Part shown: in pieces, positions 1 to 64,000 of the stretch
How the letters are laid out: every line of letters starts with the position of its first letter
Numbering within the stretch: position 1 is the stretch's first letter
Origin: a virus
IMG/VR virus record: IMGVR_UViG_3300045988_163663
Length of the DNA: 64,000 nt
Reading direction: 5' to 3' (one strand)
The notes under the pieces: generated by a model
Told to the model about the DNA's origin: nothing
Database searches by the model: none
What the model saw: the letters and a program-made list of their open reading frames with translations, nothing else
Made by a program: the position numbers and the translations under genes

Positions 1-27
1 AACAGAAGAACCGCACGCAAGGAAGCT

Positions 28-324
28 ATGATGAACACCATCTTTCACATCAACGATGCCATGAACAGGGTCAAATTCTCTGACCCTGATGGCGAAGCCA
101 CCTTTCACAAGCTGCTGGATCAGAAGGACTATATTGCACGGCAGATTGCTAAGGCAAACTACACTGAATCCTCGATGAAGAGCGACCATATGGAGCTGGA
201 ACGTATTTTCGCTGATATGGACGAATGCGGTTGTTCTAAATGGGTCAAGTGGGAAGTCGAACGGCTGGCAGCAAGTCGGCGTCGCTGGACTATTGCAACA
301 AGCAAGCAGATCTGGTTGAGCTAA
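28..324 (+). CDS. hypothetical protein
   Basis: ORF 98 aa, TAA stop, early GC-richer block. Confidence 0.45.
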   Translation: MMNTIFHINDAMNRVKFSDPDGEATFHKLLDQKDYIARQIAKANYTESSMKSDHMELERIFADMDECGCSKWVKWEVERLAASRRRWTIATSKQIWLS

Positions 325-359
325 TAGCTCAACCAGAATATCAGAAAGGGGATAACATT

Positions 360-548
360 ATGTACTCTATCTATAATCACACGACTGGCCAGTATGGCAC
401 AATCTACCGTAGCCTGACCGCAGCACGAGCCATGGCACATGCTTACAGTCTATGGGCACGGAACGACAGAGATGTCGTTGATATGCAGACTGGTGAAGTC
501 ATGAGCACATTCGAGAAAGGCAAAGAAACTTACAGAGCCAAGGGTTAA
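360..548 (+). CDS. hypothetical small protein
   Basis: ATG at 360 preceded by GAAAGGGGA; 62 aa; TAA stop. Confidence 0.4.
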   Translation: MYSIYNHTTGQYGTIYRSLTAARAMAHAYSLWARNDRDVVDMQTGEVMSTFEKGKETYRAKG

Positions 549-582
549 AACCCTTGGCTTCCAATAGAAAGGATGGTACACT

Positions 583-882
583 ATGGCAACTGCACGAAAT
601 CCCTATGCTGAGATCCGTTTTCTTGACAAGAACAATGTTCAAACTGATTATTGCAGATGGCAATTATCCACTACATTCAACTGCCCTTGGCAGCCTGCCT
701 TTTACCGCGAACTTGAAGAAAAGCTCTACATCATGCAGGAACTGGAAATCGTAGGGTTCGGCAATCGGTCTGCGGTATTTACTTCTGGTCTGCTGACTAC
801 CTACCATTTCACAAGTTATCAGATGGTGCAGTGCATTGAACATATGGCAGACCACCTGACGTTAGTGGTGAGGGACATTTAA
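583..882 (+). CDS. hypothetical protein
   Basis: ORF 99 aa after AGAAAGGATGG leader. Confidence 0.45.
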   Translation: MATARNPYAEIRFLDKNNVQTDYCRWQLSTTFNCPWQPAFYRELEEKLYIMQELEIVGFGNRSAVFTSGLLTTYHFTSYQMVQCIEHMADHLTLVVRDI

Positions 883-950
883 GTCCCTCTACCGCTTACC
901 AACCGCACAATCGAGCACATGAATTGAATTTTCGGAAAGGAATTTTTGAA

Positions 951-1104
951 ATGAAAAATCTCAAACTGGCGTTGACCCTATCCGGCATTATAATTTTCCT
1001 CTGGGTCAGCATTTCATTTTGCAATGTAGTGGCACATAACAATCCGGCGGAAGGGGCTTATGAATATCCCTCTTGGAACTTTTTTGCGATGATGGAGGAT
1101 TGAA
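951..1104 (+). CDS. small hydrophobic protein (MKN-start family)
   Basis: 50 aa ORF with TM-like segment; TGA overlaps next ATG (GGATTGAAATGA). Confidence 0.35.
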
Positions 1105-1299
1105 ATGAAAAATCAGCATAGCGAAGTCATTAAAATGTTCAATGACCATACTCAGGTAATTATAAAGGAGGCGTTCGACGACCCTATTGACGCCGACTAC
1201 TATGAATACCATTTAGATTTACTTGAGATCCACTACCAGAGATACAGCCGCGGCGAGCTACTGTACGAAGAAAATGCACCGGAGGAGCGTTTGAAATGA
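1105..1299 (+). CDS. hypothetical protein, MKNQH paralog 1
   Basis: Starts MKNQH; same GAAATGAAAAATCA context as 951 and 1296. Confidence 0.45.
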   Translation: MKNQHSEVIKMFNDHTQVIIKEAFDDPIDADYYEYHLDLLEIHYQRYSRGELLYEENAPEERLK

Positions 1300-1541
1300 A
1301 AAATCAACATAGATGGTCTGGTGAATGGACACAGGGGGGAGCCCTTGGAGCACATGACCTCTTTACTCTCAACGGGGAATGGGATGATATTCTCTATATC
1401 CCAGTTGGTGCAGAGGGCTGGGCGGATGGCTCTAATGCTTTCAACCTCTCAACCCAGGAGTTTGAAATCATTCCCCAGCATTGGGAAGTCTTTAAGGTAG
1501 ACCTTGATAGGTCTAGGGCAAATTGGAGTGAAGAGGGGTAA
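1296..1541 (+). CDS. hypothetical protein, MKNQH paralog 2
   Basis: Starts MKNQH; translationally coupled TGAAATGA. Confidence 0.45.
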   Translation: MKNQHRWSGEWTQGGALGAHDLFTLNGEWDDILYIPVGAEGWADGSNAFNLSTQEFEIIPQHWEVFKVDLDRSRANWSEEG

Positions 1542-1574
1542 GACCCTCTTCACCAACAGAAAGGAATTGATAAT

Positions 1575-1886
1575 ATGATTAACATCCGCACAATCAAGAA
1601 GCTGGCTGATGGCGATGGTCTGACCCTTAAGAATGGAAAAATCAAGAGGTACAAGAGTGGCTATCAGGTAGCCACTAATGGCGTCGAGGTCATAAGCCCT
1701 GAAATGGCAATACAGGCGGTTCGAGAGTTCAAAGGCACTTGCGGCGTTTGGGTTGAAAATGGCAGATATTACATTGACATTTCCAAACGAGTTTCCACAA
1801 AACGCGAGGCGGTTGAAATTGGCAAGAAATGTAATCAGCTTTCGATTTACAGATGGCGTGGCAATCCGGCTTACCTTTACATTTAA
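1575..1886 (+). CDS. hypothetical protein
   Basis: ORF 103 aa after AAAGGAATTGATAATATG leader. Confidence 0.45.
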   Translation: MINIRTIKKLADGDGLTLKNGKIKRYKSGYQVATNGVEVISPEMAIQAVREFKGTCGVWVENGRYYIDISKRVSTKREAVEIGKKCNQLSIYRWRGNPAYLYI

Positions 1887-1892
1887 TTCCAT

Positions 1893-1920
1893 ATGGGGCT
1901 GGAAATCAGCCCCATTTTTC
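1893..1920 (+). terminator. rho-independent terminator
   Basis: GGGGCTG-gaaat-CAGCCCC hairpin followed by TTTTT. Confidence 0.6.
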
Positions 1921-2212
1921 TATCTTTTGGAAATGAATATTTATACATTTCAAAATGAATATTCATTTTCTTTAATTCATCATCACTTTAATCAAATGAA
2001 GTTCCTCGCCGGGGCGTGGCGAAATTGCTATATCCACAGCAGGCTCGCCACGCCCCGCATTTTCCATTTAATACCAATTCCGAATATTTCCAGCCAAATT
2101 TTACCATATCTGACATTATGTTCCATTTCCCATATCCTACCAGCTTATGGTATATAATTCCATACCATTTATTTCCAAAATCTTTGTGCATATTGACGAA
2201 TAAAAAAATTTG

Positions 2213-2242
2213 ACTTTCCTATTGACATTTGCCATAGGGTGT
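2213..2242 (+). promoter_or_regulatory. sigma70-like promoter (TTGACA-18-TAATAT)
   Basis: Consensus -35 and -10 hexamers; GTTCCnnnGGAAC hairpin at transcript start. Confidence 0.45.
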
Positions 2243-2298
2243 GCTAATATATAATTGTTCCAAGGGAACAGATAAAAAATGAAATGGAGATACAAAAA

Positions 2299-2460
2299 AT
2301 GACTACTGAAAGAATCGCTGAACTGCTGAACGAATGGATTGATAATGACCATGATTTCAGTGCGGAATCCATCAATGACTTCTGCAACACATATGCCCGC
2401 AACTACGACGAGTATATGGGTCTGTGGTACACAGTCTGCGGTTGCATCGAGGAGGACTAA
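2299..2460 (+). CDS. hypothetical small protein
   Basis: 53 aa ORF (MTTERIAELL...), TAA stop. Confidence 0.35.
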   Translation: MTTERIAELLNEWIDNDHDFSAESINDFCNTYARNYDEYMGLWYTVCGCIEED

Positions 2461-2612
2461 CATCATGTTTGAATTTGAAATGTACAACGTCAACACGGGT
2501 GAAACGGAAACTGCATATGGCTACTCCCTAGCAGACGCTAGGGAGAGAAGCCCAAAGTATGAGAGCCGCGAATGGGTTTGTCTAATGTCTACTTATATTG
2601 ATTAAGGGGGAA

Positions 2613-2807
2613 ATGAAAATGAAAATGTCTGAATTTGCAAACAACATTCTTGATAAGAAAATGCTGATTGAACTTATTAAACACCTTCCTTCTTGTGAAG
2701 CCTGTCCTTTTCAGAAGGCTTGTGAGAAAGCGGTTATTGATAATCCGGATGAATCTTGCGAACAGTTCCTTAACCGTTGGATTGAAGATGATAGGAATGA
2801 GGGCTAA
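2613..2807 (+). CDS. small Cys-rich protein
   Basis: SCEACPF...C...C motif; similar small Cys protein at 6116. Confidence 0.4.
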   Translation: MKMKMSEFANNILDKKMLIELIKHLPSCEACPFQKACEKAVIDNPDESCEQFLNRWIEDDRNEG

Positions 2808-2837
2808 AAAGCCCTCTTCCAAAAGGAGGAAATTAAA

Positions 2838-3161
2838 ATGGATATTACAAAATTGCAAGTCAGTCAGCATATCAAGGAAGACCGGCTAGACAGATATGTT
2901 GAAATTCAAATGAATACCGGACTTGGCGAACCTGTTGCAAAATTCAAATATGAGGACAAATGGCAGATTATTACAAGCACAGGAGTGATTTTGATTACAG
3001 ATAGCCGGATGGAATTTCTAATCACATTATATTATGTCAACATGGACAAAGCAACTGCAATTTTCAGACGAAACGGGCAGATGAAAATGCCGAAAGTGGT
3101 ATATGAAGCAATTCAGAAGAACATGGCAAAAAAGCTAATTAAACATAGAAAGGAAAAATAA
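2838..3161 (+). CDS. hypothetical protein
   Basis: ORF 107 aa with AAGGAGGAAATTAAAATG RBS. Confidence 0.45.
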   Translation: MDITKLQVSQHIKEDRLDRYVEIQMNTGLGEPVAKFKYEDKWQIITSTGVILITDSRMEFLITLYYVNMDKATAIFRRNGQMKMPKVVYEAIQKNMAKKLIKHRKEK

Positions 3162-3163
3162 AA

Positions 3164-3394
3164 ATGAAAATCGAATTTGCACAGAAAAAAGAATTTAGAC
3201 ATTTCGCTTCCTTGGAAGTTGGAACTGTTTTCCGCGACCCAAGGACAGACACAATTCATATGAAAACAGAATGTATTGACAATGAGGGCGATGAAATTAA
3301 CGCAATTGATTTAGCTACCGGAGAATTTGACTGTTTCCCTGATGATGCAAAAGTCTACGCCGTAGAAGCTACACTGAATATTAAGGAGTGGTAA
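3164..3394 (+). CDS. hypothetical protein
   Basis: ORF 76 aa. Confidence 0.4.
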   Translation: MKIEFAQKKEFRHFASLEVGTVFRDPRTDTIHMKTECIDNEGDEINAIDLATGEFDCFPDDAKVYAVEATLNIKEW

Positions 3395-3396
3395 AA

Positions 3397-3606
3397 ATGG
3401 AAGGAGATAAGACGTGGAAATATCTGGTAATTAACTTCTTCCCCACAAAAGACTGGCCGCGTCTGTTTTTTGTAGATGCCTCGTGCCGTTCAGAAGCTGA
3501 ATCCCATATTCAGAAGCACTGTGGAAAAGACTATATGTTAGTCGAAAATGATGAACCTATCGCAAGAGTTCTTGACGCTTCCGAAATTCCGCATTATAAA
3601 TTCTAA
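3397..3606 (+). CDS. hypothetical protein
   Basis: ORF about 69 aa from ATGGAAGGAG. Confidence 0.4.
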   Translation: MEGDKTWKYLVINFFPTKDWPRLFFVDASCRSEAESHIQKHCGKDYMLVENDEPIARVLDASEIPHYKF

Positions 3607-3787
3607 AATCAATTTGAGTTTCCTCCCATATTTTGGGAGGAAATTCTTATTTGAAAATTATAGAAAAAAATAATATAATTTTTTATATAAAAAAAATAAT
3701 TTTTATTTCTGTTTCAATTCTATAATTTTCCAGTCGAAAAATCAAATGCGGAAAATTTTGGCAATCCCATAATTTGGGAATTCATTT

Positions 3788-3817
3788 GAGCCAGCCGCGA
3801 TCCAACGCCGCGGCTGG
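3788..3817 (+). repeat. GC-rich hairpin of early intergenic cassette (copy 1)
   Basis: GAGCCAGCCGCGatccaacgCCGCGGCTGG; same architecture at 5965, 7676, 9968, 11761. Confidence 0.6.
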
Positions 3818-3935
3818 AATTTCGCGAATTAAAGTGCTAACGTAAAAAAGTTTTCCAAATCCTTCCAGCCCAGCCCTTGGAAATTTTTCCCAAAATCTTT
3901 GTGTAATTTGACGAAAGTATTTTCCATTTTATGTC

Positions 3936-3964
3936 TTGACATTTGGCTTGCCCTGTGCTATACT
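3936..3964 (+). promoter_or_regulatory. sigma70-like promoter (TTGACA-17-TATACT)
   Basis: Consensus hexamers upstream of 3998 gene. Confidence 0.45.
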
Positions 3965-3997
3965 ATAAACAATCCAAGAGGAAAGGAACTGATTAAA

Positions 3998-4165
3998 ATG
4001 ACTGACCGCGAAGCCCTCGACCAAATTCTGGAACATCTGAATGGGAACTTGCAATCTATTGTTGCTGATGAATCAACATATGTCGAAATTGAGAACGCCT
4101 GTTTAGGCGAAGACATTATGTTTGAATTTGACAAAAATGGAAATATTTTGTCAATCGGTTCTTGA
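3998..4165 (+). CDS. hypothetical small protein
   Basis: 55 aa ORF MTDREALDQ... Confidence 0.4.
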   Translation: MTDREALDQILEHLNGNLQSIVADESTYVEIENACLGEDIMFEFDKNGNILSIGS

Positions 4166-4179
4166 AAGGAGAATCTGAT

Positions 4180-4563
4180 ATGAAAGTCTATATGGCTGGT
4201 GCGTTCTTCCGTCCTGAAACAAAATCAAGAATTGATTCATATGCGGCTGGTTTCCGGCGGCTTGGGTATGATGTATTTGTGCCACAAGAACATACAGTCC
4301 CGAACGCTTGGGAGATGTCGCAAGAGGATTGGGCAAGGGAAGTTTTCAAAATGGATATTGCCGCCATTCAAGAATGTGACATGGTGTTTGTTGTATATGA
4401 TGGTCTGTATTCTGATTCTGGAACAGCTTGGGAAATCGGATATGCTTATGCTCTTGGGAAAAATATCCAAATGAGTGTAAATAATGGTGTAAAAGATATG
4501 TCTATTATGCCATTTGCAAGTGCTTGGGCTATTGAAAACTATAAAAATATTAAATTAGTTTGA
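4180..4563 (+). CDS. nucleoside 2-deoxyribosyltransferase family protein
   Basis: YMAGAFF...DSGTAWEIGYAYALGK signature of the family. Confidence 0.7.
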   Translation: MKVYMAGAFFRPETKSRIDSYAAGFRRLGYDVFVPQEHTVPNAWEMSQEDWAREVFKMDIAAIQECDMVFVVYDGLYSDSGTAWEIGYAYALGKNIQMSVNNGVKDMSIMPFASAWAIENYKNIKLV

Positions 4564-4634
4564 AAAAAACACTTGACAAATTTGGTTGAACCTGTTATAA
4601 TAAAGATACTCCAAAAGAGAAAGGAAATGATAAA

Positions 4635-5108
4635 ATGATTAAGGAATTATGTTTCGATCTTGATGGAACTCTGGTTGACCTCTATGGTGTGGAAGATTGG
4701 CTTGATAAAATTCGAGCCTATGACCCTACACCCTATCAGACCGCCGAACCGCTGGTTGATATGGCAGAACTTGCTTGTCTGCTCCGTAGCTTGCAGAACT
4801 GCGGTATCAATGTCGCAGTTATCACTTGGCTGTCAAAAGAGCCGAACAAGCAGTATGATGATGAAGTCAGAAAAGCAAAACGAGCTTGGCTGAAAGAATA
4901 TGGTTTTCCATTTGACAGTCTGCGATGTGTAGCTTATGGAACGCCGAAGCATAAGGTTGAAGCCGCAAGACTTGCTGATGATGAAGAAGCCCTGATTTTT
5001 GATGATGATGCAAGAGTCCGCAGGGATTGGGACTTGGGCGGAGCAATCGACCCGACTAAGGTTGACATTCTGGAAGTATTGAAAGAAATTTTGAATGGGC
5101 TGGAATAA
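4635..5108 (+). CDS. HAD-superfamily phosphatase (5'(3')-nucleotidase-like)
   Basis: FDLDGTLVD HAD motif I; K and DD motifs downstream. Confidence 0.6.
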   Translation: MIKELCFDLDGTLVDLYGVEDWLDKIRAYDPTPYQTAEPLVDMAELACLLRSLQNCGINVAVITWLSKEPNKQYDDEVRKAKRAWLKEYGFPFDSLRCVAYGTPKHKVEAARLADDEEALIFDDDARVRRDWDLGGAIDPTKVDILEVLKEILNGLE

Positions 5109-5132
5109 TCCAGCCCATAAGGGGAAAATGAA

Positions 5133-5351
5133 ATGAATGATATTCTTAAAGAGCTTACAGACTTGGCAAACCAGATTGGAAAATTAGCTGGAAAAATTTA
5201 CTGTGAAAAAAAGAATATCTCAAATCCTTATGATTTTACAAACGCACAAGAATTAAGTGATAAACTGTTTGAAATTCATTCTGATTTACAAAATGACTGT
5301 TATACTTTGGCTGTTGCCATTTGGGGAGACGATGAAGATGATGATTCCTAA
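5133..5351 (+). CDS. hypothetical protein
   Basis: ORF 72 aa. Confidence 0.4.
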   Translation: MNDILKELTDLANQIGKLAGKIYCEKKNISNPYDFTNAQELSDKLFEIHSDLQNDCYTLAVAIWGDDEDDDS

Positions 5352-5604
5352 AAAAATTACTGTCAAATATTCAGGCTATGATGAAAAAAGAGTATATTAT
5401 AACAATGAATTAGATTTTCGCACAGAACGTGATGCCGATTCATTTATTTTAGACATGAAAAGACTTATGTTCGGAGTAAAGACCTACACAAAAATTATTA
5501 CTTGGGGAGAAGAATCAAATGAATGACGAACAGCTTGACATTTTGCTTGAAGAAGCAACGGACATTAAAATTTTAATTGCCTTGGGCTGAAAGGATGGAT
5601 AAAA

Positions 5605-5892
5605 ATGGAAACAAAATTTATTTGGGTAGTTCATTTTGAAGAAGCAGATTTCAACGACTTGGACTGTGCATTCGACAGTTTTGAAATGGCGAAAGAAGCA
5701 GTCCAGACAATTTTTGACAAAGTTTCCGCAGTAAATCCTGCTTGGCAGAATCTGATGCTGGATGATGAAGATATCGAAGATGAATGGGCTGTTTTCAGTT
5801 TTGATTATATCGGAGAAGATGCCAAATTCTTGCTGAAACCAAATGTTGGTATTACAGTTTTTCCTTGTCCTCTCAATTCACTTCCTATTTGA
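5605..5892 (+). CDS. hypothetical acidic protein
   Basis: ORF 95 aa. Confidence 0.4.
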   Translation: METKFIWVVHFEEADFNDLDCAFDSFEMAKEAVQTIFDKVSAVNPAWQNLMLDDEDIEDEWAVFSFDYIGEDAKFLLKPNVGITVFPCPLNSLPI

Positions 5893-5964
5893 AAAATTTG
5901 GGAATCCAGATTTTGGATTCCCATTTTCTTACTTGTCTATTGGAATTAAATGGAAATTCTATTT

Positions 5965-5996
5965 GAGCCTGCCGCGAACCAACGCCGCGGCAGGCA
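5965..5996 (+). repeat. GC-rich hairpin of early intergenic cassette (copy 2)
   Basis: GAGCCTGCCGCGaaccaacgCCGCGGCAGGC then ATTTTAGATTTT. Confidence 0.6.
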
Positions 5997-6115
5997 TTTT
6001 AGATTTTCAGCATTTTCACCAATTTTTTACCCCAAATTTTGTGCAAAATGACAGTTGACTTTTTTCCCGATACCTGCTATACTATTGGTACAAGGTTAAG
6101 GGAGGGAATACCTAA

Positions 6116-6289
6116 TGACTTCTGACGAAAAACTTAAATACTGCATTGAGCAATGGGTCGAAACATTTGATGATTGTGCTTGTTGTCCTCTGATGTTCAA
6201 ATGCCGAGATGATGAAGATATCCAAGGCATTGACTGCATTGAATGTGGTGAAAAAATTATTGATTGGTTAAAGGAGAATGAACTATGAA
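6116..6289 (+). CDS. small Cys-rich protein
   Basis: DDCACCPLMFKC...CIECG; 57 aa. Confidence 0.4.
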
Positions 6290-6698
6290 AAATCTGTATT
6301 GGAAACGTACTTACATGAAAATGAATGATGGTCAAGAGCCTATTCTGAACTGGGACCCGCAACTTGTTTATCGCCCCGAACCGCCTGAAAATGAAGTATT
6401 GACAATTAAAAACACAACAGACCTTGCAGTAGCTATTTGCAGTAACTATGTCAATGGTTCTATTAAGCGTGGGACTTTTGACAGAAGAATCAAAAAATTC
6501 CATATCGAGGATATGAGATACTGGAAAGGCGAAGAATACAAGCCCGAAAAAATCAGTTTCCCTGTTTCACGTGAAACAATTTATAAACCAATTGATTATG
6601 ACATGAGTTTCAAGAAGTTGTCGGGAGAATTGTCCGCAGAAGATTTTATCCGCTGGATGAAAGACAATGGAATGAACACTTGCCCGATGATTAAATAA
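6285..6698 (+). CDS. hypothetical protein
   Basis: ORF 137 aa. Confidence 0.45.
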   Translation: MKNLYWKRTYMKMNDGQEPILNWDPQLVYRPEPPENEVLTIKNTTDLAVAICSNYVNGSIKRGTFDRRIKKFHIEDMRYWKGEEYKPEKISFPVSRETIYKPIDYDMSFKKLSGELSAEDFIRWMKDNGMNTCPMIK

Positions 6699-6766
6699 AT
6701 TAGGGGTTGACAAACAACCCCTAATGTGATACAATAACTATACAAATTAAGAAAGGAATTGATACC

Positions 6767-7138
6767 ATGAATTATGGAATTTACTCTGTATTGAAAAAAC
6801 TCACCGAGGGTTCTGAATTATCAAGCTATGACAAGTACGTTCTTGAAAGAGCTTGTCAAAAGCATGAAGAAGAACTTGAACGTCGGCACGCTATTCAGGC
6901 AGAAAAAGCTGAAAAGATTAAGGGTCTAATCCTTTTGGTTTTGAATCATGCAGATAAAGCATTGACTCCGACAGATATGCAGTTTGATATTTACCGAGCA
7001 GTCAACGAAGAAATTCCTTGTCAGGCTATCGCATGGTATGCTATTCAGCTTGCCTATTTTGATAACAAACTTAACTGTACTCACAAAAGAAATAAAACTT
7101 ATTATACCATTAAGAAAGAGAATAAAGCCCTATTGTGA
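6767..7138 (+). CDS. hypothetical protein
   Basis: ORF 123 aa after AAGAAAGGAATTGATACCATG. Confidence 0.45.
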   Translation: MNYGIYSVLKKLTEGSELSSYDKYVLERACQKHEEELERRHAIQAEKAEKIKGLILLVLNHADKALTPTDMQFDIYRAVNEEIPCQAIAWYAIQLAYFDNKLNCTHKRNKTYYTIKKENKALL

Positions 7139-7174
7139 TACAATAGGGCTATCAAAAGAAAGGAATTGATAAAA

Positions 7175-7624
7175 ATGAAAGCAACTGGCATTATTCGCAG
7201 AATTGATGACCTTGGACGTGTTGTTATTCCGAAAGAAATTCGCCGTAGCTTAAAGATTCATGAGGGTGACCCACTTGAAATCTTTATTGAAAATAACGGC
7301 GTTTATTTTCAGAAGTATTCAACACTTGGTTCCCTTGCAGAAGAACCCTTACGAATTGCTATTAAAATGGCATCAAATTCCGGTTTGCGTCCTATTGCAA
7401 TTTATGACGCTGATACAAAATTGCGAGGTATGGAAAACTTTCCGTCCTATGTCTCAAAGACCTGGGAAGATGAAGACGAACCATTTGAATACAATGCCAC
7501 TTACGGCGTTTACCCGATTGACGCAGATGGTGACCGCGTGGGATATGTGGTTTGCGATTCACAAGACATGGGCTGTGAAGTGATGATGATTGCCCGCTAC
7601 CTTGGTACTGTAATTGAGGATTAA
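7175..7624 (+). CDS. AbrB/SpoVT-type DNA-binding protein
   Basis: N-terminal GIIRRIDDLGRVVIPKEIRR swapped-hairpin motif. Confidence 0.65.
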   Translation: MKATGIIRRIDDLGRVVIPKEIRRSLKIHEGDPLEIFIENNGVYFQKYSTLGSLAEEPLRIAIKMASNSGLRPIAIYDADTKLRGMENFPSYVSKTWEDEDEPFEYNATYGVYPIDADGDRVGYVVCDSQDMGCEVMMIARYLGTVIED

Positions 7625-7631
7625 AAAAAAA

Positions 7632-7675
7632 TAACACAAGGGGCTTGATAAAATAAGTCCCTTGTGTTATTTTTT
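7632..7675 (+). terminator. rho-independent terminator
   Basis: AACACAAGGGG...CCCTTGTGTT 10-bp stem followed by TTTTTT. Confidence 0.55.
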
Positions 7676-7706
7676 GAGCCTCGCGGCCACGGTCCAGCCG
7701 CGAGGA
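7676..7706 (+). repeat. GC-rich hairpin of early intergenic cassette (copy 3)
   Basis: GAGCCTCGCGGccacggtccaGCCGCGAGG. Confidence 0.55.
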
Positions 7707-7826
7707 TTTTTAGATTTTTGGCACATTGCACAATTTTTTACTCACAAATTTGGTTATTCTGCCAATAGACAAAAATCCTGAAACCGTGTATAATTAAGAT
7801 ACAAATTAAGAAAGGAATTGATAAAA

Positions 7827-8138
7827 ATGATTATGGACGCCGCTATTGTTAAAGCAATGAATTTGCAGGACTTGAACGACTACATAAATAACAGGAAGCC
7901 GGAAGAATTACAGACCCTAATTGCATTAGCCAAGGAAAGGATTAACCAATTAGACCAAGAGAAAGAAGCAAAGTACATGGCCGCAATCATCAAATCTGTT
8001 CAGGATTATCTGGATAATGTTGGAGATTTGACATTCCATGTTGAGTATGAAGACGAAGATGGCCAGGACGCGGCAACTGACATCACCGTAGACAATCTGA
8101 ATCCGCCTGCTGGTGGCAATGGAATCATTTATATTTAA
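7827..8138 (+). CDS. hypothetical protein
   Basis: ORF about 103 aa. Confidence 0.4.
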   Translation: MIMDAAIVKAMNLQDLNDYINNRKPEELQTLIALAKERINQLDQEKEAKYMAAIIKSVQDYLDNVGDLTFHVEYEDEDGQDAATDITVDNLNPPAGGNGIIYI

Positions 8139-8150
8139 GGAGTGATACAA

Positions 8151-8465
8151 ATGCTTACAAATCCGGGTTTTTATTTTGCTTGGTTAGTTTTAACCATTCT
8201 TCCTTTAATGATCGCCATTGTTGCTCCTGAAACTTGGCATGGTAGAGTTGTTGCTGTTCTGATTGCGATTGCTATTGGTTTTGGCGTTGCAACTCTATTG
8301 TACAAAGAACAAGAAAGCAATCATGACCGCTGGAATAATGGTTATTGTGAATGCGGCGGCGAGTATCAATTTTCAAGTGCTACAAATTGGCGTGGTTCAA
8401 AAAACTATTATTACACTTGTGATAAGTGCGGGCATACAGAAGAATTTTCTTCACTCATGAGATAA
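8151..8465 (+). CDS. membrane protein with C-terminal zinc-ribbon
   Basis: Two TM-like segments then CEC...CDKCGH. Confidence 0.4.
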   Translation: MLTNPGFYFAWLVLTILPLMIAIVAPETWHGRVVAVLIAIAIGFGVATLLYKEQESNHDRWNNGYCECGGEYQFSSATNWRGSKNYYYTCDKCGHTEEFSSLMR

Positions 8466-8748
8466 AAAACGCCGGTTGGGAAAAAAATTATAAAAAAAAA
8501 TTCCCAACCGGCTTGACAAATTAAAAAAAATTTGATATAATAATAGTACCAAAAGGAAAGGAATTGATACTATGATAGCATTGATGAAATACGAATGTGG
8601 ATTAAGATTCACAGGGCTTGTTTTTGAAGATGAAGAAACAGCGGAAAAATACATGAAAGAGCATTGGATAAATCCAAAAGAAGTAAAGTTAGTACCAGCA
8701 ACTGGATATTTCAAAAATGGTGAAATTAAGTGAAAGGAATTGATAATC

Positions 8749-9159
8749 ATGACTGAAATTACAACCTATGAGTGCGACTTCTGTGGGCAGGTGTTCGACG
8801 ATGAAGAAGAATGTATTCATCACGAATGGAAATGCAGATACGAAGATTTATGTAAATCTGAAAATTGCGAACCGCTGAAACTGTTCGACCTTGAAGGTAA
8901 GGAAATCAATGGTTTCGATTATCCTAAATGTGATGAAATTGGAGCGGTGGAAATTCATTCTTATGCCCAAGCACAATTCATCAATGATTATTTTGATGAA
9001 ATGGGCTATGAAGTTCCCATTAAAATTGTCATGGGACTGATTGACTACTATGGCTTGTGGTATTATGACCCTGAATACCACTATGGCGAGTGGCGGTCTT
9101 ATGAAGAAGTTCTTGAAGATATTCAGGAAATTGGCAAGAAATTTAATCAAGGGGCTTGA
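8749..9159 (+). CDS. zinc-ribbon containing protein
   Basis: CDFCGQ...CIHHEWKC motifs. Confidence 0.4.
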   Translation: MTEITTYECDFCGQVFDDEEECIHHEWKCRYEDLCKSENCEPLKLFDLEGKEINGFDYPKCDEIGAVEIHSYAQAQFINDYFDEMGYEVPIKIVMGLIDYYGLWYYDPEYHYGEWRSYEEVLEDIQEIGKKFNQGA

Positions 9160-9214
9160 CAAGCCCCTTGACCTGTGATATAATTGATTTATCAAAAGGA
9201 AAGGAAATGATACA

Positions 9215-9490
9215 ATGAATTATCAGGTTATTTTCATGGACAATGAAGGGACTGTTCAGACGGGTATCTGGAATCAGGACAGAGATGAAATTATCTGCGG
9301 CTGTTGTGGTGCAACAATCGAATCGGGCGATTTTGTCCTGCTTCACATCTATGATGAATGGTTGAACATCACCGATGAAATCTGCGGGGATGACGGAGAA
9401 ATTCTCAATGAGATTGAAGAAAAGGTCGATAGACTAACTACCTCTGAAATTGAAGCAATTCTTGATGGAAAGAAGGATTTCAACGAATGA
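9215..9490 (+). CDS. hypothetical protein
   Basis: ORF 91 aa with CGCCGA motif. Confidence 0.4.
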   Translation: MNYQVIFMDNEGTVQTGIWNQDRDEIICGCCGATIESGDFVLLHIYDEWLNITDEICGDDGEILNEIEEKVDRLTTSEIEAILDGKKDFNE

Positions 9491-9638
9491 AAGGAAAGAG
9501 ATTTAATAAGGGCGGTTATACCGCCCAAGTCATCCAGTGGGATGATACAGACGCCTTGTGGATTTGCCAATACTCTTGGGGCGAATATTTCTATGAAGAT
9601 GATGAATTTATCAGGGAAAATCTGGTGGAGGATTGAAA

Positions 9639-9959
9639 ATGGCTTTTTTTATTAAGGTTATTATGGCTTGGTTTAGAAGAAATGAAATGCCAGTTGTAAT
9701 TTATGGTGCAGATGGTCTTCCCGTTACAAGTTATAATACCACGGTAAAAGATTACTGGTTTCCAAAAAATTTAGGAGAAGCATCAAAAATTGAAAATGGC
9801 TGGTATTGTTATCCATTGAATGCCAATGGTGAATACTGTGGTTGTATTTGCTGGGAATGGTGGGAAGATGATGATGATTTTGAACAGCCAGACATTTATG
9901 ATGTTTTGAACATCTGTAATCTTCTGGAAATTGCTTGCGGTTTGGATGAAAATTCCTAA
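9639..9959 (+). CDS. hypothetical protein
   Basis: ORF about 106 aa. Confidence 0.4.
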   Translation: MAFFIKVIMAWFRRNEMPVVIYGADGLPVTSYNTTVKDYWFPKNLGEASKIENGWYCYPLNANGEYCGCICWEWWEDDDDFEQPDIYDVLNICNLLEIACGLDENS

Positions 9960-9967
9960 AAAAAAAT

Positions 9968-10012
9968 GGGCGGTTCGTTTGAGCCGCCCAATTACCAACG
10001 CAATTGGGCGGC
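9968..10012 (+). repeat. GC-rich hairpin of early intergenic cassette (copy 4)
   Basis: GAGCCGCCCAATTaccaacgcAATTGGGCGGC, then TTGCACAA...TTGTGCAA inverted repeat at 10028-10065. Confidence 0.55.
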
Positions 10013-10278
10013 ATTTTAATTTTTAAGCATTTTGCACAATTTTTTCATGCAAATTTTGTGCAATTTGCCAATAGACAAGAATCCTGAAACATGGTATAAT
10101 TCATAATGTCAAGAGGGAACAGCAACTAAAAGTGCTTGGCATCATTAGCCGGGCTACACAACTTCCGCGGTTCGTGTGTAAAAAAAATAAAATTCCCTCT
10201 TGACAATCCCCACCTGATGTGCTATAATTAAGTCAACAAGTGAAGGAAACACTTAAAAACCAGAAAGGAATTGATACC

Positions 10279-10665
10279 ATGGAAAAGATTAAAGCCCCCA
10301 CCCGCAAGGAAATGTTCACCCGCGTTTCTGATTTCCTCGCAGAACATGAAGCAGATACTGCCCTGATTGATTTTGTCAATCACCAGATTGAGCTTCTGGA
10401 CAGCAAGAAGGAAAACAAGAAGCAGGCCAAAGAGCAGGAAGAAAACGCCGCCTACTCTGATGCAATCTATGAGCAGATGGCATTCGAGCGTAAGTACAGC
10501 GTCGCAGAGCTGATGAAGGAGCTTCCGGCTGTCAGCGATTGGAACGCCAACCATGAAACCGAGCTGTCGGTTCAGAAGCTCGCAAGTCTGTTGAAGCCGC
10601 TTGTCGATGGTGGCAAGGTCATTAAGACCACGGAGAAGCGTCGCGTGTTCTACACCAAGGCGTGA
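10279..10665 (+). CDS. hypothetical protein, paralog family X copy 1
   Basis: C-terminus ...GKVIKTTEKRRVFYTKA shared with 13118 and 41435. Confidence 0.5.
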   Translation: MEKIKAPTRKEMFTRVSDFLAEHEADTALIDFVNHQIELLDSKKENKKQAKEQEENAAYSDAIYEQMAFERKYSVAELMKELPAVSDWNANHETELSVQKLASLLKPLVDGGKVIKTTEKRRVFYTKA

Positions 10666-10714
10666 TAAACCAAGGGGGGGCGGAGAAATCCGCCCCACTA
10701 ATTAAGGAGAGCCT

Positions 10715-11113
10715 ATGAGAGAATTGACTGAAAAGGAATGGGCAAAAGTCGATAATCTTGTTGACAAGCTGGAATGTTCGATTGATGAAGCAGTTGACAT
10801 TCTGGACGCCGACAAAGCTATTGACCGTAATCAAAAGGTTGATTTTGATTTAAGTCCAGAAGAACATAAGCAAGCAATGAAACTTGCTAATGTCAAAGAG
10901 CATACGGTCAAGAAAAGCAATGTGTACCGCCCGCGTAAGCCTAATGAAATTAAAGGTGCGATTATCGCCGGTTTGTCAAAATATTTGGCAGAAATGGCAG
11001 ATTTTGAAGTGTTGGATGAAGAAATCACCAACAAAGAGCGGACGATAATGTTTACAAGTGGCGGCGAACGGTTTGAATTGACCCTTATCCAGAAAAGAAA
11101 GCCGAAAAGTTAA
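10715..11113 (+). CDS. hypothetical protein, paralog family Y copy 1
   Basis: Follows family X gene as in second copy at 13588. Confidence 0.45.
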   Translation: MRELTEKEWAKVDNLVDKLECSIDEAVDILDADKAIDRNQKVDFDLSPEEHKQAMKLANVKEHTVKKSNVYRPRKPNEIKGAIIAGLSKYLAEMADFEVLDEEITNKERTIMFTSGGERFELTLIQKRKPKS

Positions 11114-11169
11114 AGAAAATGGGGATTTTTCCCCATTTTCTTCCAAAAAAATTGAAAAAGGTGATAAAA

Positions 11170-11736
11170 ATGGCAAAAAATCCCACGTATTCTGATTATG
11201 TTTCGTCCAACGATTTTGAGGGTGCAAAGGAAAGATTTGACAATGCAAACAAGCGTTGGAAGTCTCATTGGTTTGAAGCTTGCGAAGAAATCTTCAACGC
11301 TTGCAAGGATTGGGCAAAAAAGTATATTCTGGACAAGGTAAATCAAGCAATCCTTATCATTGGTGAGTTTGTTACCAAGAGACGGCCAAAAGAAGAAGGA
11401 ACAAGTAACACCTACCTAATCAAAATGTTTGATGAAGCAGGCAAATGGGTTTTTACAAAAATTGGTAAGGCTAATATAATTGTAAAGAGGATGCAAGGGC
11501 TTCTTAAACGTGAATACAAAAGAGGCGGCAGGGTAAAGATTTCTAACATTGAAATTGTAAAGTCTTACCAGTTGCCGAATGATGACCTTGCCCAAGTTCT
11601 GGAAAACCTAATGAGAGCCTATTTCAGAAAAACTCGGAAATTTATTCCAAACGATAGGTTCGAGGCGTTTGAACCGACTGCCGAAGATTTACAAGTTTTT
11701 GAAAATAATTACAATTTGGTAATGGCGAACGCATAG
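11170..11736 (+). CDS. hypothetical protein
   Basis: ORF about 188 aa from MAKNPTYSDY. Confidence 0.45.
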   Translation: MAKNPTYSDYVSSNDFEGAKERFDNANKRWKSHWFEACEEIFNACKDWAKKYILDKVNQAILIIGEFVTKRRPKEEGTSNTYLIKMFDEAGKWVFTKIGKANIIVKRMQGLLKREYKRGGRVKISNIEIVKSYQLPNDDLAQVLENLMRAYFRKTRKFIPNDRFEAFEPTAEDLQVFENNYNLVMANA

Positions 11737-11760
11737 GGGCAGAAATGCCCCTTTTTATTT

Positions 11761-11793
11761 TGAGCTGCCCGGCCACGACCTAGCCGGGCAGAA
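11761..11793 (+). repeat. GC-rich hairpin of early intergenic cassette (copy 5)
   Basis: GAGCTGCCCGGccacgacctaGCCGGGCAG. Confidence 0.55.
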
Positions 11794-12031
11794 TTTCCAA
11801 TATTTACCAGTTTTACCAATTTTTTTACCAAAACCCTGCTTCATTTGATTAAAGTATTAAATCCTTAAAGTGCCGCACTTTACCACATTAAAGTGTTAAA
11901 GCGTGCATAAATATTCATTGAAAATGAATAAATATTCTTCTTGACATTTTGGGCAAGGTGTGATAATATATAAGAGCAATGAGGGAGCGATGGCAAACCC
12001 TGATTGACATTATTAAAAGGATGGAAACCCT

Positions 12032-12889
12032 ATGACTAAACTTGATAAGCGTCGAAAGTATTACCTGATTCTGGATTGTGAGACGGCTACCTTGCCGTAT
12101 GCCGCAAAGTTTCCCGCAGATATGAAGAAGAATGTAGCAATCGCCAAGCCGCTGATTTATGATTTGGGATGGCAGATTGTGGATATTCGGGGCAAGGTCT
12201 ACAAGCGTGCGTCCTATCTCATTTCTGAGATTTTCAGTGTTCCCGCCGTTTTCAATACTGCATATTATGCAAGCAAGCGTCCGATTTATCTTGACCGTCT
12301 AAAAGCCGGAGAAATCAAGCTGACGGACTGGAATACGGCTGTCGCAGAACTGATTGAAGATTTGGACGCTGTTGTAGCTGTTGGAGCATATAACAGTATG
12401 TTCGACTTTAAGAAGGCTATTCCATTCACTGACCTGTATGTTTCCAAGCTGTACTCGCCTGATTTCTTTGAATGGGAATCTTATCAGAATGAACGATGTG
12501 AAGCAATCGCCCATGGAAGCAAGCCCCATTTGCAGAAAGAGTTTGAACCTGATATTTTCCGCTTCCATGGCAAGGCGTATCCGCTGTTTGACCTGTGGGG
12601 CTTGTCTTGTGAACATCTGTTGAATAATCCTGACTATAAGCAGATGTGCTATGATAATGAGTGGAGAACGGCAAGCGGCAAATATTATCCGACTAACGCG
12701 GAAAAGGCATTTGCCTATTGTTTCCAGCAGGAAGATTTTGAAGAAGCACATACTGCAATCGAGGACGCAATCATTGAATCCATGCTGTTTGCCCTCATTG
12801 GAGAAAAGACCAAGCACAAGTTTGAGATGGGTATTGAATATTTCCCCTACAAAAAGTTGGGAAGATTTGACAGTGATTGGGAGCTGTAA
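12032..12889 (+). CDS. DEDDh-type 3'-5' exonuclease (DnaQ-like)
   Basis: LILDCETAT (Exo I), YNSMFDF (Exo II), HTAIEDA (Exo III) motifs. Confidence 0.65.
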   Translation: MTKLDKRRKYYLILDCETATLPYAAKFPADMKKNVAIAKPLIYDLGWQIVDIRGKVYKRASYLISEIFSVPAVFNTAYYASKRPIYLDRLKAGEIKLTDWNTAVAELIEDLDAVVAVGAYNSMFDFKKAIPFTDLYVSKLYSPDFFEWESYQNERCEAIAHGSKPHLQKEFEPDIFRFHGKAYPLFDLWGLSCEHLLNNPDYKQMCYDNEWRTASGKYYPTNAEKAFAYCFQQEDFEEAHTAIEDAIIESMLFALIGEKTKHKFEMGIEYFPYKKLGRFDSDWEL

Positions 12890-13022
12890 AAGGCTCCCAT
12901 CCCTCCCAAAATTTTCATAGCTACGGTATTGAAATTGCCATTCTGACAAATACTTCCAGCGTTCTGCGATACTTCATTCAAGTCGAAAAAAAATCGTGGA
13001 AAATTCAAAATAAGGTATTGAC

Positions 13023-13051
13023 AAATCAATAGGTTTGTGATACAATATAAT
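13023..13051 (+). promoter_or_regulatory. sigma70-like promoter (TTGACA-17-TACAAT)
   Basis: Consensus hexamers; GTTCCaagagagGAAC hairpin at +1. Confidence 0.45.
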
Positions 13052-13117
13052 TGTTCCAAGAGAGGAACACAAAACAAATAAGGGTTGCGACCTACCGCTA
13101 GAAAGGAATTGATAATT

Positions 13118-13495
13118 ATGGAAAAGAAGATTACCTATGCTCAGGCTCTGAACACCGTTCTGAACAATGAGAACATCATCCTTGCATCTGATGTGCGGGA
13201 GAAGCTGGAAGCTCTGCTTGCTTCTGTCTCCAAGAAGTCCGGCGAGAGAAAGGAAACTGCACAGCAGGTGGAGAACGCCGAGATGGTGGAGCGGATTTAT
13301 CAGGAGATGGAAGCCAACCGCACCTACTCTATTGCCGAACTGATTAAGGAACTGCCGGTTGTGGCTGACTTCAATGCCAACCATGAGAATGATATGTCCA
13401 CGCAGAGAATGGCGAATCTGCTCAGAACCCTCGTGGAAGATGGCAAGGTTATCAAGACTACTGAAAAGCGGCGTGTCTATTACACCAAGGCATAA
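13118..13495 (+). CDS. hypothetical protein, paralog family X copy 2
   Basis: ...DGKVIKTTEKRRVYYTKA C-terminus. Confidence 0.5.
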   Translation: MEKKITYAQALNTVLNNENIILASDVREKLEALLASVSKKSGERKETAQQVENAEMVERIYQEMEANRTYSIAELIKELPVVADFNANHENDMSTQRMANLLRTLVEDGKVIKTTEKRRVYYTKA

Positions 13496-13587
13496 GTGAA
13501 AAAGAAGTAAGGGGAGTTTTCTCCCCTTACTTCTCCCAGCTAATTCCAGATAGTTCCCAGCAAAGAAAATTCTAATAGGACGGTAAA

Positions 13588-13950
13588 ATGTCAATGACCG
13601 CTGAAAAGTTGGCAAATTCGCTTAAAATTTCCATTGAAGAAGCTAACCAAGTTTTGGAAATGGATAAGCGAATTGATAGGGGCGAAAAGTTGTTTGAGTT
13701 GCCGCCGGAGTTTGAAGCAGGAGCGAAAAAGGCAAGACGTGCTGACCGGAAGAAAGTGGAAAATGTAAAACGGGAACGCAAACCTGATGAAGATAAAAGG
13801 GAGCTAATCCAGTATTTGGAAAGTTCCTTGGAAGATGCCTACCCTGATTTAGATTTGGGTAATATTACCATTACAAATCCAGAACGAGAAATGGAATTTA
13901 TTTACAATGGAATTAAATACCGGTTGACCCTGATGCGTCCAAGGAAATAA
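13588..13950 (+). CDS. hypothetical protein, paralog family Y copy 2
   Basis: Same gene order as 10715. Confidence 0.45.
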   Translation: MSMTAEKLANSLKISIEEANQVLEMDKRIDRGEKLFELPPEFEAGAKKARRADRKKVENVKRERKPDEDKRELIQYLESSLEDAYPDLDLGNITITNPEREMEFIYNGIKYRLTLMRPRK

Positions 13951-14248
13951 TTGGAATGGGATTTTCTCCCATTCCAATTTTTGGAATTATAATTGGAAAA
14001 TTTTTCCAAGGAAAATATTGGAACAGATGGTAATTTCAGCCGGTCGTCACTGGCAGTGATGACCGGAATTCTAGAAAAACTTACCATATGGCAATTTTTT
14101 GCTCAATCTAGCGGCCTCTCATATGCCGCATGTTTTTCCCGAAACTGGTTCGCTTCGCTCACTATATTTGCAATTTTTAAAAAAATATTTTATAATATAT
14201 ATACAGAATAAAGAGTTCTGAAAATCTTTATAAAGAGGTAATATACAT

Positions 14249-14644
14249 ATGTATGATTTTTATGATCGTCTGATGAAGGGTGAATCCGCAGAGGATATTG
14301 CCAAGAGCATCACTGATGAACTGAACAAGGCACAGGCCAAGAGAACAGAAGAGTTGAAGGCTCAGGCTGAAAAGTCCAAGAGAGATCAGACAATGGCCGC
14401 GGATGCAGAGGCTATCTGCACTGGCTTGGCGAAGTTTGCAAAGGATTACTATGGCTATGACATTGAGGTTAAGCCGGAAGACCTGATGAAGGTTTTTGAT
14501 ATGGCTGATAAGATTGGTCGTGCTATTGAAGACCTTGGTAAGACGGTTGAGAAGCCTGCTGAGAAAGTAAAGGCTAAGGTATACAAGGTCAATGGCTCTG
14601 CTGATGAAGTCATTGATAAGTTCCTTGATATGATGGGGTGGTGA
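14249..14644 (+). CDS. hypothetical coiled-coil protein
   Basis: ORF 131 aa, last gene of GC-richer block. Confidence 0.45.
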   Translation: MYDFYDRLMKGESAEDIAKSITDELNKAQAKRTEELKAQAEKSKRDQTMAADAEAICTGLAKFAKDYYGYDIEVKPEDLMKVFDMADKIGRAIEDLGKTVEKPAEKVKAKVYKVNGSADEVIDKFLDMMGW

Positions 14645-14712
14645 GGAAAAGGGCTTATGCCCTTTTCTTTTTAGCCTAAAATGGAAATTTTTGGAAAGTC
14701 AAATTTGACTTT

Positions 14713-14745
14713 TATAAAAAAATATGATATAATATTAAAAAAAGA
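14713..14745 (+). promoter_or_regulatory. AT-rich phage promoter-like motif (first copy of late family)
   Basis: TTTATAAAAAAATATGATATAATATTAAAAAAAG; family recurs over 20 times downstream. Confidence 0.45.
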
Positions 14746-15016
14746 TATAATTGCATTAGGGTAGTGATTATTTGTTGTCGGTCGATATAACAATAATAGG
14801 GGTGCCACTGGTGCAGTAGGGCCACCCTTTTCTCAATTTTTAGTAATTTGACACAATTTAGCTCAATTTTAATACAATTTTTAATGATTTTTTAATATAA
14901 TTATATAATTTTATATACATTTTATTAATGTTTGATTATAATATAATTTAATATACCTTATACTACTCTTATTTTATATTATAAGATAAGTAGACTAATT
15001 ATTATATTAGCCTACT

Positions 15017-15586
15017 TTATTTATATCTAAACGGCTACAATCTACCTGCTATATTTCCAATAGGCTAAGATAAGGTAATTAATGCAAATTCCATAGTCTT
15101 TAAATCAGTAGCCGTTAATGCTTTATCTGCCTTTAATTTACTACCATCAATTAATATTTTAAATTCTATATTATCCTCTGGTTTAATTAACTTATAAAAA
15201 TATAGCTTATAATCTTTATTTCTTATATGGCTTTTATGCTCATTCCATCTCTTATTAAAATCAGTAGTACTACCTATATAAATTAACTATCCATTTTTAT
15301 ATACACCATATACTCCACCATCTTTTATTCCTTTATCTTTCCTTATCTATCTCTATTCTTCTTTTTTAATTTTAGCTATCATAGCATCAAATTCTTTCTA
15401 TGTGCCAAACCATCTATAATAATTCTAATTATAAGTCCAATATGGTTTACTCAATTGTTTCTAATCTTCTAAACATATCTCTTTATAATTATTTGGTACT
15501 ATCATAGCTATACGAGGAATACCATATGCCTATTCTCTATACTCTACAAATTTAGATAATGGTTCAAGAGTTTTATATATATTCAT
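15017..15586 (-). CDS. GIY-YIG homing endonuclease (TAG-containing)
   Basis: Minus strand: GVYGVYKNG(Q=TAG)LIYIGSTTDFNKRWNEH; about 8 in-frame TAG and no TAA/TGA over 570 nt of AT-rich DNA. Confidence 0.55.
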
Positions 15587-15789
15587 TAAGTTCTAATAGT
15601 TCTTTATGTTCTTATGAAATCCATAATTTTTCAATTCATATTTTCCTTTCAATTTTTGATTTCGTTTTTCAATTCATTTCTTAAAATATTTCTTTACACC
15701 CATCAACCCTACACTACCACGGGGAAGACACCCGCCACAAAGGAAGTACCCTAAAGCTTGTATGCGAAGCATACAAACTTTTACAAACA

Positions 15790-16175
15790 ATACTTATTTA
15801 CATTTATATTCTTATTGTGCTTGTATCGCTTGTAAAAATCCATTTTCTTGTAAACATTTAAAATTGCTTGTAAAAATTGCTTGTAAAATAAATAAAAATG
15901 CTTGTAATACAAGGAGTAGATAAAAATGCTTGTAAAATTGCTTGTAAAAATCAAGTCTTTCATTTAAAATTTTACAAGCATTTTACAAGCAAAAATTTTT
16001 TACAAGCAAAATTGCTTGTAAAAATAGATTTTTACAAGAACTTTTACAAGCAAAAATTTCCTATCCTTGTAAAACAAGCTTAAAAATTAAAATCCGCCTT
16101 TTTACAAGCATTTTCGTCTTGTATACAAGATTTTTCATCTTGTAAAACCTTCGCTTTACTTGTATTTTTCTTATG
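15790..16175. repeat. iteron array GCTTGTAAAA / TTTTACAAGC (over 20 copies, both orientations)
   Basis: Direct reading of repeated 10-mer with 1-12 nt spacers; not CRISPR-like. Confidence 0.7.
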
Positions 16176-16601
16176 TTCTTCTTCATTTATCATTTCAGGA
16201 TACATTTCTTTAATCTTTTTTAAACGAGCACTTACTGTCTGTTGAGTAATAGCCCCATGTAATCTATCTGAAATCTATTTCTATGTCATACCCTAATTAT
16301 AATATTCAGCAATTTTATCTAATGATAATTCAGCTACTTGTTTAGCTTTGCCTTCTTCTTTCTTTTTCTTATAAGTCTAATCTGTCTTATTAGTCTATGT
16401 AATAAATGGATTTAATATAATTTTAAACATAGCATCATCACTACTATAATCACCAGTCATAGCTACTTCTAATATAGCCATAGCTAATTCTCCCCCTCTA
16501 ACAGGGTCTAATTCATATAGTTCTTTTGCTGATTTAAATGTATCTTCATAAATAATACCACTATTCTTTAAACAAGGAGTATCTTTAAATTCTTTTATCA
16601 T
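16080..16601 (-). CDS. HTH DNA-binding protein (TAG-containing)
   Basis: Minus strand: ...YYN(Q)GMT(Q)K(Q)ISDRLHGAITQQTVSARLKKIK with TAG at conserved Gln of HTH; 3' end overlaps the iterons. Confidence 0.5.
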
Positions 16602-16779
16602 TATTTTGTACCTCCTTGAAATACGTATCAAGAGCCTACATTAAATCAGGCGTTTCTTCATAAACCCAACAATTTAACCATTCATATTGAGGATTCTACA
16701 TTTCAATAATATATTTAAATCCTAACCCTTGAAGATAAATATGGACTTTTAGTGAATAAATAATCTTTGTATTTGGCAT
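16585..16779 (-). CDS. hypothetical small protein (TAG-containing)
   Basis: Minus strand: MPNTKIIYSLKV..., two in-frame TAG. Confidence 0.3.
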
Positions 16780-16788
16780 TTTGTTATA

Positions 16789-16941
16789 TTACTTCTCCTT
16801 ATCCATATATTCTTTAATGGCTTTTCTAATTAATTGCGAAACACTCATATCATTTTCTTTGCAGAATTCATCAATACGTGCCTTCTCTTCATCCTTAACA
16901 CGAGTTGCAATATTATGATAGCCTTCACGTTTACTTGGCAT
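16789..16941 (-). CDS. ribbon-helix-helix (CopG/Arc-like) protein
   Basis: Minus strand: MPSKREGYHNIATRVKDEEKARIDEFCKENDMSVSQLIRKAIKEYM; GGAGA RBS. Confidence 0.5.
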   Translation of the reverse strand: MPSKREGYHNIATRVKDEEKARIDEFCKENDMSVSQLIRKAIKEYMDKEK

Positions 16942-17156
16942 ATATATTCTCCTTTTCTTTTATTAATCTACTATATATAAAAATTAAATCAATATTCTTA
17001 ACCGCGGTGGCCCAAAAAATTTTAAGTAATTTATAACAAGTTTAATTGATATAAGTTGAAATAAAAATATACCTATTGGTTTTATAAATAGTGGAAAAAT
17101 ATAAAAAAATTTGATAAAATATATATAAGATAAAAGATAAGAAAGGAAAATCTTAA

Positions 17157-17624
17157 ATGCCAAATTATCGTGAACAGAATGGCGAAGTTGGTAGCTACAA
17201 CAACTTAAAAGTCTGGGTCCTTAATGGTAATGAGTTCCAAAAGAAGCTACTCACCAAGGGCGGACTTAATGCTACTACCATTTACTGCCTTAAAGAATAT
17301 GACCCCTATCACAAGCTACTGCCCGACTGCATGTACGCCTATATGATTAACCCTAATGACCGCGACAACCTCTACTGCCTTGGCACTATGGGCAATTATG
17401 GAAAAGTGAATTTCAAGAAAAATATCGCAGCGTGCGAAAAGTTCTCACTCGCCCCTAAGCCTGCTCCTAAAACCACATTTGAAGTAGATACTACTAACTA
17501 TGGCGACGCACCTACTCTTACAACCATTGACGCCATTCTTGCCGATATCCAGAAGTGGAATACAAAGATTGATTATGCCGACTATACTAAAACAGTAGAT
17601 AAATACTTGGAGGCCCTTGCATGA
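17157..17624 (+). CDS. hypothetical protein
   Basis: ORF 155 aa after AT-rich promoter motif at 17095. Confidence 0.45.
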   Translation: MPNYREQNGEVGSYNNLKVWVLNGNEFQKKLLTKGGLNATTIYCLKEYDPYHKLLPDCMYAYMINPNDRDNLYCLGTMGNYGKVNFKKNIAACEKFSLAPKPAPKTTFEVDTTNYGDAPTLTTIDAILADIQKWNTKIDYADYTKTVDKYLEALA

Positions 17625-17818
17625 AAAGATTTATAACATTTACAACAGATGACAATGATACATTTTTCTATGCTGTTAATGATGTTATGAGTGCAAAATT
17701 CCACTATGGTTCAGAACTCTCTATGGACCTTACAACTAAATCTCATGGCATTGAAACATTTGTTTTTGATAATCCAAAAGATTGGGAATATGCAGTTGAG
17801 GTATTTAATGACCTATGA
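17621..17818 (+). CDS. hypothetical protein
   Basis: Overlapping ATGA coupling. Confidence 0.4.
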   Translation: MKRFITFTTDDNDTFFYAVNDVMSAKFHYGSELSMDLTTKSHGIETFVFDNPKDWEYAVEVFNDL

Positions 17819-18108
17819 TTAATCCTTACTTCACATTTACAACAGATAATAAAAACCTCTGCTGCTATAAAACATCAAGTATCATCTACGTTAGTTTCTA
17901 TACTGACCCAAATGAAAAATATAAAATGCAAATCCAAGTCACAGGAGATACTGATGAAACTATAGCTGTTTATTCCTTCCAAGATAAAAAATATTGGGAT
18001 GTTGCCCAAGAAAAATGGATGGACCTTATGCGTGCGGCCCGTAATGAAGCAGCAAATAATACCAGTATGAGATATTATGGTAGTTATGGAGATGTTGACC
18101 CATGGTAA
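17815..18108 (+). CDS. hypothetical protein
   Basis: ORF 97 aa. Confidence 0.4.
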   Translation: MINPYFTFTTDNKNLCCYKTSSIIYVSFYTDPNEKYKMQIQVTGDTDETIAVYSFQDKKYWDVAQEKWMDLMRAARNEAANNTSMRYYGSYGDVDPW

Positions 18109-18362
18109 TTACTATCTATACAGGCCTTCAACGCAAACATCAGGTAAAAAATGACATTCGCTTCGTAAAAGGCAACAATACTACTAATACTATTTATGTT
18201 ACCTTTTGGAGCGGCAGAAAAGCTAAATACAAATGTGATGATAGAATCTATTATATTGCTGCATATGAGAGACTTCGCCGAAACATTCAATATCCGTTTT
18301 AATTGAAAAATAAATAAAAATATTATAAAATATATATATAAAGAATAGAGGAGAAATAAGAA

Positions 18363-18653
18363 ATGGATAAAACCTTATTCGCTAAGCTTACTACTCTTAC
18401 ATCAGAAGCAGAAGTCAATAAAGAGCGTCGGGCAACTGAAAAGGCAGAACAAATCATCGCAAATAATACCCCAGCCATGCTGCAAGCGGCAACAAATGGT
18501 GCTTATGCTTATACCATTGTCATTTCTCCCGATGATACTCCCTCGTCGAACAATTATACCGTTAAGAAACTTCAAGAAATTCTTAATTCTAATAACTTTA
18601 CAACTCAATATTTCCAAGATAATACAATGATTGTTAGGTGGCGTGACGCATGA
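18363..18653 (+). CDS. hypothetical protein
   Basis: ORF 96 aa with GGAGAAATAAGAAATG RBS. Confidence 0.45.
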   Translation: MDKTLFAKLTTLTSEAEVNKERRATEKAEQIIANNTPAMLQAATNGAYAYTIVISPDDTPSSNNYTVKKLQEILNSNNFTTQYFQDNTMIVRWRDA

Positions 18654-18925
18654 ACCTTGATGAATACCTTGATCGTGCAACTGAAATGCGAAACGAGATT
18701 GCCGCATATGATGAGAAGATAGTACGCCTTTTGGACGAAAGAGTTCAATTGGCAAAAAACTTGGTAGAACTTAAAAAAGAACATTCTCGTCCGGCATATA
18801 CACCAATAGTAGAAGAAAAGAAGATAGAATATTTAAGCACTCTAACTTCTTATCCAGATTTGATTAAGATGTTATGGCCTATGATTATGGGTTATAGCCG
18901 CATCCCCTATAACGAAAGGATTTAA
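18650..18925 (+). CDS. hypothetical protein
   Basis: ORF 91 aa. Confidence 0.4.
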   Translation: MNLDEYLDRATEMRNEIAAYDEKIVRLLDERVQLAKNLVELKKEHSRPAYTPIVEEKKIEYLSTLTSYPDLIKMLWPMIMGYSRIPYNERI

Positions 18926-19107
18926 TTATGAAAATGAAAAACAATGTCTCCGGTAAGACTTACACGATCGCACAAATCTTCCGAGACGATAGCGGATATT
19001 TCCGTGTCCTTTACTTTGATCCCGAAGCAAATAGATGGCTAACCGAAAGCCTCAACTTCTTTACTCCAGTAGAAAACTAACTAAAATTAAGAAAGGAATA
19101 GACGTAA

Positions 19108-20517
19108 ATGTATAATGTATATGTTTGTAAAGTAAAAAACATTAGACCTGCGGAGAATGCTAATCGTCTGAATGCCTGTGAAGTATTTGGTATTACTACC
19201 ATTGTTGATAAATCCGTGAATGAAAATGACCTCTACGTCTATTTCCCCACGGATGGTCAAATTAGTGAAGAGTTTGGTAAGGCAAATGACCTCTTCCGCC
19301 GCAAGGATGAGAATGGTAATCCGGCGGGCGGTTTCATTGACCCTGTGAAGCGTAATATTGGTGCAATTCGTCTTCGCGGTAATAAGTCCGAAGGTCTTAT
19401 CCTTCCACTTACTTGCCTTACACCTTTTGGTGACATCAGTAATCTGGCCGAAGGTGATATTGTATCTACCTTCAATGGTCATGTAATCGCCGAGAAGTAT
19501 GTGCCGATGCATAAGCCCAGAGTTTCAGAGTCTACTGCACGCGGCGAACACAACCATAAGTCTGCAAAGAAATGCCGCATTAAGTATCCATTCTTCGCAG
19601 AACATATTGATACTCCCCAGCTTCGTTTTAATATGGATATGTTTAAGCCGGGCGACATTATCTGCTTGACCGAGAAGGTCCATGGTACCAGTTCTCGAAA
19701 CGCATATCAGACTGCAATTGTTGGCGAAAACGGTTTCTTCCTTACCAAGCTTATTGCACATAGCAACTGGCTGCCGAAGAAGTGGCGTATGTCCGCACAG
19801 TCTCACCTTACCCCTAAAACTGAAATGCGTTATCTGATTGGTACTCGCCGCACTGTCCTTACTAACAATAGCACCGGCGGCTTTTATGACAATGATGACT
19901 TCCGTAAGGCTTGGGGCGAGCGTTTCAAGGGTAAGCTTCTGCCTAATGAGGAATGCTTCGGTGAAATTGCAGGCTTCTACAAAGATAATTATGGCGGTGC
20001 AGTTCCTATCATGTCTCGTGGAGATAATACTAAAACAAAAGATAAGCAATTTATTAAGCAGTATGGTAAGACTACCACTTTCTCTTATGGATGTACTGAA
20101 ACTGGTTATTACACTTATGGTGATGGTACTCATGAAGAAAGACCGCTTAACCGCTATTTTGTTTACCGTATGACTTATACTACTCCTGAAGGTGTAGTAA
20201 TTGAATATCCTTGGGACCTTGTTAAGCAGCGTGCAGAACAGATGGGTTTTGAAACTGTGCCTGAACTGGAACGTTTCATCTACACCACTGAAGAGGATTT
20301 CCTCGCACGGATTGCCAAGTATGAGGATATTCCTTCTACGATTGATTCTTCTCATGTAATTGAAGGTGTAGTTATTCGCAAGATGAATGGTACACGTTTC
20401 GACGTTGCAAAAGATAAATCTTATAATTTTAAGGTACTTGAGAATCTAATTAAGGTTGATGCCGAAGTGCCGGACATGGAAGAAATTGAAGAAGAAATGA
20501 CTCTGGAGGATAATTAA
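19108..20517 (+). CDS. RNA ligase (Rnl2-like nucleotidyltransferase)
   Basis: LTEKVHGTSSRN matches T4 Rnl2 motif I KIHGTN; EGVVIRK...KDK resembles motifs IV/V. Confidence 0.55.
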   Translation: MYNVYVCKVKNIRPAENANRLNACEVFGITTIVDKSVNENDLYVYFPTDGQISEEFGKANDLFRRKDENGNPAGGFIDPVKRNIGAIRLRGNKSEGLILPLTCLTPFGDISNLAEGDIVSTFNGHVIAEKYVPMHKPRVSESTARGEHNHKSAKKCRIKYPFFAEHIDTPQLRFNMDMFKPGDIICLTEKVHGTSSRNAYQTAIVGENGFFLTKLIAHSNWLPKKWRMSAQSHLTPKTEMRYLIGTRRTVLTNNSTGGFYDNDDFRKAWGERFKGKLLPNEECFGEIAGFYKDNYGGAVPIMSRGDNTKTKDKQFIKQYGKTTTFSYGCTETGYYTYGDGTHEERPLNRYFVYRMTYTTPEGVVIEYPWDLVKQRAEQMGFETVPELERFIYTTEEDFLARIAKYEDIPSTIDSSHVIEGVVIRKMNGTRFDVAKDKSYNFKVLENLIKVDAEVPDMEEIEEEMTLEDN

Positions 20518-20740
20518 TGATTATTGGAATGATTTGCGTCTTAATTGGTGCAATTGTAGGAATTGTATTAGCGAGGGCTACTGATTAATGGGACTATTTT
20601 TCTTAACCATTTTTATTTGTCTTATCTTTTATGCTCTTGGCAGTTTATATAATGATTAAAATACTTATTTTTGGTTTTATAATCATTGCATTCGTAATGT
20701 ATTTATTTTGTAAAACAAACGATTTATAAGGAGAATTAAT

Positions 20741-21043
20741 ATGAGAAGTAGAAGTGGTAGTGTCGCAGTAATTCTTGTTGTAATTATTCTTGTACTTGGC
20801 CTTTTGGTTCTTACTTTCAGTGGTGCGAATTTCCAACGTACCATCAAGAGTTGGAGAAGTAATTACACGGGCGGCCTTTATCGTATTGTGTCTGTCTATG
20901 ATTACAATGGTAATCTCTTGCGGGAATATGGTCCGGCAATGATTGACATTAGCGAGTCAGAAAATGAAACATTCTTTGATTATAATGGTAATCGTATTGT
21001 AATTCATAACGCTATTGTAATCGTTGAAGAAGTAAATAAATAA
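20741..21043 (+). CDS. membrane protein
   Basis: N-terminal TM helix. Confidence 0.4.
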   Translation: MRSRSGSVAVILVVIILVLGLLVLTFSGANFQRTIKSWRSNYTGGLYRIVSVYDYNGNLLREYGPAMIDISESENETFFDYNGNRIVIHNAIVIVEEVNK

Positions 21044-21047
21044 TCAA

Positions 21048-21108
21048 AGAGCCAGAGCAAATCTGGCTCTTTTATTTTTATAAAAAAATTTGTTAAAATA
21101 TATATATA
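21048..21108 (+). promoter_or_regulatory. terminator hairpin plus late promoter-like motif unit
   Basis: AGAGCCAGAgcaaaTCTGGCTCT + TTTT then TTTTTATAAAAAAATTTGTTAAAATATATATATA; same unit at 23440, 27935, 32525, 39635. Confidence 0.55.
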
Positions 21109-21130
21109 AAAATGAGGGAGAAAATAAATT

Positions 21131-21463
21131 ATGAAGTATGTTGCTTATGATTATTTTGATAATTTCTATCCTGGCATTCTTGGTATTTGCAATACCGAAG
21201 CTGATGTGCAGGAACTGATTCTTGCCGCCGCCGAAGAAGAAGCATATAGGGCATTCCTTGATGATTATTATTATGATGAAACTGGATTTACAGTAGAACC
21301 TGGTGAAAACCCTATGAAAGTTTATCTCAATGATAAAATTCTTGACTGGAAAGAGTATAATAAATTTAGATTTCCATTTGATGATAAAAATATTTCTTTC
21401 TATGGTTGGACTCTTCTTATGGCTAGTGAATATTATAACTATTCTATTGGAGAGGAGTATTAA
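21131..21463 (+). CDS. hypothetical protein, tandem paralog 1 of 4
   Basis: Shared C-N-T-x-AD-x-E-x-IL-x-AEEEA core with next three genes. Confidence 0.45.
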   Translation: MKYVAYDYFDNFYPGILGICNTEADVQELILAAAEEEAYRAFLDDYYYDETGFTVEPGENPMKVYLNDKILDWKEYNKFRFPFDDKNISFYGWTLLMASEYYNYSIGEEY

Positions 21464-21465
21464 AA

Positions 21466-21741
21466 ATGAAATATTTAATTTCTGAAATTGATGATGATGC
21501 TTGTTGTGAAATCCCTCGATATATTTGTAACACTCGAGCAGATGCTGAAGAAGCTATCCTTACATTAACTGAAGAAGATGTATATTATCAAGCAATGTAT
21601 GAAGGTGTAGATAACTTCTTCAATAACAGCTTTGAATTTAGAAAATCAAGACATCCAGAAATGAAATGCCAAACTCATTATGGCACAGCTCTTTGGTTTA
21701 TGAGTGGTCGATTTATTATTGAAGAATTAGGAGAATATTAA
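21466..21741 (+). CDS. hypothetical protein, tandem paralog 2 of 4
   Basis: CNTRADAEEAILTLTEED. Confidence 0.45.
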   Translation: MKYLISEIDDDACCEIPRYICNTRADAEEAILTLTEEDVYYQAMYEGVDNFFNNSFEFRKSRHPEMKCQTHYGTALWFMSGRFIIEELGEY

Positions 21742-21742
21742 T

Positions 21743-22030
21743 ATGAAAATTTATACTGTTATTGAAGCTGACTATGAAACTATCCTTAATGTTTACTCTT
21801 TTAAAACTCGTGGCGATGCAGAAGAATTTATTCTTTCAAGTGCCGAAGAATATGCTCTAAATCTATTTAATAGTGATATTGCATATGCTCCTGTTCCCAG
21901 TGGTGCTTATATTTTGTCTGATTGGAAAGATAGAGCTGCCACTCAACATAAGAGTCTCGAATGCTATGGTCTAAGTGAAGGTTCTATTCTATTCCTCCGT
22001 AAAATTTATGAAAGTGAAGTACCGGATTAA
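21743..22030 (+). CDS. hypothetical protein, tandem paralog 3 of 4
   Basis: KTRGDAEEFILSSAEE. Confidence 0.45.
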   Translation: MKIYTVIEADYETILNVYSFKTRGDAEEFILSSAEEYALNLFNSDIAYAPVPSGAYILSDWKDRAATQHKSLECYGLSEGSILFLRKIYESEVPD

Positions 22031-22305
22031 TGAAATACGTCGTTTGGAATAGTTGCAATGATGATTTAATTTGCTGTGATAACCGAGCTTCTGCCGAAGA
22101 ACTTGTTCTATCTATCGCCGAGGAAGAAGCATTTATCGAATATAATTATGGCATTAACAAACTTGATGATGCCGATACTCTTGAAGAATATACAGATACA
22201 TTACGTGATTGGTGGAAGAAATATCAATGTAGTAATGAATGCATTGCTCTTTTCTTTGGCGGAATTAATTACTACATTAGAGCTATTCCAAGTTTGGAGG
22301 ATTAA
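22030..22305 (+). CDS. hypothetical protein, tandem paralog 4 of 4
   Basis: DNRASAEELVLSIAEEEA. Confidence 0.45.
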   Translation: MKYVVWNSCNDDLICCDNRASAEELVLSIAEEEAFIEYNYGINKLDDADTLEEYTDTLRDWWKKYQCSNECIALFFGGINYYIRAIPSLED

Positions 22306-22307
22306 AT

Positions 22308-22538
22308 ATGTATTTTAGATATAAAGTAAACTGGAATTTTGATGACAAGTCAAAAGATGAGACAGGACTTGTGTATTCTGATAATGACGTTGATGAAGGA
22401 TATACTGATGCTATGGAAAAAATTTGTCAATATTTTGATAGCATCAATAAGGTAGAGCTTGAAGCATTCGCCCCTGATGATTGCCTTGAAGTAAGTGCCG
22501 AAGCACTTGATGCAATTCAGGAGAATGTGCTGTGGTAA
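22308..22538 (+). CDS. hypothetical acidic protein
   Basis: ORF 76 aa. Confidence 0.4.
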   Translation: MYFRYKVNWNFDDKSKDETGLVYSDNDVDEGYTDAMEKICQYFDSINKVELEAFAPDDCLEVSAEALDAIQENVLW

Positions 22539-22747
22539 ATTTGCGTCGATGCGGCAGATGCGGCTATCGTGTTCAAGGCCAATGCCGCATCGTCTCTGGC
22601 TTACGTGTCGATGATGAAGACCCAGGCTGCAAATTCTTCTGCTCTAACCCGCCGCATTGTACCAGGTGCGGCACTATCCTTCAAAATAATCAAGTCCTTA
22701 TTGTGGATGACAAAATCTATTGTAAAAATTGTGGGAGTAATATATGA
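22532..22747 (+). CDS. zinc-ribbon protein
   Basis: CGRCG...C, CTRCG, CKNCG. Confidence 0.45.
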   Translation: MVNLRRCGRCGYRVQGQCRIVSGLRVDDEDPGCKFFCSNPPHCTRCGTILQNNQVLIVDDKIYCKNCGSNI

Positions 22748-22946
22748 TTTATAAAATTAAAGCTGAAGGATATCCATATCCTATTCATGTTAATACTGCT
22801 GTTATTCCTATTATGTATATCATTAAAATTGAAAAAAATTTGTACGAATTAACAATGGTTGAATCTTTATCAAAAAGGTATAAACTTACTATTAATGCTC
22901 TCGAAAACCGCGATTTTATTGAATTTATGGGAGGAAAAGTAGAAAA

Positions 22947-23444
22947 ATGATTTTTTTCTTGATCGCCATAGCTATCACTATTGTTTATAGTATTCAGCAG
23001 TATATTAAATATTATAATTTTTCAAAAATTTGGAAGTGGTTTAAGTCCGAATTTCTATGGGCAGCCGTTTGTACTTGTATGGTCGCTATCGCTATCAGTG
23101 GACTATTAGCTGTTATTTATTGTGATAGTCCCAGTGGCAAAGAACATTCAGTAACTAAAATAGAAAATTATCATGAACTTAAGCCTATGTCAGAAGGTAC
23201 TTATATCCAATGGGGTAGCGACAATTCCGCAATTGTTCTTTTAGATAATGGTTATTATCAGACATATAAGCTTGATAATAGTTCAGTATTTATTAAGACC
23301 TGTGCCGATGGCGAAGTACCTAATGTAAAAACAATTAATTATACAAAATATAATGATTATCGTCAATGGCTCTGTCTCTGGAATGCCCTTAGTAATGAAA
23401 CATTTATTACACTTCCTCCTGGAGTTTATAAACCTATTACATAA
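22947..23444 (+). CDS. membrane protein
   Basis: Two TM-like segments. Confidence 0.4.
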   Translation: MIFFLIAIAITIVYSIQQYIKYYNFSKIWKWFKSEFLWAAVCTCMVAIAISGLLAVIYCDSPSGKEHSVTKIENYHELKPMSEGTYIQWGSDNSAIVLLDNGYYQTYKLDNSSVFIKTCADGEVPNVKTINYTKYNDYRQWLCLWNALSNETFITLPPGVYKPIT

Positions 23445-23549
23445 GCCGATTGGTTAACGCCATTCGGCTTCTTTTATTTTTATAAAAAAATATTGTAAAA
23501 TATATATAAAGAAATGAGAAATAAAAAAATTAACAAGGAGGCATATATC

Positions 23550-23903
23550 ATGAGTGTTGAATATGAAGCGTTTGTCGGTCGTGGTTTTATGTTTGGTGAA
23601 GACGGAACTCCTACTTTCAGAGAATATTGCGAACGAGTAAAGATTGACCCGAATGAAGCATTTGAAATTCTTCAAGAAGATGACCTTGTAATTTCTGATT
23701 GCTATGGCTATGATTGGCTGGATCATATCTTTTTTGGTTATCGTCTTTTTAGTATTGACCTTGATTCATCATTCAATTATAATCGTCTTAACCATTTTGA
23801 AATTGATGTAAATAAAGAACATGAAATGGAAAAAAAGTTTAATGAAGTATTTGGTGAATATCCGCCAATTTTTAGTAGCTATATTGTAGAGAGGGCATAT
23901 TAA
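23550..23903 (+). CDS. hypothetical protein
   Basis: ATG with AAGGAGG RBS. Confidence 0.45.
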   Translation: MSVEYEAFVGRGFMFGEDGTPTFREYCERVKIDPNEAFEILQEDDLVISDCYGYDWLDHIFFGYRLFSIDLDSSFNYNRLNHFEIDVNKEHEMEKKFNEVFGEYPPIFSSYIVERAY

Positions 23904-24235
23904 TGGATGGCTTAATTATTATTAATCATTTGCCGCTTGATGAAGGCAATTATGATTTTATGGATACATATAATTTTATTGCCTTAACGCCTCAGCTTAC
24001 TTGGCAAGAAACATTCCAAGAGATTGAAGAAGTGCGGCGGACGGTTGTGGAGGATGTAGCAGATGACCTTATCTATTATATCCAGAAGCAAATCTATGAA
24101 ACAAGTCTTGAAGCGGCAGAACAGTGGTTCCTATACGAAACGTCTTGCCTGCTTGGGCAAGGTAAATTGGCATTTATGTCTTATGTAGACAAATTTATTG
24201 AATTTATTTATGTGGAGGGTGTGAAACAATGGTAA
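23903..24235 (+). CDS. hypothetical protein
   Basis: ORF 110 aa. Confidence 0.4.
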   Translation: MDGLIIINHLPLDEGNYDFMDTYNFIALTPQLTWQETFQEIEEVRRTVVEDVADDLIYYIQKQIYETSLEAAEQWFLYETSCLLGQGKLAFMSYVDKFIEFIYVEGVKQW

Positions 24236-24564
24236 TAACTGACGAGGATAAATTGATTATTGAAGGGGTAATTGGTCCCAAAGATAGTGCGAGTAGAGTT
24301 ATTTATAAGGCATTGAAATCTATTCCTGATAGTGCTATGATGGTACAGGCAAATCTGACTAATACTCATAGTATTTGGATTGTACGTGAAGGTATGGTAC
24401 AAACAATTAAAATTGCACTTGATAGATGCAGCTGTCATAAGGATATTGATTATACTGTTATTGATAATCCGCCTTATTACGATGCAATTTTTGTTGTAAT
24501 TAAAGACCCAGTAGATTATTCTAAGGGTATGTATCAGTATAGAATTAAGGAGTGGAAAAAGTAA
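24229..24564 (+). CDS. hypothetical protein
   Basis: ORF 111 aa. Confidence 0.4.
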   Translation: MVITDEDKLIIEGVIGPKDSASRVIYKALKSIPDSAMMVQANLTNTHSIWIVREGMVQTIKIALDRCSCHKDIDYTVIDNPPYYDAIFVVIKDPVDYSKGMYQYRIKEWKK

Positions 24565-24905
24565 TGGATAAGAATTGTAAATATTGGAATAGTTCTCATA
24601 GCTCCAACAGTAAGAACAATCTGAAACGTAAGATTATTCATCGTATCAAGAAGATGAATAAGAATTTGCACGATGATCCTCTGTGGCAGGGCAGATTTGA
24701 AATCCGTTGTGACGATATTTTTCATGCAACTTATGAAGATGGCAGCGGCAATTATGCCATTGTATATCTAACTATTTGGGATAAAGAAAAGAAACTACTT
24801 GGCAGTAAAAGATTTGATGACCTTGATTTTACTATGTTCAATGGGTATCATTTCTGGGAATGGGTAAATCAATTCGTTTGTGATTGCAATATGGAGGATA
24901 AATAA
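24552..24905 (+). CDS. hypothetical protein
   Basis: ORF 117 aa. Confidence 0.4.
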   Translation: MEKVMDKNCKYWNSSHSSNSKNNLKRKIIHRIKKMNKNLHDDPLWQGRFEIRCDDIFHATYEDGSGNYAIVYLTIWDKEKKLLGSKRFDDLDFTMFNGYHFWEWVNQFVCDCNMEDK

Positions 24906-25367
24906 ATGACTATTGTGGCTTTTGTTATTGGCATTATTCTTATTATTGTTGGTGTCATGCTTAATTTAAGATATGGCTCTTATGAAGAAAAAGGCGTAGG
25001 CTGGGTAGTAGTTGGCGGCATCCTTGCATTTTTTGCAGCTGTTGGCATTATCGTTTGTGCTCTATCAATTAGTAAAGTGCCTGAATACAATAAGAAAATT
25101 GAAGTATATGAAACTGAAATGCAAACCATCCAAGTGACAATTAATGATGTAGTCGCTAATTATCTTGACCACGAAAAAGATACATATGCTGCATTGACTC
25201 CTGAAAATGCTATTATCTTCGCATCTATTTATCCTGAATTGTCCAGTAGTGAATTAGTTAAACGGCAGTTGGAAATTTACAATAATTATCTAGTGAGCAT
25301 TAAGAATTGTAAACTTGCCCTTGCAGAAGTATCTACGGCAAAGTGGTGGTTGTATTTTGGTCATTAA
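24906..25367 (+). CDS. membrane protein
   Basis: Two TM helices at N-terminus. Confidence 0.4.
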   Translation: MTIVAFVIGIILIIVGVMLNLRYGSYEEKGVGWVVVGGILAFFAAVGIIVCALSISKVPEYNKKIEVYETEMQTIQVTINDVVANYLDHEKDTYAALTPENAIIFASIYPELSSSELVKRQLEIYNNYLVSIKNCKLALAEVSTAKWWLYFGH

Positions 25368-25558
25368 ATTAATGTTGGCAATTATCCATTCTACAATAGA
25401 CCCGCTATGGTTTCTCATTCCGGGTCTAATTCTATTAGGAGTAGCTATTTATTTACGTTTACATTTAGAAGATTAAATTTTATATAGAACTATTTTCTAA
25501 ATATATTATACAAAAAAATTTTAATTATGTCAAACCATTTTGGGCAAAGGAGGACAAT

Positions 25559-25999
25559 ATGTCATAGGACTATTTATATGAATTTTGGTCGCCAGAAGGC
25601 GATTATAAGAAAGTGTGTGCAACACCTGCCGAAGCACGAAGATATGATATCACTGGCAGCATGTTAATGGATGTAGCTTGTGATTGCTATGAGAAACATT
25701 CAGATAAGTATCGCGATGTAGCTGATGTATTGAGTCAGTGTTATTATACTAAAACTTTAATTACAGATGAAGCTTGTTATAAAAAGGATAAAGATTGTTT
25801 TAGACTTACAGGTTATACTCCTTATGGAGAATATAGCACTTGGCTTATTGCTAATGGTTCTAATAGTGTAGAGCAATTTGAGCATTGGATGAAAGAAGAA
25901 CTAACAGCTGATTGGTGGCCGGAGCATCGTGATGAATACGATGATAAGGAAGATTTCTATAACGCTTGTTATTGTGTAATAGAAAAAATTGAAAAATAA
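25559..25999 (+). CDS. hypothetical Cys-containing protein (TAG at codon 3)
   Basis: ATG at 25559 with AAGGAGG RBS; in-frame TAG then same frame as listed ORF 25613. Confidence 0.45.
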
Positions 26000-26045
26000 A
26001 AAATAATATTATATAATATTTATATAATAAAGGAGGAAATATTAT

Positions 26046-27203
26046 ATGAGTTATTTATTTACCAGTGAAAGCGTTTTTGCCGGTCATCCTGATAAGGTTT
26101 GTGATTAGGTAAGTGATGCTATTCTGGATTATGTCCTCCAGCTTGATCCTGATGCACGAGTAGCTTGTGAATGTACTATTAGCCCAGGCATCTTCCATAT
26201 TATGGGAGAGATCACAGCTAAAACAGAACAATCTATTCCTTATCAGGAAATTGCAAGAGAGACTTTAAGATTTATTGGTTATGACAATGATGAAGCAGGA
26301 TTTAACTGCGACACTTGTTCATATATTATTAATGTAGTAAATCAATCCCCTGACATCGCTGCGGGTGTTGATAGGGATGGTGCTGGCGACCAAGGCATGA
26401 TGTTTGGTTATGCAACCAATGAAACAGAAAATTATATGCCTATCGCTCAGCAACTTGCTAACAATATCTCGGTCATTATGTTTAGTAAGTATAAAAATGA
26501 TTTGCTACCTTGGGCATTACCTGACGGCAAATGCCAGATAACTGTCCAATACGATGATGATGGCAACTTTGAAGGGGTAGATACAATTGTCGTATCGGCC
26601 CAACACAAAGACAAGTATAGTATTAAGGAAATAACGCCCGATATTACGAACATTTGTAATATTGCCCTTCAAGGTTATGCCATTAAAAAAGATTGTAAAT
26701 TTTATATTAACCCAACAGGTAAGTTTGTGAAGGGCGGTCCCCAGGCTGATACTGGATTAACAGGACGTAAAATCGTTGTAGATACATATGGTGGCTACGC
26801 TCCGCATGGTGGTGGAGCATTCAGTGGCAAAGACCCCAGTAAGGTAGACCGTAGTGGTGCATATATGGCACGTTATGTAGCTAAAAATCTTGTAGCTTCT
26901 GGCGTTTGCGATAAGTGCATGATTCAAGTTGCTTATATCATTGGGCAGACAGAACCTGCATCTATTGATATTAATTGTTTTGGCACAGAGAAGAAACCTA
27001 TTGCTGAAATTCTTGATGCAGTTAATCAGACATTTGATTTTGCACCACGCAGTATTATTCATAAATTTGATTTAAAGCATACTCGTTATCTGCCCTATGC
27101 TTGCTTCGGTCATTTTGGTCGCATTGAATGCAATAGCCCTTGGGAACAGCTCGATAAAGTAGAAGAATTAAAAACAATTTTTGATTTTAAAAAGGAGAAC
27201 TAA
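26046..27203 (+). CDS. metK: S-adenosylmethionine synthetase
   Basis: FTSESV..GHPDKVCD(TAG)VSDAILD aligns to MetK HPDKIADQISDAVLD; GDQGMMFGYATNET and GGGAFSGKDPSKVDRS motifs. Confidence 0.8.
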
Positions 27204-27292
27204 TATGGACCCCGTAATTATTCTGGTTATTGCTATTGTTGTCATTGGCGGATTGTATTTTTATAACTATAAGAAAGGAACCAAGTATTAAT

Positions 27293-27526
27293 ATGATTTA
27301 TTGCCTCGTTCCAAAAGATGAACTAAAAGATTTGCTCTATGATAGTTTGCGGCTTCAGGCGTTAGACTGTGGCGGCGTTGACAATTGGGATTGGTACGGT
27401 GCATCTATTAGAGATTTTATTGATGCGGCCAAAGCAGATTATAATGTTCCAGAAGATGATGATGATTTCGACATTAGCGATATGGCTGATGTAGATGTTG
27501 AAGGTTATAGAACAGTGGAGGAATAA
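27293..27526 (+). CDS. hypothetical acidic protein
   Basis: ORF 77 aa. Confidence 0.4.
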   Translation: MIYCLVPKDELKDLLYDSLRLQALDCGGVDNWDWYGASIRDFIDAAKADYNVPEDDDDFDISDMADVDVEGYRTVEE

Positions 27527-27528
27527 TT

Positions 27529-27939
27529 ATGTTATTGTATCTTCTTGCTATTGTTATTTGCGTAGTTTGTTTTATCATTGGAAAAATTTTAAGTGATAAT
27601 TTTAGTGATTGGAGTGTTCTTCCATTCACCGTAGGTTTTATGACGGCTCTTGTGGTATTTATTAGTACCATTGTTTTCATTAGTCAGGGAGTCAGAGAAC
27701 CTATTGAGCACGCAAATATTGAAGCCGAACGTGATGTTATTGTTTATCAGGTAGAGCATCATGATAGTTTTCTTGAAACTTCAAGAGTCGGCGTGAATGA
27801 ATTGTATTATACTCAAGTAAAAGAGTTCAATGAAAAAGTGCGTATTCATCAGTTTTATAGGAGTAATCCTTGGACAAGCTGGTATGAGCAGCCATTTTGG
27901 TCAGAAATTGAATTGATTGATTATACAGAGGAGTCTTGA
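27529..27939 (+). CDS. membrane protein
   Basis: Two TM segments. Confidence 0.4.
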   Translation: MLLYLLAIVICVVCFIIGKILSDNFSDWSVLPFTVGFMTALVVFISTIVFISQGVREPIEHANIEAERDVIVYQVEHHDSFLETSRVGVNELYYTQVKEFNEKVRIHQFYRSNPWTSWYEQPFWSEIELIDYTEES

Positions 27940-28032
27940 TAAGAGACTCCTCTTTTATTTTTATAAAAAAATATTATAAAATATATATATAAAGAAATGA
28001 GAGATATAAAGAATTTTAAAGGAGACGATACT

Positions 28033-28191
28033 ATGGACAAGATTAGAAATGAAGAAGTTGTCAATGCTTATAATAAGGTCGTTGATCTCTGTGTAAGTAA
28101 TTATGAGTATATTGACAATGATGAAGCAGAAGAAATTGACATGGCTCTTGATATTCTTTATAAGCAGCTTTTTGAGGAGGGTGACAGATAA
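28033..28191 (+). CDS. hypothetical small protein
   Basis: ATG after AAAGGAGACGATACT. Confidence 0.4.
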   Translation: MDKIRNEEVVNAYNKVVDLCVSNYEYIDNDEAEEIDMALDILYKQLFEEGDR

Positions 28192-28901
28192 TGGCTCTTG
28201 TTGCTAAATCTTATCAGGATTTGGAAATTGTCCGTGATACTTATATTGAAAATGGTAAACGTTATTGTGATGTGCGGACCAAGGATGGCAAGGTCAAGCG
28301 TGTTAAATCGTATACCACAGCAGAGTATGACCGCTATTATCCTCCTGTGAAAGTTATTAAACCTGGCAATCGTAAGCATATTCTTGGTTTTGATAATGGC
28401 TATATTACTCTATTTAAGGGTAATACCTATGAGAATCTTGAATGGTTTGAACGCTCTAATGCTCGTTTCCACACTATGTTTAAGTGGTATGTTGTTTCTA
28501 CAGAAGAAGTTCCTGCCGATGTACCTGACGGCATTACGCCAGTGCAGCTGCCTTGGGAGCTTGTAGGTAATGACGACGGCACTCTGAAAGATACAGTAGT
28601 TATTAATAAGGTAGTTGAAAACCTTATTTATGATGAAGGCAATAGCCGCTATCAGGGTGAAGTTGGGGACAAGATTGAGCGTGATGTAAAAGTAATTAAA
28701 AACATTGAAGCAGAAAATTATTATGGTGTTAACCATATTATGACATTCATTGATGCCAATGAGAATCTGTACTGTTGGAGTACAGCAGCCAAGAATTGGG
28801 AAATTGGTAAAGAACTTACCATTAAGGGAACTATTAAGTCTCTTGGAACTTACCAGAAGCAGAAAATTACTTATTTGACGAGGTGTAGTGAAGTTGGATA
28901 A
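28191..28901 (+). CDS. hypothetical protein
   Basis: ORF 236 aa. Confidence 0.45.
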   Translation: MALVAKSYQDLEIVRDTYIENGKRYCDVRTKDGKVKRVKSYTTAEYDRYYPPVKVIKPGNRKHILGFDNGYITLFKGNTYENLEWFERSNARFHTMFKWYVVSTEEVPADVPDGITPVQLPWELVGNDDGTLKDTVVINKVVENLIYDEGNSRYQGEVGDKIERDVKVIKNIEAENYYGVNHIMTFIDANENLYCWSTAAKNWEIGKELTIKGTIKSLGTYQKQKITYLTRCSEVG

Positions 28902-29169
28902 TTGGATGGACGTATTTGATGCATATGCTGAAGAAGTTTATCAGCATATGATTGTTGAAAAGCATTCTAATGCTCTTAAATATGGTAAGATTGCTATTGA
29001 TTTACAGAGTGAAGAGAATGGAAACTATTATCGTTTGCGTATAATCCTTTGGGATGATATAGTTTATGCAGATTGGATGCGTAATGGAATAGTTATTTTT
29101 TGTGAGCCGATTTCTGACAAGAAAAGTTATAATGAAAGGATTGAAATGAGTAATTGGAATTTGACATGA
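28888..29169 (+). CDS. hypothetical protein
   Basis: ORF 93 aa. Confidence 0.4.
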   Translation: MKLDNWMDVFDAYAEEVYQHMIVEKHSNALKYGKIAIDLQSEENGNYYRLRIILWDDIVYADWMRNGIVIFCEPISDKKSYNERIEMSNWNLT

Positions 29170-29582
29170 GCAAGGTAATGTCTGGTCCAGGCAATCCTTT
29201 TGTATTTAATCAGATGGATTTTTTAATGGGTCGTATTAAGAAAGAAGACACATTAAATAAATACCATATGCTTCTTAAATCAGGCAGAGTTATTCTTGAA
29301 GACTATTGGTGTTGGCATGGTCATGAATGGTATAAAGCATTAGTTAAATGTCTTAATGATTTTTATATTGTAATTATATCAGAAATAGATGTAATTAGTA
29401 TAGAAAGAATAGAAAATCCAACAGTAGATTCTATCTATATGGAATATATATTGGCAAGCAGAATGAGAGGAGATGAAGTTGATGGCGACTCTATATATGA
29501 TGTGCGGCTTGAGTGCAAATGGAAAGACTACATTCGCGAAATCCTTCGCAAAGATGAATCACATCCGGTATGTAAACCCTGA
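29154..29582 (+). CDS. hypothetical protein
   Basis: ORF 142 aa; 3' end overlaps kinase gene by about 110 nt in another frame. Confidence 0.35.
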   Translation: MEFDMSKVMSGPGNPFVFNQMDFLMGRIKKEDTLNKYHMLLKSGRVILEDYWCWHGHEWYKALVKCLNDFYIVIISEIDVISIERIENPTVDSIYMEYILASRMRGDEVDGDSIYDVRLECKWKDYIREILRKDESHPVCKP

Positions 29583-30018
29583 TGAATTGTATGCTGTCTT
29601 TAATGGTGATGAATGCAACCGTAGTCATAAGTTCGAAGTTTGGCAGACATTGTATCAGATTGTACATTGTGCAGAACTGGACAATGCAGATATTATCATT
29701 GATACTAACTGTTTGACTCTTGGACAGAGAGAAGAAATCAGAAGCCGTTTCCCCCATTTCGATAACTATCAGCTTATGGTTATTATTGCTAGCGTAGAAA
29801 ATTCAAAGGAATGGAACTCCCAGAGACATAGAGTAGTGCCGCAGCAGGAGCTTGAACGGCAGGCACGTATTGTAGACTGGCCTAATTTGACTGACCATTA
29901 TAATGGTTGGAATAATATTAGATATTATTATAATGATGGCTCTCTGTTTACTAAATATCGTGAAATTTATGATGGTGAAGACCATGACTTGCGGCAGGAG
30001 AAGGAGGATAATAAGTAA
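29473..30018 (+). CDS. P-loop polynucleotide kinase-like protein
   Basis: GLSANGKTTFAK Walker A and IIDTNCLTLGQRE resembling T4 Pnk ISDTNLNPERR. Confidence 0.55.
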   Translation: MKLMATLYMMCGLSANGKTTFAKSFAKMNHIRYVNPDELYAVFNGDECNRSHKFEVWQTLYQIVHCAELDNADIIIDTNCLTLGQREEIRSRFPHFDNYQLMVIIASVENSKEWNSQRHRVVPQQELERQARIVDWPNLTDHYNGWNNIRYYYNDGSLFTKYREIYDGEDHDLRQEKEDNK

Positions 30019-30617
30019 TGTTTTTAATTGTTTTAGGTATTTTTATTGTATTTGCTATTATCTGTTTTACAGTATTTAGTTATTTCAAAGACTGGGAAAA
30101 TTATAAGGGTTTTAAAGAAGGAGCTATTAAATGGCATGAAAAAACTGTTGAGCTTACCTTCGATGAAGTAATGAAATACTCTGCTATTAAACCTGATAAA
30201 TGGTGTGTTACTGGTAATAGCATTTCTTATAAGACTGGTAAGCGTACTCGTAATGGTGGCGAAAATAATTTTTATGTGTATTTTAGTTCTTATAAGGAAT
30301 ATCGTAAATTTATCCAATGGTGGGAAAATAAAAAGATTAAAGCAAAACAAGAAGACGAATTGCTTAAAGGTCTTGAATTCTGCGATCTTATGAAAAAAGA
30401 TTGTCAAGCCCTTAAAGAAGAAAGCCAAGAGGCAATTCGTAAGGCGGCGATTAATAGTGCCAAGCTTATTAAGCAAACGGTTGAAAATGATGCTGAACTT
30501 AAACATATTTATAAGTGTGTAGTTAATGAAGATGGCACTGTTGAACTTGTTAAATATGATTATACTGCAACTGCACAATTGAGTAAACAGCCGGAAGGTT
30601 CTATTACTTGTTCATAA
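30018..30617 (+). CDS. membrane-anchored hypothetical protein
   Basis: N-terminal TM helix; ORF 199 aa. Confidence 0.4.
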   Translation: MFLIVLGIFIVFAIICFTVFSYFKDWENYKGFKEGAIKWHEKTVELTFDEVMKYSAIKPDKWCVTGNSISYKTGKRTRNGGENNFYVYFSSYKEYRKFIQWWENKKIKAKQEDELLKGLEFCDLMKKDCQALKEESQEAIRKAAINSAKLIKQTVENDAELKHIYKCVVNEDGTVELVKYDYTATAQLSKQPEGSITCS

Positions 30618-30677
30618 ATTTGAAAAAAATAAAAAAATATTATATAATATTTATATAAAAGATAAGGAGTAATTAAT

Positions 30678-30902
30678 ATGTTTGGTTTTGATGATAGCTA
30701 TTTTTTGTTCATGAATGAAGCAGAGGGTACTGGAATGGTAAACACTCGTACTGGATGTATTAATACTCTGGTACGTAAGATGCAAGAAAGTCCTCGATGG
30801 TATGTTGAGGAAAATTTTAATATTATGTGTGAAGAGTGCGGGATTGAGGATATTACACCTGCCGAAGAAGATATGGTATGGGAGATGTATAGCCGAGGAT
30901 GA
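30678..30902 (+). CDS. hypothetical protein
   Basis: ORF 74 aa. Confidence 0.4.
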   Translation: MFGFDDSYFLFMNEAEGTGMVNTRTGCINTLVRKMQESPRWYVEENFNIMCEECGIEDITPAEEDMVWEMYSRG

Positions 30903-32479
30903 AAGTTTATTTAAAAGACATATGGCCGATGGACAAGAAAAGAACTTATAGTCCAGTTTATGATGCTAAGGTTTATGATAAAGAAGCTTGGGAAAAACTA
31001 TTAGAAGATTTTAACGAGAATGTTAAAGTAGGAACTTATAGCAAATTACCTTATGCTGATTGGAGAGTTCTTCATCTGATGGATGGAGATTACAAGGTAG
31101 TCTGGTTTGAAATTGATAATGTATATCTGGCTCCTACGGTAGCTCATATTCAGGAATTTAAATATTTAAAAGATTCAGATAATTTTAGAATGGTAGGTAC
31201 TGATAAGAAGTATGATACTTCTGAGGCTTATTCATTTGGTGCATATTTGGCTGATATGCTATTCTATGATTATTTTGATTGTATGGAAACTACTGGAAAG
31301 ACAGATGATTATAGATTATTTGGCTTGAATAATTTAGGAGCATATGGTTCAGAGGATAGTATCGGTTGGCGTGCTATTAATTGGGCACTTAATCCCGCGG
31401 TGGAGGGTACAACTGGTCAAGTGATTTTTAGTGATGTAAAAAAAGATATAAAGAAACTCAATTGCGAGTTTAATAAAACTACTGAAATTATTAATAATTG
31501 TTATAATAAAATTAACGAAAATACTGAATGGCTTAATAAAGTATATGAAGATGTAGATAGAGTAAAAAATACCGCATTTTCTGATACGGCAACTATTAAT
31601 GTTAGCCCTATTGATCCAGCTAAACTGGATACTAAAGATGCAACAGCTTCTACTGCTTCTGTTAGTATAGATTGGGGATATCGTCCAACCGCTTCTACAG
31701 CTAGTTCTATTATTGGTGGAGGCGTTGCGGAAAATACTATTAAAATTGGCAATGATGGTTCATATGCAACAACTATTTCAATTGATAGTGGTTTAACTAG
31801 CCGTCTTGATACAATGGAAGAAAGAATTAATAAACTTGAAACAAACAATGATGATGTGAAAGGTAAAGGAAATAATATGAAGATGTTTAATTTTGATTTT
31901 GGTCCGATTAAGGATAATGATGCTGTCCGTATGTCGCCGTATGGTCTGGCTGTTAAGAATGTTAATGGCACTTATCAGGCATATGATAAGAAGAACGGCG
32001 AAATTATGGATGTTGATATTTTCAACTTTAAAGCTGATAATATGTTCTTCAAGATGCCTGTTGGTATTGACGCTATTGAAGCTGGCGATGTAATTATTTT
32101 CAACAGACGTCCGTGCTTTGTCTTTGGTTTCTCTGAGCAGGGTGATGTAATTGCAATTGATATTGCAATGGGTGAGAAGAAGACTATTATGCCGACACGT
32201 AGTCCTTTCGGTTTTAATTTCATTACGAAGGTTGTGTCTCTGGCTGATGGCATGCTTGGCGGTACTCCTTCTGCTGAAAATCCCTTCGGTAATATGTGGA
32301 TGTTTGCAATGATGGATGATAAGTCCTCTATGAAAGATATGCTGCCGATGATGATGCTGATGAATGGCAATGCCGGCGGCACAATGGACCCGATGATGCT
32401 GTACTTCATGATGAAGGACGGCAAGGGTGATGATGAAAGTATGCTTCCTCTTCTTCTTATGATGAATATGAAGAAGTAA
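30899..32479 (+). CDS. hypothetical protein with Met-rich C-terminal tail
   Basis: 526 aa; last ~70 aa MLPMMMLMNGNAGGTMDPMMLYFMMKDGKGDDESMLPLLLMMNMKK. Confidence 0.5.
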   Translation: MKVYLKDIWPMDKKRTYSPVYDAKVYDKEAWEKLLEDFNENVKVGTYSKLPYADWRVLHLMDGDYKVVWFEIDNVYLAPTVAHIQEFKYLKDSDNFRMVGTDKKYDTSEAYSFGAYLADMLFYDYFDCMETTGKTDDYRLFGLNNLGAYGSEDSIGWRAINWALNPAVEGTTGQVIFSDVKKDIKKLNCEFNKTTEIINNCYNKINENTEWLNKVYEDVDRVKNTAFSDTATINVSPIDPAKLDTKDATASTASVSIDWGYRPTASTASSIIGGGVAENTIKIGNDGSYATTISIDSGLTSRLDTMEERINKLETNNDDVKGKGNNMKMFNFDFGPIKDNDAVRMSPYGLAVKNVNGTYQAYDKKNGEIMDVDIFNFKADNMFFKMPVGIDAIEAGDVIIFNRRPCFVFGFSEQGDVIAIDIAMGEKKTIMPTRSPFGFNFITKVVSLADGMLGGTPSAENPFGNMWMFAMMDDKSSMKDMLPMMMLMNGNAGGTMDPMMLYFMMKDGKGDDESMLPLLLMMNMKK

Positions 32480-32625
32480 GGTTAGTATAGATATTTCTAA
32501 ATATTTGCCAGTTTAGAAAATCACTTCCTTTACGAAATAGACCTCGGTTATCCGGGGTCTATTTTATTTTTATAAAAAAATATAATAAAATATATATATA
32601 AATTAAAAGGAAAAGGTGAATTAAA

Positions 32626-34290
32626 ATGACAGATTTGAGGACTCTTATTCCAGAAGAAGAAAAGAACCTGCTGCACGATTATATTAAAGAGTACCTTCAT
32701 TCTGATAATTACTGTACAGTAGATGAAATTAATCATCTTCTGCGGTTTTGGGCTGTCGAAAAGCCCGACCTGTATAAGCTGTTGGGCAACAACCTGATGG
32801 TTAAAGACCATATTGCTTATCAGGCATCTGAAGAGGATTTGATGGATAAGTTCAGTGAAATGTATGAAGAAATTTATAATAATCCTGAATTAGCAAACGT
32901 TAAAAAATTCATTGACTCTTACGAGCAGATTACTAATATTTATTATTCTTGGATGGATGCCACTCTTGATAAGGATGAACGTGTTAATTGTTGTAGCATG
33001 ATTGAGCATTGCCTTGATAGTGAATCTCTCGTAGCCAATAAAAATGTGTATATGTTTGATTGGGGTCGCAAATCTGTTACTATTCGCCGTGGTCCGCATG
33101 CAGATACTTCAAAGCCGCTTGAACTGAAGAGTGATATGAAGTTGATGCGAATGATGGCTAAAATTGTCGATTGGTTTGAGCTGGACAAAGAAGCATTTGA
33201 ACAGTTCCGTATTCTTCATTCGCGTGTTTTGAATGATCGTATGATTAATGCTAATATTACATTGTCTATTCATCCGCTTGACTATCTTACTATGAGTGAC
33301 AATGCTTGTGATTGGGAGAGCTGTATGAACTGGTATCAGGGTGGCGATTATCGTCTTGGTACTGTTGAAATGATGAACTCCCCTGTTATCCTTGAAGCAT
33401 ATGTTGAGTCTGAGCATCCTTATTGTCCTATTGATCGTGATAATAGAACTTGGAGCAATAAGCGTTGGCGGTGTCTTTATATTGTTAATAAGGATATTAT
33501 CACTGAAATCAAACAGTATCCTTATAATAACATTTATCTGCGTGACTATGTGCTGAATAAGATTAAGCAGTTGGCTGAACAGAATATGGGCTGGCATTAT
33601 GATGATAAAATGTATGAGGTTTGGCAGAACCAGAATAATGATACTGATTTTGGTCAGGTTTATATCCGCATGAGGACCGGAGCTATGTATAATGATTATT
33701 ATGATAATCATTATGCTTATATCAATCCAGAAGTCAAAGAAGTAGAAGTTTGTTATTCTGGTGTAGCTGAATGTATGTGTTGCGGCAAAGGCTACGAAGC
33801 TGACCCGAGTGGAAATGTAGATGCATTTGTAGAATGTGATAAAGTCGTATGTGCAACCTGCGAAGGCAAAGTCCAGTGCGATGATTGCGGTGCTTGGATT
33901 GATAGTGAAGATGCTTGGTTTTGTAGTGAAGATGGTGCAACTTATTGTAGTTGGTGTGCAGAGGGCCGCACCCAGGTTTGTAGCTGCTGCGGAGAAACTA
34001 AATGGCTTGATTATGATTTCAAGAAGCAGGCTCTTCCATATATGTTTGAAGTAAAAACTCCTAATGGTAAGCATCGTCGAGATATTGGAAATCCGATTGA
34101 TGTCTGTGATGATTGCTATGAAGATTATTGTTTCGATGATGTACCAAAGGAACCAGACTTGTGGGGAGATTTTCAATATATTGATGTTGACAAGGTAGAT
34201 AAGAAGGTATGGGAGCCATTTCTGTCCCTTGAAAGAATTGCTGATGCCAAGGTGCGGCTAAAGGCAACTTACCCTGATGATTATGTTTAG
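32626..34290 (+). CDS. large HPLDY/SCMNW-family protein with C-terminal zinc-ribbons (paralog A)
   Basis: LSIHPLDYLTMSDNACDWESCMNWYQGGDYRLGTVEMMNSP core shared with 39720 and 43959; CMCCG..C..C repeats. Confidence 0.55.
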   Translation: MTDLRTLIPEEEKNLLHDYIKEYLHSDNYCTVDEINHLLRFWAVEKPDLYKLLGNNLMVKDHIAYQASEEDLMDKFSEMYEEIYNNPELANVKKFIDSYEQITNIYYSWMDATLDKDERVNCCSMIEHCLDSESLVANKNVYMFDWGRKSVTIRRGPHADTSKPLELKSDMKLMRMMAKIVDWFELDKEAFEQFRILHSRVLNDRMINANITLSIHPLDYLTMSDNACDWESCMNWYQGGDYRLGTVEMMNSPVILEAYVESEHPYCPIDRDNRTWSNKRWRCLYIVNKDIITEIKQYPYNNIYLRDYVLNKIKQLAEQNMGWHYDDKMYEVWQNQNNDTDFGQVYIRMRTGAMYNDYYDNHYAYINPEVKEVEVCYSGVAECMCCGKGYEADPSGNVDAFVECDKVVCATCEGKVQCDDCGAWIDSEDAWFCSEDGATYCSWCAEGRTQVCSCCGETKWLDYDFKKQALPYMFEVKTPNGKHRRDIGNPIDVCDDCYEDYCFDDVPKEPDLWGDFQYIDVDKVDKKVWEPFLSLERIADAKVRLKATYPDDYV

Positions 34291-34369
34291 TTTAAATTCT
34301 TGCCAAAATTGAATACTCGAAAATTTATAAAAAATTTGATATAATATATATAGAAAGGATGGGAGAGAT

Positions 34370-34813
34370 ATGGAACGCATTTATAAATTGACTTATGGTT
34401 CTGACTATGAAGAACAGAAACTTGGTTATCTTACAGAAGATAAGCTGAATGATTATCTTGAAGAGTTGTTTCATTCAACTCTGATGAAAGATAGTATTCA
34501 TAGTCATTTTGAAACTCTCCGAGCAGAAAAGATTAGATATGCAACCAAGCGTTATAATGCTATTCAGGATATGAATAAATATCTTCCCATCCTTCAGGAA
34601 GGCAAAGCAAGTCCTGAATATAGGAATGCCAAGAAAGAATATAAGAAATATGAACGCATTATCATTGATTGTAAATGGCAAATGAAGAAAGCGGATATGC
34701 TGCTTGAGGAATGCAAGAAATGGACGGCAGTTGATTGGCTTCATTGGGCTGATTATAATTGGGAGCCGATTGAACTTAATGTAATCAGACAAGTTAATGA
34801 GGAGGATTGCTAA
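34370..34813 (+). CDS. hypothetical protein, tandem paralog 1
   Basis: DWLHWADYNWEPI shared with next gene. Confidence 0.45.
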   Translation: MERIYKLTYGSDYEEQKLGYLTEDKLNDYLEELFHSTLMKDSIHSHFETLRAEKIRYATKRYNAIQDMNKYLPILQEGKASPEYRNAKKEYKKYERIIIDCKWQMKKADMLLEECKKWTAVDWLHWADYNWEPIELNVIRQVNEEDC

Positions 34814-35271
34814 TGACAATTTATAAGGTAAGCCGCGGCAATGCTTGGGATGAATATGACATTGCTTATCTTACAGAAGATAAGTTGGAAGAATATCTCA
34901 ATGCTGTTTACAATAGCTCTTGGATGGAACAGCATAAGCATAATCATCTTGATGGTATCAATGAGACAGAGAAAGATTACAAAGAAAGTTTTGATAGATA
35001 TATTCAAAGCTGTAATTTCTATCTTCATGCTCCAAAACATGGACAGTTAAGTAAAGAAGCTTCTAAAAATAATTTCAATCAGTGTGAACGAAAAATTATA
35101 GAAACACGCAATAGACTTCAGCAAATCCAAGAGATTAAAGAAGAAGTAGTCAATTGGAGCAAGGAAGATTGGCTGCATCACGCACATTATAATTGGGAAC
35201 CTATCCGAATTAATGATATGGAAAATCTTGAAAGACCTGATGATGACAGAACAAGTGAGGATTGGATGTAA
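34807..35271 (+). CDS. hypothetical protein, tandem paralog 2
   Basis: DWLHHAHYNWEPI. Confidence 0.45.
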   Translation: MLMTIYKVSRGNAWDEYDIAYLTEDKLEEYLNAVYNSSWMEQHKHNHLDGINETEKDYKESFDRYIQSCNFYLHAPKHGQLSKEASKNNFNQCERKIIETRNRLQQIQEIKEEVVNWSKEDWLHHAHYNWEPIRINDMENLERPDDDRTSEDWM

Positions 35272-35504
35272 TGGAAAAGAAAAAGATTGTAATTAAAGTT
35301 TTGAGTGAGTGCGGTACTCTGACCGCAAAACAGATTTCTGCATTTGCTAAACGTAAGTATGATTTTGACATTACACCACAGGGTGCCTCGGGTGTAATGC
35401 GTGGTCTCATTGGTCAAGGCTTGGCTGGTAGTTCTAAGGATGAAAATAACCATACAAGATATTGGCTTAATACTTGCTCTTGGAAGGATATGTCAGATGT
35501 TTAA
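35262..35504 (+). CDS. small putative DNA-binding protein
   Basis: ORF 80 aa. Confidence 0.35.
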   Translation: MDVMEKKKIVIKVLSECGTLTAKQISAFAKRKYDFDITPQGASGVMRGLIGQGLAGSSKDENNHTRYWLNTCSWKDMSDV

Positions 35505-35727
35505 AAAATGTATTGTAACTATTCTATTAGTTGTAACTGTTGGATTACTTCTTATTTCGTCTTGGAAATATACTTCTAATAAAATTCGTATTTTTCCTAA
35601 TACCTTTGGTTCTCAGGGTGTTGAAATTCAGAAACGTGATGGTTATAAAATTAATACAATGCATCCTTATGAAATGATTGAAACAGAAGATGGATATGAT
35701 TTAATTATTCATTTTATTAAGGAGTAA
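35497..35727 (+). CDS. small membrane protein
   Basis: MFKKCIVTILLVVTVGLLLIS TM helix. Confidence 0.4.
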   Translation: MFKKCIVTILLVVTVGLLLISSWKYTSNKIRIFPNTFGSQGVEIQKRDGYKINTMHPYEMIETEDGYDLIIHFIKE

Positions 35728-35728
35728 T

Positions 35729-35899
35729 ATGGCTGAATGTAAATATTTTAGTTATGAAGATACGACTCCTTGGCACGGTGATGTGTTTGATCATCCTGAT
35801 TATAAGTATTATTGTTTAAAGAATGAAAAGAAAAAAGAAATTTTTTCTTGGACTTGTTCAAAATGCCCTTATTATAAGGAGAAGAAAAATGATTCATAA
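35729..35899 (+). CDS. small zinc-ribbon protein
   Basis: MAECKY...CLKN...CSKCPYY. Confidence 0.35.
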   Translation: MAECKYFSYEDTTPWHGDVFDHPDYKYYCLKNEKKKEIFSWTCSKCPYYKEKKNDS

Positions 35900-36161
35900 A
35901 ATGATTGCATGCTCAGAAGAATGTCTCCGCTTGGCCTGTTGTAATGTTTGTAAATATGTTATTCTAGATTATTTTTTTGAGAAAGATAAAGATGGAAATA
36001 TGCAGATTGTAAATGGTGGACCATATGGTTGTTCTCTCCATAAAGATAGTGACCATCAAATGATTGCTGAAAGTTATGGCTATTGTCCAGATTTCCATTG
36101 CAGAAATGCTACTGAGGAAAATGAATACAAATGGGTTGTAAAGGAGACTATTGATGACTGA
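35889..36161 (+). CDS. Cys-rich hypothetical protein
   Basis: CSEECLRLACCNVC... Confidence 0.4.
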   Translation: MIHKMIACSEECLRLACCNVCKYVILDYFFEKDKDGNMQIVNGGPYGCSLHKDSDHQMIAESYGYCPDFHCRNATEENEYKWVVKETIDD

Positions 36162-36402
36162 ATATAAATGTAAAGTATATCTGGTTCCGCCGCAGATAGG
36201 TTGGCATGGATTTAGTCTAGTTGCTGCCCTTGATGCTGAATATGCTAATCAAATTATTCGGAAAGCCGCTGGAGAGAGTAGATATTATTGGGGCTATTCA
36301 CACGTGCGAGAGTATGATGCTATTGATAATGTTTATTCTGATACTATTGGATTTGTATATGAAGGGATTTTTGAAGACGATGAATATAGCAGAATTGATT
36401 AA
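36151..36402 (+). CDS. hypothetical protein
   Basis: ORF 83 aa. Confidence 0.4.
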   Translation: MMTEYKCKVYLVPPQIGWHGFSLVAALDAEYANQIIRKAAGESRYYWGYSHVREYDAIDNVYSDTIGFVYEGIFEDDEYSRID

Positions 36403-36619
36403 ACTGGTTGAAAAAACTGATTGGAATAAATATCAGAAAGAAGATATTCTTGATTCGGTTAAAGAGCATCCTGAACTTCTGGATATGACACCTGTTCAGC
36501 TTCGTACCAGAGCCAGAGATTTGGATTGGGATGCTGATGGATATATGAATAAGGTTAATAGCCTTGAAAATGAAGCGGCTTTGACCAGAGATTTAATTGA
36601 AATTATGTATGGAGAGTGA
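36380..36619 (+). CDS. hypothetical protein
   Basis: MNIAELIKLVEK...; internal start of longer listed ORF. Confidence 0.35.
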   Translation: MNIAELIKLVEKTDWNKYQKEDILDSVKEHPELLDMTPVQLRTRARDLDWDADGYMNKVNSLENEAALTRDLIEIMYGE

Positions 36620-37431
36620 TAATTATGAATTACCATTCAGATAAATGGGTTATGGATAAGGTAGAAACTCATTTAGAAGCAGCTAATATTAGAAGCGAAA
36701 ATTGGGTTAGTTTAATGGCTTATGGTAGCCAGAATTATGGTCTTGATACTCAAAATTCTGATGTAGATACCCGCCTTATTGTTCTTCCTTCATTTGAAGA
36801 TATTGTATTGAATAAGAAGCCGGTATCTTATACCAAGATTCTTTCTAATGATGAACACATTGATTTTAAAGATATTCGTTTGTTCATTGATTGTTTGAAG
36901 AAACAGAATATGGCTTATCTTGAATGTATCTTCACGCCTTATAAAATGGCATCAAGTACGTATTGGAATGAGTGGCAGGCACTGCTTAATGAGCGTGAAG
37001 CTATTGCACGCTATAATCCTTACAAGGCAGTTAAGACAATGAAGGGTATTGCTATGGAAAAATACCATGCAATGGAACATAGATATCCTACTAAGGCCCA
37101 TCTGATTGATACATATGGTTATGATAGCAAGCAGCTTATGCATCTGCTTCGTATTGAAAGATACCTTGGACGTTATATTGATGGTGTTAAATATGCAGAT
37201 TGTCTTCAAGCCCCAATGGGTGATTATCTTCTTGATGTAAAAAATTATCATTATAATCTTGAAACTGCACGAATTGTAGCCAATACTGCTATTAGTAATA
37301 TTACAAGAGTAGCTGATGATTATTGTTCTAAGACCAAGGATGAAGGTAATGAAGAGCTTGAAGATTTTATGAATAAGATTGTTTATCTTATTATGAAAAA
37401 AAGAATTGTAAAGGAAATGTTAAATGTCTGA
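36616..37431 (+). CDS. Pol-beta superfamily nucleotidyltransferase
   Basis: YGSQNYGLDTQNSDVDTRLIV = GS-x9-D-x-D NTase signature. Confidence 0.5.
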   Translation: MIIMNYHSDKWVMDKVETHLEAANIRSENWVSLMAYGSQNYGLDTQNSDVDTRLIVLPSFEDIVLNKKPVSYTKILSNDEHIDFKDIRLFIDCLKKQNMAYLECIFTPYKMASSTYWNEWQALLNEREAIARYNPYKAVKTMKGIAMEKYHAMEHRYPTKAHLIDTYGYDSKQLMHLLRIERYLGRYIDGVKYADCLQAPMGDYLLDVKNYHYNLETARIVANTAISNITRVADDYCSKTKDEGNEELEDFMNKIVYLIMKKRIVKEMLNV

Positions 37432-37615
37432 AGATAATATGACTATTGAAATTGATAGTCGAGATATTGAAGAAATTGAAAATAATTTTGATGATCTTGG
37501 TAAATGGCTGACTGAACATTTTACCAGATTTGGTGCTCAAGCTGTTGTGCTTAGTGCAGTTATAGAAAAAGTAGAAGAATTAAAGGAAGAGTTGGCTAAA
37601 GAAGAAAATACGTAA
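37424..37615 (+). CDS. hypothetical acidic protein
   Basis: ORF 63 aa. Confidence 0.35.
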   Translation: MSEDNMTIEIDSRDIEEIENNFDDLGKWLTEHFTRFGAQAVVLSAVIEKVEELKEELAKEENT

Positions 37616-37628
37616 GGAGGGAACTTCA

Positions 37629-38408
37629 ATGTTCAAGGACTGGGTTGTCCGAGGCGATTGTCATGGCGATTTCACATGGCTTAACGCAAGAATGTTTAGA
37701 ATTTTAAATCCAAAAGACTACGCAATTATTATCCTTGGTGACGTAGGTTTCAATAGTGGCAATACATTCCGGGATGATATGAAGAAAAAGTATGCAAGCC
37801 AGTTTGGATATTCTATCTATTGCGTGCGTGGTAACCATGAGGTACGTCCTGAGAATGTTGAAGGTATGGAACGCATTTGGGATAGTAATGTCCAAGCTAA
37901 CGTATGGTATGAGCCGGCCTACCCTTTGATTAAATATTTTGATAATTATGGGGTTTATTATCTTAAAACAGAAGATAGAGAATATCGCACGTTGGTCATC
38001 TGCGGGGCTTACTCTGTTGATAAATATTACCGTCTTAAAAATAATCTGCTCTGGTGGGAAGATGAGCAGTTGACTGATGCAGAGAAGTCAGAAGTAGAGA
38101 GACTTATTCGGCAGACTAACAAGCATTTTGACCTTGTGCTCTCGCACACTTGCCCTTATTCTCTTAGGCCAGTTGATAAATTTCTTTCAGTAGTAGACCA
38201 ATCTACTGTAGATACATCTATGGAAGAGTGGCTTGAAACTATTAAGAATATGATTACATATGATGTATGGCTTAGTGGGCATTATCATGTTGACCGATTT
38301 ATCAATAAGCATAATATTCTCTATTTTAATTGCATTGACTCATTAGAGGATATTTTTCTCTGGCATGATAAAATGGATGATACTGTAAATAACATTGACC
38401 GCATCTAA
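37629..38408 (+). CDS. calcineurin-like metallophosphoesterase
   Basis: GDCHGD, ILGDVGFN, VRGNHE motifs. Confidence 0.65.
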   Translation: MFKDWVVRGDCHGDFTWLNARMFRILNPKDYAIIILGDVGFNSGNTFRDDMKKKYASQFGYSIYCVRGNHEVRPENVEGMERIWDSNVQANVWYEPAYPLIKYFDNYGVYYLKTEDREYRTLVICGAYSVDKYYRLKNNLLWWEDEQLTDAEKSEVERLIRQTNKHFDLVLSHTCPYSLRPVDKFLSVVDQSTVDTSMEEWLETIKNMITYDVWLSGHYHVDRFINKHNILYFNCIDSLEDIFLWHDKMDDTVNNIDRI

Positions 38409-38501
38409 ACGGTCAATTCTTTTTAGCTATTAAATTTGACTTTTCATATAAAATATAGTATTATTTACTAGCTATTTATTTTATATTAAAGGAGAATTAA
38501 T

Positions 38502-39089
38502 ATGCGAAAATTCTTAAATGTCATTCTTGTAATCGCTATGGTTGCTTTAATGATGATGCCAGTAAATGCTTTTAACGTAATAAGTTATAGTGTTGATGGC
38601 GGAAGCAGGTCAGAAATCGAATACGGTCCTACAGAATATTGTAATTGCGGAATCGACCATACTAATAAACCCTTTGAATGGTGGACTGATATTACATCTA
38701 CTGATAGCCCTCAATGGGATTTAATTCATAATTATTTAACTGTTTAGGAAAACGGCACATTAGCTACTGATGATGGCTATACTGCTTGTGCTCTTGGAAG
38801 GTATTTCGGTAAGATTGGTTCAAAATGGATTTTTATTTGTGAAGATGGTTCAGAAATTAAGGTAGTTAAAGCTGATGAAAAGCAAGACCGCCATACAAAA
38901 AACTGGGATTTAATTCACGGTATTATTTGTGATGAATTAATTGAGCTTGTTGTAGATAGTAAGATTAGTCAAACTTGCCCAACTGGCAATTTCAAAGACC
39001 TTGAAGGCTTTGAAGGTAACATAATTGGGTGGAAAGAAGTCCTTAATAATGAATTACCCGATTTGTTAAAAGGAATAATTTATAAATAA
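38502..39089 (+). CDS. secreted hypothetical protein (TAG-containing)
   Basis: Signal peptide MRKFLNVILVIAMVALMMMPVNA; in-frame TAG at 38745 joins two ORF segments. Confidence 0.45.
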
Positions 39090-39115
39090 AATAATATTAA
39101 ATGAGGTAATATAAA

Positions 39116-39616
39116 ATGAGCGTAGTTGCCGCGAAGGTATATGATAATAATATTCAAATGTCTGCAGATAGTATTTTAACTAATGGATGGGAAAAAGACC
39201 CCAATACTAACTTTACTAAAATTATTTCTTTAAATGATATGATTGTTGGTAGTGTTGGTAATGCAGATGAATGTAGCCTTATGTGGCTATATATGGAAAA
39301 TCATCAGCCGCTTAATGCTACAGAGAGAGAAATTCTTAATTATTTTGCTGAATTTGGTAAATGGAAAGGCGATATTGCTAATACTCGTGATATTAAGAAT
39401 AGTTATTTAATGGCTTTTGAAGGTCATCTTTTCCAGATTTGTGGATATTTGGTTAGAGAAATTAAAGATTATTATGCCATCGGTGCTGGTGCTCCTTATG
39501 CTTTGACAGCACTTCATCTTGGACATGATTCAGAAGAAGCTGTTAAAGTTTCTTGTGCTATGTGTTGCTTCGTTTGTGAACCTATTGTGACATATAATCA
39601 GAAAAAAGATAATTAA
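39116..39616 (+). CDS. HslV/proteasome-like Ntn peptidase
   Basis: AIGAGAPYALTALHLG aligns with HslV AIGSGGPYAQAAARAL. Confidence 0.5.
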   Translation: MSVVAAKVYDNNIQMSADSILTNGWEKDPNTNFTKIISLNDMIVGSVGNADECSLMWLYMENHQPLNATEREILNYFAEFGKWKGDIANTRDIKNSYLMAFEGHLFQICGYLVREIKDYYAIGAGAPYALTALHLGHDSEEAVKVSCAMCCFVCEPIVTYNQKKDN

Positions 39617-39719
39617 ACATAGATAAAAAGGGATAAAGATTTGATTCTTTATCCCTTTTTTATTTTTATAAAAAAATATTATAAAATATTTATAGAAAAA
39701 ATAAAGGGAGTAAATAATC

Positions 39720-41363
39720 ATGACACCTTATGAAGCATTGACTGCACAAGATAAGGAATATATTACTGAATATATTGAAACATGGGGTGGCGTTAATTCC
39801 CCAATTAAACTCAAAGCATCTCTTGATTATATCCTTCGAGAATGGAATAAGAGTAAACAAACTCTATTTAATATTTTTGGCGAAAAGTTAATGTTGGAGA
39901 AGGAAATCCAGGTTGAAGATGGAGATAACAAAAAAGTAAGAGAAGTTAATGAGTATCTTTATAGCACTAATCCTGGTATCAATTTTATTACAAATCTTCG
40001 TAGATTATTTGAATCTGATACTACTTATTTTGAAAATACTTATGCAACAAGGCATGCAATATATAATTTAATTCAAGCTTATCAACTTTTTACTAATAGA
40101 GTTGTTAAAGGATTTACTTATCACAATAAAGATGGTAAAATAGTTAAAGTTCCAGAAGGAGCTAAGGTAATGAAAGTTCTTCAGAAAATGGCTAAAGAAT
40201 TTGATTTACCTGATTTTGAAATTTTTCGCAATCATATTTCACGTATTACTGAAGTACGTAAATCTAAAATTAAATTTACTTTGTCTATTCATCCCTTGGA
40301 TTATATGACTATGAGCGATAATGCAAATTGTTGGGAAAGTTGCATGAACTGGACTCAAGGACCGGGAAGTTATCGTGCTGGTACTATTGAAATGATGAAT
40401 AGTCCATTAGTTGTTGTAGCATATATTACTACTAAACCTTATTATCCAGCAAATACTTCTATTGAATGGACTTCCAAAAGTTGGAGAGAATTGATTATTG
40501 TTCATCCAAAAGCTATTTGTTCTGTAAAATCTTATCCTTATTACAATATTGCATTTGATAAAGCTCTTGTAAATTGGCTTGCTAATTTGGTTGAAGAAAA
40601 AACCGAATAGCGTTATAATAGAAAAAAGCCACAAGAAAGTTTAGATAGCTGTTCTTATATCGAAGCTTGGCAAGATAAAGAAGATAAGGATAATCGTTTC
40701 CTGTTGGATTTTGAAACAAATGAAATGTATAATGATTTTGGTAATACAGAAAATTATGGAATTTTTTCAATTAATCCACCAGACAATAAATATCGTACAT
40801 TCGCAATTAATTATTCTGGTTTAATGACTTGTATGTGTTGCGGCGAAAATGGTTATTGGTCTGATGACACTGAAATGGTAGTTTGTGAAGACTGTGATCC
40901 ACCTACTTATTGTTATTGTTGTGGCGAACGAGTTAATACAAATGATGCAATTGAAGTAGATGGTGAATGGGTTTGCGAAGATTGTTATAATGATTTACAT
41001 AGATGTTTATGCTGTGAGGATGCTCATTTTGATGAAGATTTCACTACTGTATTTGTTGGACATATTGACAATCAAACTATTAATATTGATTATGATGAGC
41101 ATTATATTTGTAATGAATGTCTTGCCAATAAAGAATATTTAAAGTATCTAGGAGATACTGATATTAGAGCTGAAACAATTCGATTGGATGGCGGTCCTTA
41201 TTATGGTAGGGTGGCTCTCTTAATTGAAGAAGATGATTTAAATGTAGAGGCTAAAAAGATAATTTCTAATGATCCTTATTCTACTATAATTACTGATTAT
41301 ACTTATGCTATTCGTCGTTATCCTGAGCGTTTTTATAGTTACAATAAGTCAATTGCGATTTAA
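39720..41363 (+). CDS. large HPLDY/SCMNW-family protein with zinc-ribbons (paralog B, TAG-containing)
   Basis: FTLSIHPLDYMTMSDNANCWESCMNWTQG; TAG at 40608 is in frame with downstream ORF 40704. Confidence 0.55.
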
Positions 41364-41434
41364 TTGAAATTTTTAAAATAAAATAATATAATATATACAT
41401 AAAATAAAGGAAAAATAAAAGGAGTTATTAAATT

Positions 41435-41830
41435 ATGGAAAAGAAGTTTACAAAGCGTGAGCTGTATGATGCTCTGATTGGCAAGCTGTGTGGTGAAGAG
41501 GTCGAAGTTGATGCACAGACTCTGGTTGATTTCTGTCAGACAGAGATTGATCGTATTGATCAGCGTAATGCCAAGGACCGTGAGAAGCGTGAAGCTAAGA
41601 AGGCTGAGCCTGATGTTGCACGTGAGAAGGTATTTGCCGCAGTTGATGAGCAGTTCCGCACTGCTGATGTAATTCACGATACCATTGATGATGAAGAGAT
41701 TACCCTTGGTAAGGTTCGTCATCGTCTGGCCGGTCTTGTCCGCGATGGTCTGGTGAAGAAGCAGGAGATGAAGGTCCCCGGTGGCGAGGGTGAAAAGACG
41801 CGGCACGCCATGTGCTACGCAAAGGCTTAA
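41435..41830 (+). CDS. hypothetical protein, paralog family X copy 3
   Basis: GC-richer island; architecture similar to 10279 and 13118. Confidence 0.45.
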   Translation: MEKKFTKRELYDALIGKLCGEEVEVDAQTLVDFCQTEIDRIDQRNAKDREKREAKKAEPDVAREKVFAAVDEQFRTADVIHDTIDDEEITLGKVRHRLAGLVRDGLVKKQEMKVPGGEGEKTRHAMCYAKA

Positions 41831-41997
41831 TAAATGAAGGGTCGGGAAACCGGCCTTTTTGTTTTGCCCTTTTAGGGTGCTGCTCCGGCCAAGGTCAAGC
41901 GTCTATACCGAACATCCAAATTGAAAAGCGTTTTAAGAATTTTTTTGACTAAATGCTAATAATATGGTAAAATAATATAAAAAAGGAGTAGATAAAA

Positions 41998-42825
41998 ATG
42001 AAAGTTTGTTTAAGACATAATCAAGAAGAACAATATCTCCAAAAGGCAGATTAGGTTGAGGTTAAATGGGCATATATTGACCAACTTCTTGATTTAGTAG
42101 AAAAATATCCTGATAAAGATTTTGTCATAGATGCTCCAAAAGGCAAACCAATGGATTGGAAAAGTATAGCCACTTGTAAGGCCGGCCTACATTAGGGTCA
42201 TACCTTTTATATCCGGCTACATGATTTAAATCCATTGCTTACATTACGCTGGATGGAGAAATACGATTTTAAATTTTTTTATAGTGAACCAGCAAAAACA
42301 TATTATGAGCTGTATAATCTAAAAAAATTAGGTGTATCATATGCTTATATTGATGCTCCTATTTTCTTTGATTTAAATGAAGTAAAAAAAATAGATATTC
42401 CATTAAGACTTGTGCCAAATCGGGCATATATTCAAGGGCATATTCCACAAATGAGTGGGTTACATGGCACTTGGGTTCGTCCGGAAAAACTTGATATTTA
42501 TGAACCATATTTTGATGTTTGTGAATTTGAAAATGATGGACCTACGCAAGAAAGAGCCTTCTACCGCATTTATTTTGAAGATAAGTCTTGGCCAAATGAC
42601 ATGAATTCATTAATTTTTGGACTTAATACTAATATTGATGATAGATTGGTGTATGAAGGTCTTGATGAAATGCGTCTTAATTGTAAACAAGTATGTGAAA
42701 CACCTAAGCCCTATTGTCAAATGTGTGATAAAGTATTATATTTTGAACGGGCCGGACGTCAATGGGCCAAGGAGTATATTGTCGAGCATGAGGGAGAAGA
42801 CCAGGAACGGATAAGCCCTAATTGA
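41998..42825 (+). CDS. hypothetical protein (TAG-containing)
   Basis: ATG 41998 with GGAG RBS; two in-frame TAG then in frame with listed ORF 42235. Confidence 0.4.
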
Positions 42826-42879
42826 TTATTTAATAAAATTATTATATAATATTTATATAATAATAGAAGGGAATAAGAA

Positions 42880-43878
42880 ATGGGTAAAAAAGTTTTAGTT
42901 CCTGATTTTACTGAAAATTGTAGAGGGCTTTTGGAAGGGCTATTTAAGATTAGTGAAGTAGGTCTTTTGAAAGCTCTTGGTGATTTTGTATCTAATAAAT
43001 ATTCTAATGTAGAAATTACAGAAGATTATGTATATGCTGAAGGTAATATTCCTGTTATGCTTATTGCACATGTAGATACTGTATTTAGACAGCCAATTCG
43101 TCAATTTACTTATAATGAGAAAAGAGCAGTTTATAAAGGCAAGGAAGGTCTTGGAGCAGACGATAGAGCAGGTGTTTTTGCGATTATTCAGATTTTACGC
43201 AAAAAGTATAGACCTTATGTTCTTTTTACAACAGATGAAGAAATGGGCGGCTATGGGGCACATGTATTTGTTGAAGCACATCCAGTAGCTCCAAATATTA
43301 AGTACATGATTGAGCTTGATAGAGCTGGTGAAAGAGATTGTGTCTTTTACGAGTGTGAAAATTTTACATTTGTAGATTATGTTGAAAGTTTTGGTTTTAG
43401 GCAAGCATTAGGCTCATTCACAGATATTAGTATTATTATGCCTGAATGGGAAATTGCCGGAGTAAATTTATCAGTTGGCTATCATCATGAACATACTCAA
43501 AATGAAGATTTACATATTAGAACATTGTATAATACAATTAATAAAGTATGTAAAATGCTCGATGATATTGAAAATGCAGATAAATATAAGTTTATTCCCA
43601 GTAAAGAATACCTTCAGTGGATTACATTAACTAATAAATATCATATGCCTTATGATTTTGATGATGATAAACTTCTTAATTGTAGTTTTTGTAATCAGTT
43701 GTATTATGAGTGGGAAGATTTCCCTCTTGATATTGATGGAGTAAAGGTTCATGTATGTCCTGAATGCTTGGCTCTTGACCCTAATATTCATCAATGTGAA
43801 AAATGTTATAATTTATTTTATTCAAATAATATGAAAGAAAGAGTATGTAATAAATGTCGAGTCCCTGTTGTAATTTAA
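42880..43878 (+). CDS. M42/M28-like metallopeptidase with C-terminal zinc-ribbons
   Basis: IAHVDTVF, GADDRAGV, TTDEEMGG metal-binding motifs; C-terminal CSFCN...CPEC...CEKC...CNKC. Confidence 0.5.
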   Translation: MGKKVLVPDFTENCRGLLEGLFKISEVGLLKALGDFVSNKYSNVEITEDYVYAEGNIPVMLIAHVDTVFRQPIRQFTYNEKRAVYKGKEGLGADDRAGVFAIIQILRKKYRPYVLFTTDEEMGGYGAHVFVEAHPVAPNIKYMIELDRAGERDCVFYECENFTFVDYVESFGFRQALGSFTDISIIMPEWEIAGVNLSVGYHHEHTQNEDLHIRTLYNTINKVCKMLDDIENADKYKFIPSKEYLQWITLTNKYHMPYDFDDDKLLNCSFCNQLYYEWEDFPLDIDGVKVHVCPECLALDPNIHQCEKCYNLFYSNNMKERVCNKCRVPVVI

Positions 43879-43958
43879 ATGAAATTAAAGAACAAGTAAA
43901 GAAGGTTATTGCCTATTCATAGGGGCTGGATATTAACCTTTTAAATATTGATAAATTA

Positions 43959-45280
43959 ATGAGCGATTGGGAAGAAAATAAATGTAAATTTTATAGTAGA
44001 CTTCCCGGCAATAAATTAATTTATCAAAGTCATACGCCTATTACAATGTCTATTTCAGAAGATGATAAAAAGGCTGAATTAGATTGTTTTATTGATAATA
44101 TTCGTTGGCGTTATAACTTATTTGAGTTAAAAAATTTTGTTGAAAATAATAGAGAAAATTTTTATAATAATATTTTAAGCGAAGATTATCCAATGGATAA
44201 TGGAACTATTATTCCAAAAGGAATGAAAATAATTAAAGCATTTAAATATTTTGTAGAAGATAAAGAAACTCTTACTGAAATACAAGATAAGGCAAGTATG
44301 CTTATTCAAAATACAAAAATTAATGGATATTTTTGTATGTCAGTTCATCCATTGGATTATCTTAGCCTAAGTGAAAACACACATAATTGGCGGTCATGCC
44401 ATGCACTTGATGGAGAATATCGTGCTGGTAATTTATCTTATATGACTGATAATTGTACAATTATATGTTATATTAAGAGCGAACATGACGCAGTTCTGCC
44501 CAGATTTCCAGATGATGTGCCGTGGGCAGATAAGAAGTGGCGTATGCTTCTTCATGTATCTAATGATGATACTATGATTATTTCAGGTCGTCACTATCCT
44601 TATGAAAGTAAAGGCTTACAAGATTTTGCACTTGAATTGTATGAAACATTTTTTGGGCAAGGATATAGTTTTACTGATTGGTGTCATGAAAAATATAATA
44701 CATTTACAGTAAATGATAAGATTATTTCTAATGATTGTCGTTTATTGCCTACTGGATATATTATGGCCCCAGATATTAAGATTATTATTGATCCAAAAAA
44801 TCCTTTACATTATAATGATCCTCTTCATTCTACTGTATATGATTATTGGTTTAGTATTGCTTATAGTGAACCTTATTGGCATGAAGAAGGCATTCCGCAA
44901 GATAAATTAATTCTTCCAAGAACTCGTACTACTACTAAAGTTAATATAGGACATGATGTAAAATGTTGTATTTGTGGTAAAAATGATTGTGTTTTAACAG
45001 ATACAATGCTTTGTATTGATTGCGAACTTAAATATGGTACAGAAGAAACAGAAGATTTTACTTTCTGTAGAGAATGTGGTAGACGTATCTATATTCCTGA
45101 AGCAATATCATTAGATGATGATGATGGTTATGTATGTCGCAATTGCGGAGACAATTATTAGATATGTGATAATTGTAATATGTATTATGATAAAAAAGAT
45201 TTAATTTATGATGAAGAAAACAATGCTTACTATTGTGAAGCTTGTTATGATGAAATTTTATTTGATAGGGAGAATGAATA
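43959..45280 (+). CDS. HPLDY-family protein with zinc-ribbons (paralog C)
   Basis: FCMSVHPLDYLSLSENTHNWRSCHALDGEYRAGNL; TAG at 45159 read through to TAA 45278. Confidence 0.5.
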
Positions 45281-45589
45281 ATGGCAAAAGGTAGTATTGC
45301 TAAAGATGCTGTTGTAGAAAAAATTGCAGAAGCATTTGGTGAAGATTTCCTTGGATCTTATGATAAAAAGTATTATGTGCGAGCTAAAGAAAATGGACAA
45401 TATATTCAGATTGCAATTAGTCTAACTTGTCCAAAAACGCCTGTTGAATCTTTTGGTTCTATGGATTTTGGTAATAATGAACTTAATTTTGAAGATGGAG
45501 CAACAATTCAGCCTGCGAAAAAGGCTACAGAAATTAGTCCAGAAGAAGAAGAAAATTTAAAAGCTTTAATTGAAAAGCTTGGTTTGTAA
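45281..45589 (+). CDS. hypothetical protein
   Basis: ORF 102 aa followed by hairpin terminator AGAGAAAGTCAAattGACTTTCTCT. Confidence 0.45.
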   Translation: MAKGSIAKDAVVEKIAEAFGEDFLGSYDKKYYVRAKENGQYIQIAISLTCPKTPVESFGSMDFGNNELNFEDGATIQPAKKATEISPEEEENLKALIEKLGL

Positions 45590-45696
45590 GAGAAAGTCAA
45601 ATTGACTTTCTCTTATTTTTATGTTATAATTATTTATATAGGGCATATTATATTAATTAAATAATTAAATTTCTTATATAAGAAAGGAATAAAAAT

Positions 45697-45978
45697 ATGA
45701 AGAAGATTATAATTCCTCAAGAAGAAGTAAATTATCTTTAGAAATTAAATTATGAAATTGAAGCTAGAAAAAATTTATGTCAATTTTTAATTAGACAAAA
45801 TATTAGAAATAAAGCTTTTGATGATTATCATAATGAGTATATAGAATTATTTGCTGAATATGAATTAGCTAAATTAGAATTAGAAAATAATTATATTAAA
45901 CCAGTAATTGGAAATCAAACTTGTAATTGGAATTTAGATTTTTAGACAAACGAGGTAAATATTGATGTTATTTCCTAA
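45697..45978 (+). CDS. small protein upstream of radical SAM gene (TAG-containing)
   Basis: 93 codons with 2 in-frame TAG; overlaps rSAM start by 14 nt. Confidence 0.4.
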
Positions 45979-47305
45979 GATAGTTAATATTCCTGAAGAA
46001 TTTTCTGATTTTATAAGTCGTTTATATTCTAATGATTGCTTAAATTCTTAGGCTGTATTTACATTAACTTTTTAGGTTACAGATGATTGTTGTCTAAATT
46101 GTGTTTATTGTTATCAAGGACATAAAGGAAAACATAAATTATCCTTTAATACAGCTAAATAGATGATTGATTAGATACTAACAAGAGACAGTAAAGTTAT
46201 TAATTATATTGACTCTTATAAAATACCAGGAGTAGTAATAGAATTTATAGGTGGAGAGCCATTTTTAGAAATTGAATTAATTGATTAGATTACTGATTAT
46301 TTTATTAATAAAATGATTGAATTGCGGCATCCTTGGGCCACTAAATATAAAATTTCAATTAGTTCTAATGGTATTTTATATTTTGAACCAAAAGTACAAG
46401 AGTATATTAAAAAAAATAATGAAAATTTAAGTTTATCAATTTCTATTGATGGAAATAAAAAATTACATGATGCTTGTAGAGTTTTCCCTGATGGTAGTGG
46501 TAGTTATGATAAAGCATTGTCCGCCGCATTACATTATAGCCATAATTATAACAAATGGATCGGGAGTAAAATGACTATCTCTCCATTTAATATAGATTAT
46601 TTATATGACGCTGTTTTAGAAATGATAAACAATGGTTATAGTCAAATCAATCTAAATTGTGTGTATGAAAAAGGTTGGGAACTTAACCATGCCACTACAT
46701 TATATTATTAGTTAAAAAAAATTGCTGATTATTTATTAAATAATGATTTGTGGGATAAAGTTTATTTATCTATTTTTTATATTAATGATGGAAGTAAAAA
46801 TTTATCTAATGATAATTGGTGCGGCGGGAATGGTCGTATGTTAGCCTTAAATTGGAAAGGTAAATATTATCCCTGTTTACGTTATATGGAAGATAGCATA
46901 AGTAATCAGCCAGAATATTATATTGGAGATATTTATTAGGGAATAGGCCAAGATAATTTAACCATCAATAGATTAAAAGATTTATCTGAAATAACAGTTA
47001 TTAGTCAATCTCCTCAAAAATGTTTAGATTGTGAAATTTCTGGAGGATGCTCTTGGTGTACAGCTTATAATTATCAAGAAACAGGTAATGTTAATAAAAG
47101 AGTTACTTATATTTGTGATATGCATTATGCTACAGTTCTAGCTTCTTTATATTATTTAAATTCTATTTTAAAAAAAATAAACTCGAATAAACGATTTAAA
47201 TTTAATGGAGATATGGAAAAAGCATTAAAAATTATCTCTTAGGATGAATATAATATAATAAAGGAGGCAATGACAAATGAAAATAGGCACGACAATAACT
47301 TCTGA
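45965..47305 (+). CDS. radical SAM / SPASM-domain peptide maturase (TAG-containing)
   Basis: DDCCLNCVYCYQ (CxxxCxxC), GGEPFLE, C-terminal CGGNG...C...CLDCEISGGCSWC SPASM-type Cys; 6 in-frame TAG; TGA at 47303. Confidence 0.65.
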
Positions 47306-47927
47306 TAGATTCAATGAATTAAAGAAAAAAATAAAGGCTGAATGTTTACGTCGTAAATATATAGGTAGTGTAAGTTCATATGGAGGGACTTCTTATGATT
47401 ATACTACTTAGCCTAATAATGGAAAAGTTATTTCAAAAGAACATATAACAAAACTGGTAGAACCTATGGCGGCAATAAATATTGAAAATCAGAATGAAAA
47501 TATAAATGTTATTAAAGATGATGATTTAAGTACATTAGAGGCAAAAATTACAGCTTATCAAGCTATGGGATTAACTGATTCGAATACTGGATGTTCAGCT
47601 TATTGCACTGGATTATGTTCTACTAGTTGTAGTGAAAGTTGTGGAGTACAATGTCAGGGAACTTGTTTAGGCAGTTGTAAGAATACTTGCCAAGGAGGCT
47701 GCCAAAACACTTGCAGAGGCGGATGTCGAAGCAGTTGTAGTGGCAGTTGTGATGGATGCAGTGGTTCTTGCTCAGGTGGATGCCAGACTGGGTGTAGCGG
47801 ATGCAGCGGTAGCTGTACAAGACATTGTGCTAACGATTGTACTGGATTGTGTGGAGGAAGTTGTTCTGGATTATGCACAAGTTGTACTGGCACATGTAGT
47901 GGAACTGGTAGGAATGAACCATTATAA
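47277..47927 (+). CDS. Cys-rich C-x3-C repeat protein (SCIFF/ranthipeptide-like)
   Basis: AAGGAGG RBS 8 nt upstream; about 30 Cys in CSAYCTGLCSTSCSESCGVQCQGTCLGSC... repeats; one in-frame TAG at 47409; alternative start 47466. Confidence 0.6.
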
Positions 47928-47973
47928 TTTAAAAACATTTATTGAAAATATATATAATTGTAAAATATATTAT

Positions 47974-48615
47974 ATGTATCTTATACAAAATAATATTTTA
48001 TTTTGTATAAGTGATTATAAAAATATAAACTTTCAAAAATATGATATGGATATTTAGATTTTATCTATTTATGAATATTTATTTCAAAAGTATATTTTAC
48101 ATAAAGATATATTAAAACAATATAAAGGTATAGAATTATATAAAATTATGGAAATTCAAGATAAAATTTTTATTAATAGATATAAATTATTATTGTAGAT
48201 TATTAATAATAATTATAATTTTGATAATTAGTTAATATACACTGATTTTAATAATTTTAATTTTGAACAAAATATTAGTTATATAAATTATTGTTTAAAA
48301 TTACTATTTAATAATTTTAAAAAAATAGATAAACAATTTTGGAAAATTTTAGATTAGATTTATTTTTTAATTAATGGTAAAACTAATTTATTTTTATTGT
48401 TGGGAAATTTTTATTTGAATAAAAGTAATTTATAGCAATTTACTGAAGAAATAAAAAAAATTCCTGGAATTAAAGAATAGCTCTCTTTTAGTTATACAGC
48501 TTTAAATTTAGCTATTGAAATTGATAAAGTTGCAGAAAATAAAAATTATCTTAATGAATTAATTGAAATTATTGATAATCATTCACAAGAAAAAATTTAT
48601 AAATTTGATATTTAA
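47974..48615 (+). CDS. AT-rich hypothetical protein (8 in-frame TAG)
   Basis: No TAA/TGA for 213 codons in roughly 20 percent GC sequence; only TAG interrupts. Confidence 0.45.
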
Positions 48616-48689
48616 TAAAAATTAATATATAATATATATACAAAATAAAGAAAATAAAGACTTTAACAGCAAAGAAATGGACAGTAAAT

Positions 48690-48733
48690 CCGTCGCGAAT
48701 GCTACGCAGGTTCGAATCCTGCCCTCCCCACCA
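48690..48733 (+). ncRNA. tRNA 3'-half-like element (T-arm, acceptor 3' strand, CCA) without upstream 5' half
   Basis: GCAGG-TTCGAAT-CCTGC CCTCCCC A CCA; GGCGGAGG 6 nt downstream; own upstream promoter motif. Confidence 0.35.
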
Positions 48734-48884
48734 CTATATGGCGGAGGTAGGGAAGCGGTTAAACCCAGCGGAACCAAACCAAATAAGTCTTGTTTGAATA
48801 AAATAATTATTTGATTTTTAATAAAAAATATTATATAATATTTATATGAAAAGAGAAAGGCTTTTACAGCAACTTAAACTTTTT

Positions 48885-48959
48885 TCCGTGGTCGAATAAC
48901 TGGATAATTCATCAGAGTTAATTCTGAAAATAAGGATTCAAATTCCTTCCTTGGAGCCA
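48885..48959 (+). tRNA. noncanonical tRNA (6-nt anticodon loop GTTAAT)
   Basis: Acceptor TCCGTGG/CCTTGGA (1 mismatch), D arm GAAT..ATTC, anticodon stem TCAGA/TCTGA, T arm AAGGA-TTCAAAT-TCCTT, GCCA end. Confidence 0.4.
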
Positions 48960-49050
48960 AGTATAAAAAGTCTTGGGTAAATTTCTTAATTTGAAAAAAT
49001 TAAAAAAATATAATATAATATATAAGTAATCAATAAGAAATTAAATAAAT

Positions 49051-49199
49051 GCTCTCGTAGCTCAATTGGTCAGAGCCGGCGACTTATCCAAAATTAGTTT
49101 AAATGGTAAAATAGTTTATGCGCAAGAAAGATGTAAGTTCAAATCTAACATTTTGGGCCAAATCGCCAGATGTGGGTTCAAATCCCGACGGGAGCACCA
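49051..49199 (+). tRNA. tRNA with about 80-nt insertion in anticodon loop
   Basis: GCTCTCG-TA-GCTCaattggtcaGAGC, anticodon stem GGCGA(49078)...TCGCC(49163), T arm and acceptor CGGGAGC-A-CCA. Confidence 0.5.
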
Positions 49200-49225
49200 T
49201 ATTCCAATAGAAAGGAATTAAAATA

Positions 49226-49465
49226 ATGAAGTTGACAAATATTAAGCAGGTTGAAGATTTTATTTCAGCAGTTAATCGTGCTCATAGTAATGTATGGCTG
49301 GTTAGTCCGCAGGGCGATAGATACAATATGAAATCTGCACTTTCACAGTATATTGCACTTGGTGCATTACTTGGTCAGCATGGCGATGAACTGGAACTTT
49401 TTTGTGATAGTAAGCAAGATGAAGGTTTATTTATTGAATTTTTTGTTCGTCATTCTGAAGTTTAA
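49226..49465 (+). CDS. hypothetical protein
   Basis: ORF 79 aa with GAAAGGAATTAAAATAATG leader. Confidence 0.45.
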   Translation: MKLTNIKQVEDFISAVNRAHSNVWLVSPQGDRYNMKSALSQYIALGALLGQHGDELELFCDSKQDEGLFIEFFVRHSEV

Positions 49466-49520
49466 TAAATTTGATTTTTAATAAAAATATTATTATATTA
49501 TATAGAGAGTGAGGGAAAGA

Positions 49521-50480
49521 ATGACTATTATTGAATTATTTGCGGGAATTGGGACATAGATTTCAGCTTTGGTTAAAATTGATCCAAATATTAGATCAAT
49601 AGGTATTAGCGAAATTGATGAACGACCATTGAAAGCATATAAAGTTTTGAATGGTGAATATAATAATTTTGGTGATATCACAAAAATTGATATTTTACCC
49701 TATGCAGATATTTGGACTTATTCTTTCCCTTGTACTGATTTATCTATTGCAGGGAAGCAAGAAGGTTTTCAAGGAAAAAATTCTTCATTAATTTATGAGG
49801 TATATCGTCTCTTGCTTTCTTCTCCAAAGCCAAAAATTCTTTTAATGGAAAATGTGGCCAATATTTGTAATAATACTTTTATGCCAAAATTTCAAGAGTG
49901 GATTAATAGTTTAGCTGAATTAGGTTATGTATCTAGCTGGAAGAAAATAAAAGCTTATGAATATGGCGGAGCAACTATTAGAGATCGTGTATTCATGGTT
50001 TCAGTAATTTCTCCTTTAAAAAAGTTTATTTTCCCTTTAGCTGAAAATGTTAAAACTACTTTAAAAGATTTTTTAGAGCCAATTAACGAAGAATATTTCA
50101 TTGATAGTTATGATGGCCCAAGTGATATTACTACACCATATTATAATGGAGCTAAAAAACTCTGTGATTATAAAAATGGTGGTCAAGGAAATCGAATTTA
50201 TTCTATATTTGGGCAAGGAGTTACATTAACTGCTTCTGGTGGAGGAAAAGCCGGATCAAGCGGTGGTTTGTATCTTCGTAATAATAGTATTTATAAACTT
50301 ACTCCAATTGAGATTTGTAAAATAATGGGTTGGACTAAAGCAGAAGCAGAAAAGATTTGTTCTGTTTTAACCCCTAGAGAAGTGGGTTTTTGCTTGGGCA
50401 ATGCCATTGATAGAAATGTGTTAATTCATATTTTTAAAGGGATAAAGGAACAATATTATGATGAATTGGGAGAAAAGTGA
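49521..50480 (+). CDS. DNA (cytosine-5)-methyltransferase (TAG-containing)
   Basis: ELFAGIGT(Q) motif I, FPCTDLS motif IV, ENV motif VI, RDRVF motif VIII, GNAI motif X; TAG at 49557. Confidence 0.7.
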
Positions 50481-51084
50481 AAAGAAAGCATTTGAATGGT
50501 TTAAAAATAACTATGATAATGATGCGATTTATCAAGGACGTAATGATTCTACTATTTCAGATATTTATTCTCCTTTATATAATTGCTATATTGAAGTAAA
50601 AGATATTACTAATGGTGCTCGATGCGGGCAATTTACTAAAAGTACCATCAGTAATAACCCATATGCTGAAGCTATTTATTTGGGTAAAAATGATGAAGAA
50701 ACTTGTATAAATTTTGTAAAAGAGCATTATAGAGCTAAACGAGTAGGAGCTTTTATCATTATTAATAATAATAATATTTCTCTTGTGGCTTTTGATGATT
50801 TTTTTAATAATTATACTTTTGAAATTCAAAAACCTTATTGCAAAAGAAGCGGTACTTCATCGGCTCCAATTAAAGATAAAGAAACTCTTTTAAAATTTAA
50901 TACAGCATTTTATCAAGAAAATAATAAAGTTTTTTGTTTTGATCAAAATTTATTTGGTACTTATTGTTCAGTATTTAATCCTTTTGATTATTTTATCAGT
51001 AAAACAACTGGTGAATTAAGAAAAAGAAGTAATACTAATAATATGACTTGGCATATTGTAATTAAAGAAAAATTGAAAAATTAA
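50458..51084 (+). CDS. hypothetical protein, possible PD-(D/E)xK nuclease partner of the methyltransferase
   Basis: ATGATG overlaps MTase stop; SDIYSPLYNCYIEVKD resembles D...(E)xK. Confidence 0.35.
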   Translation: MMNWEKSEKKAFEWFKNNYDNDAIYQGRNDSTISDIYSPLYNCYIEVKDITNGARCGQFTKSTISNNPYAEAIYLGKNDEETCINFVKEHYRAKRVGAFIIINNNNISLVAFDDFFNNYTFEIQKPYCKRSGTSSAPIKDKETLLKFNTAFYQENNKVFCFDQNLFGTYCSVFNPFDYFISKTTGELRKRSNTNNMTWHIVIKEKLKN

Positions 51085-51141
51085 AAAAAATATTATAAAA
51101 TATATATACAAAATAAATGAGAAATAAATTCTCATTTGTAT

Positions 51142-51218
51142 GGGACAGTAGCTTACGAGGTCGGAGCATTGGTCTGAAAAACCAAAGGATGGAGGCTCGA
51201 TACCTCCCTGTCCCACCA
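51142..51218 (+). tRNA. tRNA-Phe (GAA)
   Basis: GGGACAG/CTGTCCC acceptor, anticodon loop CTGAAAA, CCA encoded. Confidence 0.65.
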
Positions 51219-51500
51219 ATTGGTCTTACACATGGGGTTTCCGATTTGAACTAGGCAGATTAGTCACCTGCCGTTGGCAATAGACCAATTAAAAATAAAC
51301 TGAGGCAAAGGGAAATCGGGTAGTTATGATGAACTTCATAATGAAATCCTCTTGTAATCAAGCTAATTGGGAGAGAGGTAGCACGGGAACGGGGAGAAGC
51401 GTGCTATAAAAGGTGAAATACTTCTTTCCACCATAAGCCGGTGTAGCCGAATGGCATAGGCGAATGGAATTGAACTGAAAATTTTTTGGTTCAATTCCAT
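51219..51500 (+). ncRNA. structured RNA candidate
   Basis: TTGGTCT...AGACCAA, GGCAG-9-CTGCC, TAGCACG-14-CGTGCTA, GGAATTGAAC-13-GTTCAATTCC; no ORF. Confidence 0.3.
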
Positions 51501-51548
51501 TAATGAATAATTTTTAATTTCTAATATATTATGAAAGGAGAGATTGTT

Positions 51549-52016
51549 ATGGCTCGTTCAGATATTTTAGAAAAAGAAAAAGAAATTCGTTAGTGGATAA
51601 ACGAAGAAAAATCTAAACGTTATATATGTGAATAGTTGCATTGTAAACCTGAAACTTTAAATTCTTATTTGGAGAAAATGAATATTGAATATAAGGGATA
51701 GCCTTATAAAAAAGGATAGAATAAAAATCCTCGATGTTATAAGCCAGCTATTTATTATATTGATAATCATAAGTATATTAGCTCTTCTGTTTTAAGACAA
51801 AAATTAGTAAAAGATGGATTGAAAAAAGACAAATGTGAAATTTGTGGTATTTCTATGTGGCAAGGAATTAAATTACCTTTAGAATTACATCATAAAAATG
51901 GAAACCATTTTGATAATGATTTAAATAATCTACAAATTTTATGTCCTAATTGTCATTCAATTCAAAATGGAAATAGTGGAGCAAATATCGGTAAATACGC
52001 GGGATTGCTGGAATAG
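51549..52016 (+). CDS. HNH homing endonuclease (TAG-containing)
   Basis: CEICG...HHKNGNHFDNDLNNLQILCPNCH; 5 in-frame TAG upstream. Confidence 0.55.
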
Positions 52017-52083
52017 GTAGACAACTCATCTTTAGACGGTGAGGCCGACAGGTGTGAGGGTCCGAGTCCCTCATCCCGCACCA
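51999..52083 (+). tRNA. tRNA-Leu (TAG anticodon), type II
   Basis: GCGGGAT/ATCCCGC, anticodon loop TTTAGAC, long variable arm, CCA. Confidence 0.6.
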
Positions 52084-52373
52084 ATCATATTCAAAAGAAA
52101 AATTATTGTTGTGATTGTGGAAAAGAGATATGTTTAAAAGCTATTAGATGTAAATCTTGTGCATCTAAATTTAGACAAAATTCTAAATCTCCAGATAGAG
52201 AAATTTTAAAAGAATTAATTAGAACTACACCATTTGTAACTATAGGGAAAATGTATGAAGTTTCTGATAATGCTGTCAGAAAATGGTGTAAAAATTATGA
52301 TTTACCTTATTAGTCATTAAAAATTAAAAAAATTTCTGATGAAGATTGGAAAAATATTTAATATATAAGGTGT

Positions 52374-52401
52374 GAAGGTTCGAATCCTTTCACCGGTACC
52401 A
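52374..52401 (+). ncRNA. tRNA 3'-half-like element
   Basis: GAAGG-TTCGAAT-CCTTT CACCGGT A CCA; no 5' half found. Confidence 0.3.
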
Positions 52402-52469
52402 ACAGTGAAGTAGTAGCTATACTCATTATAATCAAGGCTCGGTGGTTGGTGGCTCCATCGTTATGTAAA

Positions 52470-52546
52470 TAAGCCATATGTATATTACTTCTTGGTGTAA
52501 TGGAAGCATACTGCCTGAAAGAGGCGGAGGTATTGGTTCGATCCCG
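52470..52546 (+). tRNA. tRNA-like gene, unresolved
   Basis: T arm ATTGG-TTCGATC-CCGAT at 52522; anticodon-like CTGCC-TGAAAGA-GGCGG; acceptor pairing imperfect. Confidence 0.3.
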
Positions 52547-52894
52547 ATAGAAGGAGTAATTAAAGCTAGGAAATGATAATCGCCTAAATAAATAAAGGAT
52601 TATTATTAAAGATTATTTAGATTAAGGAAGCGGTTAAAGTTATTACTTACTTGATTATAAAATAACATGACCGCAAGACGAGTGTTTGAAGCTTGTCTAT
52701 AAACAAATTCTTCATATGTTGTCTTTTATACTTACTCTTTGGCTGTTTCTTGACATATAAGTAAAAGCGGAAAGGGAGTTAAAGGTTCAGCTAAAAAACC
52801 GGTTTGTTTTTTGATAAGATTTTAAAAATTAGGTGGCAAAATCTTATTTGAGTGACGCTGCTCAAGAGGGTCCGGAACCTCTAAAATGCGATAT

Positions 52895-53027
52895 GCGCCA
52901 GTGGCCAAGTGGTATGGCACCTGCCTTTGTGGAATTGATGTAAGTAGCATTTTAATGTATTGGTTCAAATCCAATATTCCGCACCATAAGCAGGGCAACG
53001 CGGGTTCGATCCCCGCCTGGCGCACCA
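52895..53027 (+). tRNA. tRNA-Gln-like (UUG) with about 58-nt insertion in anticodon loop
   Basis: GCGCCAG...CTGGCGC-A-CCA; D arm GCCAAGTGGTATGGC as in tRNA-Gln; CCTGC(52920)+CTTTG ... AA+GCAGG(52990) gives loop CTTTGAA after removing insert. Confidence 0.5.
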
Positions 53028-53233
53028 TTTGAGTTAAAAAGTATAAATCTTATAAACTCCCTGTAAAATCAGGCGGACAGATGGACCGATAGTACCATTA
53101 TTGTGGAAGTCAGGCAGGTCCATTTTACTGGGCTTACTGTAAAAGCCAGTTTAATACACCCTCCATACCCAATGAGGAATTTTTATAAAGGTCTATTTAA
53201 TTTTTCTTGGTAGTTTAGTTAAATAGACTGTAT

Positions 53234-53310
53234 GCGGGATTAGCTCAGTTGGTTAGAGCGTTTGGTTTACACCCAAGAGGTCATTGGTTCGAATCCAATA
53301 TCCTGCACCA
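53234..53310 (+). tRNA. tRNA-Val (TAC)
   Basis: Canonical cloverleaf, loop TTTACAC, G3:U70, CCA. Confidence 0.65.
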
Positions 53311-53376
53311 ATAAATTTGAAAATTTAAAAAAAATATTATATAATATATATATAATAATAAAGGAGATATTTGAAA

Positions 53377-53543
53377 TGGCAACTACTAAGAAACCTGCAA
53401 TTAAAATGGACAGCACAGAGTTGAACGAGTATCTTCTGTTCCGCCGTCGTAGATCAATTGTGCCTGCCAAGAAAGGTAAGGGCATGGAATATGATAGAGC
53501 GAAGGAAAAAGAAAAATCTGAAAAAATGATTTCTGATGAATAA
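53377..53543 (+). CDS. small basic protein
   Basis: AAAGGAGAT RBS; MATTKKPAIK... Confidence 0.4.
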
Positions 53544-53547
53544 ATAT

Positions 53548-53620
53548 GCTCCCATCGACAAGTGGTCTAAGTCACCAGCCTTTCACGCTGGAGTCGCCGG
53601 TTCAAATCCGGCTGGGAGTA
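53548..53620 (+). tRNA. tRNA-Glu (TTC)
   Basis: GCTCCCA/TGGGAGT, loop CTTTCAC, T arm GCCGG-TTCAAAT-CCGGC; no CCA. Confidence 0.55.
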
Positions 53621-53704
53621 GAGATACAAATTCTACAACCTTCACGCGGTGTATCTTGTTTTAACTAATGTAGAATAAAGTAAATAAAAAGGAGCTGTTT
53701 AATT

Positions 53705-54328
53705 ATGGCATACATTTATTAGATTATTAATGATATAAATTAGAAAATTTATGTTGGTAAAACTGAATTTTCTATTGAAAAACGTTTTAAAGAACATTGT
53801 AAAGATGCTTTTAGAGAGCGCAATGAAAAACGTCCATTATATTCAGCAATGCGAAAATATGGAGTAGAACATTTTCATATTGAACTAATTGAAGAAACTG
53901 ATGATGCTAATAATCGAGAAACTTATTGGATTGAAAAATTAGGTTCTTTTAAATGGGGATATAATGCTACAATAGGCGGAGATGGTAAAAAGTATCTTGA
54001 TTATGATTTAATTATTGCTTCTTATCAAGAAATTAAAAATATTGAAGAAACTGCTCGTAAATTAGGAATTTCTTCTGATAGTGTAGAAAGAATTCTTAAA
54101 GAAAAAAAAGAAAAAATTTATTCTCAACAAGAAGTTAATTTAGTTAAATCAGGTAAAAAAGTTGCTCAATGTGATAAAAAAACTGGAAAAATTTTAAATA
54201 TATTTCCATCTATTGGAAGTGCAGGTAGAGCTATTAATAAACCTGATATTACTCATATAAGCGCTGTATGTTTAGGTAAAAGACAAAGTGCTTATGGTTA
54301 TAAATGGAAATTTATTGAAAATAATTAA
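53705..54328 (+). CDS. GIY-YIG homing endonuclease (TAG-containing)
   Basis: MAYIY(TAG)IINDIN(TAG)KIYVGKT aligns with I-TevI GIYQIKN...KVYVGS, putting TAG at Gln. Confidence 0.6.
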
Positions 54329-54342
54329 AATTATTCTTATAT

Positions 54343-54419
54343 GGTGCTATAGTTCAGTTGGCTAGAATGTCGGACTGTCTCTCCGAAGGTCAGGGGTTCG
54401 AGTCCCCTTAGCATCGCCA
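54343..54419 (+). tRNA. tRNA-Asp (GTC)
   Basis: Loop CTGTCTC, T arm AGGGG-TTCGAGT-CCCCT, GCCA end. Confidence 0.65.
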
Positions 54420-54511
54420 TTCGTTTTCTCGATATAAGCGATTTTGTTACATAGAACTTGATAGAGCGTTCTATTAATCTGGTTAGATTAAGTTTTATAA
54501 CTATCATATTT

Positions 54512-54587
54512 GGGGCACGGGACTGCATGGAGTGGTCGTCTCCCTTGCAAGGAGAAAAGCAGATGAGTTCGATTCTCATGTGTTCCA
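54512..54587 (+). tRNA. tRNA-Ala (TGC)
   Basis: G3:U70, loop CTTGCAA, T arm ATGAG-TTCGATT-CTCAT; no CCA. Confidence 0.55.
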
Positions 54588-54726
54588 GTCATCTAAGATC
54601 CACAACCGCCACGAGGTAGATGATGGGTAATGCTAATAGTGGACAAAAATAAAAATCGGGCAAAGTTAATTAAACTCCTCAAAAATTTTGCTAAATATAA
54701 TAGAAGGAAAAAAGGAGTTGAATTAA

Positions 54727-55359
54727 ATGCCTAGAAAATTAACTCAAGAAGAATTTGAACAAAGAGTTTATAAATGTGTAGGGGATAAATATTTTGTTAT
54801 AAGTGAATATAAAGGAAAATCTAAACCAATAGATTTAAAATGCAATATTCATGATATTGTTTTTCAAGCATCCGCAGAATGTTTTATGCGAGGTCCAAAA
54901 GAAGTAAGATGCTCTTGCCCTAAATGTTCAGAAGAAAAGAAAAATGAAAAATTTTCTGCAAATAGAACTGAATTAGAATGTGCTTATTGTGGAAAGAAAT
55001 TTATTCGTCCAAATTCTAAATTGAATAATTCAAAAAGTGGAATATATTTTTGCTGTAGAGAACATAAAGATTTAGCTCAACGGATAGAGTTTGGTTTGAA
55101 AGAAATTCAACCAAATCATTATGGAAATAATATTGAAAGTATATATACTTATCGTAAAAATGCTTTTAAATATTATCCTCATAAATGTGCTATCTGTGGT
55201 TGGGATGAAGATAAAGATATTTTAGAAGTTCATCATATTAATGAAAATAGAGAACACAATGAATTAGAGAATTTAATCATATTATGTCCTATTTGTCATA
55301 AAAAATTAACTTCTCATAAATATAAATTAATTAATAGGGAAAAAATTATTTCTTATTAA
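54727..55359 (+). CDS. HNH homing endonuclease
   Basis: CAICGWDEDKDILEVHHINENREHNELENLIILCPICH. Confidence 0.6.
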   Translation: MPRKLTQEEFEQRVYKCVGDKYFVISEYKGKSKPIDLKCNIHDIVFQASAECFMRGPKEVRCSCPKCSEEKKNEKFSANRTELECAYCGKKFIRPNSKLNNSKSGIYFCCREHKDLAQRIEFGLKEIQPNHYGNNIESIYTYRKNAFKYYPHKCAICGWDEDKDILEVHHINENREHNELENLIILCPICHKKLTSHKYKLINREKIISY

Positions 55360-55382
55360 TTTATGAAAAATTTATAATATTT

Positions 55383-55425
55383 GGAGCTTGAGGCAAAGCG
55401 AGTTCGACTCTCGCAAGTTCCACCA
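55383..55425 (+). ncRNA. 43-nt tRNA-like minihelix (acceptor stem + T arm only)
   Basis: GGAGCTT-gaggcaaa-GCGAG-TTCGACT-CTCGC-AAGTTCC-A-CCA. Confidence 0.3.
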
Positions 55426-55477
55426 TTAAGTGTGATATATTCCAAACACGTAGGGTGGTAAGCACACGGGTTTTCTA

Positions 55478-55553
55478 GAAGCCTTCCCTATGAATATGGA
55501 TGCATAGCTCAGTTGGTAGAGCAATTGACTGTTAATCAATGGGTCGGAGGATC
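55478..55553 (+). tRNA. tRNA-Asn (GTT)
   Basis: GGATGCA-TA-GCTCAGTTGGTAGAGC, loop CTGTTAA, GCCA end; unusual T loop ATCATAC. Confidence 0.6.
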
Positions 55554-55677
55554 ATACCCTTCTGCATCCGCCACCGCACTCGCGGAAAACATACAACTCA
55601 ACTGGTGCATAGAACTTGATGGAGCGTTCTATTAGTCTGATGCCTGCATTAGATTAAGTTTTATAACCATCATATTT

Positions 55678-55751
55678 GGGGACATAGTTTATGGTAGGAA
55701 AACGTTGAATTTAATTCAAAGTCGAGGGTGCGATTCCCTCTGGCTCCACCA
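55678..55751 (+). tRNA. tRNA with anticodon loop ATTTAAT (UUA), shortened 15-nt anticodon arm
   Basis: GGGGACA-TA-GTTT..AAAC, TTGA-ATTTAAT-TCAA, T arm GAGGG-TGCGATT-CCCTC, TGGCTCC-A-CCA; one acceptor mismatch. Confidence 0.35.
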
Positions 55752-55885
55752 TTTATGAAAGACAATACAGCAATTATAAATTTGCTTTGGGAGCCGTGTG
55801 TTGTAGGTTCGAGTCCTACTGTCTGGTTGAAGATCGGATATAGCGTAATTGGTAGCGCAACGTATAAAAATTGTCTTGTTAATAT

Positions 55886-55961
55886 TGCGGGATCGTCAAG
55901 TGGTTAAGACACCAGCCTCATAAACTGGTTATCGTGGGTTCGAATCCCACTCCCGCAACCA
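55886..55961 (+). tRNA. tRNA-Met (CAT)
   Basis: TGCGGGA/TCCCGCA, loop CTCATAA, T arm GTGGG-TTCGAAT-CCCAC, CCA. Confidence 0.55.
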
Positions 55962-56085
55962 TATGAAAAGCCCACACAGCAATTTTTAATAAGGTTAAAT
56001 AAGAAATTCTGCAAAAATTTTTTAGAGTTGGTTCAAATCCAGCAAATGATTTTAGGGCTTTGTTAAAATTGTTAAGGAGAAAATA

Positions 56086-56271
56086 ATGAAGTTCAATCCA
56101 GGAGATAAGGTCTGGTGTAAGAAGTATGGCAAGGGTAAGTGCCGCAAGACTGATGATAAGGACAATTTCATGACTTATCTTTTCAGATTTTATGATGGTA
56201 CTCTGATTTGGATGCCAAAACGTCAGGCTGAACATTTTGTAAGAGTTCGTTCCACCGAGGCCACGGTGTGA
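56086..56271 (+). CDS. small basic protein
   Basis: ORF 61 aa, AAGGAGAAAATAATG RBS, TGA stop. Confidence 0.4.
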   Translation: MKFNPGDKVWCKKYGKGKCRKTDDKDNFMTYLFRFYDGTLIWMPKRQAEHFVRVRSTEATV

Positions 56272-56430
56272 ATATAAAGTCCGGTTATAGGAAATCCTGT
56301 CATTAGGCGGCAGGCTACCGGTAATCCTTTCTTATATATTTAAATATGTAAGGAACAAAAACTATACAATAGATAGAGTTTTTACGCCTTGGCGCAATGC
56401 TTGTTTTTTACTATCTATTTTTTTATATTC

Positions 56431-56517
56431 GGAGTCGTGGGATAATGGTATTCCAATGGATTGCTAATCCATCCTACCTCTTGGGTAGTCCGCGTTCGAG
56501 TCGCGGCGATTCCGCCA
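56431..56517 (+). tRNA. tRNA-Ser (GCT), type II
   Basis: GGAGTCG/CGATTCC, loop TTGCTAA, 17-nt variable arm, GCCA. Confidence 0.6.
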
Positions 56518-56523
56518 TTATAT

Positions 56524-56611
56524 GTAGGAGTGCCAGAGTGGTCGATTGGGTTAGTCTCCAAAACTAATTGTAGCTGCACATCCAGGGTTCGAATCCCTTG
56601 CTCCTATGCCA
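56524..56611 (+). tRNA. type II tRNA with apparent CCA anticodon (Trp-reading?)
   Basis: GTAGGAG/CTCCTAT-G-CCA; anticodon stem TTAGT/ACTAA, loop CTCCAAA; 14-nt variable arm. Confidence 0.4.
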
Positions 56612-57014
56612 TACGTATTAAGACTCATTTTCAGCAAACTTTTGCCTGTAAAGGCTCTACAATACTTATTTATTACTAATAGATGAAAAAGTATAATAAA
56701 GAAAATAAAGTATATTTTGAAAAGTTTTTTCTTTTTAGCTAGTTTAGTAAACTAAATTTCGCATTTTTTCTTCTGGCTTTTCAATGAGTCTTGTTTATTA
56801 AAATAATTGGTATCGCTAAGCTTTATGGTAATTGTGGTGTATTTAAATCATAGATAGTTAAGGGTCTATAGCCAATTATGGTATGCGGAATTAACTTGCC
56901 CGGCGGTAAGCCTTGTCTTGAAAACAAGTGGTCCTGTGACAGGGATGGGGATCGACACCTCAGTTCCGCGCCACTCGTTTCAAATTCGTTCATTGCATTT
57001 CATCCTTTCTATAA

Positions 57015-57053
57015 AGATGGACTGATTAGATTAATCAGTCCATCTTTTTTTTT
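57015..57053 (+). terminator. rho-independent terminator
   Basis: AGATGGACTGATTagaTTAATCAGTCCATCT + T9. Confidence 0.6.
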
Positions 57054-57336
57054 ATATATTTTAAAGACAGTAGGTTATAAGTTGCTCTGGCCGGCTTGGA
57101 CCATTAAAACCAAATGCTTAAATTAAAATTCCATTTAAGAAATTTTCGGTCCAACAGGTATAGAGCAATATAAAATAATTTTAAATATGAAAGGAGAAGG
57201 ACAATATGAAAATGTTTATTCTTTCATATAAGGGCGGCAAAGATGGCGGCGATATTGACAAAGAAGATACTTCCAAGTCAACAGGCGGCTGGGATGGCGG
57301 CTCTATAGATGATGATTAAAGAAAGGAGAACACAAG

Positions 57337-58410
57337 ATGGCTGAAATTATTAAGTTAAGACGCGGTAAATCAACCAGTTGGTCTAAAAAGAATATAATTC
57401 TTGCAGCTGGTGAAATCGGCGTAGAGCTTGATACACATTAGATTAAAGTCGGCGATGGTTCAACCCCTTGGAATGAACTATCTTATGTAGGCGGAACTAA
57501 AGTTGTTAATGTTCAAGAATACACTGACAATCCAGCAGTTGTAGATGGCGTGCCTTATCAATCTATTGATGTAGCATTTATGAAGGCTCCAGCTGGAAGT
57601 ACAATTCGTCTTAATGCTAACTTTGATAACAGTGTTTCTATTGATAAAGAATTAACTATTGAATTAAATGGTAATGATATTATCAATAATGAAAAAACTC
57701 CAATAGATATCAAAGTAGGCGGCGATTTAACTATCAAGGGCCAAGGCACTATTGAATGCAATAAAAATAATAATGCCGCAGTTTTTAATAATGGTAATAT
57801 TACTATTAATAATGGTAAATTACAACGTACTACTGACGTATCAGGTAATGGCTATTATACTGCCGTTAATCATGGCACTATGATAATCAATGGCGGCATG
57901 TTTATGAGCGGCGGTGAATTTTCCAGTATGATTGAAAATGGATACTGGGATTATAATGCCGGTAATACTACAAACGGCTATGTTCAAGGTCAAAATGCTG
58001 AAATGCCTACATTAACTATTAATGATGGTACATTCGCTGGCGGCTTATATGCTATAAAAAATGATGATAATGCTGTTTTAAATATTAATGGCGGCACATT
58101 CTATAATACTATTCTTGCTAATGGTAAGTCATTGACTATCACTGATGGATATTTTGAAAATAGTAAACCAAGTCAAGGTGAATATAATTTATATCTTCGT
58201 AAATTAAGTGAAGATATAAATCCTCAAAATACATATATCAGTGGCGGCACATTTATTACTGCACAAGATAGCAATTTCAAAGTTGAAGGCGAACCGCATA
58301 TTGAAATTAGCGGTGGCCGTTTTAATAGAGAATTAGATCCTTCTTATCTAGCTCCTGGCTATAGACAAGTACTTGTCAATGGCTTCTATACTGTCTAGAA
58401 GGAGGAATAA
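57337..58410 (+). CDS. tail-fibre-like protein with shared N-terminal module (TAG-containing)
   Basis: MAEIIKLRRGKSTSW...GEIGVELDTH(TAG)IKVGDGSTPW; beta-helix-like GG repeats; TAG at 57439 and 58396. Confidence 0.5.
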
Positions 58411-58413
58411 TCT

Positions 58414-58929
58414 ATGGCTGATATCATCAAGTTCAAAAGAGGTCGATCAACTACATGGCGCGAAAAGAACTTATTACTTAAGGATGGCGAGCCTGGATTT
58501 GAATTAGATACTCATAAACTGAAAATTGGTGATGGTAAAACCTTATGGAATGATTTACCATATATCGGTGGCGAAAGTGGTACAATTGATCTTCCTGATA
58601 ATGTAATGGAATTTTTAGGCACAGTTGATACACTTCCAGCTACTGCTGAAGATGGAGAAATGTGTATTTATGATGGCAAATTATATATTTATGATGGTAA
58701 ATGGACAACTACAGAAACTTCTTCTTCAGCACAAAATTCTTTCAATTCTTTAGTAGATGCAATTAACTATATTACTTAGCATAATTGTGTTGGTCAAATT
58801 GTATCTATCTTTTAGAATAATAAATGGTTGCCTTATATTGTAGATGTAAATAATAATCTTGTACCTATTCAATATGGAGAAGATCATTATGATATTCTTA
58901 ATGGCGGCAACGCAAATACTCTTAATTAA
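58414..58929 (+). CDS. tail-fibre-module protein (TAG-containing)
   Basis: MADIIKFKRGRSTTW...ELDTHKLKIGDGKTLW; two in-frame TAG near 3' end. Confidence 0.45.
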
Positions 58930-58951
58930 TTTTATAGGAGGAAAATAATTT

Positions 58952-60169
58952 ATGGCTGAAAATATTCTTAATACTCGCATTCAAGTATTAAATGACACGG
59001 CTGAAGCTCTTAAAGCAAAAGGTAGTGCAGTCCCAAAAGCTGGTGAAATTGTTTACGAGAACGATACTCGTAAAATGAAAATCGGTGATGGTACTACTAC
59101 TCTTGAAAACTTAAAATATTTTGGTGGCGAAGCCGCTCAAAATTTTGAAGCTACTCCAAAAGGTGAGGAAACTGATGTTCAGGCTATTACTCGTGTTGTA
59201 GCTTCTGCAGAACTTCATAATGGCGATACTGCTATTGTAAAGCGTGTTATTACTGGCGATAAGACTTCTTATACTGCTTACGTATATGACGGTGAATGGA
59301 AAGCTATGGATGGCAATTATCGTGCTGATAATGTTTATTTTGATGATGACATTACCTATACTGTTGCTATTGGCACTTTAGCTGAGCCATCTGGTTCTGC
59401 TAAATTTGCAGCTAAAGGTAAGAGCGTTGAACAGGTCCTTTCTACCTTAATGGCCAAGGAAGCTAATCCTTCTAAGTCTGATCCTGCTGTTAGTTTCAGC
59501 TCTACTAGCGGACTTGGTACATTTGAAATTGGCACGAAGAAGAATTTAACATATACAGCAGCTCTATCTGCTGGTAGCTATACTTATGGTCCAGCTACTG
59601 GTATTACGGCTCAGAGTTGGAGTGTAAAATGCACTGGTGTTGAAGATGTCCTTGATACTGCTACTGGTTCTTTCGATAATGTTGTTGCTGAAGCAACAGC
59701 TAAAAAAATTACTGCAACCGCAACTTATGGCGACGGCACTATTCCTAAGACCAATCTAGGTAATTCTTATCCTGCTAGCCAGATTAAGGCAGGCTCAGCA
59801 TCTAAAGATAGCAATGTCCTTTAGGGTGTCCGTCATATGTTCTATGGTCCTATGACTACTGATGCAGCTCTTGATAGTACTACTATTCGTGGATTAAAAC
59901 ATGAAGCTGCTAGTAAAAAGCCTATTACTACATTTGGTGCAGGTGCTGGAGCAAAGAAAGTTGTTATTGCTTGTCCTGCTGGATATAATGTAACTAAGGT
60001 TCTTATGCCTAGTGCTATGAATGCTGATGCTACTGCTAACTTTGTAAAGCAAGCTGGTACTGTTAATGTTGAGGGTGCTGAAGGATATACTGCAGTTCCT
60101 TATACTGTTTGGGTATATTAGCCCGCCTCAATTGATAGTACTGAAACTTATGCTGTTACAATTGGTTAA
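58952..60169 (+). CDS. tail-fibre-module protein (TAG-containing)
   Basis: MAENILNTRIQVLND...KMKIGDGTTTLENLKYFGG; TAG at 59822 in frame with ORF 59837; ends TAA 60167. Confidence 0.5.
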
Positions 60170-60193
60170 TTTATAAAGGAGGAATAATATAAT

Positions 60194-62884
60194 ATGGCTA
60201 CTATTTTAAAAGATGCTGCCTATATGGCTCTTCCTATGAATATCAAGCGTGGTAATCCTATCCCTCTTGATACTACTGCTGTATGGTACGATAAAACTGA
60301 ACTAAATAAGTATGCAGCTTCTGGTGCTACTGCATATGTTGGTCAGATTCTAACATTATGCGCCGATAATAAGTGCGAAGCTTATATGATTTCTAATGAA
60401 GCTGGTACATTAATTAAACTAGCTTCTACAACCGCTTCTGGTGACCTTGCTGGCGATGTTGCTACTCTACAAGGTCAAGTTACAAATCTTATTTCTAAGG
60501 TTGGTAAAGCAGCTGATGGTGAAGTAGCAGCTACTGGTCTATATAAAGAAATTGCTGATGTTCTAGCTATTGCTAATGGCAAGGTTACTTCTGTTAAGGC
60601 AGCTGATAAGTCCATTATGGTTGGTGGCAATGCTACTGAGCCTACTGTTAAGGTAGCTATTGCATCTGGTGAGGATAATGCTCTTTCACTTGCAGCTGAT
60701 GGTCTGAAGGTTGTTATTCCTGAAGTGACCGTGCCTGAATATAGCATGAAGAAGCTGGATGTCGCTACTGAGGGCATGTCCGCATCTTATCAGCTAACTA
60801 AGGATGGCACAGCTATTGGTGCAGTTATCGACATTCCAAAAGACATGGTTGTTAAGTCTGGTTCTGTTCAGACATTTGCAGCTGGTGAAGTACCCGCTGG
60901 TGTTACTGAGGCTGGTACATATATTGTATTAGTTCTAGCTAATACTACTAATGATAAATTATATATTAGAGTCAATGATTTAATTGAATATGTCACCTCT
61001 GGCTCTGCTGCAGATGATATGGTATTCATCAATATTGATCCTAAGACTCATAAGGTAACAGCAAAAATTACTGACGGTAGCATCACTGAAGCTAAACTAG
61101 CAAAAGCTGTTACTGATAAGCTCGCTTTAGCTTCTTCTGCTATTCAGAAGGTCGAATCTGGTACTGCTAATGGCACTATTGCCGTTGATGGTACTGATAT
61201 TGCTGTCACTGGACTAAGGAGTGCTGCATATACCGATTCCACTGCTTATGATACTGCTGGTACTGCTGCTGGTATAAAGACAGCTCTTGAAGGTGCTGAT
61301 GCTGATAAGGCTGATGCTCTTACCATTAAGGGTGCTAAGAAATATGCTGAGGAAAAAGCAACTGCAGCTCAGAGTGCTGCTGAAACAACTGCAAAGGGCT
61401 ATGTTGATGGCCTAAATCTTGCTGATAAAGCTGTTACCAAACAGCTCGTTTCTGCCGTTACGCAGACTAATGGTCAAATTGCAGTTATTCGCCGTGAACT
61501 AGTTGCTGATGATATTCCCACTCTTGGTATTTCTAAAATTGATGGTCTTCAGGGTGCTCTTGGCGCTAAGTAGGATACCGTCGTATTTGATGGTGAATAT
61601 TCAGCAAGTAATAAAGCTGCTACAGTAAGCACTGTTAATACTGCTGTTGATAATTTACGTCATACTGTTGATGGTAAAGGTAAAGATATTGATACCCAAG
61701 ATAGTCAAACTATCCATGGTGCAAAAATTTATGCTGATGAAGTCAGTAAGGCTACTCTTGGTTAGGCTAAAACTTATGCTGATAGCTTAGTCGGTGATAG
61801 TTCTGCTATTGCTGGTCGTGTAACTACTCTTGAAGGCAAAGTTGATGTAGCAAAGGTTAGTACTGCTATCTCTACTGCTAAGAATGAGGCTATTGAGGCC
61901 GCAGCAACAGATGCCGCATCTAAAGATACTGCTTTAAAGACTGAGATCCTTGGGGACGGATATACTGGTACTGTAAAGGAAGCTTATGACCTTGCTAATA
62001 AGAAAACTACTATGACTGAGGTTGAAGCTAAGGGCTATGCTGTTAAGACTGAAGTTGATGCAGCTGTTGCTGATGCAAAACAAGCTGGTACTGATGCTCA
62101 GACTTCTGTTGATACATTAAGCGGTAAAGTTGGTACTATTCCAGTAGGTGCTAAAGCTACTACTGTTATTGGTTATGTAGATGAAAAAATTGCGGCTATT
62201 CCTTCACAGGTTAATTATACCGTTACTGCTGATGTTAGTAGTCCTACTGGCATTGCTAAGCGTTATGTTCTTAACCAGAATGGCAGTGAGATTGTAACTA
62301 TTGATATTCCTAAAGATATGGTAGTTAGCTCTGGTACTGTTGAGACTAAGGCTGATGCTGGTGTATGGGGTGTTGCAGGTACTTATCTAGTCCTCACTCT
62401 AGCTAATGCAACCTCTGATAAGGTATACATTAATGTTGGCGACCTTATTGAATATGTAACTAGCGGCTCTTAGGCTGGTGATATGGTTGAAATCAAGATT
62501 GATGCCGACCATAAGGTCACTGCCGTTATCAATGATGGTACGATTACAAAGGCAAAGCTAGCTTAGGCTGTACAAGATAGCCTAGATAAAGCTGATACAG
62601 CACTATAGGCTGCCGATCTTGCACCGTATGCAAAGACTGCTGATATTAAAGCTGGCTATGTTGCAAAAGAAGAGGGCAAACAGCTAATGACCGCTGCTGA
62701 AAGCACTAAATTGGCCGGTATTGCTGCTAATGCACAGGTCAACGTGATTGAAGTCGTTAAGGTTGGCGGCACTGCTCTTGAAATTGCTGATAAAGCTGTT
62801 AATATTGAAGCAATCAGTACTGATCTATTAACTCAAGGTGCTAAAACTCTTATTCTCAATGGTGGCACCGCTGCTTCTCTTTGA
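60194..62884 (+). CDS. large structural/tail fibre protein with internal about 100-aa repeat (5 in-frame TAG)
   Basis: 2691 nt = 897 codons in one frame; repeat IDIPKDMVV.SG.V...GTY.VL.LAN.T.DK.YI.V.DLIEYVTSGS at about 60830 and 62290. Confidence 0.55.
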
Positions 62885-62949
62885 TATATATATACTAGGG
62901 AGAGAGAAATCTCTCCCTTCCAATAGTAAAAGAGAAAGGGGAATAAAGA

Positions 62950-63291
62950 ATGGCTCAAAAAGAATTTAATACACGAATTAAATTAAAGTATGATACTTTA
63001 GATAAATGGTTAAAGAATACATCAGTTGTACTGCTTAAAGGCGAAATTGGCTTATGCTATGTGCCAGCGATTACATCTGGTACAACGACCACAGCTCCTA
63101 CTGTATTATTTAAAGTTGGTGATGGTACAACCACATGGGAAAAACTACCTTGGGGTGCAGGGCTTGGAGCAGATGTCCCGGCATGGGCTAAGGCACCTGC
63201 AAAGCCATTTTATACCCTTGATGAAATAGGTGCTAATCCTGATACCAACTATGTAATTTTCGATTGCGGTTCTTCAACTGTAAATATATAA
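62950..63291 (+). CDS. tail-fibre-module protein
   Basis: MAQKEFNTRIKLKYDTLDKW...GEIGLCYVP...FKVGDGTTTWEKLPW. Confidence 0.45.
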   Translation: MAQKEFNTRIKLKYDTLDKWLKNTSVVLLKGEIGLCYVPAITSGTTTTAPTVLFKVGDGTTTWEKLPWGAGLGADVPAWAKAPAKPFYTLDEIGANPDTNYVIFDCGSSTVNI

Positions 63292-63296
63292 TAATA

Positions 63297-63328
63297 AAGA
63301 CTCCAAAATGGAGTCTTTATTTTTTTTA
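63297..63328 (+). terminator. rho-independent terminator
   Basis: AAAGACTCCAaaaTGGAGTCTTT + T8. Confidence 0.6.
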
Positions 63329-63408
63329 TCTGGACTAATTTAAATAATTTAATATTTTTATTTTTTATATAATTTTAGAATAAGAAACATTGAAAGGAGG
63401 AACTTTCA

Positions 63409-64000
63409 TTGGCAGATAAACAATTAAAATCTTTGAAAATGCCAGGCTTAGAAGATCGATACCTTGTTAAACTAACTGTTAATGAATTATAGGATTTATT
63501 AACTCATATAGAATTCAATGGTGGGATAGCTTATCAAAATGATTTATTTAGTGGCAATTATAAAGATTTAAATAACGCTCCAAAGACTGAAGAAATTGTA
63601 TTTAGAAATGAATTAAAAAGTGAACTAGCTAAATTAGAATATGTAACATTAGATGATTTAAAAAATCATACTAAAATGTTAGAAGCAAAATTTAATGGTA
63701 ATGAAGAAAATGATTTAAGTGAAACCTGGATTATTCATAAAGCCCCATCTTTCTATTTTAAAAGTAATATTGAATTTGTTTCTAATGGAATAACTTATTC
63801 TTCTATAGAATATAAAAAAAATACTTAGCCCAAGAAAGATGGTATTATTCTTGAAGATATGTTATATTATGATACCACTTGTGTTGGTCATAATCCTCAA
63901 GATAATTCTACTATTAATTACAAAGAAATATCTTGGGAAAATTAGGCTTATAATACAATTACATTTACCAAAGAAAAGCCAACAGGTGATTTATTAAGAT
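63409..64000 (+). CDS. hypothetical structural protein, partial, TAG-containing
   Basis: GAAAGGAGG RBS then TTG start (MADKQLKSLK...); at least 4 in-frame TAG; runs off window. Confidence 0.35.

Follow-up and report, generated by a model that had tools for sequence, protein, structure and literature searches.

A native composition step bounds a GC-richer, TAG-free block of small genes, a candidate immediate-early region, in a TAG-recoding gut phage

Promoter-dense early regions of large virulent phages include the host-takeover module of SPO1, the early region of T4, and the pre-early region of T5. A published model of recoded phages proposes that early genes are written in the standard code and that a code switch follows (Borges et al., bioRxiv 10.1101/2021.08.26.457843). 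In T4-type phages, promoter-terminator cassettes are known as PeSL (Arbiol et al. 2010, PMC2839356; Comeau et al. 2014, PMC4122927). In the present study, we analyzed a 64-kb stretch (hereafter, the window; features in Table 1) of a phage of ~189 kb, the host of which is probably a member of Clostridia. A composition step in the window marks the right end of a native domain of 15.5 kb; we propose, with moderate confidence, that this domain is most likely an immediate-early host-takeover block of a gut phage that translates TAG as Gln.

The preliminary description reported a composition break at ~14.65 kb and a GC-richer left block. The sliding-window GC profile and likelihood segmentation both placed a step there, with a single GC split of the 64-kb window best placed at 14,660 (LLR 102) and a GC content of 0.400 to its left vs 0.335 to its right (40.0 vs 33.5%). 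In the 500-nt profile, GC was 0.41 at 14.25 kb and had dropped to 0.25 by 14.75 kb. The right block, described as ~70% AT, was AT-richer than the left, but was 66.5% AT overall and heterogeneous (25.8, 35.0, 29.4, and 38.6% GC in successive segments). A second sharp change-point was detected on the left side, at position 4210 of the related contig L015 (window −859). The island between the two change-points has AT-rich DNA on both flanks; its left border is exactly the first consensus promoter and its right border is a terminator. GC3 was 0.424 in the island vs 0.292, 0.152, and 0.212 in three gene sets to the right, while GC1 and GC2 were alike. The difference was mainly synonymous, but also non-coding (0.37 in the island vs 0.25 on the right). 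Since the GC excess of the island extends to its non-coding DNA, selection on codons cannot be the sole explanation for the composition. Among the codons reported as typical of the left block, GCC and CTG (and also CCG) were enriched on the left, but CGC was not when compared with the adjacent block.

The composition step is real and native. A chimera, in which two unrelated sequences were fused at ~14.65 kb during assembly, has only the composition step in its favor and is refuted by independent assemblies; we give it practically no credence. The junction was 100% identical in an ENA scaffold (188,486 bp), in Logan contigs, and in a SPAdes contig assembled separately under another ENA record (ERZ1749213 NODE_75). 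Collinearity was also retained in strains with 98%, 95%, and 85–92% identity, one of them an IMG/VR genome (188,474 bp), and across the junction of more than 10 related contigs that came from various samples, IMG/VR among them. The assembly or recombination junction suggested earlier was, therefore, dismissed, and relatives with the same junction were found at 85–98% nucleotide identity.

A native step may still reflect mosaic ancestry, with the island recombined in from a GC-richer standard-code phage and its border without present regulatory meaning. The two sharp borders (14,660 and −859) point in this direction, as do the rise in both synonymous and non-coding GC, which ancestry predicts rather than codon selection, the island's own style of promoter, RBS, and terminator, and the homing endonuclease and strain-variable cassette at the border. 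Moreover, the orthologues of island genes in L020 and L022 are lower in GC by ~8–10 points. However, the block is present and syntenic in all relatives examined, down to 47–66% protein identity, and the same YonG_N-type gene adjoins it in L015, L020, and L022, the three loci extending to its left edge. A single 14.9-kb alignment (97.8% identity) crosses the junction unbroken, and divergence was equal on both sides in L013 (87.7–92.5% identity inside the island vs 88.4–93.2% outside). The dinucleotide distance from the island to its neighbor (89) was within the range separating the other blocks of this phage from one another (76–151). The GC rise was repeated in several independent relatives: the block exceeded its flanks in five of the seven informative cases, namely, the window (+0.067 and +0.108 on the two sides), L018 (+0.039), L024 (+0.052), L028 (+0.085), and L034 (+0.024), whereas the early block of L020 and L022 was AT-richer than its flanks. 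We consider mosaic ancestry to be unlikely. The two distinct evolutionary compartments proposed previously are an oversimplification: the island is AT-flanked, diverges from relatives at the rate of its neighbors, and has an ordinary dinucleotide distance.

Table 1. Positions of features in the window
Feature	Position (nt)	Strand	Remarks
GC-richer island	−859 to 14,660	+	15,519 bp; 40.2% GC; ~35 small genes; from change-points and GC3
Class I promoter	3936–3964	+	TTGACA-17-TATACT, with TG
Nucleoside 2-deoxyribosyltransferase	4162–4563	+	annotation
Class I promoter (12/12) and leader	4573–4632	+	leader AAAGGAAATGATA; ATG at 4635
HAD-type nucleotidase	4635–5108	+	annotation
Terminator hairpin, −10, and leader	6699–6764	+	TTGACA in loop; −10 TGTGATACAAT; leader AAAGGAATTGATA
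Promoter-leader repeat, right copy	7125–7171	+	
SpoVT/AbrB-like protein	7166–7624	+	regulator; annotation
Class I promoter (12/12) and leader	8513–8569	+	
Hairpin, class I promoter (12/12), and leader	9145–9212	+	
Class I promoter (12/12) and leader	10200–10276	+	
Sole TAG ending an island gene	11734–11752	+	TAG 11734–11736; abuts intrinsic terminator
Exonuclease-like protein	12032–12889	+	phrog_20187; annotation
Class I promoter (11/12) and leader	13018–13114	+	
First class II promoter	14177–14202	+	inside left block, upstream of gene 14249–14644
Gene inverted in relative L018	14249–14644	+	downstream of promoter 14177–14202
Terminator hairpin closing island	14650–14672	+	GGGCTTATGCCC, then T-run
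Boundary cassette	14661–17140	−	opposite strand; ~2.5 kb; 25.8% GC; inner part strain-variable
Sigma-70-type promoter, short transcript, and terminator	14705–14836	+	TTGACT-17-TATAAT; ~95 nt transcript
GIY-YIG endonuclease	15017–15652	−	10 in-frame TAG
Iteron array	15829–16147	.	14/14 exact window copies of CTTGTAAAA, both orientations
HTH protein	16080–16601	−	173 aa; 5 TAG; weak matches to DUF6291 and sigma-70 region 4
Small DUF5659-like protein	16585–16779	−	
Ribbon-helix-helix (CopG/Arc-like) protein	16789–16941	−	
Class II promoter	17101–17126	+	starts right-hand + genes (gene 17157–17624)
AT-richer class II-driven genes	17157–25558	+	no credible in-frame TAG
Chorismate mutase	18650–18925	+	
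RNA ligase	19108–20517	+	
First credible + strand in-frame TAG	25565–25567	+	codon 3 of 25559–25999; strong RBS
TAG in MetK (26046–27203)	26106–26108	+	codon 21; invariant Gln of GHPDKxxDQxSD
tRNA array	49051–56611	+	~15 genes; HNH and GIY-YIG endonuclease genes interspersed; class II promoters 51082, 53326
tRNA, anticodon UUA	55678–55751	+	stop-codon-reading, ochre type
Four large repeat-rich proteins	57337–62884	+	2–5 in-frame TAG each; 38.6% GC; GC3 0.21

The TTGACA/TATAAT promoters and the leader AAAGGAATTGATA attributed to the left block were both confirmed. Class I promoters have a near-consensus sigma-A/sigma-70 form (TTGACA, 17 nt, TGnTATAAT) and number at least 12 in the island, about one per one to two small genes. 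Twelve sites with at least 11/12 matches to TTGACA-17-TATAAT were found, all on the + strand between 3.6 and 14.7 kb; the strict pattern occurred six times on the left (0.03 expected) and twice on the right. Most class I promoters lead into a conserved 5′ UTR, AAAGGAATTGATA-N2-3-ATG, and the leader itself, 2–3 nt upstream of the start codon, occurs in eight exact and two one-mismatch copies, all on the + strand (1.5–13.1 kb). Gene 6767–7138, which lies between two promoter-leader repeat copies, is missing from L002; the loss occurred by a crossover within the shared promoter-leader sequence, the left copy of which is at 6699–6764 and the right copy at 7125–7171. The promoter-leader cassettes act as recombination points for gene gain and loss, as shown by this indel, the only one examined in detail. 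This crossover within a repeated cassette resembles PeSL, as do the repeated composites of stem-loop and early promoter between small genes (PMC2839356, PMC4122927). Unlike PeSL, the sequences and host phylum differ, and two cassette classes occupy separate genome domains. The promoter-saturated small-gene block is retained by relatives down to 47–66% protein identity; in relatives whose exonuclease-like protein is 47–77% identical, the block that encodes this protein contains 8–27 strict-consensus + strand promoters, and L013, L014, and L018 have the same partition of promoter classes.

The right block was previously assigned a different reiterated promoter motif, AGGAGG RBSs, and, as one of two possibilities, phage-factor-dependent late genes. 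A second class based on ATAAAAAAATATTATAAAATATATAT was found (11 sites at ≤3 mismatches; 0.01 expected), but its first copy is at 14,177, within the left block. A weight matrix from these 11 sites gave + strand matches from 14,177 to 53,326, with one weak match in the island. Class II promoters are A/T-rich with an all-A/T spacer and highly reiterated. GGAG-type RBSs were indeed more common on the right (upstream of 31/64 genes vs 4/27 on the left). In contrast, the late-gene assignment was not upheld: all 19 class II sites examined are consistent with a sigma-A layout (TTGAAA or TTTATT; spacer of 17 nt; TATAAT or TAAAAT), and among the genes behind these promoters are those for RNA repair, MetK, and chorismate mutase, as well as the tRNA array. 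Since the sites are sigma-A-compatible, the host polymerase could read both classes from the start.

The island contains no in-frame TAG in 2,777 codons and uses TAA/TGA stops, as stated previously; it is readable in the standard code. The single TAG at 11734 lies directly against a terminator, and downstream of this TAG the reading frame of a 98% relative is changed by a 1-nt indel; the codon is, therefore, most likely a true stop. The observed gene lengths (188, 197, and 227 aa) also bear on this stop. The absence of TAG is barely beyond the GC3 prediction (2.2–3.0 expected, P(0) = 0.05–0.10). Beyond 14.65 kb, the gene sets contain 59 in-frame TAG; in all, 25/94 genes (27%) carry such codons. 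This phage reads TAG as glutamine. Recoding in the right block was supported by the in-frame TAG codons and by the MetK Gln, but the + strand TAG-free zone extends past the island to 25.5 kb, with TAG used on this strand only from 25.56 kb. The only stop-reading tRNA in the window has the anticodon UUA; no CUA was found.

These features resemble the code 15 phages of Borges et al. (bioRxiv 10.1101/2021.08.26.457843), in which TAG also encodes Gln, and the proportion of genes with in-frame TAG is similar to that in Sapphire (26%). Further similarities are a TAG-free block ahead of recoded genes, recoded tail-fibre-like genes (the four proteins of 57337–62884 look like tail fibres), a non-westernised (Peruvian) gut sample, and a genome size on the order of their large clades, the mean-size list of the preprint being ambiguous. 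This phage possibly belongs to the large Firmicutes-associated 'Sapphire'-type clade; the window includes no hallmark genes for clade assignment. However, TAG begins here in metabolic genes (MetK), not in structural and lysis genes only, it is densest in the endonuclease/regulator cassette and homing endonucleases, and the stop-reading tRNA has the anticodon UUA. In addition, the TAG-free block forms a compositional island here and has promoter and RBS types of its own, features not described by Borges et al.

If the island is an immediate-early host-takeover block, unmodified host RNA polymerase would fire the class I promoters at infection, and the naive host translation system would make their products. 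TAG-containing genes would be translatable only once phage suppressor function had built up. The GC3 excess of the early block may represent a separate constraint or history from the AT-drifting, tRNA-buffered rest of the genome. This layout fits the early/late arrangement known from recoded phages, and not an error of assembly. Sequence signals favor the earlier suggestion that the left block contains early genes for host RNA polymerase. The signals behind the early reading are consensus promoters, a TAG-free reading in the standard code, small ORFans together with a SpoVT/AbrB-like regulator, and the conservation of the block in distant relatives. The island encodes this regulator, nucleotide-salvage enzymes, and small ORFans. 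Similar to SPO1, T4, and T5, it contains many small ORFans with a strong host-type promoter per gene or pair, and its genes are clustered and co-oriented beside a divergent junction. No sequence homology to these early regions was found. Unlike them, the island differs in GC3 and genetic-code use and has a near-invariant 13-nt translation-initiation leader; its early timing is predicted from sequence.

The AT-rich boundary cassette, which combines a GIY-YIG endonuclease gene, an array of iterons, a cognate HTH protein, and an RHH protein, sharpens the step at 14.66 kb. Ordinary heterogeneity combined with the insertion of this 2.5-kb element, either a selfish endonuclease element or a replication origin with its initiator, might create most of the step, and without it the left and right would differ no more than other phage modules. 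The cassette has the lowest GC beside the step, GC returns to 0.35–0.47 at 17–20.5 kb, and the tail-fibre-like segment (38.6% GC) is near the island value. Within the cassette, 63% of the codons for Gln are TAG. Its variants have, strain by strain, their own iterons and DNA-binding protein, and replication-type matches were weak (phrog_186, DnaD-like, E = 2e-3; phrog_775, E = 8e-6). However, we regard this explanation as doubtful: island GC3 (0.42) is above that of all other gene sets, including the tail-fibre-like set (0.21), the left border is also sharp without such a cassette, and the promoter class and leader switch at the same borders. The boundary cassette alone resembles lambda O/ori, SPP1 G38P/oriL, and iteron plasmids in its clustered short repeats beside a DNA-binding protein, very high AT content, and allelic variants matching different repeats with different proteins. 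Unlike iteron origins, it gave no significant match to an initiator family, no GC-skew switch, and no fold match for the structure model of the HTH protein. The iteron array may equally be an operator or partition site instead of an origin. Between the island terminator and the endonuclease gene, the promoter-terminator unit at 14705–14836 possibly encodes a small RNA.

The GC step that the preliminary description placed at approximately 14.65 kb was recovered as the best single change-point of the window (14,660; LLR 102; 40.0% vs 33.5% GC), and further change-point cuts gave the segments listed in the table. The left genes had a GC3 of 0.424. The three gene sets to the right gave 0.292, 0.152, and 0.212, and the AT-rich boundary cassette that follows the step gave 0.201. 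Since GC1 and GC2 were alike between gene sets, the contrast is largely synonymous; non-coding GC also differed (0.37 on the left vs 0.25). L015, a Logan contig identical to the window, reaches 5,069 nt further left. In this extension, GC was 0.25–0.35 and rose abruptly to 0.44–0.47 at L015 4210, corresponding to window position -859 (LLR 85). Because of this second sharp border, the GC-rich DNA is an island of 15,519 bp. Its start coincides with tandem consensus promoters (L015 4200 and 4311) and its end with the terminator 3' of the last GC-rich gene. A 250-nt GC-rich leader at the start had no credible Rfam match (fold z-score -1.0). Immediately left of the island is an AT-rich three-gene unit with one in-frame TAG and a promoter resembling those of the right block, and beyond it a minus-strand block, divergent in orientation, that includes a gene with a YonG_N domain.

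Coordinates of the features of the window and of related contigs (negative position: left of the window, read from L015)
Feature	Position	Strand	GC (%)	Remarks
GC-rich island	-859 to 14,660			Nucleoside 2-deoxyribosyltransferase, HAD-type nucleotidase, exonuclease-like protein, SpoVT/AbrB-like regulator (E = 3e-27), many ORFans
Tandemly duplicated gene pair	10279-11113; 13118-13950	+		49/89 and 44/114 identical residues
Exonuclease-like gene	12032-12889			
Last GC-rich gene	14249-14644			
Possible small or antisense RNA unit	14705-14836	+		Putative 95-nt transcript 14741-14836
Boundary cassette	14,661-17,140	minus	25.8	GIY-YIG endonuclease (10 TAG), 173-aa HTH protein (5 TAG), DUF5659-like protein, RHH protein
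Cassette allele, window	15829-16147			All 14 exact window copies of CTTGTAAAA, both orientations, within 320 nt
Cassette allele, L002	11495-11742			ATGTCCCAT repeats
Cassette allele, L012	1393-1478			Palindromes
Cassette allele, L018	13997-14083; 14811-14942			22-nt iterons flanking a 220-aa protein
Segment	17,141-42,820		35.0	
Segment	42,821-55,380		29.4	
Segment	55,381-63,280		38.6	
RNA-repair set	19108-20517; 29473-30018; 36616-37431; 37629-38408	+		RNA ligase with PHA02142-type OB domain, AAA_33 kinase, RlaP nucleotidyltransferase, metallophosphoesterase
MetK	26046-27203	+		
Paralogues	32626-34290; 39720-41363; 43854-45281	+		Approximately 475-555 aa
Isolated 131-aa gene	41435-41830	+	50	
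Radical-SAM-like protein	45962-47305			Recognised by eye only
Interrupted tRNA gene	49051-49199	+		Inserted piece 49088-49160
DNA methyltransferase-like protein	49509-50480			Recognised by eye only
HNH-like ORFs	51531-52361; 54727-55359	+		Recognised by eye only
GIY-YIG-like ORF	53705-54328	+		Recognised by eye only
tRNA, anticodon UUA	55678-55751	+		Ochre type; loop AUUUAAU
Tail-fibre-like genes	57337-62884			2, 2, 2, and 5 in-frame TAG; structural role read from sequences alone

A join made during assembly or recombination had been offered as an alternative explanation of the step. Exact-protein look-ups located the region on contigs of 188.5–189.5 kb assembled from a number of gut metagenomes sampled in Peru (the Obregon-Tito data). 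The region is also present on a SPAdes contig of a different ENA record (ERZ1749213), on Logan contigs, and in an IMG/VR genome of 188,474 bp. Four of these records were 100% identical to the window over 7–20 kb covering 14.65 kb. Relatives with the same junction were found as well: further strains at 98, 95, and 85–92% identity were all collinear through it, and a single 14.9-kb alignment at 97.8% identity spans it. The contigs begin at differing points of one sequence, as is expected of a circularly assembled phage genome. Since the junction is identical in the ENA scaffold, SPAdes, and Logan contigs, and since the IMG/VR genome and the diverged strains cross it collinearly, an assembly chimera was ruled out. 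The discontinuity is genuine and native, and it is conserved.

The TTGACA-17-TATAAT promoters reported for the left block were confirmed. Twelve sites matched this consensus (class I) at 11/12 positions or better, all on the + strand between 3.6 and 14.7 kb, most with an extended -10 TG. The strict pattern occurred six times in the island (0.03 expected) and twice in the other 49 kb. These promoters are over-represented, lie upstream of genes, and are co-oriented with them; several of their -35 boxes are part of the terminator hairpin that precedes them, in either its loop or its stem. The leader claimed for this block was likewise present, with eight exact copies of AAAGGAATTGATA and two with one mismatch, all in the island, on the + strand, and 2–3 nt upstream of a start codon. 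GGAG-type ribosome-binding sites preceded 4 of the 27 island genes vs 31 of the 64 right-hand genes, in agreement with the described change in their style. In the tandemly duplicated island gene pair, each first gene has its own class I promoter and leader.

The right block uses another reiterated motif, as previously noted. This class II promoter has the consensus ttGAAAaat-ATAAAAAAATATTATA(A/T)AATATATATAAAG, and its weight matrix matched + strand sites from 14,177 to 53,326, besides a single minus-strand match and a weak one in the island. Many sites directly follow a terminator hairpin (21080, 23482, 27963, 32572, and 39668). Since the sites at 51082 and 53326 precede tRNA genes, the motif acts in transcription, not in translation. 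The right block was proposed to hold late genes dependent on a phage factor; neither part of this proposal was borne out. In each of the 19 sites dissected, exactly 17 nt separate TATAAT or TAAAAT from an upstream box, which is TTGAAA-like in 14 and TTTATT in 5. Because of these -35/-10-like boxes, the class II layout is, as judged from sequence, sigma-A-compatible. Its spacer is all A/T and its start region conserved, and it is not obviously a foreign promoter type. Moreover, the gene content to the right of the step (chorismate mutase, RNA ligase, MetK, AAA_33 kinase, RlaP, metallophosphoesterase, and an M28-like peptidase, along with tail-fibre-like proteins and a tRNA array that contains homing endonucleases) argues that the genes adjoining it are not late.

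Not every signal switches at 14.65 kb. The class II series opens at 14,177 with a promoter that drives the last GC-rich gene, which is inverted in the relative L018. Just past the step, a consensus sigma-70-type promoter, approximately 95 nt, and a terminator point into the 3' end of the cassette and may encode a small or antisense RNA. Conservation of this unit among relatives is 86–100%; at the corresponding place, L018 carries three promoters in tandem. The putative transcript matched no Rfam family, had a fold z-score of -1.8, and varied little in sequence among relatives.

Recoding of TAG in the right block was substantiated: with TAG counted as sense, ORFs covered 84% of the right part instead of 68%, 59 in-frame TAG were found across the gene sets beyond 14.65 kb, and codon 21 of MetK is a TAG that, in alignment with solved MetK structures, takes the place of the invariant Gln of GHPDKxxDQxSD. 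In-frame TAG occurred in 25 of the 94 credible genes, matching the partial recoding known for large Firmicutes-associated recoded gut phages (bioRxiv 10.1101/2021.08.26.457843). The claim that the left block lacks recoded TAG held as an observation (none in 2,777 codons), but the absence barely exceeds what composition predicts. TAG use anticorrelates with GC3 (Spearman rho = -0.43), and a logistic model of TAG use vs GC3 fitted to the right-hand genes expects only 2.2–3.0 TAG in the island, with P(0) = 0.05–0.10. Furthermore, the TAG-free zone continues past the step. None of the 16 genes between 17.1 and 25.5 kb has an in-frame TAG (one ORF-level TAG sits upstream of the called start), and credible + strand cases begin at 25,565, with the MetK TAG at 26,106 coming next.

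The island TAG at 11734 lies right beside a terminator hairpin. Just 3' of this TAG, 1 nt is inserted in a relative at 98% identity, which alters the downstream frame, and thus the sequence past this codon is not under coding constraint. This TAG most likely behaves as a stop, which is better evidence of a standard-code island than the absence of TAG. The gene ending there is 188, 197, or 227 aa long depending on the pipeline, an example of how single-code gene callers mis-annotate such genomes. In the recoded part, a TAG (34288–34290, + strand) ends the first of three paralogues, and the class II promoter of the next gene lies at most 36 nt downstream; TAG may also be a leaky stop there. Crude ORF counts in distant relatives were too noisy for a reading of their TAG recoding.

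No TAG suppressor tRNA with anticodon CUA was found within the window. A tRNA with anticodon UUA is present, though TAA is the main stop codon here; it scored 48.5 bits with Rfam, and ARAGORN called it only at a relaxed threshold. The anticodon UUA reads UAA and, by wobble, UAG. Block codon preferences fit the phage tRNA set for GTA and CTA and not for GCA and GAA, a comparison confounded by AT content. The tRNA array is interspersed with homing-endonuclease-like ORFs, which are among the lowest-GC genes (0.25–0.28); two of them have in-frame TAG (6 and 2). The TAG at codon 6 of the GIY-YIG-like ORF falls at what we take to be the Gln position of I-TevI (GIYQI).

The layout extends to relatives. 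The island exonuclease-like protein has 2,426 metagenomic homologues. L018, at 77% identity, has the same arrangement: its 14 class I promoters and 10 leaders are followed by a minus-strand cassette that is AT-rich, and then by class II sites. At loci of 47–66% identity, its gene lies in a + strand block of small genes with 8–27 strict-consensus promoters, and some of these loci are on contigs in Lachnospiraceae, Ruminococcus, Acutalibacteraceae, and other Eubacteriales MAG bins. Since relatives down to this identity share it, the promoter-saturated block is old and conserved. The leader and the class II motif are limited to the closer lineage. The GC contrast is frequent, not universal: where enough flank was available, the block exceeded its flank in GC content in the window, L018, L024, L028, and L034, and was AT-richer in L020 and L022. 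We counted the strict pattern TTGAC[AT]-N16-18-TA[TC]AAT in blocks around the exonuclease-like homologue in related contigs from human and ruminant guts (L020, L022, L024, L027–L029, L031, L033, and L034). The 8–27 promoters lie on one strand in blocks of roughly 4–16 kb, approximately one per small gene, a density that is unusually high and family-wide.

The atypical composition and sharp borders of the island (LLR 102 and 85) would suit a horizontally acquired element. However, the block is not patchy: every relative, from 98% nucleotide to 47% protein identity, carries it in synteny, and divergence from relatives is equal inside and outside it. A foreign oligonucleotide signature was also rejected; the dinucleotide distance delta* from the island to the adjacent block (89) lies within the range between other phage blocks (76–151; 29–36 between halves of one block). 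These comparisons make recent acquisition unlikely. An old mosaic origin is conceivable. Megablast of 10–20 kb against 50,697 GenBank phages returned no match, and protein-level neighbours were remote (29% identity to Enterococcus phages, 25% to Phass-1, and 41% to the RNA ligase of Bacillus PBC2-like phages). Eight of 11 related contigs fell in Clostridia MAG bins, a weak lead to the host; Treponema and Nanosyncoccus bins also occurred.

The boundary cassette differs between strains: the endonuclease is kept, and the inner part is replaced by non-homologous DNA. At least four alleles were distinguished, and each has its own repeat array adjoining its own DNA-binding protein; these clustered iterons co-vary with the protein. 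The GIY-YIG gene is conserved in the three allelic forms that have it (window, L002/L008, and L012), and none was called in the L018 cassette. TAG accounts for 63% of the cassette Gln codons. The allelic cassettes suggest specificity swapping of an origin or operator module. Our leading guess, held tentatively at somewhat below an even chance, is an origin with its initiator, and the cassette may otherwise be an operator or partition site. In searches for initiator, replisome-organiser, or other replication families, the HTH protein gave weak matches only (phrog_186 DnaD-like, 2e-3; phrog_775, 8e-6; DUF6291), an NCBIfam scan added none, and its AlphaFold (AF2) model (pLDDT 64, shallow alignment) had no Foldseek PDB match at E < 1. 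GC skew did not designate the cassette as an origin, as its sign changes are local and track gene orientation, and no global switch was seen. Rfam returned nothing credible on the cassette other than chance miRNA-like matches on the iterons.

Within the island, two of the regulatory cassettes have recombined. Strain L002 is without gene 6767–7138, and its sequence there is a hybrid of the promoter-leader cassettes 6690–6764 and 7125–7171, with the crossover in a shared CCCTAATGTGATACAATA; this is the sole breakpoint examined base by base. Hairpin-promoter composites also lie between genes at 6699–6735 and 9145–9184. Both the crossover within a promoter-leader cassette and the repeated intergenic composites of stem-loop and early promoter resemble the PeSL mechanism of T4-type phages (PMC2839356, PMC4122927).

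The most economical reading is that an immediate-early module, readable in the standard code and driven by the host polymerase, would lie beside later, increasingly recoded genes; we infer the timing and factor dependence from the sequence. The two-compartment view of the preliminary description thus survives in part: a host-polymerase-type early block is plausible, but a factor-dependent late compartment in the right block is not supported, and the signals do not switch together at 14.65 kb. The AT-rich variable cassette sharpens the island border.

We also consider a broader scheme, although it is improbable as a whole, in which the immediate-early module of a family of large gut phages, probably infecting Clostridia, is insulated at transcription, initiation, and decoding. 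Saturating consensus sigma-A promoters would act at transcription. The nearly invariant 13-nt leader AAAGGAAUUGAUA would act at translation initiation, either as an operator for a RegA-like factor that shuts off translation or as an enhancer tuned to the uninfected ribosome. TAG-free genes with host-like GC3 would be readable before the phage tRNA array and suppressor take over. The promoter-leader cassettes would also drive gene shuffling, and an allelic iteron/initiator origin cassette, itself almost wholly in the recoded code, would mark the boundary of the module.

If the early-module reading is true, the phage offers a clean, sequence-defined example of genome partition in a stop-codon-recoded phage, in which one block runs on the untouched host and the remainder increasingly needs phage-supplied decoding. 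Two promoter classes, a conserved leader, and a TAG acting as a stop are concrete elements for testing the model of code-switch timing, which has so far been based on gene-content correlations. Promoter-dense early modules and early/late code partition have both been described; the present case is a new, well-delimited example, not a new principle.

Other features of the right block merit mention. The isolated 131-aa gene stands out in its surroundings of 31–34% GC and had no match in an NCBIfam scan, the sole library used. Three paralogues share an SIHPLDYLTMSDN...CMNW core and Cys-rich C-termini; class II promoters precede two of them, and the only one scanned (32626–34290) had no Pfam match. 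A tRNA gene carries a 73–76-nt insertion within its anticodon loop; ARAGORN calls the inserted piece tRNA-Arg(GCG) at a relaxed threshold, and the arrangement looks like a tRNA nested within a tRNA. The dispersed RNA-repair set may be a counter-measure to host anticodon nucleases.

Follow-up and report, generated by a model that had tools for sequence, protein, structure and literature searches.

Why should the same hairpin and promoter recur between the early genes of a phage? In the 64-kb stretch of DNA analysed here (the window), which comes from a large, uncultured phage with a gut Clostridia host, five such cassettes lie among the early genes. An earlier note had read each of them as a GC-rich hairpin, a conserved tail, an inverted repeat serving as the operator of a dimeric regulator, and a promoter. 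We hold, with moderate confidence, that the five hairpin/promoter cassettes are composite boundaries between early-gene blocks, each combining an insulator hairpin, a box-marked promoter and a recombination joint.

Five covarying hairpins among the early genes

The five hairpins of the earlier note were confirmed: at 3786, 5963, 7674, 9979 and 11760 (cassettes c1 to c5), always on the + strand, TTGAGCY leads into a GC-rich hairpin with a perfect stem. A covariance model run over the 64 kb with filters off picked out these same five at 51–61 bits. It also returned one weak match on the same strand at the end of the early block (14032–14075; CCGGTC ... GACCGG, tail AATTC; 20 bits, E 0.04), and no further hairpins of this class in the window. 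Stems of 9–11 bp enclose loops of 8–9 nt, and the lead TTTGAGC is invariant in all five. In c1 (3785–3822; −18.8 kcal/mol, 56.3 bits) the lead TTTGAG (3785–3790) precedes a stem at 3791–3799/3809–3817 with the loop ATCCAACGC and the tail AATTTC. The same lead opens c2 (5962–6007; z −6.4, 60.6 bits; stem 5967–5976/5986–5995, loop AACCAACGC), c3 (7673–7718; 57.7 bits; stem 7679–7687/7697–7705, loop CACGGTCCA, tail ATTTTTAGATTTTT), c4 (9978–10024; 51.4 bits; 11-bp stem 9983–9993/10002–10012, loop ACCAACGC) and c5 (11759–11800; 55.7 bits; stem 11765–11773/11783–11791, loop CACGACCTA, tail AATTTCC). The loops fall into two forms, (A)WCCAACGC in c1, c2 and c4 and CACGRYCYA in c3 and c5. Of the tail described earlier, ATTTTAGATTTT holds for c2 and c3 only, whereas c4 has ATTTTAATTTTT and c1 and c5 have AATTTC. 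The statement that the hairpins lack a U-tract was too strong, as the 8 nt past the stem contain 4–5 T in c2–c4, with c4 flagged as terminator-like by a terminator scan; c1 and c5 have three. Outside the earlier range lies a divergent extra cassette (c0, 2010–2250, + strand), with a 13-bp GC hairpin (2010–2058), the tail CATTTTCC, a box TTGTGCAT (2184–2191) and a promoter (2222–2250).

The stems of the window copies differ by compensatory changes only. When nine copies were aligned, every cell paired and 7 of the 9 pairs showed compensatory double changes; across 47 family members 96% of cells were paired (31–44% in slid controls), and double-change cells numbered 101 against 35 ± 4 in shuffles. 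Compared with a relative whose flanks are 88–92% identical, the hairpins of c1, c2, c3 and c5 carry one change in 108 nt. Hairpins point in the direction of the genes in 64 cases and against it in 2. These patterns point to a CG-rich stem-loop, aligned with the genes, whose pairing is under selection.

A box locked to its promoter

In the five-copy comparison the similarity extends well beyond the promoter hexamers, so on this count the proposed cassette stands, although beyond the hairpin it is complete only in c2–c4. The exact octamers TTGTGCAA and TTGCACAA occur just four times in the window, all within c2–c4, and only c4 contains both. There (10032–10100, + strand) TTGCACAA at 10032–10039 is separated by 16 nt from TTGTGCAA at 10056–10063, and 8 nt further on begins a promoter with TAGACA (10072–10077), a 17-nt spacer and TATAAT (10095–10100). 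Among exact forms, c3 (7726–7794) keeps only the left box TTGCACAA (7726–7733), its right box being the degenerate TTTGGTTA (7750–7757), followed by TAGACA (7766–7771), 17 nt and TATAAT (7789–7794), a promoter that drives the gene beginning at 7827. Conversely, c2 (6015–6083) has only the right box TTGTGCAA (6039–6046) after the degenerate TTCACCAA (6015–6022); its promoter starts 8 nt after the box (TTGACT 6055–6060, 17 nt, TATACT 6078–6083) and drives the gene beginning at 6115. The promoter thus directly follows the repeat in c2–c4, as had been described, but c1 and c5 place their TTGACA promoter ~120–150 nt further on. These two are long forms. In c1 (3899–3964, + strand) a right box with one mismatch and different spacing, TTGTGTAA (3899–3906), stands 29 nt before TTGACA (3936–3941) and an extended −10, TGcTATACT, ending at 3964. 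In c5 (11812–11969, + strand) the right box is absent and the left is a degenerate remnant, TTTACCAA (11812–11819), 20 nt past the stem; the motifs TTAAAGTG/GCACTTTA (11864–11900), TTGACA (11941–11946) and TAATAT (11964–11969) follow, and this promoter drives the gene beginning at 12032. The c4 promoter drives a non-coding unit (10107–10205, + strand; −36.5 kcal/mol, z −4.8), whose leader GUCAAGAGGGAA pairs with UUCCCUCUUGAC, overlapping the −35 of the next promoter (10200–10228); leader and complement recur across the family.

The geometry of the box was drawn from ~190 related loci. A −35-like hexamer lies exactly 8 nt downstream of TTGTGCAA at 44 of 128 non-redundant sites and at 1 of 129 in the opposite orientation (background, 0.45% per position), giving the consensus TTTGTGCAAa.Tg.c.aTtGACa, 17 nt, tataaT; in long forms the box is 29–30 bp upstream of the −35. 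Because the distance is fixed and the orientation single, the box belongs, as an upstream element, to a special class of sigma-A promoters. It is present at 191 of 1,585 strong promoters, and TAGACA serves as the −35 in 16% of box promoters, as against 2.5% of those lacking a box. The box pair occurs in 81 IMG/VR stretches, ~25 of which have −35 hexamers on both sides, and in 32 GTDB contigs, where we estimate from collection size and pattern specificity that ~0.5 would arise by chance; the expectation for IMG/VR is lower if, as we assumed, that collection is smaller. Spacings between hairpin and left box form two clusters, at 19–21 nt and 44–45 nt. The octamers are therefore real cis-elements. 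TTGTGCAA does not form one arm of a palindromic operator but is a promoter element locked in orientation, and what had looked like an inverted repeat is a pair of such units set back to back. The distal, inverted octamer is part of a leftward promoter, which relatives retain intact. We infer that the box is bound by a factor of the activator type, or else may act as a specialised UP-like element; no binding motif matching TTGTGCAA was found. The promoter-proximal box in the A/T-tract spacer marks a host sigma-A promoter that restarts transcription of the following gene block, and the inverted distal box is the same element, a remnant of a leftward promoter which, in this phage, has decayed.

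The operator reading that follows the earlier note, in which TTGCACAA-N16-TTGTGCAA is a single site through which a dimeric or tetrameric phage regulator switches the cassette promoters, is unlikely. Its proposed regulator, the AbrB-like protein at 7175–7624, is a SpoVT homologue. Over ~40 N-terminal residues it all but matches B. subtilis SpoVT (2w1t, E 2e-21), and its swapped-hairpin domain is a genuine DNA-binding one. Its gene directly precedes c3, and in relatives too it precedes a cassette; of 112 box loci retrieved independently, 27 have a SpoVT-like gene in their flanks. Many relatives also share the pair with its 24-bp offset. The co-location is accounted for by synteny across the early region as a whole, however, and the presence of the protein does not track the boxes: in six relatives whose N-terminal DNA-binding domain is 74–80% identical (L132, L136, L137, L147, L152 and L156), boxes are absent from the 12.5–20 kb around the gene. 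Both boxes occur together in one of five window copies, single boxes are the commonest form, and each box keeps orientation and distance to its own promoter.

The hairpin at the block boundary

The canonical terminators of this phage consist of a G-run, an agaaat loop, a C-run and a T-run, and the hairpins form a separate class, in keeping with the earlier view that they are not ordinary terminators. Canonical terminators lie within 110 nt upstream of 77 of 133 family hairpins (58%; 2 of 133 in a control window) and precede four of the five in the window, one of them directly 5′ of c5 (11735–11752). A terminator-like stem-loop directly 5′ of c3 (7637–7668) contains in its loop the TTGATA of a weak promoter (7645–7673) directed at the hairpin, and near c4 an upstream copy, TGGGCGG (9967–9973), offers an alternative pairing with the 5′ arm that on the minus strand reads as a hairpin followed by U9. 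Given their usual position just past a canonical terminator, the hairpins are not primary terminators, and a terminating role is at best redundant. We infer that the hairpin is most likely a second-line insulator, which would block transcription of one block from entering the next. Intrinsic termination is poorly served by loops of 8–13 nt and by tails with three T, as in c1 and c5, which counts against this role; nor does the role account for the invariant GAG before the stem or for the conserved loops.

Hairpins that cut or protect the 3′ ends of rightward early transcripts, like the RNase III sites of T7 and SP82, would also be intergenic, co-oriented with genes, covarying and ~2 kb apart, and the conserved loops and GAG lead could be recognition features. 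We nevertheless consider such processing quite unlikely. RNase III substrates need stems much longer than 9–11 bp, and as most hairpins lie past a canonical terminator, little rightward RNA should reach them. Moreover, in the relative L119 the interior of the c4 hairpin is replaced by an unrelated loop, which argues against loop-specific recognition.

The cassettes are also recombination joints. In comparison with a relative ~90% identical, gene blocks have been exchanged, with crossovers inside the cassette. The window block 5984–6700 is found after the c3 hairpin in L119, whose cassettes are chimaeras (c3-left with c2-right, and c2-left with a c4-like right) with crossovers within the shared CAATTTTTT. 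Because units of ~90 nt are repeated head to tail at intervals of about 2 kb, the cassettes serve as joints for homologous recombination, which shuffles gene blocks. It is very unlikely that the hairpin itself is a palindrome or cruciform at the DNA level, protein-binding or prone to breakage, that seeds these exchanges while the promoters are incidental. Stem changes in the window all run from Watson–Crick to Watson–Crick pairs, with no one-sided (G–U) changes, wobble pairs show no clear strand bias in the family (23 versus 15), and the replaced c4 interior leaves the outer stem in place, all of which would suit a cruciform, as would the joints themselves. The crossovers, however, lie in the A/T spacer and not at the hairpin, and the co-orientation with transcription is unexpected of a symmetric DNA element.

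In relatives, the leftward unit is intact and fires into the hairpin, which sits exactly where two strong converging promoters, with start sites ~25 nt apart, face each other. There, in 27 of 29 cases, the minus strand carries a consensus extended −10 promoter that stops 7–8 nt short of the stem, which would place the RNA start at the stem base. This tight geometry hints at a function beyond insulation. A small leftward RNA with the hairpin as its 5′ body, antisense to transcripts starting across the hairpin in the manner of IS10 RNA-OUT/RNA-IN, is highly improbable: all five window loops gain G–U pairs when folded as minus-strand RNA and leftward terminator-like structures lie just past c2, c3 and c4, but the window copies have no credible minus-strand promoter (AAATCT/AAAATT for TTGACA, or a 15-nt spacer), reverse terminators are not enriched beside hairpins with leftward promoters (13 of 45 versus 30 of 87) and the wobble bias across the family is weak.

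Relation to known phage elements

Our composite-boundary reading places the cassettes beside several known systems. T7 and SP82 carry RNase III processing hairpins between early genes, and lambda nut consists of boxA and boxB. The cassettes share with these repeated structured elements between early genes and a conserved linear motif beside a hairpin of variable stem sequence; they differ in lying upstream of their promoter and after a terminator, in a c4 loop that is not conserved between close relatives and, from the RNase III sites, in stems too short for that enzyme. Face-to-face promoters are known from coliphage 186 (pR/pL) and IS10 (pIN/pOUT), and the converging promoters of the relatives, one giving an RNA that would begin with a stable hairpin, resemble them. 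Here, however, there are many copies per genome, the GC hairpin lies exactly between the promoters, no coding target adjoins the overlap, and in the window both converging promoters are gone from the copies, save the weak one at c3. With intrinsic (Rho-independent) or tandem terminators the hairpins have in common a perfect GC-rich stem, intergenic position, co-orientation and, in c2–c4, a T-rich tail; they depart from them in loop length (8–13 nt rather than the usual 3–5), in the 3-T tails of c1 and c5 and in usually following a canonical terminator of another sequence style.

The p4 sites of phi29 are activator sites just upstream of the −35. Like these, UP elements and the Mor site of phage Mu, which is centred at −43.5 on Pm (PMC4390567), the box is short and conserved, sits at a set distance just 5′ of a host-polymerase −35, lies between A/T tracts and goes together with weaker −35 hexamers. 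TTGTGCAA differs from these elements in being orientation-specific though nearly palindromic, and its activator role is putative.

The cassettes match in kind the promoter-early stem-loop (PeSL) cassettes of T4-type phages (Arbiol et al. 2010, PMC2839356; Comeau et al. 2014, PMC4122927). Both combine a stable stem-loop with an early promoter close to the sigma-70-type consensus; such composites are scattered over intergenic sites, with a concentration among small ORFan early genes, and in both close relatives differ in gene blocks with junctions within the motif. PeSL stem-loops may precede the −35, cover the −35 or −10, or follow closely on the −10 (PMC2839356, PMC4122927), and all these placements occur in the window or its relatives, with compact stem-loops over a −35 or −10 hexamer at 6699–6725, 7126–7150 and 9145–9173. 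Terminator activity and mini-circle formation have been measured for PeSLs (PMC2839356, PMC4122927), whereas the cassettes here are known from sequence. They come from an unrelated lineage with a Gram-positive (Clostridia) host signal, have CCGG/CGCG-rich stems with loops of 8–13 nt in place of polyG/polyC, and have as additions the TTGTGCAA box with its locked orientation and, in relatives, a convergent-promoter/hairpin module in which a second promoter fires towards the hairpin. The cassette pairs a conserved DNA or RNA hairpin with a specially marked promoter, and the same sites are the joints at which related phages swap blocks of genes.

Hairpin cassettes of the early region

The five GC-rich hairpins of the earlier note are confirmed: each is introduced by TTGAGCY and perfectly paired, and they lie on the plus strand at 3786, 5963, 7674, 9979 and 11760 (cassettes c1 to c5). 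The heptamer alone is not over-represented in the window (16 matches versus 18 expected), and a perfect CG-rich stem of 9–11 bp follows 5 of these 16 matches. A covariance model, which took nine hairpin copies as input and was searched with filters off against the 64 kb, recovered c1–c5 at 51–61 bits and a weak sixth match at 14032–14075 (20 bits), with no match elsewhere. An additional divergent cassette, c0 (2010–2250), falls outside the range first considered; the five to seven copies are all found within 2–14 kb and none in the other 50 kb. Rfam returned only tRNAs for the whole window at the gathering score, with no family for the cassette hairpin, and gave chance-level matches only for 1800–14300 at a permissive E of up to 1.

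The source of the window is a large, uncultured phage; 12 tRNA genes lie at 49–57 kb, and the window further contains tail/baseplate, methyltransferase, RNA-ligase and MetK-like genes. Megablast of 3–13 kb against the phage collection gave no match and thus no near relative among deposited phages; the IMG/VR relatives are contigs of 95–200 kb, the closest being _152007 (retrieved loci L058 and L119, the latter ~90% identical to the window). Small plus-strand ORFs are densely packed from ~0.6 to 14 kb, and almost all of them have a separate sigma-70-type promoter, near-consensus and with an extended −10, as well as a strongly stereotyped ribosome-binding region. Early or host-takeover regions typically look like this, and we infer the timing from this layout. 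Most ORFs neighbouring the cassettes lack a family match.

Several other features were observed in and around this region. The initiation context AAGAAAGGAATTGATAnnATG is extremely stereotyped and common to most early genes (1536–13139; for example, 6744–6770, 7151–7177 and 7803–7829). Another family of promoter-like repeats, very rich in AT (TTGAAAAATAnAAAAAATATnATAAAATATATATA), occurs at 3648–3698, 14165–14215, 14702–14752, 17089–17139 and 18300–18350 and may represent a further temporal promoter class. On the 3′ side of the sixth hairpin, at 14078–14128, the conserved motif CCATATGGCA...CTAGC..CTC.CATATGCC, with CATATG as an inverted pair, delimits the early block from an AT-rich region, as it does at ~17.5–18.0 kb in the relatives L120–L125. 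Further away, at 49051–49196, Rfam called a 146-nt tRNA (42.7 bits) that is absent from the ARAGORN output and may contain an insertion or intron.

The window hairpins fold at −18.7 to −22.5 kcal/mol (z-scores −2.4 to −6.4). Stem differences among the nine copies are exclusively exchanges of one Watson–Crick pair for another, leaving all cells paired, with compensatory changes at seven of the nine stem pairs and no one-sided change. Across 47 family members, 96% of stem cells are paired, compared with 31–44% in slid controls, and cells with double changes number 101 versus 35 ± 4 in shuffles. The hairpins are co-oriented with genes in 64 cases and opposed in 2. Between the window and L119, the hairpins of c1, c2, c3 and c5 differ by 1 change in 108 nt and their flanks are 88–92% identical; on this comparison, the hairpins are under purifying selection in the window lineage. 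In c4, the inner stem and loop have been swapped for unrelated sequence with pairing retained, which argues for selection on structure and not on loop sequence. A 14-base hairpin pattern matched 118 IMG/VR stretches, with true copies in one, the close relative L058. We did not find a conserved loop ACG convincing as a signal, given its presence in 44 of 130 loops versus 29 with CGT. All five window loops gain G–U pairs when read on the minus strand, a bias that is weak family-wide (23 versus 15). Upstream of c4, a TGGGCGG conserved in L119 is able to pair with the 5′ arm of the hairpin (9966–9991); on the minus strand this alternative pairing gives a GC stem followed by U9, by sequence a strong leftward terminator.

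The composition of the cassettes varies more than the earlier note had suggested. The element ATTTTAGATTTT follows the hairpin in c2 and c3 and is missing from all other copies. An inverted repeat, formed by a left octamer box (TTGCACAA) and the same octamer as a promoter-proximal right box (TTGTGCAA), is complete in c4 and incomplete in c1, c2, c3 and c5. A promoter does not directly follow the hairpin in c1 and c5, long forms in which the real promoter lies 120–150 nt further on. Exact octamers occur four times in the window, all within c2–c4; c2 and c4 have a right box that serves their promoter, and c3 and c4 have a left box. The promoters after the hairpins are of the TTGACT/TAGACA-17-TATAAT type.

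Long-form cassettes also contain a recurring motif, TTAAAGTG(C) or GCACTTTAA (3828–3838, 10126–10135 and 11864–11900; also in the relatives L167, L170, L213 and L227), which forms the palindrome TTAAAGTGCCGCACTTTA in c5. Some relatives carry GTGCCGGCAC or CGCTTTAAAGCG at the position of the window's GC hairpin. Inverted segments are common to 1920–2005, upstream of c0, and 11836–11940, downstream of c5. When reverse-complemented, cttcatttgattaaa of the latter matches tttaatcaaatgaag of the former, and ATGAATATT repeats occur in both regions.

The hairpin beside terminators and other RNA elements

In the ordinary, canonical terminators of this phage family, a G-run and a C-run flank an agaaat-type loop, and a T-run follows. 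Cassette hairpins belong to another class, being CCGG/CGCG-rich with loops of 8–13 nt across the family and an AATTT-type tail. A canonical terminator lies within 110 nt upstream of 77 of 133 cassette hairpins versus 2 of 133 in a control window, and in 4 of the 5 window copies; the T-run of this preceding terminator supplies most of the TTT in TTTGAG. Because the hairpins usually sit behind canonical terminators, they are probably not the primary terminators. Measured against an intrinsic terminator, the window hairpins have the GC-rich stem; their loops measure 8–9 nt, and the 8 nt after the stem contain 3, 4, 5, 5 and 3 T in c1 to c5, respectively (mostly 3–5 in the family). The statement of the earlier note that the hairpins lack U-tracts goes too far, as there are 4–5 T after the stem in c2–c4, and c4 is the only copy that passed a terminator scan.

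An RNase III processing site takes around 20 bp of double-stranded RNA, or about two turns of the helix, and the 9–11-bp stems of the hairpins are too short for it. Stem length, loop size or position spoke against each of an N4-type hairpin promoter, an RNase III site and a nut site, and a reading of TTGAGC as a −35 element with its −10 inside or beyond the hairpin was rejected for want of a suitable −10.

The octamer box and its promoters

To follow the box beyond the window, we used the neighbouring AbrB-like gene, which gave 80 loci, and the composite pattern TTGCACAA-N16-TTGTGCAA-N8-TWGAC, which matched 32 GTDB contigs and 81 IMG/VR stretches. From collection size, we estimate ~0.5 chance matches for GTDB and, on the assumption that IMG/VR is smaller, fewer there. 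Almost all GTDB matches are metagenome-assembled genomes of gut Clostridia (Acutalibacteraceae, Lachnospiraceae, Coprococcus and Ruminococcus), and many relatives carry 5–9 octamers per 20 kb versus ~0.6 expected.

A −35-like hexamer lies exactly 8 nt downstream of TTGTGCAA at 44 of 128 non-redundant sites, compared with 1 of 129 in the reverse orientation and a background of 0.45% per position; in most of the sites with a −35, a good −10 hexamer lies 17 nt beyond it. The box is carried by 191 of 1,585 non-redundant strong promoters, and the weaker −35 TAGACA is used by 16% of box promoters versus 2.5% of promoters without a box. In about 25 IMG/VR stretches both strands match the composite pattern, offset by 13 nt, and each box there has its own −35. 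This fixed distance and orientation to the −35 across many independent promoters is that of an upstream promoter element or a class I–II activator site. A palindromic operator for a dimer, as first proposed, is contradicted by the orientation bias (44 versus 1) and by the occurrence of both halves in one of the five copies. The geometry relative to the −35 and the sites on both strands instead identify the inverted repeat as two back-to-back promoter-upstream elements, and the left box of c3 and c4 is the remnant of a leftward unit. Literature searches with TTGTGCAA and TTGCACAA returned primers and unrelated matches only.

The AbrB-like protein that had been put forward as a candidate regulator (7175–7624) is a SpoVT homologue (2w1t, E 2e-21). 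Its N-terminal ~40 residues, the DNA-binding part, are nearly identical to those of SpoVT, the forespore regulator of Bacillus subtilis, and its shortened C-terminal domain matches that of SpoVT weakly. Of 112 box loci that were retrieved independently, 27 contain the gene, and other early genes are as frequent or more so (HAD-like 43, exonuclease-like 41, 128-aa 40 and 132-aa 32), so its co-location with the boxes reflects synteny. Moreover, relatives whose SpoVT-like N-domains are 74–80% identical have no boxes within the 12.5–20 kb around the gene. We therefore rejected the protein as the box binder, because its distribution does not follow the boxes, and the 128-aa protein (10279–10665; 40 of 112 box loci) was rejected on the same grounds, its co-location likewise being synteny. 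The literature held nothing usable on a SpoVT binding motif, and no published motif matched the box. The phage homologue might interfere with host sporulation control.

A full TTGCACAA-N16-TTGTGCAA-N8-TTGACA site is also conserved in four Coprococcus genomes (L229 3383–3427, on a Coprococcus catus chromosome, and L203, L214 and L218), between an amidase gene that is cwlD-like by eye and a gene for a small secreted protein. The site may have arisen by chance or may point to recognition of the box by a host factor; given the ~0.5 chance matches estimated for that scan, we do not count the L229 box pair as evidence for a host factor.

Another recurrent arrangement was seen after many promoters of the phage family, where the leader ATGTCAAGAGGGAAC, a purine run resembling SD/STAB-SD, stands at the start site. 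Its complement TTCCCTCTTGACA is the −35 region of the next promoter, and together they make a long-range stem of 12–13 bp around non-coding inserts of 50–120 nt, some with a tRNA-like T-arm (GGTTCAAATCC). The window has such a unit at 10107–10205, with a fold of −36.5 kcal/mol (z −4.8), and others are in, for example, L119 (13575–13700), L126 (14624–14760) and L224. They may represent small phage RNAs of one family, or else a processing stalk.

Converging promoters, recombination and likeness to PeSL cassettes

In relatives including L120–L126, L157, L171 and L210, the hairpin is part of a larger module. A canonical terminator is followed by a promoter (TTGACA, 17 nt, TAAAAT, then GG), the GC hairpin, a minus-strand consensus extended −10 promoter with its own box (AATTTaCC-ATTATA, 17 nt, TGTCAA, 8 nt, TTGCACAA), a 16-nt spacer and finally TTGTGCAA, 8 nt, TAGACA, 17 nt, TATAAT and the genes. 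Among 88 oriented non-redundant hairpins, a promoter or half-promoter is aimed at 52, with full promoters on both sides in 15 and a promoter or half-promoter on one side or both in the remaining 37. In 22 of 24 cases 2–4 nt separate the end of the left −10 from the stem, and in 27 of 29 the end of the right −10 is 7–8 nt away from it; at L125 13132–13226 and 15671–15766, for instance, two 12/12-consensus sigma-70-type promoters face the hairpin. The distance from hairpin to left box is 19–21 nt in 43 of 130 cases and 44–45 nt in 17. Window cassettes c2–c4 retain the 20-nt geometry, but AAATCT or AAAATT replaces the TTGACA of the relatives, so the leftward promoter has decayed in the window, where only c3 keeps a promoter aimed at the hairpin from the left, a weak one at 7645–7673. 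Reverse terminators beside the hairpins are not enriched (13 of 45 with a leftward promoter versus 30 of 87 without), and the idea of a distinct leftward small RNA that stops at such a terminator was rejected on these counts.

The closest relative also records how the cassettes recombine. BLAST places the window block 5984–6700, comprising the right half of c2 and two genes, after the SpoVT-like gene and the c3 hairpin in L119, which has a 1.1-kb gene after c2 that is missing from the window. In a five-way alignment, L119 has at the c3 position a cassette that is the same as window c3 as far as TTGCACAATTTTTTAC and as window c2 beyond it, and at the c2 position one that joins window c2 on the left to a c4-like right half; the crossovers in these chimeras are located in the shared A/T spacer. 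These alignments show the repeated ~90-nt cassette to be a recombination joint.

The same crossover behaviour is known from the promoter-early stem-loop (PeSL) cassettes of T4-type phages, in which the stem-loop can precede the −35, overlap the −35 or −10, or immediately follow the −10 (PMC2839356, PMC4122927); termination by the stem-loop and formation of excised mini-circles were measured there with reporter fusions and inverse PCR (PMC2839356). Like PeSLs, the cassettes are intergenic composites that pair a stable stem-loop with a sigma-70-type early promoter, are dispersed in many copies among small, poorly conserved early genes, and have junctions inside the motif at gene-block indels and replacements between close relatives. 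They differ in stem style and in the extra box, and the lack of a megablast match in the phage collection speaks against T4-type homology or lineage, so the likeness is functional and architectural only. The window additionally contains compact PeSL-type terminator/promoter overlaps, distinct from the five long cassettes, with the −35 hexamer in the loop or the −10 in the stem (6699–6725, 7126–7150, 7637–7668, 8487–8518 and 9145–9173); TTGACA is in the loop at 6699–6725 and 9145–9173, and 7126–7150 overlies the −10.

Taken together, the feature is real and conserved, and in architecture and behaviour it matches a PeSL-type mobile regulatory cassette; what is new relative to PeSL is the promoter-upstream box and, in relatives, the convergent-promoter/hairpin core. 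We lean slightly towards a mechanism that combines an insulator hairpin, an upstream box and a recombination joint, in which each cassette would close one early block and open the next. The hairpin would serve as a second-line, structure-dependent insulator behind the canonical terminator, an assignment that we hold tentatively, at just under even chances. The box, whose geometry is directly observed, would be an orientation-locked upstream element that presumably boosts or regulates a subclass of sigma-A promoters. This insulator mechanism leaves unaccounted for the converging consensus promoters of the relatives, the GAG or GG before the stem and the within-lineage conservation of the loop. 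We consider it improbable that the window cassettes are the reduced form of an undescribed, family-wide three-promoter module. Two consensus sigma-A promoters would there converge with nucleotide precision on the structure-conserved hairpin, and a third would diverge from the leftward one across the back-to-back TTGTGCAA box pair. Leftward RNA would start exactly at the stem and rightward RNA inside it, making the hairpin a one-way valve or antisense device, and a putative host or phage factor on the boxes would co-ordinate early transcription in a large group of gut Clostridia phages.

We know of no experimental system for the uncultured 100–200-kb phages of gut Clostridia. Hairpin, TTGTGCAA box and sigma-A promoter together constitute a widely conserved regulatory grammar that offers a way to delimit their early transcription units and can help to predict timing classes and explain the reshuffling of ORFan-rich early regions. 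As a new promoter element or transcription-factor site of Clostridia, the box is a clean and testable candidate. The cassettes carry the PeSL idea of a mobile regulatory cassette beyond the T4-type phages of Gram-negative bacteria into an unrelated lineage, pointing to cassette-mediated modular shuffling as a general solution.

Follow-up and report, generated by a model that had tools for sequence, protein, structure and literature searches.

The 64,000-nt stretch of DNA analysed here (the window) belongs to the ~188.5-kb (188,486 bp) genome of a tailed phage from a human-gut metagenome. Judging from its sequence, the genes of this phage very probably follow genetic code 15, in which TAG is translated as glutamine and only TAA and TGA act as stops, with TAG decoding turned on late. 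The underlying observation is confirmed and far above chance: to the right of 14.7 kb, dozens of genes are interrupted by in-frame TAG only, and neither TAA nor TGA ever occurs inside them. This type of recoding is already known, and the phage is a code 15 phage as described for gut phages. TAG is already translated in its public gene calls, and Pfam domains continue across the TAGs in MetK, the C5 methyltransferase, two GIY-YIG proteins, the radical SAM enzyme and an HNH protein. The following genes of the window were considered individually:

15017–16779, minus strand: island with the highest TAG density, its TAGs conserved in the relatives L017/L018
15017–15652, minus strand: GIY-YIG-like gene of this island, 10 TAG
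16080–16631, minus strand: HTH-like gene of this island, 5 TAG
16585–16779, minus strand: small ORF of this island, 2 TAG
26046–27203, plus strand: S-adenosylmethionine synthetase (MetK), a single TAG (26106–26108) that is conserved in two relatives
39720–41363 (plus strand), 32626–34344 and 43854–45281: three Cys-rich paralogues of 475–572 aa, each with 1–2 TAG in mid-gene or C-terminal position
45965–47305, plus strand: radical SAM/SPASM-type enzyme, 8 in-frame TAG that are crossed by the alignment with 5wgg
47752–48615, plus strand: very AT-rich ORF, function not known, 6 TAG conserved in two relatives, no TAA/TGA
49521–50480, plus strand: C5 cytosine DNA methyltransferase with TAG in motif I (FAGIGT-TAG), by Pfam and structure alignment
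51531–52361, plus strand: HNH endonuclease ORF, 6 TAG, within a ~907-nt insert
53705–54328, plus strand: GIY-YIG/NUMOD1 homing endonuclease by Pfam, 2 TAG in the GIY-YIG motif region
54727–55359: mobile HNH gene, no TAG
57337–64000, plus strand: tail-fibre/structural module (57337–58410, 58414–58929, 58952–60169, 60194–62884 and 63409 to the end)

A preliminary description of this DNA had listed several genes as interrupted by TAG only. This was borne out for the minus-strand HTH gene, which reads N-TAG-GMT-TAG-K-TAG-ISDRL, for motif I of the methyltransferase, for the GIY-YIG gene at 53705 and for ORF 60194–62884, which comprises 896 codons with 5 TAG and no TAA/TGA and would be open by chance with a probability of ~2e-18. 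Both HNH genes had been included as well, which is correct for 51531–52361 but not for 54727–55359. The ORF given as 47974–48615 is indeed free of TAA and TGA, but it has 6 instead of 8 TAG and a GC content of 14% instead of about 20%. The large genes of the tail-fibre/structural module contain 2–5 TAG each, and the module runs past the window, with up to 12 TAG per gene and one gene without TAG. Several TAG-bearing genes are mobile: the ~907-nt insert with the HNH ORF splits a resident tRNA-Leu(UAG) gene, and the C5 methyltransferase gene is missing from close relatives, indicating an insertion. As ORF 54727–55359 is a mobile HNH gene, the search for related loci yielded unrelated contigs. 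A few TAGs are located only 1–20 codons from the gene end (32626–34344, 22148–22324) and could still be stops.

That the TAGs in general are real stops, located in pseudogenes or split genes or caused by assembly errors, is what the standard code would predict, and nothing more speaks for it. The interruptions consist of TAG alone, never of TAA or TGA, in DNA of 14–40% GC. TAG is kept at the identical position in independently assembled relatives in 113 DNA-level matches, and ORFs of 288–897 codons would be open by chance with probabilities of 1e-12 to 1e-18 (1.7e-15 for the radical SAM ORF, 4.8e-12 for ORF 47752–48615). TAG-only interruptions, recurrence in relatives and chance values thus refute this reading.

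The use of TAG follows a gradient with islands and not a single switch at 14.7 kb. Per 1000 codons, in-frame TAG occurs ~0 times in 1–14.65 kb, 25 times in the minus-strand island (15–16.8 kb), 0.4 times in 17.2–25.5 kb, 1.8 times in 25.5–45.3 kb and 10 times beyond 45.3 kb. The earlier statement that TAG is a sense codon everywhere right of about 14.7 kb therefore applies to many genes, but the very low frequency in 17.2–25.5 kb contradicts "everywhere". Coding density was derived from a strand-restricted gene model with table 11, with TAG as sense codon and, as a control, with TGA as sense codon. In this order, the values were 0.41/0.73/0.51 for 14.65–17.17 kb, 0.87/0.93/0.87 for 25.5–45.3 kb, 0.52/0.87/0.52 for 45.3–48.6 kb and 0.75/0.93/0.75 for 56.6–64 kb; the TGA-sense control gave no gain in the TAG-dense stretches 45.3–48.6 and 56.6–64 kb. 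In 1–14.65 kb (0.83/0.83/0.86), translation of TAG made no difference, and comparison of tables 11 and 15 block by block showed that TAG-sense translation lengthens genes and lifts density solely outside this region. The left block contains 49 CAG, 26 CAA and 1 TAG in frame, the middle 98, 78 and 9, and the right-hand part 26, 82 and 45. TAG is hence the second commonest Gln codon of the right-hand genes, where it was shown to replace CAG.

The left block and the one TAG in it are as follows:

1–14650, plus strand: TAG-free block of ~38 small genes, among them a nucleoside 2-deoxyribosyltransferase, HAD-like and MazE/AbrB-like genes and many of no known function
11734–11761, plus strand: true TAG stop, read directly from the sequence; gene 11119–11736 ends at TAG 11734–11736

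About 4000 codons of this block contain zero sense TAG, compared to 7 in-frame TAG expected at the rate of 25.5–45.3 kb, and all stops are TAA or TGA except for the one TAG. The hairpin of an intrinsic terminator (GGGGCA-GAAA-TGCCCC plus T-run) overlaps the last base of this TAG and continues directly 3' of it, which identifies the TAG as a real stop; a back-up TGA follows at 11761–11763. The assertion that 1–14.65 kb holds no in-frame TAG is therefore valid for sense TAG, but not for this stop. Public gene calls concur with the strand of the genes, and TAG-bearing genes are present on both flanks. Such an arrangement, with a TAG-free plus-strand block between TAG-bearing genes, is in line with the model in which crAss-like, Lak and other gut phages recode late but not early genes (bioRxiv 10.1101/2021.08.26.457843). 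The block presumably consists of early genes that are readable with the standard code and would be translated by the unmodified host machinery. TAG decoding would be turned on later, according to the regulatory model proposed for such phages, so that structural, homing-endonuclease and accessory genes with TAG would be completed only late, and RF2-type termination at TAA and TGA would persist. The initial proposal that recoding is limited to middle and late genes agrees with the TAG-free block, but less so with the gradient and its islands, and the timing is what we infer.

The identity of the inserted residue was addressed by codon-level comparison of 70 TAG sites of the window with at least 12 related phage contigs. 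Opposite these sites, the relatives have TAG (105), Gln (35), Lys (18), Thr (12), Ala (9) or Trp (5). Maximum likelihood favours Gln by 72 log units (log-likelihood −324.6 vs −397.1 for Lys). Sites at which the relatives agree have Gln, namely in MetK, at residue 390 of a 405-aa protein and at residues 460 and 805 of an 896-aa protein. In MetK (GHPDKVCD-TAG-VSDAILD), TAG aligns with the Q of the E. coli MetK GHPDKIADQISDA motif, as originally claimed. Alignment of two other recoded proteins was less informative: the TAG columns in the structure alignments of the methyltransferase and the radical SAM enzyme are variable and thus demonstrate read-through, but say nothing about Gln. At several TAG sites the relatives instead have Trp (TGG, 3 sites), Lys, Ser, Thr or Ala, and the TAG in the Cys-rich gene 39720–41363 stands for TGG (Trp) of three close relatives. 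The assignment of Gln is therefore carried by the smaller number of sites that are well conserved. At the DNA level, TAG is exchanged with CAA/CAG 10 times among close relatives and with TAA/TGA only twice. It is very unlikely that TAG specifies another residue, be it Ala via a tRNA(UUA) with G3:U70 (see below) or the single-step neighbours Lys, Trp or Tyr. Lys, Ala and Trp do occur opposite TAG and the tRNA(UUA) is alanine-like, but the likelihood strongly prefers Gln over each alternative, the sites of agreement point to Gln, and the commonest replacement of TAG in close relatives is CAA, which is two mutational steps away.

TAA as a second sense codon was rejected, because the genes terminate at TAA where their homologues terminate and exchange between TAG and TAA is almost absent (1 case in about 145). 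At stop positions in relatives, six TAA-TGA exchanges and one TAA-to-TAG change were seen. TAA and TGA thus still terminate the genes, and profile matches spanning TAG, the Gln of MetK, the codon comparison and the TAG-CAA/CAG exchange uphold the preliminary description of TAG as a Gln sense codon.

Three tRNA features of the window are relevant for the question of how TAG is read:

51142–56611, plus strand: tRNA array with 12 tRNAs detected by ARAGORN and 3 by Rfam alone, no CUA anticodon
48885–48959, plus strand: non-canonical tRNA, candidate TAG/TAA reader, with U1-A72 and G73 (Gln-like acceptor end) and the 6-nt loop GUUAAU
55678–55751, plus strand: tRNA(UUA) with the loop AUUUAAU and an alanine-like acceptor (G3:U70 and A73)

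In agreement with the first inspection, neither ARAGORN nor Rfam nor a custom stem-loop scan detected a tRNA(CUA) in the window; the scan considered any 4–5-bp stem with a YU-CUA-R loop, and nothing tRNA-like appeared. None was present in the 14 kb of flanks (9 kb right and 5 kb left of the window) or in the tRNA arrays fetched from the closest relatives (in the case of contig 152007, the fetched portion of the array). The contigs of close relatives also lacked the CUA anticodon arm of relative L010, and the 64-kb window showed no gene for a release factor or GlnRS. In the more distant relatives L008, L009 and L010, the tRNA array ends, just upstream of the tail-fibre module, with a Gln-like tRNA(CUA) that has G73 and a mismatch at 1:72. 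A weak or unpaired 1:72 pair together with G73 is typical of tRNA-Gln, and E. coli glutamine suppressors exist with CUA (supE) and UUA (supB) anticodons. The tRNA(CUA) of the relatives and tRNA 48885–48959 share these acceptor features with supE/supB. As the more distant relatives have one at the end of the same array, the likeliest decoder would be a Gln-type tRNA(CUA) in the remaining ~110 kb of the genome; alternatively, the two non-canonical UUA-type tRNAs or a near-cognate host tRNA-Gln could serve this function.

Decoding by its own UUA-type tRNAs (48885–48959 or 55678–55751) would require U:G wobble as in supB, with RF2 winning at UAA, and seems unlikely to us. Both tRNAs are conserved in the clade without tRNA(CUA), and the sequence fetched from relatives that have one contains neither. 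An identical copy of tRNA 48885–48959 is present in four related genomes; like the CUA tRNAs of L008 and L009, it begins with TCCG at the 5' end and terminates in G73-CCA, and the UUAAU portion of its loop matches supB. The loop differs from supB in having 6 nt, and normal decoding by a 6-nt anticodon loop is not known. An exact-pattern scan for loops of 5–9 nt yielded solely this form, in three relatives, and no canonical version. The tRNA(UUA) at 55678–55751 is 100% identical in two relatives, but a broken chimera in contig 3300029858_000001, which nevertheless has in-frame TAGs. Due to G3:U70 and A73 it should carry Ala, a poor fit to the TAG alignments. Moreover, TAG and TAA were not interchangeable in evolution, and most genes end with TAA.

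Comparably doubtful is a scenario without dedicated suppressor, in which the phage lowers RF1 activity and the host tRNA-Gln(CUG) reads UAG as near-cognate codon. UAG is read largely as Gln in RF1-deficient E. coli, and no suppressor was found in the window. A suppressor tRNA was detectable in only ~40% of TAG-recoded phage genomes and is thus not obligatory (10.1101/2021.08.26.457843), and some recoded genomes without suppressor were described (PMC10607447). However, the load would be heavy with 45 TAG vs 26 CAG in the right-hand genes, related phages do encode a tRNA(CUA), and the analysis revealed no gene that would target RF1.

The anticodon loops of tRNA-Ile(UAU) (49051–49199) and tRNA-Lys(UUU) (52895–53030) contain tRNA-like elements ending in CCA, and a circularly permuted tRNA-Tyr-like gene is located at 48677–48772. 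An IMG/VR-wide scan with the core of the tRNA-like insert retrieved only the clade of the window, contig 151351 and, by chance, one site within coding sequence. It appears improbable that the conserved non-canonical UUA-type tRNAs are the amber reader in conjunction with an undescribed tRNA maturation route. In such a route, the CCA-ended inserts would be cut from tRNA-Ile(UAU) and tRNA-Lys(UUU), e.g. by RNase P and 3' processing, and the tRNA halves would be rejoined by the phage RNA ligase. Two HDV-like ribozyme candidates, 53621–53675 (19.4 bits) and 54588–54655 (24.5 bits, E 0.0099 in a 261-nt search), both below the Rfam gathering score of 44 bits, each directly follow the discriminator base of a CCA-less tRNA, which is tRNA-Glu in one case and tRNA-Ala in the other. 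Theta (minimal HDV-like) ribozymes sit at tRNA 3' ends in recoded gut phages, and a DRB0094-like RNA ligase family and tRNA adenylyltransferase are enriched in phages that carry them (Kienbeck et al., PMC10879173). Similarly, genes for a DRB0094-like RNA ligase and for a nucleotidyltransferase are present in our phage, but unlike suppressor-linked theta ribozymes, neither candidate adjoins a suppressor tRNA.

Matching TAG patterns have been reported previously (10.1101/2021.08.26.457843; PMC9523058; PMC10607447). Code 15 was described for the Lak, crAss-like, Jade, Sapphire and Agate clades of gut phages (Borges et al., bioRxiv 10.1101/2021.08.26.457843). The present phage resembles them in that TAG accumulates in structural, late and homing-endonuclease genes and that its early genes can be read with the standard code. 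It also has in common with them low GC, the preference for TAA as stop, the human gut as source, and a large genome (188 kb) with recoded modules scattered along it. In-frame TAG occurs in about 30% of its genes, compared to 26% reported for the Sapphire clade (10.1101/2021.08.26.457843) and about 28% of ORFs in the Phassvirus phAss-1 group (PMC10607447). The hallmarks of code 15 comprise TAG-only interruptions in conserved genes, Gln at TAG positions and a TAG-free early subset, which were all found, and a phage-encoded tRNA(CUA), which was absent from the window, its flanks and the fetched arrays of close relatives. In contrast to tRNA(CUA)-bearing code 15 phages, neither tRNA(CUA) nor an RF2 gene was seen in the portion read. 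In crAss-like phages, code 15 was validated by proteomics (Peters et al., PMC9523058); our phage shares with them the reassignment of TAG to Gln and the late-gene bias, as judged from its sequence. The phAss-1 group likewise comprises gut phages >100 kb that have a large tRNA array but lack a dedicated aminoacyl-tRNA synthetase. However, phAss-1 has three tRNA-Sup(CTA) genes (PMC10607447), whereas none occurs in the window or in the arrays fetched from its closest relatives.

The window itself was not recovered from IMG/VR; the nearest contigs there are 87–95% identical to it, and the genomes of relatives measure 104–201 kb. No GenBank phage was matched by megablast with 24 kb of the window as query, and neither phAss-1 nor other phages in the phage collection showed nucleotide similarity. 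Terminase, capsid and Crassvirales core genes were absent from the 64-kb window. No sequence relation to Crassvirales emerged from these comparisons. Distant protein matches of the phage are to Faecalibacterium phages (38% for the tail-protein match to FP_Brigit), which suggests a host among the Bacillota. Lak megaphages have genomes of about 540 kb or more, and neither its size nor its content places the phage among the crAss-like or Lak phages.

The genome needs table 15, because table 11 shatters about a third of its genes, including all large tail-fibre genes. It provides a well-resolved example of a TAG-free early block between TAG-rich late and mobile genes, and the exchange between TAG and CAA/CAG in closely related genomes adds to the known picture. 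The clade combines heavy use of TAG with the lack of a recognisable amber suppressor in the fetched tRNA arrays and with conserved aberrant tRNA genes, and thereby is a good test case for the decoding of TAG in recoded phages without a detectable suppressor.

When TAA and TGA alone were treated as stops, long ORFs with 1-10 in-frame TAG codons each emerged, and the chance of encountering no TAA or TGA is 5e-12 for an ORF of 288 codons, 2e-15 for 447 and 2e-18 for 897 codons. Pfam models continue across in-frame TAGs in all three MetK domains, in the C5 methyltransferase, which was matched whole (positions 1-323/324), and in two GIY-YIG, one radical SAM and one HNH domain, which upholds the earlier proposal that genes right of about 14.7 kb are interrupted by TAG alone. 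Both HNH genes had been said to carry TAG, but the second (54727-55359) has none, and the ORF at 47974-48615, previously credited with eight TAGs at about 20% GC, contains six at 14% GC. Existing public gene calls of the parent contig also read through TAG. Under a strand-restricted greedy gene model, most segments right of 14.65 kb gained coding density when TAG was a sense codon, whereas the left block was unchanged.

Coding density by segment (table 11, standard code / TAG-sense / TGA-sense control)
1-14.65 kb: 0.83 / 0.83 / 0.86
14.65-17.17 kb: 0.41 / 0.73 / 0.51
17.17-25.5 kb: 0.93 / 0.90 / 0.89
25.5-45.3 kb: 0.87 / 0.93 / 0.87
45.3-48.6 kb: 0.52 / 0.87 / 0.52
48.6-56.6 kb, tRNA array: 0.61 / 0.77 / 0.62
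56.6-64 kb: 0.75 / 0.93 / 0.75

In-frame TAG per 1000 codons
1-14.65 kb: 0.7
15.0-16.8 kb, minus-strand island: 24.7
17.2-25.5 kb: 0.4
25.5-45.3 kb: 1.8
45.3-64 kb: 10.4

The boundary placed at 14.7 kb in the preliminary description is the edge of the TAG-rich, variable minus-strand island, but TAG is not used everywhere to its right, as the next 8 kb are nearly TAG-free. The left block indeed lacks sense TAGs, although not every in-frame TAG: its few counts come from one genuine stop and from small ORFs of doubtful standing. TAG 11734-11736 is the stop of gene 11119-11736, since a terminator hairpin (GGGGCA-GAAA-TGCCCC) overlaps it and continues 3', followed by a T-run. At the rate of the 25.5-45.3 kb segment, the left block should contain about seven sense TAGs; none was seen (Poisson p about 7e-4). 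Across 1-14650, each of the three plus-strand frames has fewer TAG trinucleotides than expected (observed/expected 0.61, 0.49 and 0.30), but not fewer of the complement CTA (1.1-1.2). Because TAG-bearing genes lie on both flanks of the window, with minus-strand genes on the left (10 TAGs in one 388-codon gene) and structural genes with up to 12 TAGs each on the right, the TAG-free plus-strand block forms an island between recoded genes. Its shape is that expected of an early transcription unit, a timing that we infer.

Glutamine, the residue initially suspected, is favored by several lines of evidence. The MetK TAG aligns to Gln of the E. coli MetK motif GHPDKIADQISDA; the TAGs of the methyltransferase and radical SAM genes sit in variable alignment columns and are evidence of read-through only. 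Window proteins were aligned to TAA/TGA-bounded ORFs of related loci, and opposite window TAGs at 70 sites we found TAG 105 times, Gln 35 times (CAG 22, CAA 13), Lys 18, Thr 12, Ser 9, Ala 9 and Trp 5 times. With substitution profiles for each real amino acid drawn from the same alignments, the maximum-likelihood identity of TAG was Gln (log-likelihood -324.6 vs -397.1 for Lys). At the DNA level, the closest relatives kept in-frame TAG 113 times and replaced it by CAA (6), CAG (4), TGG (5), AAA (4), TAA (once) and TGA (once); true stops showed six TAA-TGA exchanges and one change from TAA to TAG. By these exchange counts, TAG behaves in evolution as a codon for Gln rather than as a stop, and TAA is not synonymous with it. 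In-frame CAG/CAA/TAG counts are 49/26/1 in the left, 98/78/9 in the middle and 26/82/45 in the right part, so CAG has largely been replaced by TAG in the right-hand genes. TGG-TAG exchange occurs at 3 of the 70 sites; codon 297 of 39720-41363 is TAG where three close relatives have TGG (Trp).

A tRNA with CUA anticodon is absent from the 12 window tRNAs detected by ARAGORN and the three added by Rfam, and no CUA stem-loop occurs anywhere in the 64-kb window, in agreement with the preliminary description; the window flanks contain no tRNA genes. In three loci from IMG/VR contigs of more distant relatives (L008, L009, L010), a tRNA(CUA) ends the same array directly upstream of tail-fibre genes; its mismatched 1:72 pair and its G73 are features of tRNA-Gln identity. 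None was found in the fetched array parts of the closest relatives. As about 110 kb lie outside the portion read, the decoder is most likely a canonical suppressor tRNA elsewhere in the genome. A suppressor was detectable in only 40% of TAG-recoded phage genomes (10.1101/2021.08.26.457843), and some recoded genomes have none (PMC10607447).

Conserved aberrant tRNA genes led us to consider that amber in this clade is read by tRNAs with UUA-type loops and that tRNAs are supplied by an undescribed maturation route, which we regard as improbable. In place of the tRNA(CUA) of the more distant relatives, the clade retains two unusual tRNAs. The one at 48885-48959 (U1-A72, G73, 6-nt loop GUUAAU) does not differ among four genomes, and a variant with a 7-nt loop was not found in IMG/VR. 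The tRNA at 55678-55751 (anticodon UUA, G3:U70, A73) is identical in three genomes and chimeric in a fourth, where TAG is still used; G3:U70 and A73 are marks of alanine identity.

Two further tRNA genes have a tRNA-like element inserted into their anticodon loops; we found no description of such inserts in the literature searched. tRNA-Lys(UUU) (52895-53030, miscalled as Met(CAU) by ARAGORN in intron mode) contains, between its U35 and its U36, a 58-nt minihelix (52929-52986) made of an acceptor and a T arm and ending in A-CCA, and the close relative 3300045988_152007 has the empty site, an uninterrupted tRNA-Lys with loop CTTTTAA (L036 2026-2100). tRNA-Ile(UAU) (49051-49199) contains a 73-nt element between nt 36 and 37 (49088-49160), with acceptor stem CCAAAAU/AUUUUGG, covarying in relatives (CCAAGAU/AUCUUGG), and then G-CCA; deletion in silico leaves a perfect tRNA-Ile(UAU). 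The unit is 96% identical in L010, and related locus L016 has the same insert within a different outer tRNA body. At 51437-52401, the anticodon arm of a resident tRNA-Leu(UAG), intact in related loci L011 and L015, was lost to an insert of about 907 nt holding a TAG-rich HNH ORF (51531-52361) and, in frame within it, a complete class-II tRNA-Leu(UAG) (51999-52083).

An apparently circularly permuted tRNA-Tyr-like gene (48677-48772) is ordered anticodon arm, 12-nt variable arm, T arm and CCA end, then after 6-7 nt the 5' acceptor strand and D arm. The T stem shows covariation in L015, the leader AAGACUU is paired with the trailer AAGUCUU, and ARAGORN calls the gene rejoined in silico tRNA-Tyr(GUA), with A33 instead of U33. 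Members of a tRNA-like family without U33 (52485-52557; L003 6510-6582; L009 6332-6406; L039 844-915) share a Gln-like D arm (TGGTGTAATGG) and purine-rich loops (UGAAAGA, GAAAAAC, CAGUAGAG, GUCAGGA); ARAGORN assigns them Phe(AAA), Leu(CAG) or a 4-base anticodon. Six nt 3' of tRNA-Ser(GCU) lies an 88-nt class-II-like tRNA (56524-56611; 15-nt variable arm, anticodon CCA (Trp), G1:U72, G73, extended acceptor/short T stem), conserved in L011 and L005, for which Rfam prefers tRNA-Sec below threshold (38.8 bits). Between tRNA(UUA) and tRNA-Met, an orphan T arm (GTAGGTTCGAGTCCTAC) followed by a piece resembling a 5' tRNA half (GGATATAGCGTAATTGGTAGCGC) occupies 55795-55865 and is conserved in L011.

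Candidate HDV-like (theta-type) ribozymes at 53621-53675 (19.4 bits) and 54588-54655 (24.5 bits), both below the Rfam gathering score, start exactly 3' of the discriminator base of CCA-less tRNA-Glu(UUC) and tRNA-Ala(UGC). An RNA end-healing/sealing gene set, TAG-free throughout (19108-20517, 29473-30018, 36625-37431, 37629-38408), comprises a DRB0094-like RNA ligase, an AAA_33 kinase, an RlaP-type nucleotidyltransferase and a calcineurin-like phosphoesterase. It is close to the toolkit of DRB0094-family ligase and tRNA nucleotidyltransferase described near theta ribozymes of recoded gut phages (PMC10879173).

The window, whose GC content drops from 41% on its left side to about 28% in the stretch 44-52 kb, encodes tail-fibre proteins, RNA ligase, methyltransferase, homing endonucleases and the tRNA array. 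Two pieces of a 188,486-bp scaffold from an ENA human-gut metagenome, the parent, are 100% identical to its ends. IMG/VR relatives measure 104-201 kb, the nearest (3300045988_164919, 3300045988_152007, 3300029858_000001) having 87-96% nucleotide identity. Distant similarity (38%) of one tail protein to a Faecalibacterium phage FP_Brigit protein suggests a Bacillota host. With published phages using code 15 (TAG as Gln, TAA and TGA as stops), this phage shares the bias of TAG to late, structural and homing-endonuclease genes, early genes readable in the standard code, low GC with TAA as preferred stop, and recoded modules dispersed over a large genome (10.1101/2021.08.26.457843; PMC9523058; PMC10607447). 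Given this match, the phage is a further case of the already known code-15 kind.

Follow-up and report, generated by a model that had tools for sequence, protein, structure and literature searches.

A phage-restricted family of proteins with a putative GNAT-like core and zinc-site tail, encoded beside a predicted metallopeptidase

Three large genes of one phage, here called A, B and C, encode true paralogs without a recognisable family; in this we agree with an earlier note on the same DNA, which could recognise no function for them. The genes lie in a window of 64,000 nucleotides, the whole stretch analysed (IMG/VR record IMGVR_UViG_3300045988_163663). Because the family is almost always clustered with a gene for a metal-dependent peptidase, it is a good candidate for a phage protein-modifying module that has not been described so far. 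Our preferred reading, which we put forward tentatively and with somewhat less than even confidence, is that A, B and C form together with the peptidase a protein-directed modifying or recognition module used in host takeover or counter-defence.

Three paralogous genes and their TAG codons

BLASTP aligned A with B at 32% identity over 450 aa (8e-52), and A with C at 3e-20 in an alignment confined to the core. When a family profile was run against all six frames of the window, exactly three copies were found, A, B and C, all of them on the + strand. The three large paralogs proposed earlier are thus real, although not all of their boundaries were correct. All three genes contain in-frame TAG codons, which this phage reads as glutamine (Table 1). 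The A ortholog P0001 (91% identical) has Q at the position of A's TAG and then continues with an identical tail, FKFLPKLNTRKFIKNLI; therefore, A runs to 34344 and not to 34290, where the codon is TAG. The alignment of B to A runs on across the TAG of B at 40608, and the YSQ codon of C is CAA or CAG in 47 homologs. Stop-split pseudogenes were excluded, since homologs have CAA or CAG at the TAG positions and the homology spans them. The extent of B had been given correctly; its ortholog in L003 is 71% identical. C starts at 43854 instead of 43959, so that its first 25 nt are shared with the 3' end of the peptidase gene.

Table 1 Coordinates of the family genes, their domains and the conserved neighbouring features in the window
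Feature	Coordinates	Strand	Remarks
526-aa gene	30899..32479	+	C-terminal half conserved directly upstream of A/B-type gene; 41/80 loci
Paralog A (A/B-type), 572 aa	32626..34344	+	ORF and translation; one in-frame TAG (=Gln) at 34288-34290
Predicted GNAT-like alpha/beta core of A	33103..33741	+	holds SIHPLDY, WESC, YRLG, KRWR, YPY, YND
Zinc tail of A, residues 383-497	33772..34116	+	six CxxC; first two sites LIM-like by profile
Paralog B (A/B-type), 547 aa	39720..41363	+	in-frame TAG at 40608-40610
Zinc tail of B, residues 371-467	40830..41120	+	six CxxC
Module gene g41435, 131 aa	41435..41830	+	directly after A/B-type gene; found in 49/80 loci
Terminator-like hairpin	41836..41859	+	separates B+g41435 from g41998-peptidase-C-g45281 unit
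Module gene g41998, 275 aa	41998..42825	+	C-terminal CxxC pair; TAGs at 42052, 42193; homolog in 68/80 loci
Predicted MH-clan metallopeptidase (M28/M20-like)	42880..43878	+	four C-terminal CxxC; Pfam Peptidase_M28, phrog_34186
Paralog C (C-type), 475 aa	43854..45281	+	in-frame TAGs at 43920-43922, 45159-45161
Zinc tail of C, residues 371-464	44964..45245	+	six CxxC; second TAG inside tail
Module gene g45281, 102 aa	45281..45589	+	found in 60/80 loci

Core domain and zinc tail

A, B and C share one architecture, in which an N-terminal helical domain is followed by an alpha/beta core and a C-terminal module of three zinc sites. The HPLDY…W-x-S-C block quoted in the earlier note was found in all three proteins, and the motif common to them reads S-x-[H/D]-P-L-D…W-x-S-C…K-x-W-R…Y-P…Y-N-D. 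SIHPLDY is encoded at 33265 in A, 40284 in B and 44340 in C, and each protein also has WxSC, YRxG, KxWR, YPY and YND. In an alignment of 38 sequences that covers all three subfamilies, the invariant core residues were S214, P217, D219, W230, C233, K279, R282, Y298-P299 and D357 (A numbering). The subfamilies share about 20% identity, and 15 positions, mostly polar or charged, are invariant across them. The core has the look of a conserved pocket, either for a ligand or as an active site.

In the structural model of A (AF2, pLDDT 94.9), the core appears to be a highly diverged, GNAT-like alpha/beta domain, with weak fold similarity. The GNAT superfamily includes the N-terminal acetyltransferases NatD and RimI/J/L as well as the aminoacyl-tRNA transferases FemX, FemA and ATE1; the A/B/C family has neither the CoA pyrophosphate loop motif nor a sequence-profile match. 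In GNATs, this loop lies between beta4 and alpha3 and carries motif A, Q/R-x-x-G-x-G/A. No such sequence was found after the YPY strand of the family, where the consensus is Y-P-Y-x-N-x-x-L without a conserved glycine, and no helix was predicted in the A model at the place of GNAT alpha4. Since the loop motif is absent, standard acetyl-CoA transfer is an unlikely chemistry. Pfam gave no match at E up to 1 for A, B, C or 33 core sequences and no recurring weak match, the core profile matched nothing in the PDB at E up to 10 (a single-sequence search was also empty), and sequence searches of NCBIfam and PADLOC yielded nothing for the core; no sequence profile tied it to any GNAT family. A search of the BFVD structure library returned only uncharacterised phage proteins.

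The C-terminal arrays of CxxC ribbons noticed earlier are indeed present: each protein has six CxxC dyads, and therefore three Cys4 sites. Across 115 homologs, conservation of the first eight Cys of the tail is 94% or higher. Over the first two Cys4 sites, the family profile matched LIM domains of many solved structures (CRP2 best, E 3.1e-7, and also CRP1, FHL and PINCH); the single sequences of A, B and C were below the Pfam LIM threshold. On the strength of the profile match, the first two zinc sites can be described as LIM-like. LIM domains are binuclear zinc fingers of the protein-binding type in eukaryotes. What the tail has in common with LIM domains such as those of CRP1 and CRP2 is the profile match and a set of eight conserved Cys; it differs from LIM in its third Cys4 site, its phage rather than eukaryote setting, and its linker of 5 residues between the sites in place of the canonical 2, the spacing in A being C-x2-C-x22-C-x2-C-x5-C-x2-C-x19-C-x2-C.

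These features bear on whether the proteins are enzymes. They might instead be non-catalytic adaptors or regulators, i.e. pseudo-enzymes that have a degenerate GNAT-like core as binding scaffold, and which use core and LIM-like tail to recruit, activate or inhibit the metallopeptidase, or bind a host protein stoichiometrically. The absence of the canonical CoA-binding motif and the weak fold similarity fit such adaptors, as do the protein-interaction type of the tail and the position next to the peptidase gene with overlap of reading frames, which would suit a stoichiometric complex; moreover, one Enterococcus subfamily has no zinc tail and a very acidic tail in its stead. However, a pattern such as that of the 15 invariant positions is seen more typically at catalytic or small-ligand sites than at protein-protein interfaces, and we consider adaptors a realistic but rather unlikely explanation.

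The peptidase module and its neighbourhood

By its sequence, the gene at 42880-43878 is that of an MH-clan metallopeptidase (M28/M20/M42) with the metal-ligand motifs kept: it scores 32.2 bits with Peptidase_M28 (Pfam cutoff 21.3) and matches phrog_34186 at 5.7e-41, and its HVDTV, GADD, DEE and HEHT align with the metal-ligand motifs of the PepT structures 3gb0 and 3rza. The peptidase had been said to carry a Zn-ribbon tail similar to that of the paralogs. A Cys-rich tail is present, but the family zinc-region profile does not detect it, so the two tails are similar only generically; homology between them was rejected.

The link of the peptidase with the paralogs was confirmed as a near-universal gene adjacency. 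In 59 of the 63 loci with enough flank the peptidase lies at most 8 kb downstream, and of the four loci without a nearby peptidase, three are window-like with an insertion and one is TAG-rich. Phages usually have one A/B-type and one C-type copy flanking an M28/M20-like metallopeptidase, plus three small conserved ORFs, in a gene order unchanged even between loci of only 31-40% identity. The ancestral state is the A/B-type and C-type pair around the peptidase, and the extra A/B-type copy here is lineage-specific. Thus, the triplication of the earlier note describes the window correctly, whereas most phages keep a divergent pair. This adjacency points to a functional link between paralogs and peptidase, the nature of which is not given by adjacency itself.

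For g41998, no Pfam, PHROG or PDB match was found; g41435 and the 526-aa gene had no family match, and the small module proteins gave nothing significant against the PDB. The stop codon of C and the start of g45281 share nucleotides (TAATG). In addition to the hairpin in Table 1, terminator-like sites were found at 32534-32565, 39625-39660 and 45586-45616, so that such sites flank g41998-peptidase-C-g45281 on both sides.

Non-structural genes surround the module, many of them of counter-defence type; a T7 gp5.9-like inhibitor of RecBCD and a set of genes for RNA repair are present. The anti-defence role suggested earlier, or one in host takeover, is plausible from this neighbourhood, by association only. 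PADLOC, which covers defence and counter-defence, had no match for A, B, C, the peptidase or the small module genes.

Since the window also encodes, close by, an RNA ligase, a PNK-like kinase, the RlaP nucleotidyltransferase, a phosphoesterase and 12 tRNAs, A, B and C could be nucleic-acid-directed enzymes that modify or cut DNA, RNA or tRNA, much as Mom, a GNAT-superfamily protein, modifies phage DNA, with the zinc ribbons holding the nucleic acid. The invariant K and R residues would agree with this, and phage GNAT-superfamily enzymes acting on DNA are known (PMC7824862). Nevertheless, no more than 3-4 of 80 loci combine the family with RNA-repair genes, the tail is LIM-like, and the constant partner is a metallopeptidase of exopeptidase type; the DNA- or RNA-targeting enzymes envisaged in the earlier note are therefore unlikely. 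A link to RNA-repair, tRNA or HslV genes was rejected (present in 2-4 of 80 loci), as was a link to TAG recoding, because TAG read-through adds at least 40 aa to the A/B-type ORF in just 4 of the 80; a co-occurrence with tRNA and recoding genes, when checked, did not hold up. Read-through is not part of the annotation of the Enterococcus phage records.

It is very improbable that A, B and C are virion or assembly components and that the peptidase processes structural proteins. Virion maturation is common among phage peptidases, and TAG codons, such as those of A, B and C, show enrichment in the late genes of recoded phages (bioRxiv 10.1101/2021.08.26.457843). However, the genes around the module are non-structural and the tail-fibre genes, at 57-63 kb, lie about 12 kb away; Enterococcus phages place the module between ribonucleotide reductase genes, and no PHROG structural family matches.

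Possible function and distribution of the family

In the preferred reading, a protein-directed module, A, B, C and the peptidase would act as a single unit. The zinc tail would grip a target protein, the GNAT-like scaffold would use its conserved pocket to transfer an acyl or aminoacyl group or recognise a chain end, and the exopeptidase-type partner would trim the same substrates, with the outcome that host or phage proteins would be remodelled during takeover or counter-defence. If the module does modify proteins together with the peptidase, it would be a new type of takeover or counter-defence mechanism, possibly with new enzyme chemistry; adaptors only would still explain a conserved six-gene block of many gut phages. 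A conceptual parallel, and only that, is Rac of phiKMV, a phage GNAT that acetylates RNA polymerase alpha before its cleavage, and thus an acyltransferase-fold phage protein coupled to host-protein proteolysis (PMC7824862); Rac itself belongs to the canonical GNATs, and its coupling to a peptidase is not encoded in the form of a conserved operon.

A more specific proposal, which we regard as more doubtful still than nucleic-acid-directed enzymes, is that the module rewrites protein ends: the aminopeptidase would expose new N-termini, and two divergent GNAT-like enzymes would acylate or aminoacylate them through the Cys/Asp/Lys/Arg pocket, the LIM-like zinc fingers holding the targets. Aminoacyl-tRNA, which FemX and ATE1 use, would be a possible donor. 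If true, host protein stability could be redirected or a defence system disarmed, and the proteins would represent a novel family of enzymes in which a GNAT scaffold carries new chemistry.

The family comprises 3,749 clusters at 50% identity, and searches at 90% clustering gave 718 and 1,605 hits; none of these is named or has a Pfam match. With its thousands of 50%-identity clusters, it is among the larger phage families without name, Pfam model, structure or function. Large phages of gut Bacillota carry it. The 80 IMG/VR loci retained are all from viral contigs, which mostly measure 90-240 kb, and 185,579 species genomes yielded only 26 loci, all in metagenome-derived bins (many on 150-176 kb contigs) and none in a cultured isolate. 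The family is phage-restricted, seen only on large phage contigs or on MAG contigs resembling binned phage. Among GenBank phages, A had no tblastn match and the 18-kb region no megablast match; C matched in seven Enterococcus phages only. The Enterococcus homolog H1_5 as query gave nine unnamed relatives. Scans of A, B and C against Pfam, PHROGs, NCBIfam and PADLOC were empty save for phrog_18912, matched by C (E 2.1e-19) and not by A or B at E 0.01 or better, which makes A and B more distant relatives linked through C. A literature search found no description of the family.

Close counterparts are phrog_18912 and phrog_34186 of Enterococcus phages EF1, H1 and VRE9, matched by C and the window peptidase, respectively. 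The order is the same, with paralog, peptidase and paralog consecutive in H1 and VRE9_2; the peptidase is also present in EF1/H1. One Enterococcus subfamily differs from the window in D for H in the HPLD motif and in the acidic tail in place of zinc sites. Since both PHROGs are unannotated, the comparison gives no function. EF1, H1 and VRE9 are cultivable representatives, and the family further offers a structural model of high confidence, a small set of invariant residues and a constant enzyme partner.

Three paralogs in a phage that reads TAG as glutamine

The three large paralogs proposed in the earlier note were confirmed by homology searches. A and B aligned over 450 residues (BLASTP 8e-52, 32% identity), A and C aligned over the core (3e-20), and a family profile run against the window in six-frame translation recovered exactly these three copies. 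They have in common the motif order S[IV]HPLDY, WxSC, YRxG, KxWR, YPY, YND, and each has exactly six CxxC dyads at its C-terminus, as the described core motif and C-terminal cysteine arrays had implied. The genes were real, but the limits assigned to them had to be corrected, since TAG encodes glutamine in this phage (genetic code 15).

The end of A was set by its ortholog P0001 (91% identical), which has Q at the TAG position followed by an identical 17-residue tail. The TAG at 43920 in C corresponds to Q in the conserved motif YSQ, encoded by a genuine CAA or CAG in 47 homologs from other phage loci; orthologs of C are 465-481 aa long. Near the module, a radical-SAM gene contains eight in-frame TAGs, and its product, with TAG read as Q, scored 427 bits on TIGR04115 (cutoff 350). 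TAG also occurs in tail-fibre genes. Gut phages with such recoding have been described (bioRxiv 10.1101/2021.08.26.457843; PMC9523058). No tRNA with a CTA anticodon was found among the 12 tRNAs at 51142-56611. The suspected connection of the family with recoding did not hold: read-through added at least 40 aa to the A/B-type ORF in only 4 of 80 IMG/VR loci.

Features of the window and occurrence of module genes in related loci
Feature	Coordinates	Strand	Remark	IMG/VR loci with homolog (n = 80)
Upstream gene g30899	from 30899			41
A	32626-34344	+	apparent stop at 34288 is TAG; Q in P0001
B	39720-41363	+	in-frame TAG at 40608; A-B alignment carries on across it
g41435 (~131 aa)	from 41435			49
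g41998 (~270 aa)	from 41998			68
Peptidase	42880-43878	+		65
C	43854-45281	+	TAGs at 43920 and 45159
g45281 (~105 aa)	from 45281			60
RNA-repair-type set	19108-20517, 29473-30018, 36625-37431, 37629-38408
78-aa Cys-pattern ORF	22511-22744
SAM synthetase	26046-27203
gp5.9 homolog	27293-27526
Paralogous ORFs, ~150 aa	34370-34813, 34813-35271
HslV-family gene	39116-39616
Radical SAM/SPASM maturase	45965-47305
CXXX-repeat protein	47277-47927

A widespread phage module with a metallopeptidase

The paralogs belong to a widespread, unnamed phage module, a larger finding than the first reading of the window had seen. The core had no match among Pfam, NCBIfam and PADLOC models or PDB sequences, and in a PHROG search C alone matched a family, phrog_18912, which is without known function. 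Clusters at 90% identity numbered 718 from A and 1,605 from C, none of them named, and a core profile collected 3,749 representatives at 50% identity (2,006 below 1e-30). The family seems confined to phages. The 80 IMG/VR loci retained were all viral contigs, most of 90-240 kb, and a search of 185,579 species genomes gave only 26 loci, all in metagenome-derived bins and none in cultured isolates. Most of the 26 were assigned to Bacillota (Clostridia, Lachnospiraceae, Acutalibacteraceae), and many lay on 150-176 kb contigs resembling binned phage. GenBank phages with relatives were only the Enterococcus phages EF1, EF5, H1 and VRE9_1-4; being cultivable, they make the question of function directly testable.

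Two divergent paralogs and an intact MH-clan metallopeptidase form a conserved module. Its order across the 80 loci is A/B-type gene, ~131-aa ORF, ~270-aa ORF, M28-like peptidase, C-type gene and ~105-aa ORF, and loci with only 31-40% identity to the window retain it; in Enterococcus phages H1 and VRE9_2, paralog, peptidase and paralog are consecutive. Among the 63 loci whose downstream flank was 5.5 kb or longer, the peptidase was found in 59. Of the four without it, three resemble the window and have an insertion that moves the peptidase past the flank, and the fourth is TAG-rich; in the window, ~5 kb of non-module genes lie between A and B. This is no private triplication. Two copies were present at 55 loci, three copies at 4 and a single copy at 21, and most of the single-copy loci are truncated. 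The divergent pair is therefore the ancestral state, and the third copy of the window is lineage-specific.

C starts within the peptidase gene, its own stop codon is overlapped by the following gene, and terminator-like hairpins at 41836 and 45586 flank the g41998-peptidase-C-g45281 segment. These overlaps and hairpins suggest that peptidase and C are co-expressed, and the module as a whole probably is as well. The peptidase scores above the Pfam M28 cutoff, and its metal-ligand motifs can be aligned to PepT-type structures.

Core, zinc tail and possible function

The paralogs combine a GNAT-like scaffold, whose polar pocket is strongly conserved, with a LIM-like zinc tail after it. An AlphaFold2 model of A (115 homologs) was confident (pLDDT 94.9, pTM 0.82) and comprised a helical N-terminal domain, an alpha/beta core at residues ~150-376 and the zinc-rich tail. 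Foldseek against BFVD matched uncharacterised phage proteins only. Several of the nearest structural neighbours are N-terminal acetyltransferases. The likeness to known kinds (GNAT and LIM, beside an M28 peptidase) is one of fold, and membership of the core in the GNAT superfamily is not established: it bears its own signature, Y-P-Y-x-N stands in place of the CoA loop Q/R-x-x-G-x-G/A, no equivalent of helix alpha4 was predicted in the model of A, and no sequence profile linked it to any GNAT family. When the core was modelled in isolation, pLDDT fell to 58-64 in blocks spanning the post-HPLDY loop and the WxSC motif, versus ~89-98 for this stretch in the full-length model, which suggests that the motif sits at a domain interface.

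Although the subfamilies share only ~20% identity, their joint alignment retains 15 invariant positions (K46, K172, S199, S214, P217, D219, W230, C233, G240, G245, K279, R282, Y298, P299 and D357, numbered as in A). One Enterococcus-phage subfamily, comprising H1_5 (3437-4636 in the phage H1 locus) and its relatives P0364-P0372, has D for the H of HPLD, giving DPLD. It has lost the zinc tail, whose place is taken by a C-terminus that is strongly acidic and rich in aromatic residues, e.g. DEDEYWDDEDDWDY.

In the zinc tail, eight cysteines are conserved at 94% or above, and the third site at ~80%. The family profile gave many matches to solved LIM domains over the first two zinc sites (best E 3e-7). 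Because the inter-site linker has 5 residues rather than the 2 of LIM, we call the tail LIM-like. The 78-aa ORF is a candidate for a free-standing LIM-like zinc protein: its Cys pattern weakly matches this region (E 2e-4) and, below threshold, Pfam LIM (E 0.0025).

We tentatively propose that the module acts on proteins, with tail, pocket and peptidase meeting on common substrates. The targets would be proteins and not nucleic acids. They would be bound by the tail, the pocket would either catalyse acyl or aminoacyl transfer or recognise the end of a chain, and the peptidase would trim the same substrates. That the paralogs are nucleic-acid-directed enzymes, as the earlier note considered, is improbable. 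The main rival, which draws on the constant company of the peptidase and leaves the conserved pocket without a catalytic role, makes the paralogs non-catalytic adaptors or regulators of that enzyme; we consider it rather doubtful. Within the protein-directed model, rewriting of protein N-termini would be coherent, because several N-terminal acetyltransferases are among the nearest structural neighbours and exopeptidases predominate among M28/M20 enzymes; this reading is speculative and quite improbable.

Neighbouring genes

The module lies in a non-structural region of the genome, and a structural role of the paralogs is very improbable. Among the other genes of this region are a T7 gp5.9-like RecBCD inhibitor, a SAM synthetase and genes of RNA-repair type. 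The 77-aa gp5.9 homolog (PF25708, E 6.8e-11, above the gathering score) lies just downstream of the SAM synthetase gene. Linkage of nearby genes to the family had been suspected and was ruled out for RlaP, the phosphoesterase, the AAA_33 kinase and the HslV-like gene, each present in only 2-4 of the 80 loci. The dispersed RNA-repair-type set (RNA ligase, AAA_33/polynucleotide-kinase-like protein, RlaP nucleotidyltransferase, metallophosphoesterase) is confined to close relatives of this phage, without link to the paralog family. Directly upstream of B, the HslV-family (Ntn hydrolase) peptidase-like gene (phrog_1040, E 4e-20) recurs in only 2 of the 80 loci. In the insertion between A and B, two adjacent paralogous ORFs without family match share ...YLTEDKL..YL and ...W.KEDWLH.A.YNWEPI motifs. 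The radical SAM/SPASM maturase belongs to the CXXX-repeat target family (TIGR04115); with the Cys-rich CXXX-repeat protein after it (TIGR04114) it makes a predicted phage-borne RiPP-like maturase/substrate pair.
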